Shown: positions 1 to 41,008 of the stretch, piece after piece
Layout: each line of letters starts with the position of its first letter
How positions within the stretch are numbered: position 1 is the first letter of the stretch
Sequence record: SRR20825019_2750
DNA: 41,008 nucleotides
Direction: 5' to 3' (one strand)
The notes under the pieces: model-generated
Told to the model about the DNA's origin: nothing
Seen by the model: only the letters and a program-made list of their open reading frames with translations
Database searches by the model: none
Program-made: the position numbers and the translations under genes

Positions 1-306
1 GCGCTCAAGGTCCGGCAGATCTGGGCAATCTGGTTCTTTCTGGATCGAGAGGGGCGAATGCGCGACCGAGCGCTGTTTGACCTCGCCATCGACAGCAAGT
101 CGCGCGGTTGCGACCTGGTCAAGCTCAAGATCGGCACACTGGTGACCGGTCATGACATTCGCGCCTGGGCGATGGTGATCCAGCAGAAAACCGGCCGACC
201 GGTGCAGTTCGAGATCACGAGCGATGCCAGAACAAGTTTGCTGGCATGGCTCGAGAGGCGAGGGGGCTCGGTAGAGGGTTTCGCGCCGCCAGACCAAGAT
301 CCATAG
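1..306 (+). pseudogene. Tyrosine recombinase/phage integrase family, truncated (5' end runs off the window; C-terminal catalytic half missing)
   Basis: Frame 1 reads ALKVRQIWAIWFFLDREGRMRDRALFDLAIDSKSRGCDLVKLKIG...QQKTGRPVQFEI...LLAWLERRGG, typical of the small alphaproteobacterial integrase family. Similarity ends near nt 285 and a stop follows at 304-306, before any H-x-x-R or catalytic Tyr motif. Confidence 0.85.
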
Positions 307-626
307 TTGGAACGCAGCAACCGGACGGTCAGCAATCCCCTGATCGCGTCTCTTCCCAGGAGCACACCCGGACCAGGGTCTATGCGTGCCCCATCCCGGC
401 CATTCACAGGACACTTCCAATTCTCCGAAAGCTGACCGACCGCTGAAGCCAACGTGCTCGTATGAGGGCCCTGTCTGGAGCCGTGCAACATTCCAGGATG
501 GCTCACAAGACGGCCATCCGAGCTTGGTGGCGATGGGGCTGCGCAGATGTTTACGGTAGCTTCCAATGCAGTATGTTCTAGTTCCAAGCCTCTGGCGCCG
601 TCACAATGGCAATCTGGCAGACACAC

Positions 627-1715
627 ATGAAAAGCGGCATTGGGCTGAGCCTCTCCAGACACTTCTATGACCAGATCATCAGGCCGGTTATGGCAGAGAC
701 CGTCCCGAAACTTCCCTACGCTGCTGCTCGGATCGGCCTAGGCTCGGAGGTGCTGGGCTTCGACAGCGCAATGTCGGCCGATCATGATTATGGACCGTGC
801 GTTCAGATCTTTTTGCCAACAGACGCCTTTCCGAAAAAGGCGCACGAGATTATGCGTGCTTTGGACCTCGCCATGCCGACGAGCTTTGAAGGGTTCGCGG
901 TTCGGTATCCCACGGCCACTCGCCCGCCCGGAGCAGCGGTGGAGCACATGTTGGGCTCCGATCATGGTGCGGAACTCTACACCGTAGCCGCCTGGCGAAA
1001 ACGGTTTCTGGGGCCCGGGTTCGACAGGCCGCTATCCAGTCTGGAGTGGCTATCCTATCCCGAACATCTGTTCCTCATGGTCACAGCAGGCGCTGTATTC
1101 CGTGATGACGTGGGCGACCTTACTGATCTTTGCGAGTCGTTTCGCTATTTTCCAAGGGATGTGTGGCTGTACAAGATAGCGGCGCAGTGGAACCGAATTG
1201 CCGAAGAGCGGACTTACATTGGTCGCTCCGCAGAGGCTGGTGACGAGATCGGATCAAGAGTTATCGCTGCCAGGATGATCCACAACATCATGCGGCTCGC
1301 GCTTTTGCTGGAGCGGCGCTACGCGCCATATCCCAAATGGCTGGGCAGCGCCTTTTCTCAGCTCCCGTGCGCTGTGGAACTGGCACCTCTACTGGAGCGG
1401 GCGCTTTCCGCTTCAGACTGGCGGCAGCGTGAGCAGCTCATTATGGAAGCCGTTCAGACGCTCGCCGAGGTGCAACTCGGCAAAGACATACCCGGCGCAA
1501 TCGCGCCGGAAGAGGGTGTGTTGCACGATCGTCCATTCCGCTTCATCGACACCGTGAAGTTGTCTGATGCGATAGGCGCTGAGATTGCTGACCAGCAACT
1601 CAGGCAACTCCCCCGGTTCGGGGGCGCCGACCAGTTTCTGGGCAGCTTTGTTCTGGCGGTTCCGTCGTGGTCAAGCGCCGCGGCTTCGGCATTGTTCAAT
1701 GTCGGCCGGCGATAG
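627..1715 (+). CDS. DUF4037 domain-containing protein (nucleotidyltransferase-like N-terminus)
   Basis: ORF 606-1715, with ATG 627 as the likely start. Motifs GxGSEVLGFD..S.DHDYGP, AGAVFRDDVG, YFPRDVW and RRYAPYPKWLG are characteristic of this family. Confidence 0.7.
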   Translation: MKSGIGLSLSRHFYDQIIRPVMAETVPKLPYAAARIGLGSEVLGFDSAMSADHDYGPCVQIFLPTDAFPKKAHEIMRALDLAMPTSFEGFAVRYPTATRPPGAAVEHMLGSDHGAELYTVAAWRKRFLGPGFDRPLSSLEWLSYPEHLFLMVTAGAVFRDDVGDLTDLCESFRYFPRDVWLYKIAAQWNRIAEERTYIGRSAEAGDEIGSRVIAARMIHNIMRLALLLERRYAPYPKWLGSAFSQLPCAVELAPLLERALSASDWRQREQLIMEAVQTLAEVQLGKDIPGAIAPEEGVLHDRPFRFIDTVKLSDAIGAEIADQQLRQLPRFGGADQFLGSFVLAVPSWSSAAASALFNVGRR

Positions 1716-2143
1716 GCAGCCAGCCTGCAGCTTGTTGGCAAAATCCCATTGATGAAGTCGCGCCGGGGCCAGGACTACGTAGGGCCAACAGCTGGCGGGC
1801 ATGCCCAGTGCCTCAGCTTTGTATTTTTGATCGTAATTACTTTACAAATCAATCGCGGTAAGAGCGTTACATCATACGATCTAGAGCCATTGATCAGGAT
1901 GGCGGCCATGCGAATAACTATTTAAGTGTTGATGTCAATTCAATGAGCAGAATGACCTGATTCATTGGATTTACTGCCCAGAAAGTAGGCTCTAACGCGA
2001 TAGAGAGTTCTAACTTTGCCGATAGTATGAAAATGAGATGATATCATACTGTGCACGCGCCAAAATTCTCCTTCATTAGGCCGACCTCAGGGTGGCCGAA
2101 GGAGTGTGCGCTATGGCTCTGGTTCTCAAGGGTGGCAGGAATG

Positions 2144-2447
2144 ACATCATTCAGACTGGATCGGCGCAGAAGTCAGGTTCTCTGCCTTTCAACTCAAAGA
2201 TATGCCCATCATCAAAGGGACAGTCGCGTTCGCGTCACCAGATATCCTGGAAGACAATCAGAGTGGCGAAACCTTCTACCTGGCTCGGATTGTCGTGGAC
2301 GCCAGTTCATATCCGCCCCAAGAGCACCTCCAACTCTTGCCTGGCATGCCGGCCGAGGTCCTGATCCCGGTACACGAGCGCTCGGTCTTTGAGTATCTCA
2401 CCGAGCCTCTCCTGCACGCTGTCCGCACCGGGATGCGGTATCAGTAA
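2144..2447 (+). pseudogene. C-terminal remnant of a HlyD-family type I secretion membrane-fusion protein
   Basis: Reads AEVRFSAFQLKDMPIIKGTVAFASPDILED...FYLARIVV...LLPGMPAEVLIPVHERSVFEYLTEPL, matching the HlyD C-terminus. An in-frame stop lies just upstream and the N-terminal part is absent. Confidence 0.8.
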
Positions 2448-2638
2448 CCCAATGCGCCCAGGGCAGTGGCGCGGTCTGCTGCTTATTGGCTCTCAGAGAC
2501 ACCAGCGGACAGTCCGCAAACAGTCCGCAAGCGGCCCCGCTTCAGACACTCGCGGGCGCCCAAGGGAAACACGGGCGTCAATGATTGGGCAAGCTTACCT
2601 GTTGATTTCAATGGAGTAGGTGTTCGCGGATTTACTCT

Positions 2639-2722
2639 GACCGGCGCGCCATCTTGCTATCTAGCTTGCATTTGAACTGAACAGCCTGACCTTGCTGTAT
2701 GTATCGCCTGTGCTGTGGCAGC
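2639..2722 (+). repeat. Imperfect direct repeat, copy 1 (copy 2 at 12991-13071)
   Basis: Shares the blocks GACCGGCGCGCCA, TTGCTA, GCATTTG, ACTGAACAGCC, TGACCTTGCTGTAT, ATCGCC, GTGCT and TGGCAGC in the same order with 12991-13071. Confidence 0.9.
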
Positions 2723-2823
2723 GATGCGCTTCAAATTGGACGCTGGCCATTCAGCCAGCAATCCCGAGCACCTGCTGCTCCAAATCATCGGGGTCCGTGC
2801 CACCGACATTGTCTTGGGGCCGA

Positions 2824-3474
2824 CTACCCCTGCGCCAGGCGTTGGTATGCATGCTCCACCGTTATGATGTGCGAGCGCATGGACAATTCTGCACCAGAAC
2901 GGTCTCCGCACAATATGGCCGCGACGACCTTGCTATGCTCCTCGTGCGAGCGGCCAAGGCGGCCAAGTGTGTTGAACTGGGCGCGGCGAAAGGGCTGCAG
3001 CCGCTGGCGCGTGGTGCTCGCCAACTCCAGCAGATAGCTATTGTGGGCGCCGCGATAGATCATCGAGTGGAAGGCCTCATTGGCGTCAACATAGGCGCCG
3101 GAATCGCCATCGCGCACCATGGCGGCCATGGCCGAATGATGGGTGCTGAGGGCCTGACGTTCACCAACGCCCATGCTCACCGCTGAGAGCCCGGCGCACA
3201 AGGCCTCAAGATAGGCCATGACTTCGAACATGCCGGCCAAAGTCGCTTCATCAGGCTTGGCCACAACCGCGCTGGAATGGGGGCGCTGCTCGACAAGGCC
3301 GCTGGCCCGAAGCAGGCGCAAGGCCTCACGAATGGGTGTTCGGGACACAGCGAATTCGGCGGCCAGGCCCTGCTCGTCCAGCGGCGCGCCGGGCGCCAGT
3401 TCGCCATTGATGATGCGTTCCGCAATGGTGTGCCGGATGTGTTCGGCGGAGGTGCGGGGAGGACGCTGGAGCAC
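2824..3474 (-). CDS. GntR-family transcriptional regulator (FCD domain)
   Basis: wHTH GELAPGAPLDEQGLAAEFAVSRTPIREAL; FCD motifs NEAFH and EEH. Confidence 0.93.
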   Translation of the reverse strand: MLQRPPRTSAEHIRHTIAERIINGELAPGAPLDEQGLAAEFAVSRTPIREALRLLRASGLVEQRPHSSAVVAKPDEATLAGMFEVMAYLEALCAGLSAVSMGVGERQALSTHHSAMAAMVRDGDSGAYVDANEAFHSMIYRGAHNSYLLELASTTRQRLQPFRRAQFNTLGRLGRSHEEHSKVVAAILCGDRSGAELSMRSHIITVEHAYQRLAQG

Positions 3475-3492
3475 TCTTTGGGTCTCGCTGCT

Positions 3493-3870
3493 TCAGGGCC
3501 CGGGCATCATGCTGACATGGGCGGCACTTATTTTCCAACCGTGGTCGGTGCGTATCCAGGTTTGCTGCTGACGCCCGGTCTGACCGGGAAAGTCGTCTCG
3601 ATAGAACAAGGTGGAGGCCACGGCAACGTCAGCCCCATAGGTGGTGATCACGAGGCGATCCAGGGTCCGCGCAAACGGAGCCTGTGCGGCGCGAAAGGCA
3701 CGCAGTTCGTCGATGCCGTATTGCACCTCGTTCACGCCATAGCGCACGATGTCGGTGCGGTGCAGGAAATAGGTGTCGAGGGCCTCGGTGTCATTGGCCA
3801 AAAGCGCAGACTCATAGTCATGAAAGACCGCTTCTACCTCGGCGATTATGCTGGGGTCGTTGAGGATCAT
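3493..3870 (-). CDS. AtzH/HpxZ-like (DUF3225) protein, probable carboxybiuret decarboxylase (TrtB-type)
   Basis: Motifs YESALLAND, RYGVNEVQYG, GRQQQTW and WKISAAHVS. Translationally coupled within the triuret operon. Confidence 0.85.
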   Translation of the reverse strand: MILNDPSIIAEVEAVFHDYESALLANDTEALDTYFLHRTDIVRYGVNEVQYGIDELRAFRAAQAPFARTLDRLVITTYGADVAVASTLFYRDDFPGQTGRQQQTWIRTDHGWKISAAHVSMMPGP

Positions 3871-4643
3871 GCAGATTTCCGGCGGGACAGCATGGAATCG
3901 CGCAGACGCCTGAGAAACGGAATGGTGTCGAACTGATCGGCCCGCACCTTGGTCCAGTCCACGCCCATGGGTCGGACCATGGTATTGCCCGTGGCAATGA
4001 GTTCGGCCTCGGTAGCAATAAAATCGAGGGGGCTGTCATGGGCCTCAATGATGATGTGCCGATCCTCCACCAACTGGATTGAGTGGATGGTTGTAGCCAT
4101 GGGGGTCTGTTCCGTGATCAGTCCAAGTTCCCGGAAAATCGCGGTTTCAAGGTCGGCGAAGCCTGCGCCCTTGCCGGTGCGGCCACCCGCGCGGCTAACG
4201 GCGACCGAACCGACGACGCAGAAATCGAGCGGTTCGACATCCTCGAACTCCAGTCTTTCGCCATACTCCATGAAGCCCTGCGGCGTGGCCGCGAGTTCAA
4301 AGGACACATCTGCCCCGGTTAGGCGGGCCGGATCGAGCTTGAGATAGGGGAAATCCTTGGTGAGATAAGGAACCGGCGTGAATACGGTCTTCCCGTCATA
4401 GAGGGCACGGATGCGGATCGGGGTCTGCGCGTGGTCCGGATTGGTCTTGACGGTACCGGCTGATTTCCAGGCCTCGGTCTGGGCCAGGCGCCACGCGGCA
4501 GTGTCAGCACCGACAAAGTTCGGGATCATGCTCCATGCCGGACCAACATTGACCCCTTCGGCTTCCAGCTGATGCCAGATATCGTGGCGAATGACGTCCT
4601 TGGCCGGGTTGCGGCCGGCCCAACGGCCCTGTTCCTGCATCAT
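3867..4643 (-). CDS. 5-formyltetrahydrofolate cyclo-ligase paralog (MTHFSD/COG0212-like)
   Basis: Motifs [37 protein letters not shown] and [10 protein letters not shown]. Its start overlaps the trtA stop. Confidence 0.85.
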
Positions 4644-5320
4644 GCTTTTCCTTCTCCGACGGCAGATTGCAAATGGGTGAGTGGTGTGGCCCAGCCGACA
4701 ATGCCGCCCTGGGCGGTAATCATCTCAATGGTGGCGACCTTGAACTGGGGGAAATAGCTTTCCGTGGCATCTTCGATGAGCAGGCATTCATAGCCCCGGT
4801 CATTGGCTTCGCGCATGGACGTCTGAACACAAACTTCGGTTGTGACGCCGGCGAAGACGAGATGGGTGATGCCCATGTCGTGCAGCCGTTCGTGGATGCC
4901 GGTGGCGAAGAACATGCCCTTTCCGGGTTTGTCGATGACGATCTCGCCGGCAATGGGCGAGAGGGCATCCACGATCTGGTTGCCCGGCTCGCCGGCAATC
5001 AGGATACGGCCCATGGCCCCTTCATCGCCGATCCGAAGGCCCGGCTTGCCGCGATTGCGCTTGGCCGGCGGGCAATCGGAAAGGTCGGGTTGATGAGCTT
5101 CGCGCGTATGGATGATTGGCCAGCCCTCCGCCCGGAACAGGGCGATGAGGGCGGCGGTGGTCGGGATGATAGCGGCAAGGCGGTGGACGTCATTGCCCAG
5201 CGAGTCACCAAAGCCGCCTTGCTCGATGAAATCGCGCTGCATGTCGATGACGACCAGGGCGGTGCGGGCCGTGTCAAACCGGAAGGGGTAGGGGCGGGCA
5301 GGGACGCTCAGAAGGCTCAT
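4640..5320 (-). CDS. trtA: Triuret hydrolase (isochorismatase-like cysteine hydrolase)
   Basis: D-K-C triad (IDMQ, IDKPGKG, TTEVC). Carries the TrtA-type residues GGF..LGN, TTE, SY and QGGI, as opposed to the BiuH-type residues in the paralog. ATG 5320 overlaps the ATPase TGA. Confidence 0.85.
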
Positions 5321-6858
5321 CAATGTCCCGCCATATGCTGGCCGATGATGTTGCGGTCGGTGTCCTCGATTTTACTGACATAGGTAATCGTGCCGCCGCT
5401 CATCACCGCGACCCGATCGGCCAATTCGAGGATTTCGTCGAGATCTTCGGACACCAGCAGGACTGCCGCGCCGCGATTGCGCTGCTCCATGATCTGGCTG
5501 CGGATTTCTGACACTGACGCAAAGTCGAGCCCAAAACAGGGATTGGCGACGATCAACACATCGACATCGCTCGAAAGCTCACGGGCCAGCACGGCGCGCT
5601 GCACATTGCCGCCGGACAGTGTTTCGATGGGGGCGTCGGGCGAGGTGGTCTTGACCCTGTAGCGGGCGATCAGGTCTTCGGCCTTTACCCGCAACGGACC
5701 GGGGGACATCCACCAGCCGAATTTGGCCACTGGTGGCTTGTCGAAGGAGCGGAATGCGATGTTTTCGGCAACGCTCATGCGCGGCACCGTCGCGTTCTTG
5801 AGCGGCTCCTCAGGCAGGCCATAGACCTTGTAGCGGTCGAAGTCGCCGCGCCGCGGAGAGAAATTCTGGCCGCGGATGCGGATAGCCCCATCACTGAGCG
5901 GTCTTTGTCCTGCCAAGGCCTCTACCAAGGCCGACTGGCCATTGCCGGAGACGCCGGCAATGCCCACGATCTCGCCGGCATGCACCTTGAGGTTGACCGC
6001 CTCGATAGCGTTGCCACCCTCTGCATCATCGGCAAACAGGCCCGCCAGCTCGAGCATTTCGACTTTGTCGTTGTGCTGGCGGCGTTGCGCGCGCTCGCGG
6101 ATTTCAGTATCGCCGATCATCATCTGGCTCATTTCGGCGATTGAGGCCGTCTTTGCATCGCCCGAGCCGGTGAACTGGCCGCGCCGCAGCACAGTGAAGC
6201 CGTCACAAAAGGCCTTCACCTCGCGGAATTTGTGCGAGATCATCAGGACGGTGATTTCCTTGCGCGCCGCCATCTCGCCGAGCAGACCGAGCATTTCATC
6301 GGCCTCACCCGGCGTGAGGACCGATGTCGGCTCGTCCAGGATCATGAAGCGCTGATCGAGATAGAGCAGTTTGAGGATTTCCAGCTTCTGCTTTTCACCG
6401 GCCGAGAGGGCAGAGACCTGCGCATCGAGGGGCACTTTGAAGGGCATGGTATCCATGAAGGCGGCGAGCGCCTTTTTCTCCTTGCGCCAGTCGATCACCG
6501 AGGGTGCGTCGGCGCGGGAGATCACCAGGTTCTCCGCGGCGGTCAGGCAAGGGACCAGCGTAAAATGCTGATAGACCATGCCGATCCCATGAGAGCGCGC
6601 GTCACGTGGCGATCGGATGGACACTTCCTTGCCGTCGAGCAGCACCTGACCGCGATCTGCCGAATAATAGCCCATGATGGACTTCACTAATGTCGATTTG
6701 CCGGCGCCGTTCTCGCCCAAAAGGGCGTGGAATGAACCGGCTGGCACATCGATGCTGACATCTTCGAGTGCAATCAGGGGCCCGAAGATTTTGGTCATGC
6801 CGATGGCCTGCAAGGATGGGGCCCGGCCGGCGGCGATGAGCGGTTCCACCGCGTTCAT
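5320..6858 (-). CDS. ABC transporter ATP-binding protein (double NBD, nucleoside/BMP type)
   Basis: Walker [17 protein letters not shown]; second NBD GVSGNGQ and LSGGNVQ. Confidence 0.95.
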
Positions 6859-7580
6859 GGCAGCACCTCAATCAGCGCCGCCGCATGAGACACGGCGCCG
6901 AACACGCCGCCCTGCATCTTGATCATGTCGACAGCGGCGAGGTGGTTTTCGAGCTTGGTCGCGGCACAGCAATCCTCGAGCAACAGGCACTCATAGCCGC
7001 GGTCATTGGCGTCGCGCATGGTGGTGTGGACGCACACATCGGTGGTGACGCCGGCAAAGATGATGTTGCGGATATTCTTCATGCGCAGCACCAACTCGAA
7101 ATCGGTGGCGATGAAACTGCCCTTGCCTGGCTTGTCGATGATCTGCTCGCCGGGCAGGGGCCGGAGTTCGGGGATGATCTCCCAACCCGGCTCGCCGCGC
7201 ACCAGAATGCGGCCGCAGGGTCCCTGGTCTCCAATGCCGGCGCCGATGCGCTGGGAACGCCATCGCTTGTTGGCCGGGAGGTCGGAAAGGTCCGGTTTGT
7301 GACCCTCGCGGGTGTGGATGATGGTATAGCCCTTGGCACGCATCGCCTGGAGCACGCGCTGGATCGGCTCGATCGGCGCGCGGGTGAGCGAAATGTCGTA
7401 GCCCATGGTGTCGACATATCCGCCTGGTGCACAGAAATCGACCTGCATGTCGATGACCACGAGGGCCGTATTGTGCGGCCCCCAATTGCCATCGAAAGGC
7501 CAGGGATAGGGATCTGCAGAGGCGATGGTGGAGCCACCTGTGACCATGGCGGCGTCGATGCGTTCGTCGGCAAGGGTCAT
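6855..7580 (-). CDS. biuH: Biuret amidohydrolase
   Basis: ADPYPWP...[18 protein letters not shown]...[35 protein letters not shown]...TTDVC...QGGVFG is very close to Rhizobium BiuH as recalled. An alternative start is GTG 7592. Confidence 0.92.
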
Positions 7581-7588
7581 GGCAGGCC

Positions 7589-8509
7589 TCACTTGGTGAT
7601 GGAGAGTTCGCCCGGCACCTCGCGCGCCGCACCCTTGGAGCGGGCGGCGGCGATCATGATGAAGAGCGTGAGGATGTATGGGGCGGCATTGAAGAAATAG
7701 TAGCCCTGGGAAATACCGACCGACTGCAGGGATGGGCCGATGGCGCCGGCGGCACCGAAGAGCAGGGCGGCCCAGATGCAGCGGATGGGATCCCAGCGGG
7801 CAAAGATCACAAGGGCCACGGCCATCAGGCCCTGGCCAGAGCTGAGGCCCTGGTTCCAGGAGCCGGGGTAATATAGCGAGAGGAAAGCCCCGCCGATGCC
7901 GGCAAGGAAGCCGCCCGCCGCGGTGGCGAGAAAGCGAACCAGATCGACCGACACGCCCATGGCCTTGGCCGAGGCGGCGCTGTCGCCGGTCATGCGGACG
8001 ATTAGTCCCCAGCGTGTATTGGCGAAGGCCCAGCTCATCAATACCGCAAGCAGGATGCCGACAAAGAACAGCGGGTTGACCTGCAGGGCCTGTGCCAGCG
8101 CGGTATTGCCGGTCCAGTCACCCAGATGAACGGCGTCGAGCCGCGGCGCGGAGGGCTGGATATAGGGCTTGCCAAAAAAGAAGGCGAGGCCGGTGCCAAA
8201 GCTCATGATGGCGATGCCCACGGCGATGTCGTTGACCTTGGGCAGCTTGCAGATATAGCCGTGCAGCGCCCCCAGGATCAGGCCCGAACCACCGGCGGCG
8301 ATGACGCCGATCCAGGGATTGCCGGTGTGGAAGCTGATGGCATAGGCCACCATGGCCCCGAGCACGAGATTGCCCTCGAGCCCGAGATTGATGCGGCCGG
8401 ACTTCTCAGTCAGGCATTCGCCCAAGGCCACGAACATGAACGGGGTCGAGACGCGGATAGCGCCGCCCAGCATGGCGATGAGCACGGTGAGGAAGGCGCC
8501 ATCCATCAT
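7589..8509 (-). CDS. ABC transporter permease (BPD_transp_2, nucleoside type)
   Basis: Motifs [17 protein letters not shown] and [15 protein letters not shown]; hydrophobic. Confidence 0.93.
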
Positions 8510-9615
8510 GTGCGGTCTCCCTTGGCTTCAGGCTGGAAGACCTTGAGGCGGCCATAGAGCGTGTCGCTGGCCAGCAGGACCACGAAGATGATCCCTTGCA
8601 GCACCAGCACAGTGGCGTCGGGCATGTCCATGCGGCGTTGCACGAGGCCACCTGCCGCGGTGATGGCGCCGAAAAGGATGGCTACCGGCACGATCATCAG
8701 CGGATTATGCCGGGCAAGGAAGGCGACGAGAATGCCGGTAAAGCCATAGCCGGCCACCAGCGAGGCATTGGCCTGGCCGTGGATGACAGCCACTTCAAAA
8801 AAGCCCGCCAGTCCGGCGCAGGCCCCGGCAATGACGCAGCACGTGACCATGAGGAAGCCCACTGGCAGACCCTGCGCCTTTGCAGCCCGCACATTGCCGC
8901 CGGTCATGCGGGCGGCAAATCCGAAGGTGGTGCGCGACATCAGAATGTAGAGAATGACGGCCAGGACCACCCCTGCGGCAAAGCCCCAATGCACGTCCGT
9001 GCCGGGGATCGAGCCGATGCGATAGGCATCGCCGATCGGCATGGTGCTGGGCTTGTTGGCCGAGGCCGGGTCGCGCAGCGCGCCTTCGACGAAGAAGTTC
9101 ATGATGGCGATGGCGATATAGCTGAGCAGCAGCGAGGAAATGGTCTCGTTGACGCCGCGATAGTGCCGCAGCCAGCCAGCCATGCCGATCCACAGCCCCC
9201 CTGCCGCCGTGGCGGTCAGTGCCATGATCAGCCAGGCAATGGGCGTCGGTGCGCCCCCGGTTACCAGCGGAATGGCAATGGCCGCGGCGGCGAACCCTCC
9301 CAGTACCAGCGCGCCCTCGGCGCCGATCATGGTGAGGCCGATGCGGGCAGGAATGGCGAAGGCCAGTGCGGTCAGGATCAGCGGGGCGGAGCGCTGCAGT
9401 GATTGCTGAATCGAAAAGGCGGAGCCGAAGCCGCCGGTCCAAACCAGGCTGAAGAAGTCGATCGGCGACTTGCCGATGACCAGCAGGAACAGCGAGAAGA
9501 TCAGGAAAGAGCCCAACAGCGCCACGATGGGCACGAAGACGGATTCGGCGGTCTTGAGCGTGCGCACATTGGGGGTGCGGGTGGTTGGAATTGGTCCGGC
9601 TGTTTCTGCGCTCAT
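8506..9615 (-). CDS. ABC transporter permease (BPD_transp_2, nucleoside type)
   Basis: Motifs IGAEG, GVNETISSLLL and GYGFTGILVAFLA. ATG 9615 is preceded by GGAG; the longer ORF start runs into a repeat element. Confidence 0.92.
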   Translation of the reverse strand: MSAETAGPIPTTRTPNVRTLKTAESVFVPIVALLGSFLIFSLFLLVIGKSPIDFFSLVWTGGFGSAFSIQQSLQRSAPLILTALAFAIPARIGLTMIGAEGALVLGGFAAAAIAIPLVTGGAPTPIAWLIMALTATAAGGLWIGMAGWLRHYRGVNETISSLLLSYIAIAIMNFFVEGALRDPASANKPSTMPIGDAYRIGSIPGTDVHWGFAAGVVLAVILYILMSRTTFGFAARMTGGNVRAAKAQGLPVGFLMVTCCVIAGACAGLAGFFEVAVIHGQANASLVAGYGFTGILVAFLARHNPLMIVPVAILFGAITAAGGLVQRRMDMPDATVLVLQGIIFVVLLASDTLYGRLKVFQPEAKGDRT

Positions 9616-9631
9616 GGCTTGCTCCGCAAAG

Positions 9632-9742
9632 ACCCCTCCTAGCCTCCCCCCGTACGGGGGAGGGACCGATTTGTGCGTGAGGCGCCATCCCGACCCCTCC
9701 ACCGGCCGGTCCCCTTTTTGGGGGGGGAGGCCAGGTGGAGGT
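9632..9742. repeat. REP/MITE-like palindromic element typical of Hyphomicrobiales intergenic regions
   Basis: ACCCCTCCTAGCCTCCCCCC...GGGGGAGGGACCG----CGGTCCC...GGGGGGGGAGGCCAGGTGGAGGT: imperfect terminal inverted repeats with internal hairpins, between the SBP and permease genes. Confidence 0.7.
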
Positions 9743-9766
9743 GGGGCCGCTTGCGCCGGACTTCGA

Positions 9767-10870
9767 TTAGGTAATCGAACCCACTACGCCTTCGAGCAGG
9801 TAGTTCATGCCATCGAGTACGGGGTCGTAATTGTCCATTTCGCCCTCGATGACCACATTGCCGGCATTGTCCTTGAGCGGGCCGACATAGATGGGCTTCT
9901 GTGCCACCAGGTCGGCAATGGCGGCGTCCGCCGCGGCTACGGCTTCGGGCGTGGCGCCGGCGCCATAGACCGTGCTCTGCAGCATGTCGTTGTGGTAGCC
10001 ACCAGCGACGAAATTGGGCAGCGGCTCGCCGGCGGCAAGCAGGTCGGCATACATCGAATAGATGGTGCTCCACTTATACTCGGCGCCGGTGATGAAGCCG
10101 TTGGGCGCCAGTGGCGCCTGGCTGGCATTGTGCCCGCAGGTCTTGACGCCACGGCCCTCGGCCGTCTCGACCACCACCTTGGGGCCATCCACATGGCATC
10201 CGATGACGTCGCAGCCGGCATCGATCAGCGCATTGGTGGCCTCGGCCTCGCGCACGGGCATGGACCACTCGCCGGTGAAGATCACCTGTACGGTGGCATT
10301 GGGGTTGGTCTTCTTGGCGCCGAGCAGGAAGGAGTTGATGTTGCTCAGCACCGAAGGGATCGGTTTGGCCGCAACGAAGCCGAGCTTGCCGGTTGGCGAG
10401 GAGAGGCCGGCGGCGACGCCATTCACGTAATGGCCCTGGTTGAGGTAACAGAAATAGGAGCCGGCATTGGCCGGGTCAGCATCGCTCCACAGCGGCGCGG
10501 CGTGACGGAATTGAACATCGGGGTATTTCTTGGCCAGCTCGACCACGAAGGGGCTGTAATAGCCGAAGGAGGTGGCCAGTATCAGGTTGGCGCCGTCCAG
10601 GTTGATCATGGATTCCATGGACTGGCTGACGGCGTCGGTCTCGGGGACATTCTCTTCCTCGATGACGGTGACGCCAGGCACGGCCTTGAGGATTTCCATG
10701 GCGACTGAATGCGCCTGGTTCCAACCGAAATCGTCGCGCGGGCCGACATAGACGGCACCCAGCACGATGGGGGATTGCGCCCGGGCCAGACCCAGTGGCA
10801 GTGCGGCGGTAGCGATGCCCGCCGCACCGGCTTTGAGCAGTGAACGGCGGGACAGATTGAATTGCGTCAT
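9767..10870 (-). CDS. BMP-family ABC substrate-binding protein with Tat signal peptide
   Basis: MTQFNLSRRSLLK twin-arginine motif; YVGPRDDFGWNQAH and ATSFGY (BMP family); RBS GAGGGAG before ATG 10870. Confidence 0.92.
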   Translation of the reverse strand: MTQFNLSRRSLLKAGAAGIATAALPLGLARAQSPIVLGAVYVGPRDDFGWNQAHSVAMEILKAVPGVTVIEEENVPETDAVSQSMESMINLDGANLILATSFGYYSPFVVELAKKYPDVQFRHAAPLWSDADPANAGSYFCYLNQGHYVNGVAAGLSSPTGKLGFVAAKPIPSVLSNINSFLLGAKKTNPNATVQVIFTGEWSMPVREAEATNALIDAGCDVIGCHVDGPKVVVETAEGRGVKTCGHNASQAPLAPNGFITGAEYKWSTIYSMYADLLAAGEPLPNFVAGGYHNDMLQSTVYGAGATPEAVAAADAAIADLVAQKPIYVGPLKDNAGNVVIEGEMDNYDPVLDGMNYLLEGVVGSIT

Positions 10871-10921
10871 TGATTTGCTCCCTCGATCCGCGCCCGAACG
10901 GGGTACGGTTGCTATCGGCAA

Positions 10922-10937
10922 TGCAATCCCTGTGCCA
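10922..10937 (-). promoter_or_regulatory. Sigma-54 (-24/-12) promoter of the triuret/biuret operon
   Basis: The minus strand reads TGGCAC-AGGGA-TTGCA, a canonical TGGCAC-N5-TTGC, about 50 bp upstream of the SBP start. Confidence 0.85.
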
Positions 10938-11023
10938 CGCTGAAAAATTCGAATAAAATATCTGTTAATCAATGGGATATGTAAAAAACCGTAACCTGGT
11001 GTTGCCATGGCGGTTGGCCAGTA

Positions 11024-11083
11024 TTGCATACAACGTCGTCAGCAATGGCTAATAAATAGGCACAAACTTTCTGTTGCATACAA
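11024..11083. promoter_or_regulatory. Two GntR/FCD-type operators (TTGCATACAA at 11024-11033 and 11074-11083) flanking a possible NtrC-like site (11046-11062)
   Basis: Two identical near-palindromic 10-mers 50 bp apart in the divergent intergenic region. TGGCTAATAAATAGGCA between them loosely resembles an NtrC box. Confidence 0.65.
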
Positions 11084-11130
11084 TTATGTCGGGTGCCAGA
11101 CTTTGGCTCTGTGTCGTCGAAAGTGAACCC

Positions 11131-12939
11131 ATGCTGCCATTCCTGCCCGACCTTGCCGCCCTGCGCCGATACTATGATGATGGTGGCACGCCATTAGAGG
11201 TTGTCGAAGCGGTTGCGGCGCTATGTGCGTCCCACGACGACAAGGCGGTGTTCATCAGCCGGTTCAGTGGTGATGACTTGCGGGAAGCGGCCCGTACGCT
11301 GATGGCGAAGCACCCGGAGCCGAACAGTCTGCCGCTGTGGGGTGTCCCATTTGCCGTCAAGGACAATATCGAAGTGGCGCGGCTGCCGACCACAGCGGGT
11401 TGTCCGGGGTTTGCCTATGCCCCGGAAAGCGATGCAACAGTGGTGACACGGTTGAAGGCGGCCGGAGCCATTGTCATAGGCAAGACCAATCTGGATCAGT
11501 TCGCGACCGGCCTCAATGGCACGCGGTCACCCTATGGTGCCCCGCGCTCGGTTTTTGATCCCGACTATATTTCCGGCGGGTCCAGTTCCGGTTCGGCCGT
11601 CGCCGTTGCCGCAGGCCTGTGCAGCTTTGCATTGGGCACCGACACAGCAGGATCGGGACGGGTGCCGGCGGCACTCAACAATATCGTCGGGATCAAGCCA
11701 ACTCTGGGCCTGATTTCGACATCTGGCCTGGTGCCTGCCTGCCGAACCGTGGACGCCATCAGCATTTTCGCCGGCAGCGTGGCAGATGGCGTTGCCATTC
11801 GCAGGGTCGCAGAGGGGTATGACGAAGCTGATGCTTACTCGCGCAAGGCCCGGCCTGTGAACCTGCCGGAGAAACTGCGGGTCGGCGTGCTAGCGGGTGC
11901 AGAGCGCGAATTCTACGGCAATGCAGGCATGGAGGCTCGCTACGATGCAGCGATTGCTGCTGCGCAAGAGCTGGGTGCCAGCATTGTGCCCTTTGACTAC
12001 GCGCCATTCCGGGCAGCGGCAGAGTTGCTCTATGGCGGGCCTTGGGTGGCCGAACGCCTTGCGGCGGTGGAAGACTTCCATGCGGCCCATGCCGATGACA
12101 TGGATCCGACTGTCCGGAGTATTGTCGAGGGGGCAAGAGGCAAGACGGCAGTCGATGCCTTCAGGGGACAGTATCGGCTGGCGGCGCTCAGGCGCGAGGC
12201 CGATGCCGTTTGGCAGAATGCCGATATGCTGTTGCTGCCCACGACACCGACGACCTATCGCGTCGAGGAGATGCTGGCTGATCCGATCACGCTGAACAGC
12301 CACCTTGGCCGATACACCAATTTCGTCAATCTGTTCGACCTGGCGGCCATCGCGATACCGGCCGGGTTTGATGCCGACGGGCATTTGCCGGCCGGCGTTA
12401 CGCTGGTCGGTCCGGCGTTCAGCGATGACGCCATGGCGCCGTTTGCTGGGGGATTGCATCAAAAACTGGGCCGGGGGATAGGCCGCAATCTCGACCATGT
12501 CATCGCGGCACCCGTCTCTGAGCCTTCTGGCGATCAGGTGAACCTGGTCGTGGTGGGTGCCCATTTATCAGGAATGCCGCTCAACCACGAATTGCTTGGC
12601 CTCGGCGCGCGGATGGTCAAGGCCTGCAAAACCGCTGGCGACTACCGGCTGTTTGCCCTGCCAAATAACGTGCCGCCCAAGCCTGGTCTCGTTCGTGCCC
12701 CTGACTTCGTCGGGGAAGGCCTTTCGGTCGAAGTCTGGTCCATGCCTGTAGCAGGATTTGGTTCATTCGTGTCGCGTATTCCCGCCCCGCTGGGTATCGG
12801 CAAGATCACGCTGGACGATGGTAGCGCGGTCCCCGGATTTCTCTGCGAGCAGCATGCCGTAATGGGTGCATCCGAGGTTACCCACTTTGGCGGGTGGAGG
12901 GAGTTCGTCCTTGCCAACTCCAAGATGCCCGCAGCCTGA
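11131..12939 (+). CDS. atzF: Allophanate hydrolase
   Basis: Amidase signature AVKDN, GKTNLDQFATGL, GGSSSGS and GTDTAGSGRVPAA; C-terminal domain VVGAHLSGMPLN...PAPLGIG...GFLCE...GGWR. Confidence 0.95.
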   Translation: MLPFLPDLAALRRYYDDGGTPLEVVEAVAALCASHDDKAVFISRFSGDDLREAARTLMAKHPEPNSLPLWGVPFAVKDNIEVARLPTTAGCPGFAYAPESDATVVTRLKAAGAIVIGKTNLDQFATGLNGTRSPYGAPRSVFDPDYISGGSSSGSAVAVAAGLCSFALGTDTAGSGRVPAALNNIVGIKPTLGLISTSGLVPACRTVDAISIFAGSVADGVAIRRVAEGYDEADAYSRKARPVNLPEKLRVGVLAGAEREFYGNAGMEARYDAAIAAAQELGASIVPFDYAPFRAAAELLYGGPWVAERLAAVEDFHAAHADDMDPTVRSIVEGARGKTAVDAFRGQYRLAALRREADAVWQNADMLLLPTTPTTYRVEEMLADPITLNSHLGRYTNFVNLFDLAAIAIPAGFDADGHLPAGVTLVGPAFSDDAMAPFAGGLHQKLGRGIGRNLDHVIAAPVSEPSGDQVNLVVVGAHLSGMPLNHELLGLGARMVKACKTAGDYRLFALPNNVPPKPGLVRAPDFVGEGLSVEVWSMPVAGFGSFVSRIPAPLGIGKITLDDGSAVPGFLCEQHAVMGASEVTHFGGWREFVLANSKMPAA

Positions 12940-12990
12940 CTCCTTCGTTCCTCTTGAATTCAACAACATAATTGTTCTCAAGTTGATCCC

Positions 12991-13071
12991 GACCGGCGCG
13001 CCAATTTGCTAGCGAGCATTTGGACTGAACAGCCCTGACCTTGCTGTATTGATCGCCGGTGCTCTGGCAGC
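12991..13071 (+). repeat. Imperfect direct repeat, copy 2 (copy 1 at 2639-2722)
   Basis: Same ordered blocks as 2639-2722. Confidence 0.9.
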
Positions 13072-13252
13072 TCCACGCCCCAATCCGGCCCGTTCAGCGC
13101 GCGTTGGCAGTATCCCCAAGGCGGTCATCACCGTCGTACCCCGCCAACGACCAGATTGGGGGCAGACAGACGGCGCGTGGCGGCGATAACCTGACTTTTG
13201 TTGCACAGGCGTCGAGTTGACGGACATTCCTCCGCGCCTTAACAATTGGCGC

Positions 13253-13309
13253 ATGATGATCGAAAACGGCAGGGTCGTAGTAGGCGCGCGCATGGGCACG
13301 GCAGCATAA
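13253..13309 (+). CDS. Candidate leader peptide MMIENGRVVVGARMGTAA (18 aa)
   Basis: Short ORF directly after TTGACG-N18-AACAAT (13217-13246), so possibly leaderless. It overlaps a 10-bp stem arm and precedes an intrinsic terminator. Confidence 0.5.
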   Translation: MMIENGRVVVGARMGTAA

Positions 13310-13343
13310 CTGCCAGGCGAAAGCACCCATGCGCGGAGAAATC

Positions 13344-13365
13344 AGCCCCTCACAGGGGCTTTTTT
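13344..13365 (+). terminator. Intrinsic terminator (attenuator) in the MFS 5' leader
   Basis: AGCCCCT-CAC-AGGGGCT followed by a T run, about 40 nt before the MFS start codon. Confidence 0.8.
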
Positions 13366-13402
13366 ATTGCCAAGTTTTCCACCCAAGCAATTGGCTTTGA
13401 TC

Positions 13403-14596
13403 ATGCCAGCTTCATCAGTTTCTCCTCGCCTGTCCACGTTGGTCCTGCTGTCGGCACTTGCTATCCTGCCGATCAACTTCTTCCTTCCCTCTCTCCCGCA
13501 GATGGCCGGCGAATTTGACGTCGATTATGGACTGATCGGGCTTTCGCTGGCGGGCTATGCCATTGTGTCAGCATGTCTGCAGCTCGTTGTGGGCCCGCTT
13601 TCGGACCGCTATGGCCGCCGGCCTGTAATCCTCGGGGCGCTGGCGCTATTTATCGCTGCGACGCTCGGGTGCGCCGTAGCGCCGGATGCCTGGACCTTTT
13701 TGGCCTGCCGAATGGTGCAGGCTGTGATCGCACCAACCTATGCGGTGTCGCTCGCGGTGATCCGTGACACGACCAATCGAGAACAGATCGCAGGTCGGTT
13801 TGCTTATCTGGCCATGGCGTGGGCTATTGCACCCATGCTCGGCCCCACGGCAGGCGGGCTGCTTGATCAGGTCTTTGGGTGGAGGGCCAGCTTCTACGTT
13901 CTGGCGCTTCTTGGAATCGCGGTCCTGGGGTTGTGCTGGACCGACCTGCGCGAAACGAACACGTCGCGATCCATGACGATGCTCGAGCAGTACAAAGCCT
14001 ATCCCGAACTGCTCGGCTCCAAACGATTCCTGGCCTATTGCCTATGCATGGCCTTCTCGGTCGGCGCCTTCTATGCCTTCCTGGCTGGCGCACCTCTGGC
14101 CGCTTCAGCCTTCGACCTGTCGCCAGCAGTTCTGGGTCTTTACATGGGCTCGATCACAGGCGGCTTCTTGCTCGGTAGTTTTCTTGCCGGGCGGCTCGCC
14201 GGCCAACTCCCGGAAGCCACCCTGCTGATTGCAGGAAGGCTCGTGGCTTGCGGGGGGCTCCTGTTCGGCATCGTCCTCTATTTTGCCGGCGTCAATCATG
14301 TGGTGGCCTTGTTCGGGCCGTGTCTTTTCGTCGGGATATCGAACGGACTTACGCAGCCCAGCGCCAATGCTGCGGCAATTTCGGTTCGCTCGACGCAGAC
14401 GGGAAGCGCCGCCGGTCTCGCCGGGGCGATCACCGTCGCTGGCGCTTCCATTATGGCAGCGATTGCAGGTGCTCTTTTGACGGAAGAGAATGCTCGGTCC
14501 GGCCTGCTATTGGTGATGCTGGCCTCAGCGGTTGTCGCCCTGGGTGCAGCCCTGTTTGCTCGTCATCTCGAAACTATACCGCCCCGGACGACATAA
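13403..14596 (+). CDS. Bcr/CflA-family MFS efflux transporter
   Basis: Motifs FLPSLP, GPLSDRYGRRPV and APMLGP..GG; hydrophobic MFS pattern. Confidence 0.9.
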   Translation: MPASSVSPRLSTLVLLSALAILPINFFLPSLPQMAGEFDVDYGLIGLSLAGYAIVSACLQLVVGPLSDRYGRRPVILGALALFIAATLGCAVAPDAWTFLACRMVQAVIAPTYAVSLAVIRDTTNREQIAGRFAYLAMAWAIAPMLGPTAGGLLDQVFGWRASFYVLALLGIAVLGLCWTDLRETNTSRSMTMLEQYKAYPELLGSKRFLAYCLCMAFSVGAFYAFLAGAPLAASAFDLSPAVLGLYMGSITGGFLLGSFLAGRLAGQLPEATLLIAGRLVACGGLLFGIVLYFAGVNHVVALFGPCLFVGISNGLTQPSANAAAISVRSTQTGSAAGLAGAITVAGASIMAAIAGALLTEENARSGLLLVMLASAVVALGAALFARHLETIPPRTT

Positions 14597-14740
14597 CCAA
14601 AGGAGAACGCGCACGCCTGCTTTCAGCGATGGCGGAACGTTACCCCAATCTTTGCGATGGAGTTGGCAACAGCCACCCTCAACCTCGTCATGATCGTTCG
14701 CCCAAGGGACTTCGACCATTTTCAATGAGCAGACGAAGAG

Positions 14741-14766
14741 AGGGCCGGGGCTATGGCTCCGGCCCT
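14741..14766 (-). terminator. GC-rich hairpin downstream of the dioxygenase
   Basis: AGGGCCGGGGC-TATG-GCTCCGGCCCT, 15 nt past the stop codon; weak U-tract. Confidence 0.55.
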
Positions 14767-14781
14767 GTAGTGAACTCGCTC

Positions 14782-15780
14782 TTAAAGCCGGTTGGCAGCT
14801 ATTCGCTGCTGCAGGTAGTCATGGGCCGTGATCGGCTCATACTTGCCGCCGGGACCCTCTATGATCGCGTCCTTGTTGGCCTGGCAGAAGAAGGGCAGGG
14901 AATAGCGAGGGCCGAGATATTCGTGCTCGGCCGGCATCCGGACCCGGTGCAGCGTCGACAGAAGCTGGTCGTCGCTCCAACGCATCAGCATGTCGCCGAT
15001 ATTGCAGGTGACCACGCCCGCCTTGGGCTCCACATCGGTCCAGGCCAGTTCGCCGTCAGACTCCTTGCCGGGGCAGAGCTGCAATCCGCCCTGACCGACA
15101 CGCTGGTGCAGCAGGGTCAGGCAGTCGAAGTCGGTATGGGCCCCGGCACGCCAGCCCTTGAAGTCATCGGGCTTGGCATCAACCATGGGCAGATAGTGGA
15201 TGAGCCGCTGGGTGCTCTGATATTCGGGCGAGAGCGGATCGTGAGCGTCGGTGAAGAAGTCCGGCTCGAAACCGAGCTTCAGGGCAAAGCAGGACAGGAC
15301 CTGCATGCCCAGCGCCCAGTTTGCGCGCTCGAAAGCCAGCATTGTGGCCTTGAAGCCCGGCAATTCATTGCCGTTTGGCCAGAGGCCCGCCATGCGCGGC
15401 GCGGTAATCTGGTAGGATTCCTTATTGTCGGCGGTGCCGGTGGAGGGGCGCACCTGCGCCTTGTATTCCCACCCGGCATTTGTCCCCTTGCCCAGCGGAT
15501 ACTGCGCCTTGATCTCTTCAGACAGGTCGAAGAACTTGGCCGTCATGTCGAACGCGGCATCGATTTGGCTCTGCGGGATGCCGTGATTGATCAGCTGGAA
15601 GAAACCGATCCGGGTCGCCGCATCCCAGAGCTGGTCGGCAATCACGGCTTTACGATTTTCGAAATCGCTCATGTCGATCTGGGGGACGTCGCGATGCATG
15701 GTCGTGCCGACGCCGCCAATGCCCTTTTCCTTGTTGAGTTCGGCCAGACCGTAATCGGCTGCCGCTGCCTGTGCTGTCAT
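14782..15780 (-). CDS. 2-oxoglutarate/Fe(II)-dependent dioxygenase (isopenicillin N synthase family)
   Basis: GFFQLINHGI; HTD...LHRV...RYS (HxD/H iron triad and RxS); RBS GGAGA before ATG 15780. Confidence 0.93.
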   Translation of the reverse strand: MTAQAAAADYGLAELNKEKGIGGVGTTMHRDVPQIDMSDFENRKAVIADQLWDAATRIGFFQLINHGIPQSQIDAAFDMTAKFFDLSEEIKAQYPLGKGTNAGWEYKAQVRPSTGTADNKESYQITAPRMAGLWPNGNELPGFKATMLAFERANWALGMQVLSCFALKLGFEPDFFTDAHDPLSPEYQSTQRLIHYLPMVDAKPDDFKGWRAGAHTDFDCLTLLHQRVGQGGLQLCPGKESDGELAWTDVEPKAGVVTCNIGDMLMRWSDDQLLSTLHRVRMPAEHEYLGPRYSLPFFCQANKDAIIEGPGGKYEPITAHDYLQQRIAANRL

Positions 15781-15810
15781 GATTGTCTCCATGAGAAAGT
15801 GTGGGGTGCT

Positions 15811-15854
15811 GGAGCAATGACCGGACGCCGCTGGCGTCTGACTGCTTCTACTCC
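15811..15854 (-). ncRNA. NMT1-motif (xanthine-I) riboswitch aptamer
   Basis: The minus strand reads GGAGTAGAAGCAGTCAGACGCCAGCGGCGTCCGGTCATTGCTCC. This fits the recalled NMT1 consensus GAGUAGAAGC..UCAG-[stem]-CCGG...UUGCUC and lies about 30 nt upstream of a dioxygenase, a typical gene association. Confidence 0.85.
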
Positions 15855-15881
15855 GAAGGGGCCGTCTTTTTATGTGCTGTC

Positions 15882-15924
15882 CTTGTCCCGAAACCGGTGT
15901 TCCCTTTCGGGGGACAAGCCCTAG
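15882..15924. repeat. REP-like hairpin
   Basis: CTTGTCCCGAAA-CCGGTGTTCCC-TTTCGGGGGACAAG inverted repeat ending in CTAG. Confidence 0.65.
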
Positions 15925-16064
15925 TGCGAACCGGCGGCCCTGGCCGATCCGGCGTGCTTGTCCCGTGGCTCCTGGGATTGGCACAGGCGCAGGGCGCAGG
16001 TGGCGCAGCCACGACCACAGGGGGATTTTCCGGCTTCGGAAGCATTGTGAAGGTCCATCCGCAT
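15921..16064 (-). CDS. Small Cys-rich protein (47 aa, C-x3-C-x2-C-x4-C), not in the ORF track
   Basis: MRMDLHNASEAGKSPCGRGCATCALRLCQSQEPRDKHAGSARAAGSH*; RBS GAAAGGA 10 nt upstream. Confidence 0.5.
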   Translation of the reverse strand: MRMDLHNASEAGKSPCGRGCATCALRLCQSQEPRDKHAGSARAAGSH

Positions 16065-16170
16065 GGGATCTCGGTCCTTTCAGCGTAGGTTCACGGCGAT
16101 GTGCCGAACCGACGCGAGAAGAATGGACCCGTTGAGTGCTGCCCATCCAGCGTCAAATTCAGCGTCTGGT

Positions 16171-16212
16171 GTTGCCTTGCGCGCAACGGGTGCGTGTTGC
16201 GTAAAATGCAAC
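16171..16212. promoter_or_regulatory. Tandem LysR-type boxes GTTGC-N7-GCAAC
   Basis: GTTGCCTTGCGCGCAAC (16171-16187) and GTTGCGTAAAATGCAAC (16196-16212); each contains T-N11-A. Confidence 0.7.
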
Positions 16213-16287
16213 GCCTGAGGCGAATATTGGCGCTTGTTGCGCCTGATCCAGGGGCTAGGCTTTACCCGTCAAACCCGGAGGCCCCCA

Positions 16288-17073
16288 ATGCCGGACGTTT
16301 CACCCGTTGTTCGTTTCGCTGGCGTCAGCCAGATCTTTTCCGACCCGTCCGGCGCCAGCGTCACCGCGCTTTCGGACCTCCATATTGATATCCGCAAGAA
16401 CGAGTTCCTGGCCGTCCTCGGACCTTCGGGCTGTGGCAAGTCCACCCTGCTGCGCCAGATAGCGGGCCTCCTGATCCCGACCAGCGGCACGGTCTCGATC
16501 TATGGGCGAGAGGTGAGCGAGCCGCGCGACGAGATCGGCATGGTCTTCCAGAAGCCGACCCTCTTGCCTTGGTACAGCGTGCGCGACAACGTCACCTTTC
16601 CCATGCGCCACAAATATGGGCGCGTCACCGACAAGGACCGCGTGCGGGCCGACGAACTGCTGGCCATGATGGGCCTGGGTGAATTTGCCACGCGCCTGCC
16701 CGACACGCTATCGGGCGGCATGCAGCAACGCGTCGCCCTGGCCCGGGCGCTGCTGCTCGATCCCGATATCCTGCTCATGGACGAGCCGTTTTCGGCGCTC
16801 GATGCCCTAACGCGGGACGAGATGAGTTTCGAGCTGCTGCGCATCTGGCAGGAGCGACCCAAGACGGTGATCTTCATCACCCATTCAATCCCTGAAGCCG
16901 TGCTCCTGGCCGACCGGATCGTGGTGATGTCGTCGCGCCCCGGCCGGGTCCGCGAGGTGATCGAGGTTGACCTGCCGCGTCCGCGCACCATGCAGAGTTT
17001 TTCGGCGCCGCGCTTTTCGGTGCTGGCCAACCATATCCGCGAACAGCTTTTCACCCGTCCCCTGATGGCATGA
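16288..17073 (+). CDS. ABC transporter ATP-binding protein (NitT/TauT type)
   Basis: Motifs [17 protein letters not shown] and MDEPFSALD; RBS GGAGG. Confidence 0.95.
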   Translation: MPDVSPVVRFAGVSQIFSDPSGASVTALSDLHIDIRKNEFLAVLGPSGCGKSTLLRQIAGLLIPTSGTVSIYGREVSEPRDEIGMVFQKPTLLPWYSVRDNVTFPMRHKYGRVTDKDRVRADELLAMMGLGEFATRLPDTLSGGMQQRVALARALLLDPDILLMDEPFSALDALTRDEMSFELLRIWQERPKTVIFITHSIPEAVLLADRIVVMSSRPGRVREVIEVDLPRPRTMQSFSAPRFSVLANHIREQLFTRPLMA

Positions 17074-17076
17074 CCC

Positions 17077-17883
17077 ATGGCCCTCGCAATGTCTGATCTG
17101 CCCAGCCGTTCCGTCCTGCAGCGCCTGCTGCGCCTAGTCGACGCCGGTCTGCCCGTGCTTGCCTTTGTCGCACTTATCGCGGTGTGGGAGGGCGGCACCA
17201 GGCTTTTCCAGGTGCCCACATTCCTGTTGCCGGCCCCCAGCATGATCGTTTCCGCGCTTTTCGGGCTCGATGCAGGGCTCTGGGCCGGGCACATCTGGGC
17301 GACCGTCCGGGTGGCGCTGCTAGGATATGCCCTGGCGATTGCCGTCTCGGTGCCGCTGGCGATTGGCCTTGCCACGTCGCGCACGCTGTCGCGGACGCTC
17401 TATCCCTTCCTTATCGTGATCCAGTCGATGCCCATCGTGGCGGTGGCGCCCATCATCGTGGTCACCATGGGGTCGGGAGACCTGCCGCGCGTGATGATCA
17501 CTTTCCTCATCACCTTCTTCCCCATCGTGGTCTCGACCACGACTGGCTTGATGGCTACGCCGCCCGAACTGATCGAGCTGTCCCGCTCCCTCAGGGCCGG
17601 GCGCAGCCGTGAAATCTGGCAGATCCGCCTGCCCTATGCGATGCCGCACCTGTTCTCGGCGCTGCGCATCTGCACCACGCTGGCCCTGATCGGCGCGGTG
17701 GTGGCCGAGTTCGTGGCGGCGGATAAGGGGCTGGGCTATTTCATCACCTTCTCGACCTCCAACTTCCGCATCCCGGCGGCCTTTTCGGGCCTCGTCGTGC
17801 TGGTGGTGCTGAGCCTTGGCTTTTTCAAGCTCGTCGACCTTGTCCAGCACCGGCTTGCTTCATGGTCACTGCCCAATCGCTGA
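17077..17883 (+). CDS. ABC transporter permease (NitT/TauT type)
   Basis: Motifs LLPAPS, P.VAVAP and IGAVVAEF....GLG. Confidence 0.93.
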   Translation: MALAMSDLPSRSVLQRLLRLVDAGLPVLAFVALIAVWEGGTRLFQVPTFLLPAPSMIVSALFGLDAGLWAGHIWATVRVALLGYALAIAVSVPLAIGLATSRTLSRTLYPFLIVIQSMPIVAVAPIIVVTMGSGDLPRVMITFLITFFPIVVSTTTGLMATPPELIELSRSLRAGRSREIWQIRLPYAMPHLFSALRICTTLALIGAVVAEFVAADKGLGYFITFSTSNFRIPAAFSGLVVLVVLSLGFFKLVDLVQHRLASWSLPNR

Positions 17884-17942
17884 GCGCTTGAGTTTGGCAC
17901 GGCTGCGCGGCAAGGTGCATGGCGAATAGGACCTTGCCCACC

Positions 17943-18842
17943 ATGCTGCATTCCCGCCTGCTGCGCTATCTGGATGAGGTGGTGCGCTCGGGGTCCATCC
18001 GGCGCGCCGCCGAAAAGCTCAATGTCGCCTCCAGTTCGATCAACCGGCAGATCATCGAGCTCGAGGCAGAGCTGGGCACGCCGCTGTTCGAGCGCCTGCC
18101 ACGCCGCCTGCGGCTGACGGCGGCGGGCGAAATCCTCATCAACCACATCCGGCAGACGCTGCGGGACCATGATCGCGCGCGCTTCCGCATTGCCGAACTG
18201 GGCGGGGTCGGGCGCGGTACGGTGCGGATCGCTACCATGAATGGCCTCGCCAGCGGCCTGCTGCCGCATGTCTGCCGTGACTTCGTGCGCAGTTTTCCCG
18301 GCGTCCGCTTCGAAGTGCAGAGCCTCCTCGCGCCGCAGATCGTGGGCGCAGTTGCCGATGGAGAGGTCAGCTTCGGCCTTGGCTACAATTTGGCGCCGTC
18401 ACCCAATCTACGCGTCGTCGAGACCTTTGCCGCCCAACTCGGCGTGGTTTGCGCCCCAAGCCATGCTCTGGCCGCCCGGACAGACCTCCGCTTATCCGAT
18501 CTGGCCGGCGAAAGGCTGGTTCATGCCGATTCCATGCTGACCATCCGCACCATAGTGGATGAAGCCTGCCGCAAGGTGGGCGTCGATCTGCCGGCGCCAT
18601 TCGAGACCAATTCGGTGCAGATGATGAAGCATCTGGTGCAGGAGGGGCGGGCGGTGACCTTCCTCTCGCCCCCCGATGTCGACAGTGAGGTGGAAGGCGG
18701 AAGCCTGGTCTATATCCCCCTCAGGGATCGGCTCACGCCCAACCCGCTTCTCCTTGTCGAGCGGCCCGCGGGCAGCGAAAGCCCGTCTGCAGCCCTCTTC
18801 ATGGACCGACTTCAGCTCAAGCTGCGCCAGATCATTCCCTGA
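17943..18842 (+). CDS. LysR-family transcriptional regulator
   Basis: LRYLDEVVRSGSIRRAAEKLNVASSSINRQIIELEAELGTPLFER HTH. Confidence 0.95.
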   Translation: MLHSRLLRYLDEVVRSGSIRRAAEKLNVASSSINRQIIELEAELGTPLFERLPRRLRLTAAGEILINHIRQTLRDHDRARFRIAELGGVGRGTVRIATMNGLASGLLPHVCRDFVRSFPGVRFEVQSLLAPQIVGAVADGEVSFGLGYNLAPSPNLRVVETFAAQLGVVCAPSHALAARTDLRLSDLAGERLVHADSMLTIRTIVDEACRKVGVDLPAPFETNSVQMMKHLVQEGRAVTFLSPPDVDSEVEGGSLVYIPLRDRLTPNPLLLVERPAGSESPSAALFMDRLQLKLRQIIP

Positions 18843-19749
18843 CCGCGCGCGCCGGCAGGCTGGTCATGGCCCGGATGACATCTTCGGCAAACAGGGCGGC
18901 CGAGAAGTCCGGGACAGCATTTTCGCGCTGCACCAGGGACAGGGTCTGTGCCGTCAGGCTCTTGTCGAGAAGCGGTAGGTAGACCAGTCGTCCGGCCCGA
19001 ACATCGTCCAGCACGTCCGGCTCGGACAGGAAAGTCAGCGACTCCCCGTCATCCAGGAACCCTTTCATCAGGTCGGTCGAATTGGTGTCCACGGTTGAAT
19101 GCAGCGTGGTGCGAATGCGCAGCGCGGCATCGTCCAGCACCTTGCGCAGGGAGAGGCTCGCATCGGCCAGGATGATGGGATATTGCGCGCATTCGGTCAG
19201 CCGCACGCTGGCTTTTCGCGCCAGCGGATGGCTGGGATGCATCACGGCCCCCAATCGCGCCTCGACGGCGTACAGAACCTTGATCCGCGCGTCACTGGGC
19301 AGGTTGTAGCCCAGCCCGATGTCGGCCTCGCCTGACTTGACGGCGGCCATCAGGGCGGGACCCGTCAGGGCATTGATCGAGAGGCGCACCGCAGGGAAAC
19401 GTTCAGAAAAGTCGAGCGCCAGACGGGGGACGAGACCGCTGATCGGCCCGTTCTGCGTGGCCAGCCGAACCAGCCCGCCGCCAGGGTGCTGCATCTGCCC
19501 GATGCGCGCCATGAGACGGTCATGTTCCTTGAGCGTCTGGCGGATGTGGGTCATCAACATTTCGCCGGCCGCCGTGAGCCGCATCTTGCCCGGCATGCGT
19601 TCGAAAACGGGCGTGCCCAGTTCCGCCTCGAGATCGGTGACCTGCCGGCTGATCGAGGACGACGCCACGCCCAGCCGGGCGGCCGCCTTGCGGATCGAGC
19701 CGGCGCGAACCACCTCGTCGAGATATCGCAATATGCGGGCATGCAGCAT
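18832..19749 (-). CDS. LysR-family transcriptional regulator (paralog of 17943-18842)
   Basis: MLHARILRYLDEVVRAGSIRKAAARLGVASSSISRQ; RBS CAGGAG before ATG 19749. Confidence 0.95.
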   Translation of the reverse strand: MLHARILRYLDEVVRAGSIRKAAARLGVASSSISRQVTDLEAELGTPVFERMPGKMRLTAAGEMLMTHIRQTLKEHDRLMARIGQMQHPGGGLVRLATQNGPISGLVPRLALDFSERFPAVRLSINALTGPALMAAVKSGEADIGLGYNLPSDARIKVLYAVEARLGAVMHPSHPLARKASVRLTECAQYPIILADASLSLRKVLDDAALRIRTTLHSTVDTNSTDLMKGFLDDGESLTFLSEPDVLDDVRAGRLVYLPLLDKSLTAQTLSLVQRENAVPDFSAALFAEDVIRAMTSLPARAVRE

Positions 19750-19901
19750 GGCGCACTCCTGTTCGGCGTTCTCTTTTTCGCAGCACACATGGCGGAATTC
19801 AACGCTTTTCGGATGCAGTCGAGCATGTCCTGATGCCCCCCGTAGCAGCACACCGCGTCCACCGCGAACGGCTCGTAACCCATCCCGCCGAAAGGGTCAT
19901 C

Positions 19902-20891
19902 ATGCGCATTTCTCTTGTCTCGACCGCTCTCCTCGCCAGCCTCCTGGCGACCTCGTCCACACTGGCTGCCGACATCGTCCGGTTCCAGTTTTCCTGGCTT
20001 CCGGGCGGCGACCGCGCGGCCTACTACCTTGCCCAGCAGCAGGGACTGTTTGCCGCCGAAGACCTCGACGTCACCCTGATTGCCGGGCGCGGCTCGTCCG
20101 ACGCCATCACCAAGATAGCGACCGGTGTTGCCGATCTGGGCGAAGGCGGGCTCGATGCGCTGCTGTCAGCCAAGGTCGAGGGCGACATCCCCGTCATCGC
20201 CGTGATGCCGGTCTATACCCGCGCGCCCGATGGCCTGCTGACCACTGCCGACAGCGGCATCACGGGCATTGAGGATGTGACCGGCAAGACCGTGGGCACC
20301 TCGCCCTTCACCTCCTCGAATGGCCCCTGGCCCTTCCTGCTGTCGGCCAATGGCGTTGATCCTGCCCAGGTCAACACCACCCAGGCCGATGCCAATGCCC
20401 TGCCGGCCATGCTGGCCACTGGCCAGGTCGATGCCATCATCCAGTATGTCACCAACGCCCCGGGCACGGAGGCCATTCTGGCGGAAGCGGGCAAGGAGCA
20501 GGTGATCATTCCCTGGGCCGACTATGGCCTGGATGGCTATTCGGCCTCGATCTTTGCCAATGAGCAGTTCCTGGCGAACAACCGCGATGTGGTCATTCGC
20601 TTCGCGCGTGCCCTGCGCAAGGCGGAGGAGATGCTCCAGGCCGATCCGGCGGCCGGCGCCGCGGCCGTGAAGGCGGCGATCCCTGAGATTGATCTCGATG
20701 TGACCCTCGCCATGGCCAATGCAACCCTGCCGCTGGTGTTCAATGAAAATACCGATGCCGCCGGCCTCGGTATCTTCGATCCTGCCCGCGTGACCACGAC
20801 CTGGGAATGGGTCGCCAAGCAGAAGGACGTTGGCCTCGACACGCTCGATCCGATGGCTGCGGTCGATTTCAACATCGCCAAGGGCGAGTAG
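19902..20891 (+). CDS. NMT1/THI5-like ABC substrate-binding protein
   Basis: Sec signal MRISLVSTALLASLLATSSTLAA; motifs FSW, YYLAQQQGLF..E.LDV, GRGS and GKTVG. Confidence 0.88.
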   Translation: MRISLVSTALLASLLATSSTLAADIVRFQFSWLPGGDRAAYYLAQQQGLFAAEDLDVTLIAGRGSSDAITKIATGVADLGEGGLDALLSAKVEGDIPVIAVMPVYTRAPDGLLTTADSGITGIEDVTGKTVGTSPFTSSNGPWPFLLSANGVDPAQVNTTQADANALPAMLATGQVDAIIQYVTNAPGTEAILAEAGKEQVIIPWADYGLDGYSASIFANEQFLANNRDVVIRFARALRKAEEMLQADPAAGAAAVKAAIPEIDLDVTLAMANATLPLVFNENTDAAGLGIFDPARVTTTWEWVAKQKDVGLDTLDPMAAVDFNIAKGE

Positions 20892-20947
20892 GCTGCTGAC
20901 CGGGGCGGCCTTGCGCTGCCCCATTTCTATCCCTCGGAGGCAAGTGC

Positions 20948-22309
20948 ATGGGCACGATTATTCAAGGGGCCGAGGGCCTGTTTACCGGACGTCGCGACGC
21001 GCCCCGCGCCAAGGGCGCGATCCGTTATGAAGACGGTGTCATCACCCATGTCGGGGAGGTGGTCGCCGCGCAAGGTGACAGGATCATCGATGCCAGCGGA
21101 TGCGTCATCTATCCGGGCCTCGTCAACACGCATCACCATCTGGCCCAAAGCATGCTCAAGGCCATCCCTGCCGCCATCAACCTGCCGGTGACCGAATGGC
21201 TGGTGGAGGTCCCATATCGCTATTGGCGCAAGCTGGACGAGGACGCGTTTCGCCTGGCGGCCACGATCGGCATGGTGGAACTGCTGCTCTCGGGCACGAC
21301 CACCATTGCCGACCACCATTACATCTATTCACCCGATCTCGGCTACGACCCGTCCGAAATCCTCTTCGAGATTGCGGCAAGTCTCGGCGTCCGGTTTGTG
21401 CTCTGCCGGGGCAGCGCGACACGGCCAAGCCGGCTCTCGGCACAGGGTGCCGTCGGTGTGCCCACCGAAACCGTTGCCCAGACACTGGACACGATCGCCG
21501 CTCTGGCGCAGCGCTTCCACCAGTCTGGCGCCAACAGCATGCGCAAGGTTGTGCTGGCCCCGACCAATCTCATCTGGTCGGTTGAACCCCAGGACATAAA
21601 GGATTTGGCGCGGGAAGGTCGGGCGCTGGGATTGCGGCTCCATAGCCACCTGTCCGAAGCACCGGGAGACGTGGCCCATTGTGTCCAGAAACACGGCATG
21701 CGGCCGGTTCACTATGCTGCAAAGCACGACTTTGTCGGCGACGATGTCTGGTTCGCCCATCTCGTGCATGTCGACGAGGCAGAACTCAATCTCCTGGCAG
21801 AGACCGGCACCGGCATGGCGCATTGCCCGCAATCGAACGCGCGTCTGGGCACGGGCATTGCCCCCGCGCCCACACTCTCGGCCCTGGGCGGCCGCGTCAC
21901 CATTGGCGTCGATGGCGCGGCCTCCAACGAGGCGGCCGACATGATCTCGGAAATGCACAGCGCCTGGCACCTGCATCGCACGGGCGGCAGGCCCGATGCG
22001 GTGAGCGTCGAGGACGTGGTGACATGGTCCAGCGTCAATGGCGCGCGCATGCTGGGGTTTGATGACACAGGCACGCTGGAACCCGGCATGGCGGCCGATA
22101 TCGCGGTCTTCGACCTGTCCCAGCCCCGCTATGCGGGTCTCCACGATCCGCTGGTCGGCCCGGTGGTCAGCGCCGGATCGGCGCAGATGCATACGCTGGT
22201 CGTCGCCGGCATTGAAGTCGTCATTGACGGCGCCATCCCCGGCCTCGACCTCGTGACCCTGGCCCGCGACGCGCGCGCGGGGGTCGCCAAGTTGGTCGGC
22301 GACGGCTGA
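20948..22309 (+). CDS. Amidohydrolase-superfamily deaminase, isoxanthopterin/8-oxoguanine deaminase-like
   Basis: Motifs NTHHHL.QS, DHHY, HSHLSE, AHLVH, HCPQSN and GVDGAASN; APTN at the position of the recalled PTT/PCS specificity motif. Confidence 0.82.
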   Translation: MGTIIQGAEGLFTGRRDAPRAKGAIRYEDGVITHVGEVVAAQGDRIIDASGCVIYPGLVNTHHHLAQSMLKAIPAAINLPVTEWLVEVPYRYWRKLDEDAFRLAATIGMVELLLSGTTTIADHHYIYSPDLGYDPSEILFEIAASLGVRFVLCRGSATRPSRLSAQGAVGVPTETVAQTLDTIAALAQRFHQSGANSMRKVVLAPTNLIWSVEPQDIKDLAREGRALGLRLHSHLSEAPGDVAHCVQKHGMRPVHYAAKHDFVGDDVWFAHLVHVDEAELNLLAETGTGMAHCPQSNARLGTGIAPAPTLSALGGRVTIGVDGAASNEAADMISEMHSAWHLHRTGGRPDAVSVEDVVTWSSVNGARMLGFDDTGTLEPGMAADIAVFDLSQPRYAGLHDPLVGPVVSAGSAQMHTLVVAGIEVVIDGAIPGLDLVTLARDARAGVAKLVGDG

Positions 22310-22503
22310 CACGTAAACCGCCCATGACGTCGCACTAGAAAGGGGACGGCACTGTCCAGGCAGCACACCCCGCATATTGTCATGAGCGTGGGACCCGGCA
22401 GACGGGGCGGCACGAAACCTGCAGCCAGGGCCTGCTTGAGGGCGTCCAGAACGTCGCCGGTAGGGCTGGGTTCATTGGCAATAGGATCGTAGAGACAGGA
22501 GCG

Positions 22504-23163
22504 CTAGGGTAACGCGAAGCGGTGCTGCGAACTGCGGATATGGTCACGCATGGCGTCTGCTGCGGCCTGCGGGTCTGCCGCGGCGATCGCCTGGGTGATC
22601 CTGCCGTGTTCTTCGATGGCGTCAGACACCGCTGTCGGGGGCTGGGACATGCGAAACAGATGCACATGGACGTGCAGGGCAGACAGCGCGTCCTTGATGA
22701 CAGTGTTGCCGCTCGCCACAGCGATGGCGTGGTGGAAGGCTTCGTCCAGACGCGAGAAGCGGGCATAATCTTCAGGCGTATGGAAATCATGATCGGATTC
22801 CATGCGTCGGCATTGCGCGAGCAGGTTTGCGCGCTCTTGCGCGCTCATTCTTTCTGCGGCACGCGCCGCCATATGTGGTTCGGTGAGCAGGCGGAGCTCA
22901 TAGATCTGCTCAAGACGATCCGGCGCGATGCGATCAGCAACGCGATAGCCCATCAGATGAACCTTGACGACAAGTCCCTGGGCTTCAAGGCGCGCAAGTG
23001 CCTCGCGAATAGGGGTCTGGGAGACGTTGAGCGAGCGGGACAATGCATCAACCGAGAGCTTGGTGCCCGGCGCAATGCTGTGGGTCATCAATTGCTCCAA
23101 CAGCCTGGCATGGACCTCTTCGGTCAATGCCGGGGGGCGCCGGATGTCGGTCAATGAACGCAT
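22504..23163 (-). CDS. GntR-family transcriptional regulator (FCD)
   Basis: Motifs LNVSQTPIREALARL, DEAFHH and EEH. Confidence 0.93.
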   Translation of the reverse strand: MRSLTDIRRPPALTEEVHARLLEQLMTHSIAPGTKLSVDALSRSLNVSQTPIREALARLEAQGLVVKVHLMGYRVADRIAPDRLEQIYELRLLTEPHMAARAAERMSAQERANLLAQCRRMESDHDFHTPEDYARFSRLDEAFHHAIAVASGNTVIKDALSALHVHVHLFRMSQPPTAVSDAIEEHGRITQAIAAADPQAAADAMRDHIRSSQHRFALP

Positions 23164-23177
23164 TGCCGTCCCTCGTC

Positions 23178-23238
23178 TTGACAGTTTTGGAGCAATACCA
23201 CCAGAATGGCGCGGCGACAATCAGATATCCTATAGGAT
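23178..23238 (+). promoter_or_regulatory. Sigma70-like promoter plus palindromic GntR operator
   Basis: TTGACA-N18-CAGAAT (23178-23207); perfect palindrome ATCCTATAGGAT (23227-23238) just before the Ldh start. Confidence 0.6.
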
Positions 23239-23243
23239 TTGGC

Positions 23244-24254
23244 GTGCCTCATATTGATATCAAAGACCTGCGCCGAATTTCCACGAGCATCTTGATGCAT
23301 GCCGGCGTGCCGGAGCCGCACGCGAACTTACAGACAGACCTGCTGCTCGAAGCCGAGTTGCGCGGTGTCCCTTCTCATGGGCTGCTGCGGCTCCGGCGCA
23401 TTGTGGAGCGCATCGGCAATGGCTGCGCCAATCCTGCTGCAACCGGTCATCAGGTCTGGCGGCGGGACGCTTTTCTAGAAGTCGATGGGGAGATGGGGCT
23501 TGGCCCCGTGGTTGCCGACGCTGCGCTGCAGGCGGTCTGCGCCAAGGCCAGGCAGGCGGGCATTGCCGTTGCCGCCATTCGCAACTCCAATCATATCGGC
23601 ATGCTCGGCTTCTACGCCGAGCGGGTGGCCGCGGCCGGGCAGACGGTCCTGGCCTTTTCCACCAGCGAAGCCCTGGTGCACCCCTGGGGTGGCCGAAAAG
23701 CCATGCTGGGGACCAATCCGATCGCCATCGGCGTCCCGACAAACGGGGCCCCCTTCGTCATGGATACGGCGACCAGTGTCGTCTCGATGGGCGAGGTGCA
23801 TGACTACGCCAATCGCGGCGAGCCGTTGAAGCAGGGCTGGGCGCTGGACGCGGAGGGGAACCCGACCACCGATGCCGTCGCCGCCAAGTCCGGGTCGCTC
23901 GCGCCCTTTGGTGGGGCAAAGGGCTATGCGCTCGGTCTGGCTTTCGGGCTGCTGACCTCTAGCCTGGCCGGCGCTGCCCTTGGGCGGGATGTGCGCGGGA
24001 CGCTGGATTCTGAGTCCATCTGCAACAAGGGTGATCTGTTCATCGTCATCGATGGACCGGCCACCGCGCTGGAAGAGTATCTCGACCTGCTGCGGCAGAC
24101 CGAACCGGCTGAAGGCGTGGAACAGGTCCTGATCCCCGGCGAGCGTGGGCGGGCCTGCCGAACCGAGCGCCTGCGCGACGGTGTGCCGCTGGCCGACGGC
24201 CTATGGCGGGACCTGCAGCAATTGGCCGGTGAGGCCGGGTACAAAGGAGCTTGA
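23244..24254 (+). CDS. Ldh_2-family oxidoreductase (malate/L-lactate/ureidoglycolate dehydrogenase-like)
   Basis: Motifs RGVPSHGLLR, NSNHIG, GTNPIA, DTATS and GGAKGY; likely GTG start at 23244. Confidence 0.9.
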   Translation: MPHIDIKDLRRISTSILMHAGVPEPHANLQTDLLLEAELRGVPSHGLLRLRRIVERIGNGCANPAATGHQVWRRDAFLEVDGEMGLGPVVADAALQAVCAKARQAGIAVAAIRNSNHIGMLGFYAERVAAAGQTVLAFSTSEALVHPWGGRKAMLGTNPIAIGVPTNGAPFVMDTATSVVSMGEVHDYANRGEPLKQGWALDAEGNPTTDAVAAKSGSLAPFGGAKGYALGLAFGLLTSSLAGAALGRDVRGTLDSESICNKGDLFIVIDGPATALEEYLDLLRQTEPAEGVEQVLIPGERGRACRTERLRDGVPLADGLWRDLQQLAGEAGYKGA

Positions 24255-24259
24255 GAAAC

Positions 24260-25516
24260 ATGCTGAAAACTGGCTTCGGCGTGGTCAGGGGACCGCGAAA
24301 CCTGGTGTTCGGCGCCGGTCAGCGCATGGCTCTGCCGCAATTTGCCAAGTCTTTGGGCCAACGCGCCCTGCTGGTCACGGATGAACGCATGGCGGGAGAG
24401 GCGAGTTTTGGCGAATTGGTCCGGGCGGTAGAAGCGACCGGGGTCTCGGTTTCCATATTCGCTGGAGTCGAAGCGGAACTGCCCGCCGAATGCATTGCCG
24501 CCGGCGTGGGTCAGGGTGCGGCTTTTTCAGCCGATCTGATCGTCGGGATTGGCGGTGGCAGTTGCCTGGATGCGGCCAAGATCATCGCGCTGCTGCTCGC
24601 CCATGGCGGTGATATTTCGGACTATTACGGCGAGTTCAAAGTACCCGGCCCGGTGCTGCCGCTGATCGCAATACCCACCACGGCGGGCACCGGCTCTGAA
24701 GTCACTCCGGTGGCTGTGGTTTCCGACAAGAACCGCGCCGTCAAAGTTGGCATTGCCAGCCCACATTTGATTCCGCATACCGCCATTTGCGACCCGGAAC
24801 TGACCTATGGCTGCCCTCCCGGGTTGACCGCCGTCTCCGGAGCCGATGCATTGACGCATGCCATCGAGGCCTTCACCACGGCGCGGCGCGAACCCGAAGC
24901 ATCGACTGTCCATGACCATGTCTTTCTAGGGAAGAACGCCCTGAGCGATTTCTATGCCCTGGAGGCCATCAGACTGATCGGTGGCAGCCTCGCCAAGGCT
25001 GTCGGTGACGGAGGGGACCATGCGGCGCGCGCAGACATGATGCGCGGGGCGACGCTTGCGGGCCTGGCATTTGGCACGGCTGGAACGGCCGCCGCCCATG
25101 CCGTGCAATATCCCGTCGGGGCATTGACGCACACCGCCCATGGCCTGGGCGTGGCAGCGATGATGCCCTATGTCATGGAATTCAACCTGCCCATGGCGCG
25201 ACCCGAAATGGCAGAAATCGCTGCTGCTTTGGGGTTGCCAGTCGATGGACTGAACCAGTCCCAACGGGCCGCGGCAGCAGTGGATGGCGTGGCGGAACTG
25301 TTTGCTGGCATTGGTATTCCCCCCGATATCCGCTCGCTTGGCCTTGCCGAGGACAAGTTGGACTGGACGGCCGAGCAGGCGCTTGCGGCGACGCGGCTGG
25401 TCAAGAACAATCCGCGGCCATTGGACGCCCTGTCCATGAAGCGGCTGGTGCAAGCCGCCTATCGCGGCGACCGCGCATCTCTGCGCAACGATGATTTCGA
25501 ACCTGAGGCGAACTGA
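24260..25516 (+). CDS. Iron-containing alcohol dehydrogenase
   Basis: Motifs GIGGGSCLDAAK, PTTAGTGSE, DALTHAIE and AH...HG. Confidence 0.93.
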   Translation: MLKTGFGVVRGPRNLVFGAGQRMALPQFAKSLGQRALLVTDERMAGEASFGELVRAVEATGVSVSIFAGVEAELPAECIAAGVGQGAAFSADLIVGIGGGSCLDAAKIIALLLAHGGDISDYYGEFKVPGPVLPLIAIPTTAGTGSEVTPVAVVSDKNRAVKVGIASPHLIPHTAICDPELTYGCPPGLTAVSGADALTHAIEAFTTARREPEASTVHDHVFLGKNALSDFYALEAIRLIGGSLAKAVGDGGDHAARADMMRGATLAGLAFGTAGTAAAHAVQYPVGALTHTAHGLGVAAMMPYVMEFNLPMARPEMAEIAAALGLPVDGLNQSQRAAAAVDGVAELFAGIGIPPDIRSLGLAEDKLDWTAEQALAATRLVKNNPRPLDALSMKRLVQAAYRGDRASLRNDDFEPEAN

Positions 25517-25517
25517 T

Positions 25518-26996
25518 ATGAGCATGGATCCGCAAATCTCCGGGCATTTGAGTTTTGATCCGGCCAGCATTCCCGGCCAGTTGTTCATTGGAGGGCAATG
25601 GCGGCCGGGCAGGGGCGGCAGCGATATCGATGTGATTGATCCCTCGACCAGCAGCGTCATCGGGCGGGTGGCCGATGCCAGCGTGGATGACGCGATGGAT
25701 GCCGTCGCGGCCGCTCATGATGCACTTTCCGGCTGGGCAGCCACGGCTCCGCGCAAACGCAGTGAAATCCTGCGGCGCTGCTTTGAACTGATGATTGAGC
25801 GCAAGCAGATGCTGGCGGAGCTCATTTCGCTCGAGAATGGCAAGGCGCTCGGCGATGCGCAGGGCGAGGTGGTCTATGCGGCAGAGTTCTTCCGCTGGTT
25901 TTCCGAGGAAGCAGTCCGGCTCAATGGTGATCTGTCCATTGCGCCGAGCGGCGCCAATCGCATTCTGGTGCAGCACCAACCAATAGGGGTTGCGGTGCTC
26001 GTTACGCCCTGGAACTTCCCGGCGGCCATGGCGACCCGCAAGATCGCACCGGCCCTGGCTGCCGGCTGCACCTGCGTGCTGAAGCCGGCTACGGAAACCC
26101 CGCTGACGGCTTATGCCCTGGCGGAAATCTATCGCGAGGCGGGCGTGCCCGATGGCGTGGTCAATGTCATCACCACCTCCAAGGCGGGTGCCACTGTCAG
26201 CGCCATGCTGCATGATCCGCGCGTGCGGAAATTGTCGTTCACCGGGTCGACTGAAGTTGGACGCCGGCTGTTGCGGGAAGCCGCCGATACGGTCATCTCC
26301 TGTTCAATGGAATTGGGCGGTAATGCGCCCTTCATCGTGTTCGATGATGCGGACCTCGAGGCGGCGCTGGATGGCGCCATGGTGGCCAAGATGCGCAATG
26401 GCGGCGAAGCCTGTACGGCGGCCAATCGCTTCTATGTGCAGGAAGGCATCGCCGAAGCCTTTTCCGCCGGTCTCGCCGAGCGGATGAAGGCGCTCAAGGT
26501 CGGGCCAGGTTATGATGCAGCAACCCAGTGCGGGCCGCTGATCAACCAGGATGCGGTGTCGCGCATCGATGGCTGGATCGGAGAAGCGGTCGAGGGTGGT
26601 GCCAAGGTCCTGACCGGGGGCGAGGTTGGGGGCGGAAAGGGATATTTCCTCTCGCCCACCGTGCTCACATCGGTGCCGGCGCAGGCAAAACTGATGCGCG
26701 AGGAGATTTTTGGCCCGGTGGCCCCCATTGCGCTCTTCAAGAGCGAAGACGAGGCCATCGCCCTTGCCAACAATACCGAATATGGCCTGATCGCCTATGT
26801 GTTCACACAGGATCTGGCGCGTGGCCTGCGCGTATCCGAGAAGGTGGATTCAGGGATGGTCGGGCTCAATCGCGGCCTCGCATCCGATCCGGCGGCGCCC
26901 TTTGGTGGCACCAAGCAGAGCGGGCTGGGCCGTGAGGGCGCTCACCACGGCATTCTCGAATTTTGCGAGACCAAATATATCGCGGTCAGCTGGTAG
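25518..26996 (+). CDS. NAD-dependent aldehyde dehydrogenase (succinate-semialdehyde dehydrogenase, GabD-like)
   Basis: Motifs TPWNFP, SFTGSTEVG, MELGGNAP, GEACTAANR, EEIFGP and PFGG.KQSG.GREG. Confidence 0.93.
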   Translation: MSMDPQISGHLSFDPASIPGQLFIGGQWRPGRGGSDIDVIDPSTSSVIGRVADASVDDAMDAVAAAHDALSGWAATAPRKRSEILRRCFELMIERKQMLAELISLENGKALGDAQGEVVYAAEFFRWFSEEAVRLNGDLSIAPSGANRILVQHQPIGVAVLVTPWNFPAAMATRKIAPALAAGCTCVLKPATETPLTAYALAEIYREAGVPDGVVNVITTSKAGATVSAMLHDPRVRKLSFTGSTEVGRRLLREAADTVISCSMELGGNAPFIVFDDADLEAALDGAMVAKMRNGGEACTAANRFYVQEGIAEAFSAGLAERMKALKVGPGYDAATQCGPLINQDAVSRIDGWIGEAVEGGAKVLTGGEVGGGKGYFLSPTVLTSVPAQAKLMREEIFGPVAPIALFKSEDEAIALANNTEYGLIAYVFTQDLARGLRVSEKVDSGMVGLNRGLASDPAAPFGGTKQSGLGREGAHHGILEFCETKYIAVSW

Positions 26997-27732
26997 GCGG
27001 GCTGCGGTCACGTTCTGCGGCCGCGCGCCGCTGATATTCAGTGCCGATCGCAAAATGCTGCGTCAGCAGGCGATCAGCGCTGTCTGCGTCTCTGGCCGCC
27101 ACAGCCGCCAGCAGTTCGCGATGGTGTTCGACCAGATAGGTCTCGATGCCGTCCAGGCTGGTGATCCGCTCGCGGCGCTCCAGGTGTGAGCGCTTGAGCA
27201 GGACGGCTATTGCTGCGTGCAGGCTTGCCAGGGTCGGGGAGTGTGCCGCCGCGATCAGCGCGGCGTGAAAGGCAAAGTCGGCATCGCCGCCGATCTGCGG
27301 GTCTGTGACGGTTTCCTCAACCCGCCGCAGCGCCTCGCCGAGTGCCGCCAGGTCAGTTGAGGTCGCGCGTGCGCAGGCCAGTCTGATGGCCTGCCGCTCG
27401 ATGGCGATGCGCGCTTCCATGACATCCTCGACCACCTCGCCCTGCTGGGCGAGCATCATGGTGAACAGGTCGCCCAGCTCGGCAAAATCTGGGCGCCGGA
27501 CGACGCTGCCATAGCCATGGCGAATTTCGATCACGCCGATGGCGGCCAGCGCGCGCAGCACTTCGCGGATCACCGGCCGGCTGACGCCGAGTCGCGTGGC
27601 CAGTTCTCGCTCAGGCAGCAGACGGTCTCCGGCCTTCATCTGTCCCGAGAGCAATTGTTCGCGCACAAAGGCGAACACCTGGTCGTACCCGGTGGCCTCG
27701 TCGGCGGGCTCTCGCGTCAGTCCTGCTCCCAT
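26986..27732 (-). CDS. FadR/GntR-family transcriptional regulator
   Basis: Motifs GDRLLPERELATRLGVSRPVIRE and DFAFH. Confidence 0.93.
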   Translation of the reverse strand: MGAGLTREPADEATGYDQVFAFVREQLLSGQMKAGDRLLPERELATRLGVSRPVIREVLRALAAIGVIEIRHGYGSVVRRPDFAELGDLFTMMLAQQGEVVEDVMEARIAIERQAIRLACARATSTDLAALGEALRRVEETVTDPQIGGDADFAFHAALIAAAHSPTLASLHAAIAVLLKRSHLERRERITSLDGIETYLVEHHRELLAAVAARDADSADRLLTQHFAIGTEYQRRAAAERDRSPPTS

Positions 27733-27810
27733 CCCCGTCTTTCCCCCGTTGTGCCGCGCGAATTGGCTGGCTTGGCCCGGTCCTGTCAAGCGCGGGATGA
27801 TCTCCAGTCC

Positions 27811-27839
27811 TTGTCAAAGTGGTAATACCACGGTATGAA
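27811..27839 (+). promoter_or_regulatory. Promoter with FadR-type operator in the spacer
   Basis: TTGTCA-N17-TATGAA, with the palindrome GTGGTAATACCAC (27819-27831) inside the spacer. Confidence 0.65.
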
Positions 27840-27858
27840 CTCATTGGAAACGAGGAGG

Positions 27859-28362
27859 ATGACCGTGACGGAGACGCTGTCAGCGAGGGGATTGGAGATA
27901 CCGCGCCGGGCCGCAATCGGCCTGGCCTGTGACCATGCGGGCTTCCCGATGAAGCGGTTCATCCGGGACGTCCTGGCCCAGCATTGCGATGAAGTGATCG
28001 AGATGGGCGCGACCTCGGAAGAGCCGGTGGACTTTCCCGATGTCACCCGTTCGGCCATCGGCCTGATCCAGAGCGGCAAGGTGGAGCGGGTGGTTCTGGT
28101 CTGTGGCACGGGCGCCGGTGCCTGCATTGCAGCCAACAAGATTGCGGGCATTCGGGCCGCAGTTGCCAATGACACCTATGTCGCCCGGCAATGTGTCGAG
28201 CATGACAATGTCAATGTGCTCTGCATTGGCGGCTGGATCATCGGGCCGCAGATCGCGGCCGACGTCACCCGCGCATTTCTAGCCGCAGAGTTCAGCACCG
28301 AACCGCAGTTCCGCCGCCGCGTGGAGAAGCTGGCCGAGATGGATCGCCAGCGCGGCGAATGA
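27859..28362 (+). CDS. RpiB/LacA/LacB-family sugar-phosphate isomerase
   Basis: Motifs CDHAG, CGTGAG..IAANK..GIRAA and HDNVNVLC; RBS GAGGAGG. Confidence 0.92.
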   Translation: MTVTETLSARGLEIPRRAAIGLACDHAGFPMKRFIRDVLAQHCDEVIEMGATSEEPVDFPDVTRSAIGLIQSGKVERVVLVCGTGAGACIAANKIAGIRAAVANDTYVARQCVEHDNVNVLCIGGWIIGPQIAADVTRAFLAAEFSTEPQFRRRVEKLAEMDRQRGE

Positions 28363-28387
28363 GAGATCGTCAACAAGGGAGGCATCA

Positions 28388-29164
28388 ATGGACGCCAATA
28401 AACGTAAGGAAATCCTCGATACGGTCGCCAAGCTCAGGGTGACCGATATCCGCGATGGCATGGACTGGGTCGGGCTGCATCATGTCGGTACGGTCGACCC
28501 GGAAATCCGGCCGCTCTACCGCACCAAGGCGGCGGGTTTTGCCCAAACCTACCGGCACATTCCGACCCAGCAGCGGGTCCCGGAGCTGTCGCCAGAGGAC
28601 TACACCAAGTGGGCCTATGAATATTGGTATCGCCAGCTCTGGAACATGGGAGACTTCAAGGAGCAGGTTGGGGAGGGTGATTTTCTGGTCATTGACACCA
28701 TGGGCCAGAAAACACCGGCCATTGGCTCGATGGACTCCATGGTCTGGGCCGCGAACGGGGTGAAGGGCGTCCTGACCAATGGCGGGGCCCGCGATACCGA
28801 TGAACAGCTCTACCAGAAGGCCATGCCGTGCTGGCACCGCTGGGTGGTGCAGCCCATGTACCAGGGGCGCGTCGAATTCGGGGAGCCCAATTCCACGGTG
28901 GAGATCGGTGGCGCGACGGTTCGCCCGGGCGATCTTGTGGTGGCCGATGGCGATGGTGCCATCGTGGTGCCCCAGGACGTGATTGATGACGTGCTGTACT
29001 ATGCCAAGCAGGAATCCGAGAACGATCGCTACGACCGGGGCATGCTGTTTGAAGCGCTTGGCATTGCGCCTGATGAGTCCACCCAGTCCATGTTCCCCGA
29101 CATGCCGCCGCACCCCTACAAGAAGAACCGAGAGGACTTCATGAAGCGGCTGCGGAAAAAATAG
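28388..29164 (+). CDS. RraA-family / HMG-aldolase-like protein
   Basis: Motifs D.RDGMD, IRPL, GVLTNGGARD and VRPGDLVVADGDGAIVVP. Confidence 0.88.
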   Translation: MDANKRKEILDTVAKLRVTDIRDGMDWVGLHHVGTVDPEIRPLYRTKAAGFAQTYRHIPTQQRVPELSPEDYTKWAYEYWYRQLWNMGDFKEQVGEGDFLVIDTMGQKTPAIGSMDSMVWAANGVKGVLTNGGARDTDEQLYQKAMPCWHRWVVQPMYQGRVEFGEPNSTVEIGGATVRPGDLVVADGDGAIVVPQDVIDDVLYYAKQESENDRYDRGMLFEALGIAPDESTQSMFPDMPPHPYKKNREDFMKRLRKK

Positions 29165-29188
29165 CAGGGATCAGAGAATATGTACTGT

Positions 29189-29213
29189 GGGGCGCTGAAA
29201 GGCGCCCCTTTTT
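29189..29213 (+). terminator. Intrinsic terminator
   Basis: GGGGCGC-TGAAAG-GCGCCCC followed by TTTTT. Confidence 0.8.
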
Positions 29214-29299
29214 CATTGGACCAATGTCTGCCGGCTAAAGCGAAGGCGCCGGCCCATCTGGGCACGGCACCTTCATTCCCTGGGAGGAAAGTCTTCCGC

Positions 29300-31057
29300 T
29301 TAGAGCCGCTGCAGCATCAGGCCCCAGTCCATGGCATCGGGACGGGTCGGCAAGGGCAGCACACCGTTTCGTGGCACCGAGATGGCCTCGCCCAGTTCGT
29401 GCCATTTGCCGTTGCGCGGATCAAAGAAGCGCGGCTGGAACCGGTCACCCGGCTTGACGCCACGCAGCCTTGCTTCCATCGGCGCGTCGGCCTCGAAATA
29501 GAGCATGATCAAGGAGCGGTCCGGCGTGGCTGCACAATAGCTCCACCCCTTATAGGCATAGCCTGGCCCGGTCTTGTTGGGGACCACCATTTCGGTGCAT
29601 GGGGTCAGCTCAAGATAGCGCTGGCCCTCGACAGTGGCGAAGGTCTTGAGGTGCTGAACCTGATTGCCCGATTCCCAGCCGAAACTGTCCCACATCTTGT
29701 GCAGCGATTCCGGCTCAACGTCGGATTGCCAGATGCCCTCGGCCCCATAGATGAACCCGGCCAGCCCGCCTGAGAGGAAGCTGCCGTAAAGGCCGGAGCG
29801 GACATAGATGCGATCGTCCTCGCTGTCGGGCGGCACCCGCAATGGATAGGGCTCGCCGAGCTGGTGCAGGCCGGCATAATAGGGTTCGCCATTGATCGCG
29901 GGCTTGCGCTCGGCCTCGAACATCTCGGTCAGGTACCAATAGGTATAGTGCTCGCGCACATTGCCCGATTGGTGCAGGTCGATCCAACTGTCCGGCCCGA
30001 AATTGACCAGCGTCGAAGGATTGGGGTTGGCCGTCAGCATGGTGCCGAATGGCGGCTTTCCATAGCGCTCGAGCGCCAGGTTGATCGGCACATTGTAGTC
30101 TTCTGCCGGGATCGTCTGTTCGTAATAGTCGTAGTGGATGGGGCTCAGCAGCGTGATATGGGCCCCGTAGCGGGCGATCATGTACTGCACATAACGCGCA
30201 TAGGATTCCGGCCAGTCATGGAATTTCTGCCAGCACTGGCCACTGTCGCGCCGCGAGATCTCGATGAACGGCACCATGCCCTGGTCGTTGAGGTAGTCGA
30301 TCTTGCGATCAAGGGCCTTGAAGTAGTCCGGATTGATGCGGTCCATGTCGGGGAATACGTCCTCGAAGCCCGGCACCTTGCCGGGGAATTCGAAGGGGCG
30401 CCCGCCTTCATTGTGCATGTCCTTGGCTGACTGCGTGCCCGGCTGTTTCCAGGCCGCCCGCACCCAGGTGCCGTCTTCCATTCGCAGACTGTTCGGCCTG
30501 CCGTCATTGGCCCAGGCGGGTTGGGCGGCGATCAGGCCAACGCAATTGAACCCCTGCGCCCGGCGCACGGCCACATAGTCGTTGAGCGTGGACTGGGGAC
30601 CAAGCGTGCCCGAGGTCGCACTTGCATCTGCAAACGGGAAGCGGAAGCTGGGAAGCGACCACCATGTGTCGCCCAGAAGAAAGAACGGAGTGCCATCGGC
30701 ATATTGCAGCCCACGACCGTTCGCGCTCGCCCCGATCATGCCGCGTCGGTTTGGATTGGCATCCAGCTCCGCGGCCGTCCAGCTCTCGGCGACAAACCTG
30801 CCGGATTGCCCCGATAGTCCGGTATCATTGGGGTTGCTGCCACTGGTCCAGCGCCACTCGCCCGGGGCGTTGGCAAGCACGCGGACGACCCACTCGTCCC
30901 CGCCGTTCCAGAACCCGTAAACGCGCCTGGAGAAATCGGGACCCTCAAGGTCCACCCAGACCATTGCGTCGGCATAGGGGTTGTCGAAATTGGTGCTGGC
31001 TCTGAAGGTCAGGTCAATCCTGGTCCAAACCTTGGTGCGGTCATTGGACGTGTTCAC
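29300..31057 (-). CDS. DUF5060/DUF4038 domain protein (putative glycoside hydrolase, apiosidase/GH140-like fold)
   Basis: N-terminal NPY...GFWNGG..W.VR....GEWRW; YADGTPFFLLGDTWW, RRAQGFN, INPDYF..LDRKI, INGEPYY and FFDPRNG; no signal peptide evident. Confidence 0.75.
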   Translation of the reverse strand: MNTSNDRTKVWTRIDLTFRASTNFDNPYADAMVWVDLEGPDFSRRVYGFWNGGDEWVVRVLANAPGEWRWTSGSNPNDTGLSGQSGRFVAESWTAAELDANPNRRGMIGASANGRGLQYADGTPFFLLGDTWWSLPSFRFPFADASATSGTLGPQSTLNDYVAVRRAQGFNCVGLIAAQPAWANDGRPNSLRMEDGTWVRAAWKQPGTQSAKDMHNEGGRPFEFPGKVPGFEDVFPDMDRINPDYFKALDRKIDYLNDQGMVPFIEISRRDSGQCWQKFHDWPESYARYVQYMIARYGAHITLLSPIHYDYYEQTIPAEDYNVPINLALERYGKPPFGTMLTANPNPSTLVNFGPDSWIDLHQSGNVREHYTYWYLTEMFEAERKPAINGEPYYAGLHQLGEPYPLRVPPDSEDDRIYVRSGLYGSFLSGGLAGFIYGAEGIWQSDVEPESLHKMWDSFGWESGNQVQHLKTFATVEGQRYLELTPCTEMVVPNKTGPGYAYKGWSYCAATPDRSLIMLYFEADAPMEARLRGVKPGDRFQPRFFDPRNGKWHELGEAISVPRNGVLPLPTRPDAMDWGLMLQRL

Positions 31058-31075
31058 AGCTATCCTCCCGCCGCC

Positions 31076-31864
31076 TCAGCGGCCCTGCCATTCAGGCTTG
31101 GTTTTGTTGACAAATGCCTCGACGCCGCGCCTAAAATCTTCGCTGCCATAGGTGAGGCCGATGAGGTCGTCCGCGGGGTCGATGTCGCGGGCCAGCACGC
31201 GGCCGATGGCGGCCTTGCTGACGCGCAAGGTAATGGGGGCATTTTCAAGCAGGCGCTCGACCACTTCCTGCGCTGCCTGGTCGATTTCGTCAGGCTCTAC
31301 CAGACGGGCGAGAAATCCTGCCGCCATTGCCTCGTCCGCCGCGATGAACTCGGCCAGCAGGAGCATCCGTTTGGCCCGTGCTTCCCCGAAGCCACCGACG
31401 ACGCGGGCATAAGTCTGCATGGATACGCAGTTTCCGATGGTGCGGGCGATCGGGCTGCCGAACTTGGCTCGCCTGCTGGCGATACGGATATCGCAGCAGG
31501 CGGCAATATTGAGTCCGCCGCCTACCGCCCAGCCATCCACGATGGCCACGGTCGGCACCGGTACCGCCAGGATGCGCTGGAAATAGCGGTTCATCTTGGC
31601 TTCATAGGCAATGCCGTCCTCGGCACCTCTAAATTCCCTGAACTGGGAAATATCGGAGCCGGCGACAAAGGCTTTTCCGCCGGCACCGCGCAGCGTCACC
31701 ACCCGAAGCTCGCTATCCTGGCTTAAGGCAGCGAGAATGGCATCGAGTTCTTCATACATGGCCCAGGTAAAAGCGTTATGCGCATTGGGCCGGTCAAAAA
31801 CTATCCGTGCGACGGCGCCATCCCGATCAAGACGCACACGCCCCTGGTCAGCTGGCTCCGTCAT
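31076..31864 (-). CDS. Enoyl-CoA hydratase/isomerase family protein
   Basis: Motifs AFVAGSDI, GWAVGGG, ACCDIRIA and SEDFRRGVEAF. Confidence 0.92.
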   Translation of the reverse strand: MTEPADQGRVRLDRDGAVARIVFDRPNAHNAFTWAMYEELDAILAALSQDSELRVVTLRGAGGKAFVAGSDISQFREFRGAEDGIAYEAKMNRYFQRILAVPVPTVAIVDGWAVGGGLNIAACCDIRIASRRAKFGSPIARTIGNCVSMQTYARVVGGFGEARAKRMLLLAEFIAADEAMAAGFLARLVEPDEIDQAAQEVVERLLENAPITLRVSKAAIGRVLARDIDPADDLIGLTYGSEDFRRGVEAFVNKTKPEWQGR

Positions 31865-33087
31865 ACCGGAACCGTTTTGCGGTTCTGCGCATCGATCAGG
31901 TCAAGTTCGGCGAGAATTTCGTCATTGTGCTGACCAAGCAGTGGTGGCGGACGGCGGACCGCGGCGGGGGTATGGGACAGCTTCGCCGGAAACCCCAATG
32001 CCTTGAAGCTCCCCTCTACTGGGTGCTCGATATCGATCACGGCCTTGCGGTGATGGACATGTTCATTATCGAGCGCCACACTGTAGTCGTTGATCGGTCC
32101 GGCAGGAACGCCGGCGTCCAGGAACAGTTCGACCCACTCCCCGGCCGGGCGGGTGAGGAAAGTCGGACGCAGTTCGTCCGCCAACTCGTCGCGCCGCTGT
32201 ACGCGGTCGATATTGTTGGCGTAGCGCGGGTCATCCTTCAATTCGGGACGACCAATTGCATCGCAGAAGATCAGCCAGAGCTTCTGATTGGCTGCGCCGA
32301 CCACGAAGTAGCCATCCGATCCGGCAAAGGCCTGATAGGGGGCACTCATGCGATTGGCCGTGCCCAGTGGTCCGGGCGATTTGCCTGTGGCCCAATATTC
32401 GGTGCTCTCCCAAACGGATAGCGCAAGAGCCGCGTCGAGCAGCGAGGTGTCGATATACTGGCCCTTGCCGGTGCGCTCGCGCCCAATCACGGCAGAAAGA
32501 ATGCCGTAGCAGGCGAACATCCCGGCGCCGAGGTCGCCCACGGGGATGCCCGATTTGACGGGTTCTGCGCCTGGAATACCGGTGCCGCTGATGACACCCC
32601 CCATGGCCTGGGCAATCAGATCGAAGCCGGGGCGCTGTGACCACGGCCCAGTCTGGCCAAAGCCCGAGATGCTGGCGTAGATCAGCCGAGGATTGATCCG
32701 CGACAGGGTCTCGAAGTCGGCGCCGAGCTTCTTGCTGACCCCCGGACGGCTGTTCTCGACCAGGATGTCTGCGGTTTCGACCAGCTTGTGCAATATGCGC
32801 TGGCCTTCCGGCGTCTTGAGATCAAGCGTAATGCTGCGCTTATTGCGATTGAGGGCTAGAAACCCCGGGCTGTCTTCGCCCTTCATGCGAAAACCCATCG
32901 ATTTTCTGGTCTGGTCACCAGTCCCGGGAGGCTCCACCTTGATGACGTCCGCGCCCATGTCGCCCAGCAACATGCAGCAGAACGGTCCCGCCATGACCTG
33001 GCTGAGATCGAGCACGCGCAAGCCGGTCAAAGGCGGCAGGTTATCAGGCGCTCCAGCTTGGCTGGTATTGGCAGCGCGTTCGGACAT
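31861..33087 (-). CDS. Family III CoA-transferase (CaiB/BaiF)
   Basis: Motifs GLRVLDLSQVMAGP, GADVIKVE, NRNKRS, ENSRPG, SISGFGQTGP and GD (catalytic Asp). Confidence 0.94.
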   Translation of the reverse strand: MSERAANTSQAGAPDNLPPLTGLRVLDLSQVMAGPFCCMLLGDMGADVIKVEPPGTGDQTRKSMGFRMKGEDSPGFLALNRNKRSITLDLKTPEGQRILHKLVETADILVENSRPGVSKKLGADFETLSRINPRLIYASISGFGQTGPWSQRPGFDLIAQAMGGVISGTGIPGAEPVKSGIPVGDLGAGMFACYGILSAVIGRERTGKGQYIDTSLLDAALALSVWESTEYWATGKSPGPLGTANRMSAPYQAFAGSDGYFVVGAANQKLWLIFCDAIGRPELKDDPRYANNIDRVQRRDELADELRPTFLTRPAGEWVELFLDAGVPAGPINDYSVALDNEHVHHRKAVIDIEHPVEGSFKALGFPAKLSHTPAAVRRPPPLLGQHNDEILAELDLIDAQNRKTVPV

Positions 33088-33139
33088 CGGCTCCTCCCAA
33101 GTGCAGAAAGGCGGCGCCGAGCCCCTTCCCGTTATCTAT

Positions 33140-33153
33140 TCTTGTATACAAGA
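33140..33153. promoter_or_regulatory. GntR operator (perfect palindrome)
   Basis: TCTTGTATACAAGA between the divergent CoA-transferase and GntR genes. Confidence 0.75.
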
Positions 33154-33226
33154 CTGGCGTTAGCTGAAAATCAAGGGTGGAAATCCGCGATCTTGCTTTT
33201 TTTGTGAAAGCTGCATACGAGCAAGC

Positions 33227-33931
33227 ATGGATAAAACTGCAGAAAACGGCCCCTGGGCGGAGGAATCCGGTGATACCACGGGGCGGAAAAAGGGACAGTT
33301 GCATGCAGAAGCCGCCGGCAAACTGCGGAGCATGATCCTGTCTGGCGAGCTGCCGCCGGGTGAGCGGCTGCGAGAAATGCAGCTGTGTGAACAACTTGGT
33401 GTATCGCGCACGCCGGTCCGCGAGGCGCTGCGGACATTGGCGGCCGAAGGGCTGGTTGATCTTTTGCCCAACCGCAGTGTCGTGGTGTCCGAGTTGCACG
33501 CGCCGGATCTCGAGCATCTTTTCGTTGTGTTTGGCGCCATTGAAGGCATTGCCGCAGAGCTGGCCTGCCAGAAAATTACTGAAGCCGAGATTGGCGAGAT
33601 CGGCCGTTTGCTGGCAGAAATGATCGATTTCCACGCCCGCAAGGAGCGGGCGCCCTATATGCAGATTAACCAGAAAATCCACCAAAGAACGGTGGAAATT
33701 GCTGCAAATCCAGTGCTTTACACGGTGTGGCAGTCCCTTGTGCCAAGGGTCGAACGCGCGCGTGCCTTGGCAAATCTGGACACCGGGCGCTGGACTGGTG
33801 CCTTGTTCGAGCACACCAAGATGTTCACGGCACTGGCGTCCAGGGACGGCCAATTGCTGGCGAAATTGACCAGGGAGCACTTCCTGAACAGCCTGCCATT
33901 CCTGCAGTCCCGCCTGGAAAATGACGACTAG
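33227..33931 (+). CDS. GntR-family transcriptional regulator (FCD)
   Basis: Motifs GELPPGERLRE..LCEQLGVSRTPVREAL, NQKIH and EH. Confidence 0.93.
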   Translation: MDKTAENGPWAEESGDTTGRKKGQLHAEAAGKLRSMILSGELPPGERLREMQLCEQLGVSRTPVREALRTLAAEGLVDLLPNRSVVVSELHAPDLEHLFVVFGAIEGIAAELACQKITEAEIGEIGRLLAEMIDFHARKERAPYMQINQKIHQRTVEIAANPVLYTVWQSLVPRVERARALANLDTGRWTGALFEHTKMFTALASRDGQLLAKLTREHFLNSLPFLQSRLENDD

Positions 33932-34014
33932 AGTCGTGGCGTAACGTCCAGCCAGTTTCCGTGCGTGGCGCCGGGCCGAATTCCTTTTCGCCGAAAATTA
34001 TGCGCTGAAAAGCG

Positions 34015-34044
34015 TTGACTCGCTGAAACCTTGCATACAAGAAT
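34015..34044 (+). promoter_or_regulatory. Promoter with overlapping GntR box
   Basis: TTGACT-N18-AAGAAT, with TTGCATACAA at 34031-34040. Confidence 0.7.
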
Positions 34045-34123
34045 GGCGTGTGGATCGGGGGGAGCCCATCCAAATCACTTCATTCAAAGGGTGGCGCCAA
34101 GCATGCGCCAGCAAGGATTCGTC

Positions 34124-34897
34124 ATGTCTTACGAGCCCAAGGATGCCGACGGCAAAGCCGTGGATCCCTATCATATCCGCAAGTTTTTTGAGCCCTTGCG
34201 CGTCGTCGATGTTGCGGACGCCATGGATGGCCTTGGCTACTTCAATATCGGTCTGGTGTCCCAGGAAATTCGCCCGCTCTGGCTGGGCATGAAATTCTGG
34301 GGGCCTGCGGTCACCCAGCGCTGCGTGCCGGCCAACAAGCCGATGTGGCCGCTCGAAACCACCGAAGAAATCGTTGGAGCCCATGGCATCTGGTTCAAGA
34401 AGCACGGACACAATGGTCGTGGTCTCAATGACCTGGTGAAGACTGGCAGCGTTGTTGTCACCGATGTGGGCAGCTCGGGCGAGGTCGGCTTTTTCGGGTC
34501 CGAGAATGTCCTGGCCCTGCAGGCCGCCGGCGCGGTGGGCATCGTTACCAATGGCCATTGCCGCGATACCGGCGAAGTCGCCATGCAGAAGACGCCCATG
34601 GTCTGCCGGGAGCGTGGCCGGACCATCATCCCCGGGCGCATCGAGGTTGTCGAACTCAATACCACGATTGGTATCGGTGGCGCGCAGGTGCGTCCTGGTG
34701 ACATTGTGGGTTGCGACGATGATGGTTTGATCGTCGTGCCGATCGAGATTGCCAAGCAGGTCGCCCTGCATGCCAAAGCGGTGCTGATCGCTGACATGAA
34801 CGCCCGGCGCAAGAGATACGACGCTCTTGGGCGTACCCATGACGAGAGCGTCGATACAGATGCCATCGATCGTTTCTATGCTGAGCTTCAGGCCTAG
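34124..34897 (+). CDS. RraA-family / HMG-aldolase-like protein (second copy)
   Basis: Motifs DVADAMD, IRPLW, GIVTNGHCRD and VRPGDIVGCDDDGLIVVP. Confidence 0.88.
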   Translation: MSYEPKDADGKAVDPYHIRKFFEPLRVVDVADAMDGLGYFNIGLVSQEIRPLWLGMKFWGPAVTQRCVPANKPMWPLETTEEIVGAHGIWFKKHGHNGRGLNDLVKTGSVVVTDVGSSGEVGFFGSENVLALQAAGAVGIVTNGHCRDTGEVAMQKTPMVCRERGRTIIPGRIEVVELNTTIGIGGAQVRPGDIVGCDDDGLIVVPIEIAKQVALHAKAVLIADMNARRKRYDALGRTHDESVDTDAIDRFYAELQA

Positions 34898-34947
34898 CCA
34901 TGTCGATGTCGGGAGCCGGATTTCCGGCTCCCGCAAGGGAGGGGAAT

Positions 34948-35859
34948 GTGCGGGTTATCGATGCACACCAGCATTTCTGGGATCTGGACGCAAACTATCT
35001 GCCCTGGCTCGCCGATAAGCCGGTGAGCTTTCGCTACGGCAATTACGAAGCGCTCAAGCGCAACTATCTGCCTGCCGACTATCGGCGCGATGCCAAAGCG
35101 TTCGAATTGGCCGGAAGCGTCTTCATCGAAACCGAATGGAACCCGGCTGACCCGCTGGGCGAGGTCGCTTGGGTCGAGGCGCTTCGCAAGAAGGAGGGGC
35201 TACCGAGCGTGATGGTGGCACAGGCCTGGCTGGACCGGGATGACGCCGCGGCCGTGCTGGAGGCACATGGCCGCGCCGGATTTGTTCGGGGAATCCGGCA
35301 CAAGCCGAAAGCGGCCCCGCGCCCTGAAGACGTTGAAACTGGTGCGCCTGGCAGCATGGGCGACCCGGCCTTCCGGCGGGGCTTTGCCATGCTGAAACCC
35401 AATGGCTTGAGCTTTGATCTGCAAACGCCCTGGTGGCATCTGGCCGAGGCAGCCGATCTGGCGGCGGCCTATCCGGACACCCAGGTCATCATCAATCATA
35501 CCGGCCTGCCGTCCGACCGCAGTGCTGAAGGGCTCGAAGCCTGGCGCGGCGCCCTGAAGCGCGTCGCCGAGTGTCCCAATATTGCGATCAAGATTTCGGG
35601 CCTGGGACAGAAAGGCCGCCCTTGGACCGTTGAGGCGAATGGCCCCATCGTTCGCGACACGATCGAGATATTCGGCGTGGAGCGCTGCATGTTCGCATCC
35701 AACTTTCCGGTCGACAGCCTGGTTTCCGATTTCGATACCATCTTCAATGGGTTCATGGCCTGCGTGAGCGACTTGTCCGAAAAGGACCAGCAGTCGCTGT
35801 TCCACGACAACGCAGCCCGCATCTATCGCATCGAAATTCCGGAAGGAGTGGCGCCGTGA
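34948..35859 (+). CDS. Amidohydrolase-2 family protein (sugar-acid lactonase-like)
   Basis: Motifs IDAHQHFW, GIRH, INHTG.P, KISGL and FASNFPVD; GTG 34948 follows GGGAGG. Confidence 0.88.
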   Translation: MRVIDAHQHFWDLDANYLPWLADKPVSFRYGNYEALKRNYLPADYRRDAKAFELAGSVFIETEWNPADPLGEVAWVEALRKKEGLPSVMVAQAWLDRDDAAAVLEAHGRAGFVRGIRHKPKAAPRPEDVETGAPGSMGDPAFRRGFAMLKPNGLSFDLQTPWWHLAEAADLAAAYPDTQVIINHTGLPSDRSAEGLEAWRGALKRVAECPNIAIKISGLGQKGRPWTVEANGPIVRDTIEIFGVERCMFASNFPVDSLVSDFDTIFNGFMACVSDLSEKDQQSLFHDNAARIYRIEIPEGVAP

Positions 35860-36758
35860 CCGGACTTGCCTTCGATACCTCGACCCGCCTTGGCCTTGTC
35901 GGTCTGGGCATCATGGGGGCGCCCATCGCGCAACGGCTGCGGGAGCAGGGCTATGACCTGACGGTCTGGAACCTGGAGCCGGAGCGCTTCGACACCGTCA
36001 GGGACAGTGGTGCCAATTGGGCGTCGAGCCCGGCCGAAGTCTGGAAACACTCTGACGTGGTGTTTGTCTGCGTTCTGGGCGACGCGGCCATTGAAAGCGT
36101 CTGTTTCGGCGCCAGTGGTTTTGCCGAGGCCGGACGAGGGGCGCGCATGCTGGTCGATCTTTCGACCACGTCTCCGGAGGCAACGGTGAAGCTGGCAGGC
36201 CGTCTTAAGGAAGAGCTGGACGCGCAATGGGTCGATGCGCCCATGTCTGGCGGACCCGCCCCAGCACGCCAGGGGGAACTTACAGTCATGGCCGGGGGCG
36301 AGCCGTCGGCATTCGAGGCCGTGGAGCCGTTGCTGCGCGCCATTGCACAGAATGTCACGCTGATGGGGCCGCTCGGCGCGGGGCAGAAGACCAAAATTCT
36401 CAACCAGGCGATCGTGGGTGCGAACTACATTCTGATGGCAGAGATTCTCGCCAGTTGCAGGGCCGCCGGCATCGATCCGGATCTCCTGCCTGTCTGCCTC
36501 AAGGGCGGGCTCGCGGACAGCGCTATCCTGCAGCGCATCTATACGCAGATGAGCGCGGAGGATTTCGATCCACCGCGCAGTTATGTGCGCCAGGTGAATA
36601 AGGATCTGAAATCGGTTGAGCACTTTGTGCACGATCTGGGGCTTGAATTGCCTCTGCTCGATGTCGCCGTGCGGCAATATCGCCTCTACGCCGAGGCCGG
36701 TAACGAAATGGAGGACGGCGCTTCGGTGTCGCGTCTCTACGCAAAGACCAAAGAATAG
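35856..36758 (+). CDS. Beta-hydroxyacid dehydrogenase (3-hydroxyisobutyrate/tartronate-semialdehyde reductase family)
   Basis: Motifs GLVGLGIMG, DAPMSGG, KILNQ and KDL. Confidence 0.9.
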   Translation: MTGLAFDTSTRLGLVGLGIMGAPIAQRLREQGYDLTVWNLEPERFDTVRDSGANWASSPAEVWKHSDVVFVCVLGDAAIESVCFGASGFAEAGRGARMLVDLSTTSPEATVKLAGRLKEELDAQWVDAPMSGGPAPARQGELTVMAGGEPSAFEAVEPLLRAIAQNVTLMGPLGAGQKTKILNQAIVGANYILMAEILASCRAAGIDPDLLPVCLKGGLADSAILQRIYTQMSAEDFDPPRSYVRQVNKDLKSVEHFVHDLGLELPLLDVAVRQYRLYAEAGNEMEDGASVSRLYAKTKE

Positions 36759-36772
36759 CGGGGGAGGGTGCG

Positions 36773-37069
36773 TTGCTGTTCATCGTCAGTGGCCGCGACA
36801 AGAGGAACGGCATTGCCGGGCGGCTGGAATATCGTTCGCAGCACCGCGCCTACTATGCCGGGCTGGACGAAGATCTCATCCTTGCTGGTCCCTATCTCGA
36901 TGGCGAGGGGGAGCCGATCGGCAGCATGATCGTGATGCGTGCGGTATCGCAGGAGGCCGCCGAGATGTTCGCCTTTGCTGACCCCTATTGGACCCATGGT
37001 GTCTTTGAAAGCCTGACCGTGTCCCGATGGGACTGGTTCATGAAGCGGCCCGACGGTTTGCCTGGCTAG
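36773..37069 (+). CDS. YciI-family protein
   Basis: Motifs R..H, LAGP, GSMIV and DPY...GVF. Confidence 0.85.
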   Translation: MLFIVSGRDKRNGIAGRLEYRSQHRAYYAGLDEDLILAGPYLDGEGEPIGSMIVMRAVSQEAAEMFAFADPYWTHGVFESLTVSRWDWFMKRPDGLPG

Positions 37070-37254
37070 TTGCATACAATAGTTCCTTATTGGGCCCAAA
37101 CGAAGGGTGCGCTCATCTCCTGCGCTGGTGAGTCCAAAGCGTGCAGATTGGTATGGTTTGATCGATTTTTAGGGCCTGATCGCCGAGGCGCGCAGGGCTT
37201 TTGGGGTGGGCGCCGACCAAAAAGGTGCGGAAGCAAATTAATGACTCATTATCG

Positions 37255-37284
37255 TTGACAGTGCCGTTTCTTGCATACAAGAAT
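37255..37284 (+). promoter_or_regulatory. Promoter with overlapping GntR box (second box at 37070-37079)
   Basis: TTGACA-N18-AAGAAT, with TTCTTGCATACAAGAA at 37268-37283; same architecture as 34015-34044. Confidence 0.75.
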
Positions 37285-37406
37285 AGACCCGTAACGAGAC
37301 GCCGAGTTCTCGCGGAGGGGTGAGCAGCGTGTCGCGCTAGAAAAGAAATTGCCTGCAGGCTGGTTGTCAGACGCGCAGGCGAGGGAATGTGCAAAGGGAG
37401 GAAACC

Positions 37407-38753
37407 ATGCAAGAATTCCGTCTTAAGAAGAGGGTGGCTGGATCATTGCTCGCTACCTCGGTCCTGGCTCTGTCCATGGCCGTTCTGCCCAATGGCGCTG
37501 CCGCCCAGGATAGTGACCTGCAGGGCGAGATCCGGTTCAGCTGGTGGGGCGGCCAGGTCCGCAACGACAAGACTGACCAGATCATCCAGCTCTTCGAAGG
37601 GCAGAACCCGAACGTCTCTATCGTTCGTGAGAATGCAGACTGGGCACCTTACTGGGAACGTCTGACCATTCAGTCGACCGGGAACAACCAGCCCTGTGCC
37701 ATCACCATGCAGACGCGCTGGCTGGCGACTTACGCCCGCCCCGACATCCTGATGCCACTCGATGAAATGGTCGAGAACGGAACGCTCGATGTGTCGGGTA
37801 TCCCTGAGCCGGTGCTGAATTCCGCACGCGGTTCGGATGGCAATCTCTACATGATCCCGCATGGCGTGTTCTATTTCGCGCTGATGTATAATCAGGAAAT
37901 GTCGCAGGCCGCCGCCGACGCCGGCGTTGCGCCGCTCGAATATCCCTACACCTGGGATGAATTTGCCGACTACCTGACCGCCATCCTTCCGCATCTGCCC
38001 GAAGGTGCGATCTCCGTGCACAATATGGGCCGTGAGCAGGACGCCTTCGTCACCTGGGTGCAGTCGCATGGCGAGGACGTGTTCGACGGTTCGAACGTTG
38101 CCTTTAGCAAGGACATTGCCATCCAATGGTTCGAATATTGGGAGTCCTTGCGCAATGCCGGGGTCACCGAACCCCCCGAGGTCATGATCAGTGACAACAG
38201 CGCACTGATCGAGGAGTCCAACATTGCCAACAATCGCGGCTTCATGACCAACCGTCCGCCCAACCAGCTTGGTTCGGTGCAGACGACTGTGGATACCGTG
38301 AGCCCTGGCACCACGATCGGCATTACGCCCTATCCGGTTGGACCTGATGGTACCGTCGGCATGGATATCGGCGCCAACGGTATCGCGATCGGCGCCAGCT
38401 GCGATGAGGCACAGGTGCCTGTCGTCGCCGAATGGATCAACTTCTGGACCCAGAACGAAGAAGCCGCCGGCATCTACGAGTCGGACAATGGCGTGGTGTC
38501 CATTCCGGCCCTCGCGACTGCGCAGGCCGAAGATCCTGATACGCAGCCGACCCAGGTGGCGCATATCGAGCTGTATCAAGACGTTATCGACACCGCCAAT
38601 CCGGTGTTCTGGCCGGCAGGCGGGTATCAGGCGCTGACCGATACGCTCAATCGCGCTTACGACGCGGTGGCCTTTGGCCAACTCACTCCGGAACAGGGGG
38701 CCGATCAGCTCATCGCCGATCTGCAGCAGCAACTGACCCAGGCTGCCCGCTAA
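37407..38753 (+). CDS. Carbohydrate ABC transporter (CUT1) substrate-binding protein
   Basis: Signal peptide; motifs IRFSWWGG..R, W..YWERL and LMPLD; RBS GGGAGG. Confidence 0.9.
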   Translation: MQEFRLKKRVAGSLLATSVLALSMAVLPNGAAAQDSDLQGEIRFSWWGGQVRNDKTDQIIQLFEGQNPNVSIVRENADWAPYWERLTIQSTGNNQPCAITMQTRWLATYARPDILMPLDEMVENGTLDVSGIPEPVLNSARGSDGNLYMIPHGVFYFALMYNQEMSQAAADAGVAPLEYPYTWDEFADYLTAILPHLPEGAISVHNMGREQDAFVTWVQSHGEDVFDGSNVAFSKDIAIQWFEYWESLRNAGVTEPPEVMISDNSALIEESNIANNRGFMTNRPPNQLGSVQTTVDTVSPGTTIGITPYPVGPDGTVGMDIGANGIAIGASCDEAQVPVVAEWINFWTQNEEAAGIYESDNGVVSIPALATAQAEDPDTQPTQVAHIELYQDVIDTANPVFWPAGGYQALTDTLNRAYDAVAFGQLTPEQGADQLIADLQQQLTQAAR

Positions 38754-38762
38754 TCAAGCATT

Positions 38763-38792
38763 GGCGCGCGGGCCGACGATCGCCCGCGCGCC
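38763..38792 (+). other. Intercistronic GC stem-loop after the SBP gene (mRNA stabiliser)
   Basis: GGCGCGCGGGC-N8-GCCCGCGCGCC with no U-tract. Confidence 0.6.
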
Positions 38793-38867
38793 TCCACTTC
38801 GGCGCTTAGCCGAAGCTGTTTCGACCCAGCATGGTCTGCCCCTGGGCAGGCGGAGAGGGAGAGTGAA

Positions 38868-39845
38868 TTGAGCTCGATTGATGCCGCAAATGATCCGGTG
38901 CTGACTGCGTCGGAAACGGCGAAGTCCGTGCGGGAAATTCCCCGCAACAGAACTGGATCTGCACTCAAGAAGGCTGACAACAGGGCGGCCTATATGTTCC
39001 TCTTGCCCTGGTTTGCCGGCATCATCCTGATCACGGCCCTGCCCATGCTGGCCTCGCTCTATCTGAGCTTCACCAATTATGCGGTGATCGGCCTGCCCTC
39101 GTTTATCGGGTTCGACAATTATGTGCGGCTGTTCACATCGGATCGGCGCTTTATCACCTCGATCTGGGTGACGCTGAAATATGTGGGCTTTTCAGTGCCG
39201 CTGGTGCTGCTGTTCTCGCTGGCAGTTGCGGTCGCGCTCAATCGCGGCCTGCGGGGTCTGGCGATCTACCGTTCGCTCTTTTATGTGCCCTCGCTCATCG
39301 GTGCCAGCGTCGGTATCGGCCTGCTCTGGAAAGAGGTGTTCGGCGAGCGCGGTGTCGTCAATGACATCCTGGCTCTGTTCGGCGTTGCCGGCCGCGGCTG
39401 GATCAACAATCCGACCTTTGCCTTGCCCTCCGTTATCGCTCTGAACGTCTGGACCTTCGGTGCGTCCATGGTGATCTTTCTGGCGGCCCTGCGCCAGATC
39501 CCGGAATCCTACTATGAGGCCGCCTCGATCGATGGAGCCAATGCCTGGCAGCGGTTCCGCCGGATCACGCTGCCGCTGATCACGCCGGTTATCTTCTTCA
39601 ACACCGTGCTGCTGCTGATCAACTCGTTCCAGTCCTTCACCCAGGCCTTCGTCGTCTCCAATGGACGCGGCGGGCCGGTGGATTCGACGCTTCTTTATTC
39701 GCTCTATCTCTACCAGCAGGCGTTCCAGCAACTGCAGATGGGTTACGCCTCGGCCATGGCCTGGATCCTGCTGATCGCTATCGGCCTCGCCACGGCGCTG
39801 ATGTTCTGGTCCTCACGCTATTGGGTGTTCTATGGCGACCGCTAA
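38868..39845 (+). CDS. Carbohydrate ABC transporter permease
   Basis: Motifs YLSFTNY, EAASIDGA (EAA loop) and MGYASAMAW. Confidence 0.94.
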   Translation: MSSIDAANDPVLTASETAKSVREIPRNRTGSALKKADNRAAYMFLLPWFAGIILITALPMLASLYLSFTNYAVIGLPSFIGFDNYVRLFTSDRRFITSIWVTLKYVGFSVPLVLLFSLAVAVALNRGLRGLAIYRSLFYVPSLIGASVGIGLLWKEVFGERGVVNDILALFGVAGRGWINNPTFALPSVIALNVWTFGASMVIFLAALRQIPESYYEAASIDGANAWQRFRRITLPLITPVIFFNTVLLLINSFQSFTQAFVVSNGRGGPVDSTLLYSLYLYQQAFQQLQMGYASAMAWILLIAIGLATALMFWSSRYWVFYGDR

Positions 39846-40728
39846 GACATACGATCCCGAGCTGCTGCGCGCCGAGCGGCGCAAGCGCGAAAACATCCGT
39901 CGGCTCAAGGGACTGGGCCTGCATATCTTGCTGATCACCATCCTCGGTATCATGCTCTACCCCGTTATCTGGATGGTGCTGAGCGCGCTGCGCCCGGAGA
40001 CCGAGATCTTCGGCGACATGGGGTTCATTCCCACCAACTGGACGCTCGAGAATTTCGTTCGCGGCTGGCAGCTCTATGGGGATCTCACGTTCACGCAGTT
40101 CTATGTGAACTCGTTCATCATCTGTGCCCTGGCGATCATCGGCAATCTTCTGGCCTGCTCAATGGCGGCCTATGCCTTCGCGCGGCTCGAATTCCGCGGC
40201 AAATGGTGGCTCTTTGCTGTCATGCTCGGCACCATGATGCTGCCGATCCATGTGCAGTTGATCCCGCAATATATCTTCTTTCTCAATATCGGCTGGGTGA
40301 ACACGATCCTGCCCCTGGTGGTGCCGAAATTCCTGGCGCACGATGCCTTCTTCATCTTCCTGATGGTCCAGTTCATGCGCTCATTGCCTCATGAACTGGA
40401 ACAGGCAGCGATCGTTGACGGTGCGTCCTATTGGCAGCGTTACTGGCGGATCATTCTGCCGCTGTCCATGCCGGCTCTGGCGACCACGGCCGTATTCACG
40501 TTCATCAATACCTACAATGACTTCTTCAGCCAGTTGATCTACCTCACCGACACCGACCGGATGACGGTTCCTGTAGCTCTGCGGCTTTTCCTCGATCCGA
40601 GCGGTGGTTCCTCCTCCTTTGGCGGACTGTTTGCGATGGTGCTCGTCTCCATCGGACCGGTGCTCGGTTTCTTCCTCGCTTCGCAGCGACTGCTCACCAA
40701 GGGCATCGCTACGCAAGGTTTCAAGTGA
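39832..40728 (+). CDS. Carbohydrate ABC transporter permease
   Basis: Motifs AAYAFARL.F, ELEQAAIVDGA and NDF. Confidence 0.94.
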   Translation: MATAKTYDPELLRAERRKRENIRRLKGLGLHILLITILGIMLYPVIWMVLSALRPETEIFGDMGFIPTNWTLENFVRGWQLYGDLTFTQFYVNSFIICALAIIGNLLACSMAAYAFARLEFRGKWWLFAVMLGTMMLPIHVQLIPQYIFFLNIGWVNTILPLVVPKFLAHDAFFIFLMVQFMRSLPHELEQAAIVDGASYWQRYWRIILPLSMPALATTAVFTFINTYNDFFSQLIYLTDTDRMTVPVALRLFLDPSGGSSSFGGLFAMVLVSIGPVLGFFLASQRLLTKGIATQGFK

Positions 40729-40746
40729 TCCGCCCGGAGCAGACCC

Positions 40747-41008
40747 ATGGCCAGTGTAACTCTACAGAATTTGACCAAAACCTATGCCGGTGGACAGCTT
40801 CGCGCCGTCAATGACGTTTCCCTGGAGATCGAAGACGGAGAATTCCTTGTCCTGGTCGGTCCCTCGGGCTGCGGCAAGTCGACGGCCTTGCGCATGATTG
40901 CGGGGCTTGAGGAGATCACCGACGGGGCCGTCTGGATCGGCGATGAATTCGTCAACGACACCCATCCCAAGGATCGGGACATCGCCATGGTGTTCCAGTC
41001 CTATGCGC
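40747..41008 (+). CDS. Carbohydrate ABC transporter ATP-binding protein (MalK-like), truncated by the window end
   Basis: [13 protein letters not shown]...[19 protein letters not shown]...[14 protein letters not shown]. Confidence 0.93.

Follow-up and report, generated by a model that had tools for sequence, protein, structure and literature searches.

The 41,008-nucleotide stretch analyzed here (sequence record SRR20825019_2750; hereafter the window) is best explained as an accessory part of a Rhizobiales-type replicon on which two modules lie abreast: a triuret/biuret (TrtA-BiuH-AtzF) cassette bracketed by direct repeats (module T, 2824-12939), and a purine/pterin-processing "NMT1-motif" set with a xanthine riboswitch upstream of a dioxygenase (module X, 14782-22309). 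We give roughly even chances to the reading that these are two described gene sets, organized as separate units, which serve complementary branches acting on one purine/urate-derived nitrogen pool. All elements named in an initial annotation, which had proposed an undescribed, uricase-independent route from oxidized purines or pterins through triuret to ammonia, were found in their places.

Gene Content of the Window

Module T consists of a minus-strand operon, with 4-nt overlaps at seven gene junctions by coordinates, and a divergent atzF. The last gene of the operon (2824-3474, minus strand) encodes a regulator matched only by GntR-family models, all below cut-off, and its orthologs (50-63% identity) are present in the triuret clusters of relatives. 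Next to it are an AtzH-like/HpxZ NTF2-fold protein (3493-3870, minus strand; NF033625 149.1 bits, cut-off 135; PF11533 153.1 bits; E=5.7e-27 to the AtzH structure 6BJT), which we take to be a possible carboxybiuret decarboxylase of the TrtB type, and a divergent member of the 5-formyltetrahydrofolate cyclo-ligase family (3867-4643, minus strand; PF01812 68.3 bits). The latter scores 22.1 bits on the MTHFS equivalog, below its cut-off of 84.9, and no solved structure is related to it by sequence; the gene occurs in 29 of 92 triuret loci.

The triuret hydrolase of TrtA type, a cysteine hydrolase (4640-5323, minus strand), was assigned by sequence similarity to the TrtA structure 6XIX, to which it scores 331 bits versus 193-201 bits to BiuH chains (193 to 6AZO). 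An ungapped alignment retains the Asp, Lys and Cys and the Gln of "TAQGG". The PDB entries used as TrtA references are identified as such in the relevant part of PMC7948467. Biuret amidohydrolase BiuH (6855-7592, minus strand; NF050097 409.1 bits, cut-off 370) aligns with R. leguminosarum BiuH 6AZO at 405.6 bits. By profile matches, a BMP-type importer is formed by a double ABC ATPase (5320-6858, minus strand), whose orthologs in triuret clusters are 54-81% identical, and two permeases (7589-8509 and 8506-9702, minus strand), together with a BMP/PnrA-like substrate-binding protein carrying a TAT signal (9767-11029, minus strand; PF02608 111.4 bits; PF10518 23.3 bits). Allophanate hydrolase AtzF is encoded divergently (11074-12939, plus strand; NF006043 814.4 bits, cut-off 487; TIGR02713 783.2 bits, cut-off 511). 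In Allorhizobium pseudoryzae, which has the nearest plasmid-borne triuret cluster (62-86% identical in amino-acid sequence), module X genes are absent within 20 kb of that cluster.

The observation that the triuret module has repeat boundaries of its own was borne out. Plus-strand copies at 2661-2722 and 13009-13071 (families D11 and D6) are 88-89% identical, the repeats reach about 85 nt in alignment, and the window contains their 24-nt core in exactly two places versus zero expected by chance. The modules are indeed one gene apart: between AtzF and the dioxygenase lie a Bcr/CflA-family MFS transporter gene (13367-14596, plus strand; TIGR00710 210.6 bits, cut-off 200.9) and an Atu_C8-type sRNA (13255-13375, plus strand; RF02502 81.9 bits, gathering score 50). 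An ortholog of the transporter was found in 0 of 80 dioxygenase loci and 0 of 92 other triuret loci. The window otherwise holds a mix of unrelated catabolic genes.

In module X, the monocistronic 2OG/Fe(II) dioxygenase gene, predicted to be riboswitch-controlled (14782-15780, minus strand; DIOX_N PF14226 71.6 bits; 2OG-FeII_Oxy PF03171 69.5 bits), has orthologs 71-85% identical in 80 loci. The nearest characterized enzyme by sequence is thymine dioxygenase, a nucleobase hydroxylase (E=8.3e-28), and the HTD motif, distal His and RYS line up with its structure 5C3P. An NMT1-type importer comprises an ATPase (16234-17073, plus strand), a permease (17077-17883, plus strand) and an NMT1/THI5-like substrate-binding protein (19833-20891, plus strand; PF09084 136.9 bits). 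Two convergent LysR regulators (17919-18842, plus strand; 18832-19851, minus strand), where inverted repeat I1 was recorded, lie between permease and binding protein. Counterparts in locus L060 are 75% (ATPase), 74% (permease), and 69 and 54% (LysR pair) identical. The anticipated purine/pterin deaminase is present as a PRK12393 amidohydrolase (20948-22309, plus strand; NF009059 610.5 bits, cut-off 543) resembling isoxanthopterin deaminase, with 2PAJ as nearest solved chain (413.8 bits versus 283.4 for 3HPA). It falls below the cut-off of the 8-oxoguanine deaminase equivalog (NF006055 391.7 bits, cut-off 532). The amidohydrolases linked to riboswitches of this class are described, in a passage of PMC5737381, as "probably related to isoxanthopterin deaminases".

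The xanthine/urate riboswitch aptamer (NMT1 motif; 15807-15858, minus strand) is a full-length match to RF03054 (49.2 bits, gathering score 36) and lies 26 nt upstream of the dioxygenase ATG. The initial annotation was right to place it in module X and is corrected in that it precedes the dioxygenase alone; no further copy was found within 12900-21000, even at E<=1. According to part of PMC7373994, xanthine or urate represses through this class, and the genes controlled are placed at reactions leading up to those compounds, a logic that fits enzymes upstream rather than downstream of xanthine/urate. In the predicted leader fold, the 3' half of the aptamer pairs with the Shine-Dalgarno/AUG region, with a z-score of only -1.03. 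Such pairing would turn the switch on with ligand, opposite to the published off mode, and counts against complementary branches as the explanation, as does the presence of the riboswitch pattern in 0 of 90 other BiuH-centered loci.

Association of the Modules in Relatives

In a family sample of about 300 genomes, a dioxygenase ortholog was present in 14 of 301, BiuH in 59 of 300 and both in 11. BiuH thus accompanied the dioxygenase in 11 of 14 genomes versus 48 of 286 lacking it (odds ratio 18, p=1.7e-6), whereas urea carboxylase, chosen as a control module, showed no tie (1 of 14, p=0.54). The co-occurrence expected from the initial annotation held at family level and faded order-wide, where the association was weak and not significant (8 of 22 versus 84 of 379, odds ratio 2.0, p=0.125). 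Of 80 dioxygenase genomes, 35 lacked BiuH, as did 14 of the 22 in the order-wide sample. Both samples are phylogenetically non-independent, and G001, G093, G625 and G714 have one common layout.

The modules lie no more than 20 kb apart in 4 of the 11 family-sample genomes with both (G001, G625, G714 and G692). They are separated by 12.6-12.7 kb in the first three, as also in G093 (order sample), and by 19.3 kb in G692, where the layout is a different one and 8 kb of unrelated genes intervene. Both arrangements differ from that of the window, whose module X represents a third layout with the gene order of locus L060; the NMT1 protein of the window shows 65% identity to its L060 counterpart and 43% to that of G001. 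No cluster gene was found within 10 kb in 78 of 80 dioxygenase loci; of the other two, L031 has the binding protein of the cluster at its edge and L029 is a short contig. The neighborhood is non-random, since relatives possessing one module tend to possess the second as well, often less than 20 kb away. Co-occurrence and adjacency do not, however, demonstrate that one gene set feeds the other.

A tentative alternative, to which we assign a rather low probability, is that insertion or recombination brought the triuret cassette next to a purine module with which it has no connection, on an accessory island harboring many catabolic genes, and that the association in relatives reflects shared island ancestry and shared ecology. 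The repeats flanking module T exactly, a tyrosine-recombinase gene end at 1-306, the patchwork surroundings and the non-significant order-wide association are all in line with such coincidence. A single subclade (support 89) unites the triuret clusters of the window, G001, G093, L124 and L174, so the neighborhood may have been passed down and not assembled anew. In Rhizobium beringeri, matches to the dioxygenase and to the BMP gene fall on separate plasmid records (CP140798.1 and CP140799.1, taken to be from one strain because the accessions are adjacent). Other nitrogen modules, too, are found close to triuret clusters: R. etli has urea carboxylase nearby, and A. pseudoryzae has guanidine riboswitches and atzF. 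Coincidence is nevertheless at odds with the family-level odds ratio and its negative control, and with the occurrence of three layouts within 20 kb, the window included; the transporter genes of the window are non-orthologous to those of G001 and G692 (NMT1 43% identity). A further point against it is that both modules draw on paralogs from the same two families of enzymes.

Dioxygenase and Deaminase Paralogs in Triuret Operons

In 20 of 92 BiuH-centered loci, the operon strand carries a dioxygenase paralog, DIOX2, immediately upstream of the BMP gene. It is 52-76% identical among 18 operons (72% in G093; 69-88% in G692, G625 and G714) and 32-37% identical to the enzyme of the window. DIOX2 either runs in the direction of atzF and abuts it, or is divergent from gntR, as is also the case in G692, G625 and G714. 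An amidohydrolase gene precedes it in G001, G093, G625, G714 and L124; that of G001 reaches 626.9 bits against the 8-oxoguanine deaminase equivalog (cut-off 532). Conversely, the same pair of deaminase and dioxygenase paralogs is met within xanthine-riboswitch loci, 6 of 80 containing the deaminase and 10 of 80 a DIOX3-type paralog.

The combination of DIOX2 and an 8-oxoguanine deaminase equivalent within triuret operons is easier to reconcile with a sequential enzymatic pathway than with branches in parallel. An amino-oxo purine, for example 8-oxoguanine, would be imported, deaminated to urate or a close analogue and converted by a 2OG dioxygenase to urea oligomers, the ring collapsing into triuret, carboxybiuret, or oxalyl- or formyl-ureides for mineralization by TrtA, BiuH, the AtzH-like protein and AtzF. 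In the window, the riboswitch-controlled dioxygenase would perform the oxidative step. On chemical grounds, oxidative C4=C5 cleavage of urate would yield a triuret chain spanned by an oxalyl bridge. The family-level co-occurrence and proximity of the modules, the purine-nucleoside-type (BMP/PnrA) family of the module T binding protein, and the company that DIOX2 keeps with the cyclo-ligase-like gene (16 of 20 versus 13 of 72, p=5e-7) speak for this pathway.

We nonetheless consider it improbable. The cyclo-ligase link was not significant in an independent-pairs test, and for 13 clusters with the cyclo-ligase gene, DIOX2 is missing nearby and the genome has no dioxygenase ortholog. DIOX2 is absent within 10 kb from 72 of 92 triuret loci, including an entire clade of 43 clusters, and G062, G066, G068 and G009 have a deaminase/DIOX3 pair or a DIOX2 ortholog and no BiuH. 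The window has no DIOX2, 8-oxoguanine deaminase equivalog, formamidase or AtzE, nor remnants of them. In addition, the usual reaction of 2OG oxygenases is hydroxylation and not ring cleavage, and the importers and regulators of the two modules are separate. Repression by xanthine/urate, as reported for the riboswitch class in part of PMC7373994, likewise argues against the sequential pathway. Finally, the five relatives with neighboring modules (G001, G093, G625, G714 and G692) all have hydroxyisourate (HIU) hydrolase and OHCU decarboxylase, canonical urate-pathway genes, so independence from uricase need not be invoked. The proposed link between the modules thus gains from an association beyond the window and from the paralogs in triuret operons, and loses from the order-wide result and the many triuret operons lacking a dioxygenase.

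Proposed Roles of the Two Modules

The identities of genes and RNAs, the repeats and the figures on co-occurrence and proximity are shown directly by the analysis; in the complementary-branch reading we infer every substrate, and every physiological link between the modules. The BMP-type ABC importer of module T would take up the substrate; TrtA would convert triuret to carboxybiuret, whose loss of CO2 may be spontaneous or assisted by the AtzH-like protein, BiuH would convert biuret to allophanate, and AtzF would release ammonia and CO2, with GntR as the likely regulator. Module X would combine the NMT1-type ABC importer and the isoxanthopterin-deaminase-like amidohydrolase under LysR control, the xanthine/urate riboswitch gating translation of the 2OG dioxygenase. 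Most likely, an amino-oxo purine or pteridine is imported, deaminated and hydroxylated towards xanthine/urate. Module X would thus channel purine and pteridine bases to the urate node, and module T would salvage nitrogen from the urea-oligomer products of urate oxidation. The two importers, and the three regulators plus riboswitch, mark the modules as separate units, which most likely are associated because both act on one nitrogen pool.

Triuret itself would form non-enzymatically or through an oxygenase yet to be demonstrated, enzymatic formation being possible. Should it form spontaneously outside the cell, gene adjacency would not be required, a point against complementary branches. Side by side and co-travelling, the modules make the biological origin of triuret testable. 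Both modules are previously described nitrogen-scavenging gene sets, and the formation of triuret from urate oxidation, "most likely nonenzymatically", is already in print in a passage of PMC7948467.

A repeat-bracketed triuret/biuret cassette

Nine minus-strand genes, running from 11029 down to 2824, form an operon with 4-nt overlaps at seven of its junctions (ORF list, NCBIfam, Pfam, Rfam). The BMP/PnrA-like binding protein carries a TAT signal (9767-11029, -; NCBIfam/Pfam), and two permease genes (-; NCBIfam) separate it from BiuH (6855-7592, -), which scores 409.1 bits on NF050097 (cut-off 370) and 405.6 bits against 6AZO. A double ABC ATPase (-) lies between BiuH and a second isochorismatase-like hydrolase, TrtA (4640-5323, -; match to 6XIX). 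The remaining genes encode a divergent protein of the 5-formyl-THF cyclo-ligase family (3867-4643, -), an AtzH-like/HpxZ protein (3493-3870, -; E=5.7e-27 to 6BJT) and a GntR regulator (2824-3474, -). AtzF (11074-12939, +; TIGR02713, 783.2 bits, cut-off 511.05) is divergent from the operon.

Judged by its sequence, the 4640-5323 hydrolase is of the TrtA type and distinct from BiuH. Its match to 6XIX, a TrtA structure, reaches 331.2 bits, compared with 200.8 and 193.2 bits for BiuH chains, and the protein falls under the BiuH model cut-off (241.4 vs 370 bits). The PDB identifiers of TrtA and BiuH and the roles of the catalytic Asp, Lys and Cys and of the specificity Gln come from the available portion of the triuret hydrolase paper (PMC7948467). 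An ungapped alignment with 6XIX, using an inferred 3-residue numbering offset relative to the published numbering, shows D (VVIDMQ), K (IDKPGKG), C (TTEVCVQ) and Q (TAQGG) all kept. An NCBIfam search of the module matched no model named TrtB, and the AtzH-like and cyclo-ligase-like proteins are the two candidates in the window for this carboxybiuret decarboxylase.

The module is a repeat-bracketed cassette. As the initial annotation had it, the triuret genes possess repeat boundaries of their own: direct repeats at 2661-2722 and 13009-13071 (88-89% identical, ~85 nt in alignment) enclose GntR through AtzF exactly. The first 306 nt of the window (1-306, +) are the 3' end of a tyrosine recombinase/integrase gene with 72-77% DNA identity to plasmid integrases, and this truncated gene is consistent with an accessory or mobile setting. 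A search for near-identical plasmid DNA found no close relative (best match 78% identity over 19% of the query), and a search of plasmids for an empty site with the flanks of the module matched only dioxygenase, DUF4037 and integrase genes, each separately. Just past the right-hand repeat is a strong Atu_C8 sRNA match (13255-13375, +) with a terminator-like 3' hairpin, followed by a Bcr/CflA MFS gene (13367-14596). Because the sRNA overlaps the first listed MFS start codon, the true start is probably further downstream. AtzF and the dioxygenase of the neighbouring module are separated by this MFS gene and the sRNA match, and the modules do lie one gene apart.

The xanthine-riboswitch module

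The neighbouring purine/pterin module (14782-22309) contains a pcbC-like dioxygenase with DIOX_N/2OG-FeII_Oxy domains (14782-15780, -; Pfam) whose leader holds a xanthine riboswitch aptamer (RF03054, 15807-15858; 49.2 bits vs a gathering threshold of 36). The match is full length (model positions 1-56 of 56) and ends 26 nt 5' of the GGAG-preceded ATG; an in-frame ATG is also present 12 nt upstream of this Shine-Dalgarno-preceded start. No second RF03054 aptamer was found in 12900-21000 at E<=1. Hallmarks of 2OG/Fe(II) oxygenases are the HxD...H iron triad and the RxS motif that binds 2OG; HxD, the distal His and RxS are kept in the window enzyme when aligned with thymine dioxygenase (5C3P), and its GAHTDFD, STLHRV and PRYSLPFF motifs align with the same motifs in 5C3P and 3OOX.

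Divergent from the dioxygenase are genes for an ABC ATPase, a permease, two convergent LysR regulators, an NMT1/THI5-like binding protein and a PRK12393 amidohydrolase. The last passes PRK12393 (610.5 bits, cut-off 543) and fails the 8-oxoguanine deaminase equivalog NF006055 (391.7 bits vs 532). Its nearest solved chain is 2PAJ (413.8 bits), with 283.4 bits for 3HPA; we take these structures, whose PDB titles are generic, to be isoxanthopterin deaminase and 8-oxoguanine deaminase. The two LysR genes (17919-19851) are convergent paralogs with an 11-nt overlap, a pair also present in a Zavarzinia locus (L060), and their 5' parts make an inverted repeat (I1; 235 nt, 74% complementary). The gene content and adjacency first described for both modules were confirmed throughout (ORF, NCBIfam, Pfam, Rfam).

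The initial annotation suggested that the modules could form a uricase-independent route from purines or pterins through triuret to ammonia. A sequential enzymatic route of this kind, in which the dioxygenase would make the substrate of the triuret pathway, ranks third among our readings and is unlikely. It would be favored by a switch turned ON by its ligand, opposite to the published OFF behavior, and the predicted leader fold gives a weak hint of this: at minimum energy (15765-15880, -), the aptamer 3' half (GUCAUUGCUCC) pairs with the Shine-Dalgarno/AUG region (z=-1.03). Folding of 15 orthologous leaders gave no clear ON/OFF direction, the start-codon rule being unreliable, and 40 short leaders of the 56 found share a hairpin and GGAG architecture that points in neither direction.

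Co-occurrence of the two modules

The best 80 loci encoding an ortholog of the window dioxygenase (71-85% identity) were surveyed over 10 kb on either side. Of these loci, 29 also encode the NMT1 protein, ATPase and permease and 23 the amidohydrolase, and an aptamer sequence pattern that recovers 5/5 Rfam matches occurs in 57. No TrtA, BiuH, AtzH-like or cyclo-ligase-like gene was found within 10 kb of the dioxygenase in any of the 80. One locus, from Zhengella mangrovi (L031), has the triuret-cluster binding protein at its edge, and further along that contig, at a distance of 12.7 kb from the dioxygenase, is a triuret cluster that is complete. BiuH is over its cut-off in 45 of the 80 genomes.

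Among 401 evenly sampled genomes of the order, with dioxygenase orthologs counted at E<=1e-90, BiuH is present in 92, the dioxygenase in 22 and both in 8 (odds ratio 2.0, p=0.125); only G001 and G093 carry the two on one contig, ~13 kb apart. Among 301 evenly sampled genomes of the GTDB family containing G001 and Ciceribacter, the dioxygenase is present in 14, BiuH in 59 of the 300 scored and both in 11 (odds ratio 18, p=1.7e-6). The expectation that the modules co-occur elsewhere was upheld within the family, and the association across the order is weak. Urea carboxylase served as a control in the family sample. It occurs in 16/300 genomes and in 1 of the 14 with the dioxygenase (p=0.54), and BiuH is present in 12 of the 16, which indicates that the tie between dioxygenase and BiuH is not general to nitrogen-scavenging genomes.

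Neither sample consists of phylogenetically independent genomes. In the core-gene tree, a single subclade (support 89) is made up of the triuret clusters from the window, G001, G093 and loci L124 and L174, so part of the proximity of the modules may be inherited. That the modules are coincidental neighbors on an accessory island ranks second among our readings and is a doubtful but real possibility; the order sample agrees with it, and the family sample argues against it.

In the 11 co-occurring genomes, the modules are 12.6-12.7 kb apart in one common layout (G001, G625, G714), 19.3 kb apart in G692, 54 kb apart in G486, >500 kb apart in three and on separate contigs in three. The triuret cluster of G692 is the closest to that of the window (BiuH 87%, BMP 83% and cyclo-ligase-like protein 78% identity), and the two modules are arranged differently there, 8 kb of unrelated genes lying between them. 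In this interval are a phosphoribosyltransferase gene and a pair of the pseudouridine-catabolism type, PfkB kinase plus Indigoidine_A family (L182:5086-8166). The window represents a third layout, with ATPase, permease, LysR, LysR and NMT1 genes in the order of L060 (54-75% identical) and an NMT1 protein only 43% identical to that of G001.

Three plasmid cases speak against a link. No gene of the riboswitch module was found within 20 kb of the nearest plasmid-borne cluster, in Allorhizobium pseudoryzae, or near the triuret cluster of R. etli p42e. Rhizobium beringeri has its dioxygenase match and BMP-gene match on different plasmid records with adjacent accessions. The A. pseudoryzae cluster is near guanidine-I/II riboswitches (L089:29474-29580, 32356-32406), and that of R. 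etli is near a urea carboxylase-atzF module (L180:21462-26816).

Oxygenase and deaminase paralogs within triuret operons

For each of the 92 genomes in the order sample that have BiuH, DNA from 10 kb on either side of this gene was fetched, and the gene content of 93 loci was determined by tblastn with defined queries; longest-ORF clustering was discarded because of antisense ORFs in GC-rich DNA. A paralogous dioxygenase, DIOX2, lies on the operon strand immediately 5' of the BMP gene in 20/92 triuret loci (L099:4032-5078, +; L086:382-1347, -; and 18 more), either abutting a co-directional atzF or divergent from gntR. Identity to the G001 copy is 52-76% in 18 fetched loci and 72% in G093, and identity to the window dioxygenase is 32-37%; DIOX2 was also found in G692, G625 and G714. 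The xanthine-riboswitch pattern was absent from the other 90 BiuH loci, and DIOX2 is not under this riboswitch.

An amidohydrolase precedes DIOX2 in G001, G093, G625, G714 and L124, and in L174 it is directly ahead of the BMP gene. Unlike the window amidohydrolase, the G001 paralog heading the triuret operon (L086:1357-2652, -) passes the 8-oxoguanine deaminase equivalog (626.9 bits, cut-off 532). Many related clusters also contain a formamidase between permease and BiuH (48/92; e.g., L099:8600-9640, +; NF009803, 569.6 bits vs 406) or an AtzE-family amidase after TrtA (36/92; e.g., L099:12768-14177, +; 669.3 bits vs 461). The window differs from these clusters in lacking both. No vestige of DIOX2, of the 8-oxoguanine deaminase paralog, of formamidase or of AtzE was found in a search across the window, the best window match of the AtzE query being AtzF itself (31% identity).

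The core-gene tree has two major clades, and DIOX2 occurs only in the one that contains all cyclo-ligase-like genes. The cyclo-ligase-like gene is present in 16/20 DIOX2 loci vs 13/72 other loci (p=5e-7). This association was not significant in an independent-pairs test, and 13 cyclo-ligase clusters have neither DIOX2 nearby nor a dioxygenase ortholog in the genome. The 80 xanthine-riboswitch loci also include a further dioxygenase paralog, DIOX3 (60-80% identity), in 10 and an 8-oxoguanine-deaminase type in 6, and some of the genomes concerned are without BiuH. One riboswitch locus contains a DIOX2 ortholog (L008:4009-4971, 72% identity) in a genome with no detected BiuH, and DIOX2 is thus not confined to triuret operons.

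How the modules may be related

The hydrolytic triuret pathway requires neither an oxygenase nor a purine-type aminohydrolase. The repeated uptake of both into triuret operons therefore argues that at least one operon clade is tied to purine/pterin-like heterocycles, and the BMP/PnrA-type binding protein, together with family-level co-occurrence with the riboswitch module, points the same way. Our top-ranked reading, which we hold to be about evenly balanced between right and wrong, is that the two modules are complementary branches acting on one purine/urate-derived nitrogen pool. For the window, the tie of the triuret genes to purines or pterins is looser. The window has neither DIOX2 nor the 8-oxoguanine-deaminase paralog, its modules have separate importers and regulators, its triuret module is a repeat-bracketed cassette, and published switch logic puts the riboswitch module before xanthine/urate.

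Independence from uricase, as first proposed, is not required, since hydroxyisourate hydrolase and OHCU decarboxylase are present in all five relatives with neighboring modules. Triuret formation by urate oxidation is already in print and is described as "most likely" non-enzymatic in the available portion of PMC7948467. A bolder possibility, which we consider decidedly improbable, is that one triuret-operon clade forms the tail of an undescribed enzymatic route opening oxidized purines. In this scheme, urea oligomers (triuret, carboxybiuret, or oxalyl- or formyl-ureides) would arise from the imported base through a deaminase of the 8-oxoguanine type and a 2OG dioxygenase, and TrtA, BiuH, AtzE/AtzH, formamidase and AtzF would mineralize them. 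In the window, oxidation would fall to the dioxygenase under the xanthine/urate riboswitch, and the level of the enzyme's own substrate would operate the switch. If true, this route would give triuret its first enzymatic source.

Both modules and the urate-to-triuret idea are already known. Our literature searches listed no paper that connects biuret/triuret genes with either a dioxygenase or an 8-oxoguanine deaminase, although supplementary neighborhood figures may hold more; "dioxygenase" occurs 0 times in the available portions of PMC7948467 and PMC12625717. Two features are apparently new, with no mention found in the main texts searched: the 2OG oxygenase and 8-oxoguanine-deaminase equivalent within triuret operons, and the association of the xanthine-riboswitch module with the triuret cluster. 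Two open ends, the biological origin of triuret and the reported lack of oxidized-purine degradation genes beside xanthine riboswitches, meet in the window and its relatives: riboswitch module and triuret operon co-occur and cluster in one bacterial family, and triuret operons can include an oxygenase paralog and, in some genomes, an 8-oxoguanine-deaminase equivalent. The window and its relatives supply concrete enzymes and strains for asking whether bacteria make triuret-type ureides from purines, and they open the question of the BMP importer's real cargo to testing.

Comparison with known systems

A route through TrtA, BiuH and AtzF, accompanied by gntR and a transporter of the BMP type, has already been described (PMC7948467, PMC12625717). 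As in the clusters of Herbaspirillum sp. BH-1 and Rhizobium leguminosarum 3841 reported there, TrtA-type and BiuH-type hydrolases of the window flank an ABC ATPase and are accompanied by a BMP-type importer, GntR and AtzF, and its TrtA keeps the catalytic residues and Gln of the known triuret cluster (PMC7948467). Unlike the published clusters, that of the window has a 5-formyl-THF cyclo-ligase-like gene ("cyclo-ligase" appears 0 times in the available portions of both papers). Two further differences from the Herbaspirillum and R. leguminosarum clusters are the bracketing direct repeats and the xanthine-riboswitch dioxygenase 1.8 kb away. The AtzH-like NTF2 protein and AtzF recall the AtzDGEHF cyanuric acid operon of Pseudomonas sp. 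ADP as described in the consulted part of PMC6219798; unlike that operon, the window has no AtzE, and biuret deamination is provisionally assigned to BiuH.

The window dioxygenase shares its DIOX_N and 2OG-FeII_Oxy architecture with the uncharacterized oxygenase 3OOX and with thymine dioxygenase (thymine-7-hydroxylase, 5C3P). The substrate of 5C3P is a nucleobase, the alignment score of the window enzyme being only ~100 bits, and unlike 5C3P the window enzyme is under a xanthine/urate riboswitch. A paper on Cupriavidus pterin/lumazine (PMC12391406) was rejected as an account of this module, as dioxygenase, 2-oxoglutarate, NMT1 and riboswitch occur 0 times in it, and a guanidine review (PMC12623156) held nothing relevant to the triuret/xanthine finding.

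NMT1 motif RNA is a xanthine/urate riboswitch that, in the available portions of PMC7373994 and PMC5737381, typically governs pcbC-like dioxygenases, NMT1 proteins, TauA-type ABC systems and PRK12393 amidohydrolases. The window fits this set, with an aptamer over the gathering threshold in a pcbC-like dioxygenase leader and with an NMT1 protein, a TauA-type ABC system and a PRK12393 amidohydrolase of the listed classes as neighbors (PMC7373994). Unlike relatives, in which a second aptamer lies ahead of the importer, it has a single aptamer serving only the dioxygenase, and two LysR genes instead. PMC7373994 states that this riboswitch class lacks associated genes for degrading oxidized purines; in contrast, a triuret cluster lies near the riboswitch module in the window and in G001, G093, G625, G714 and G692.
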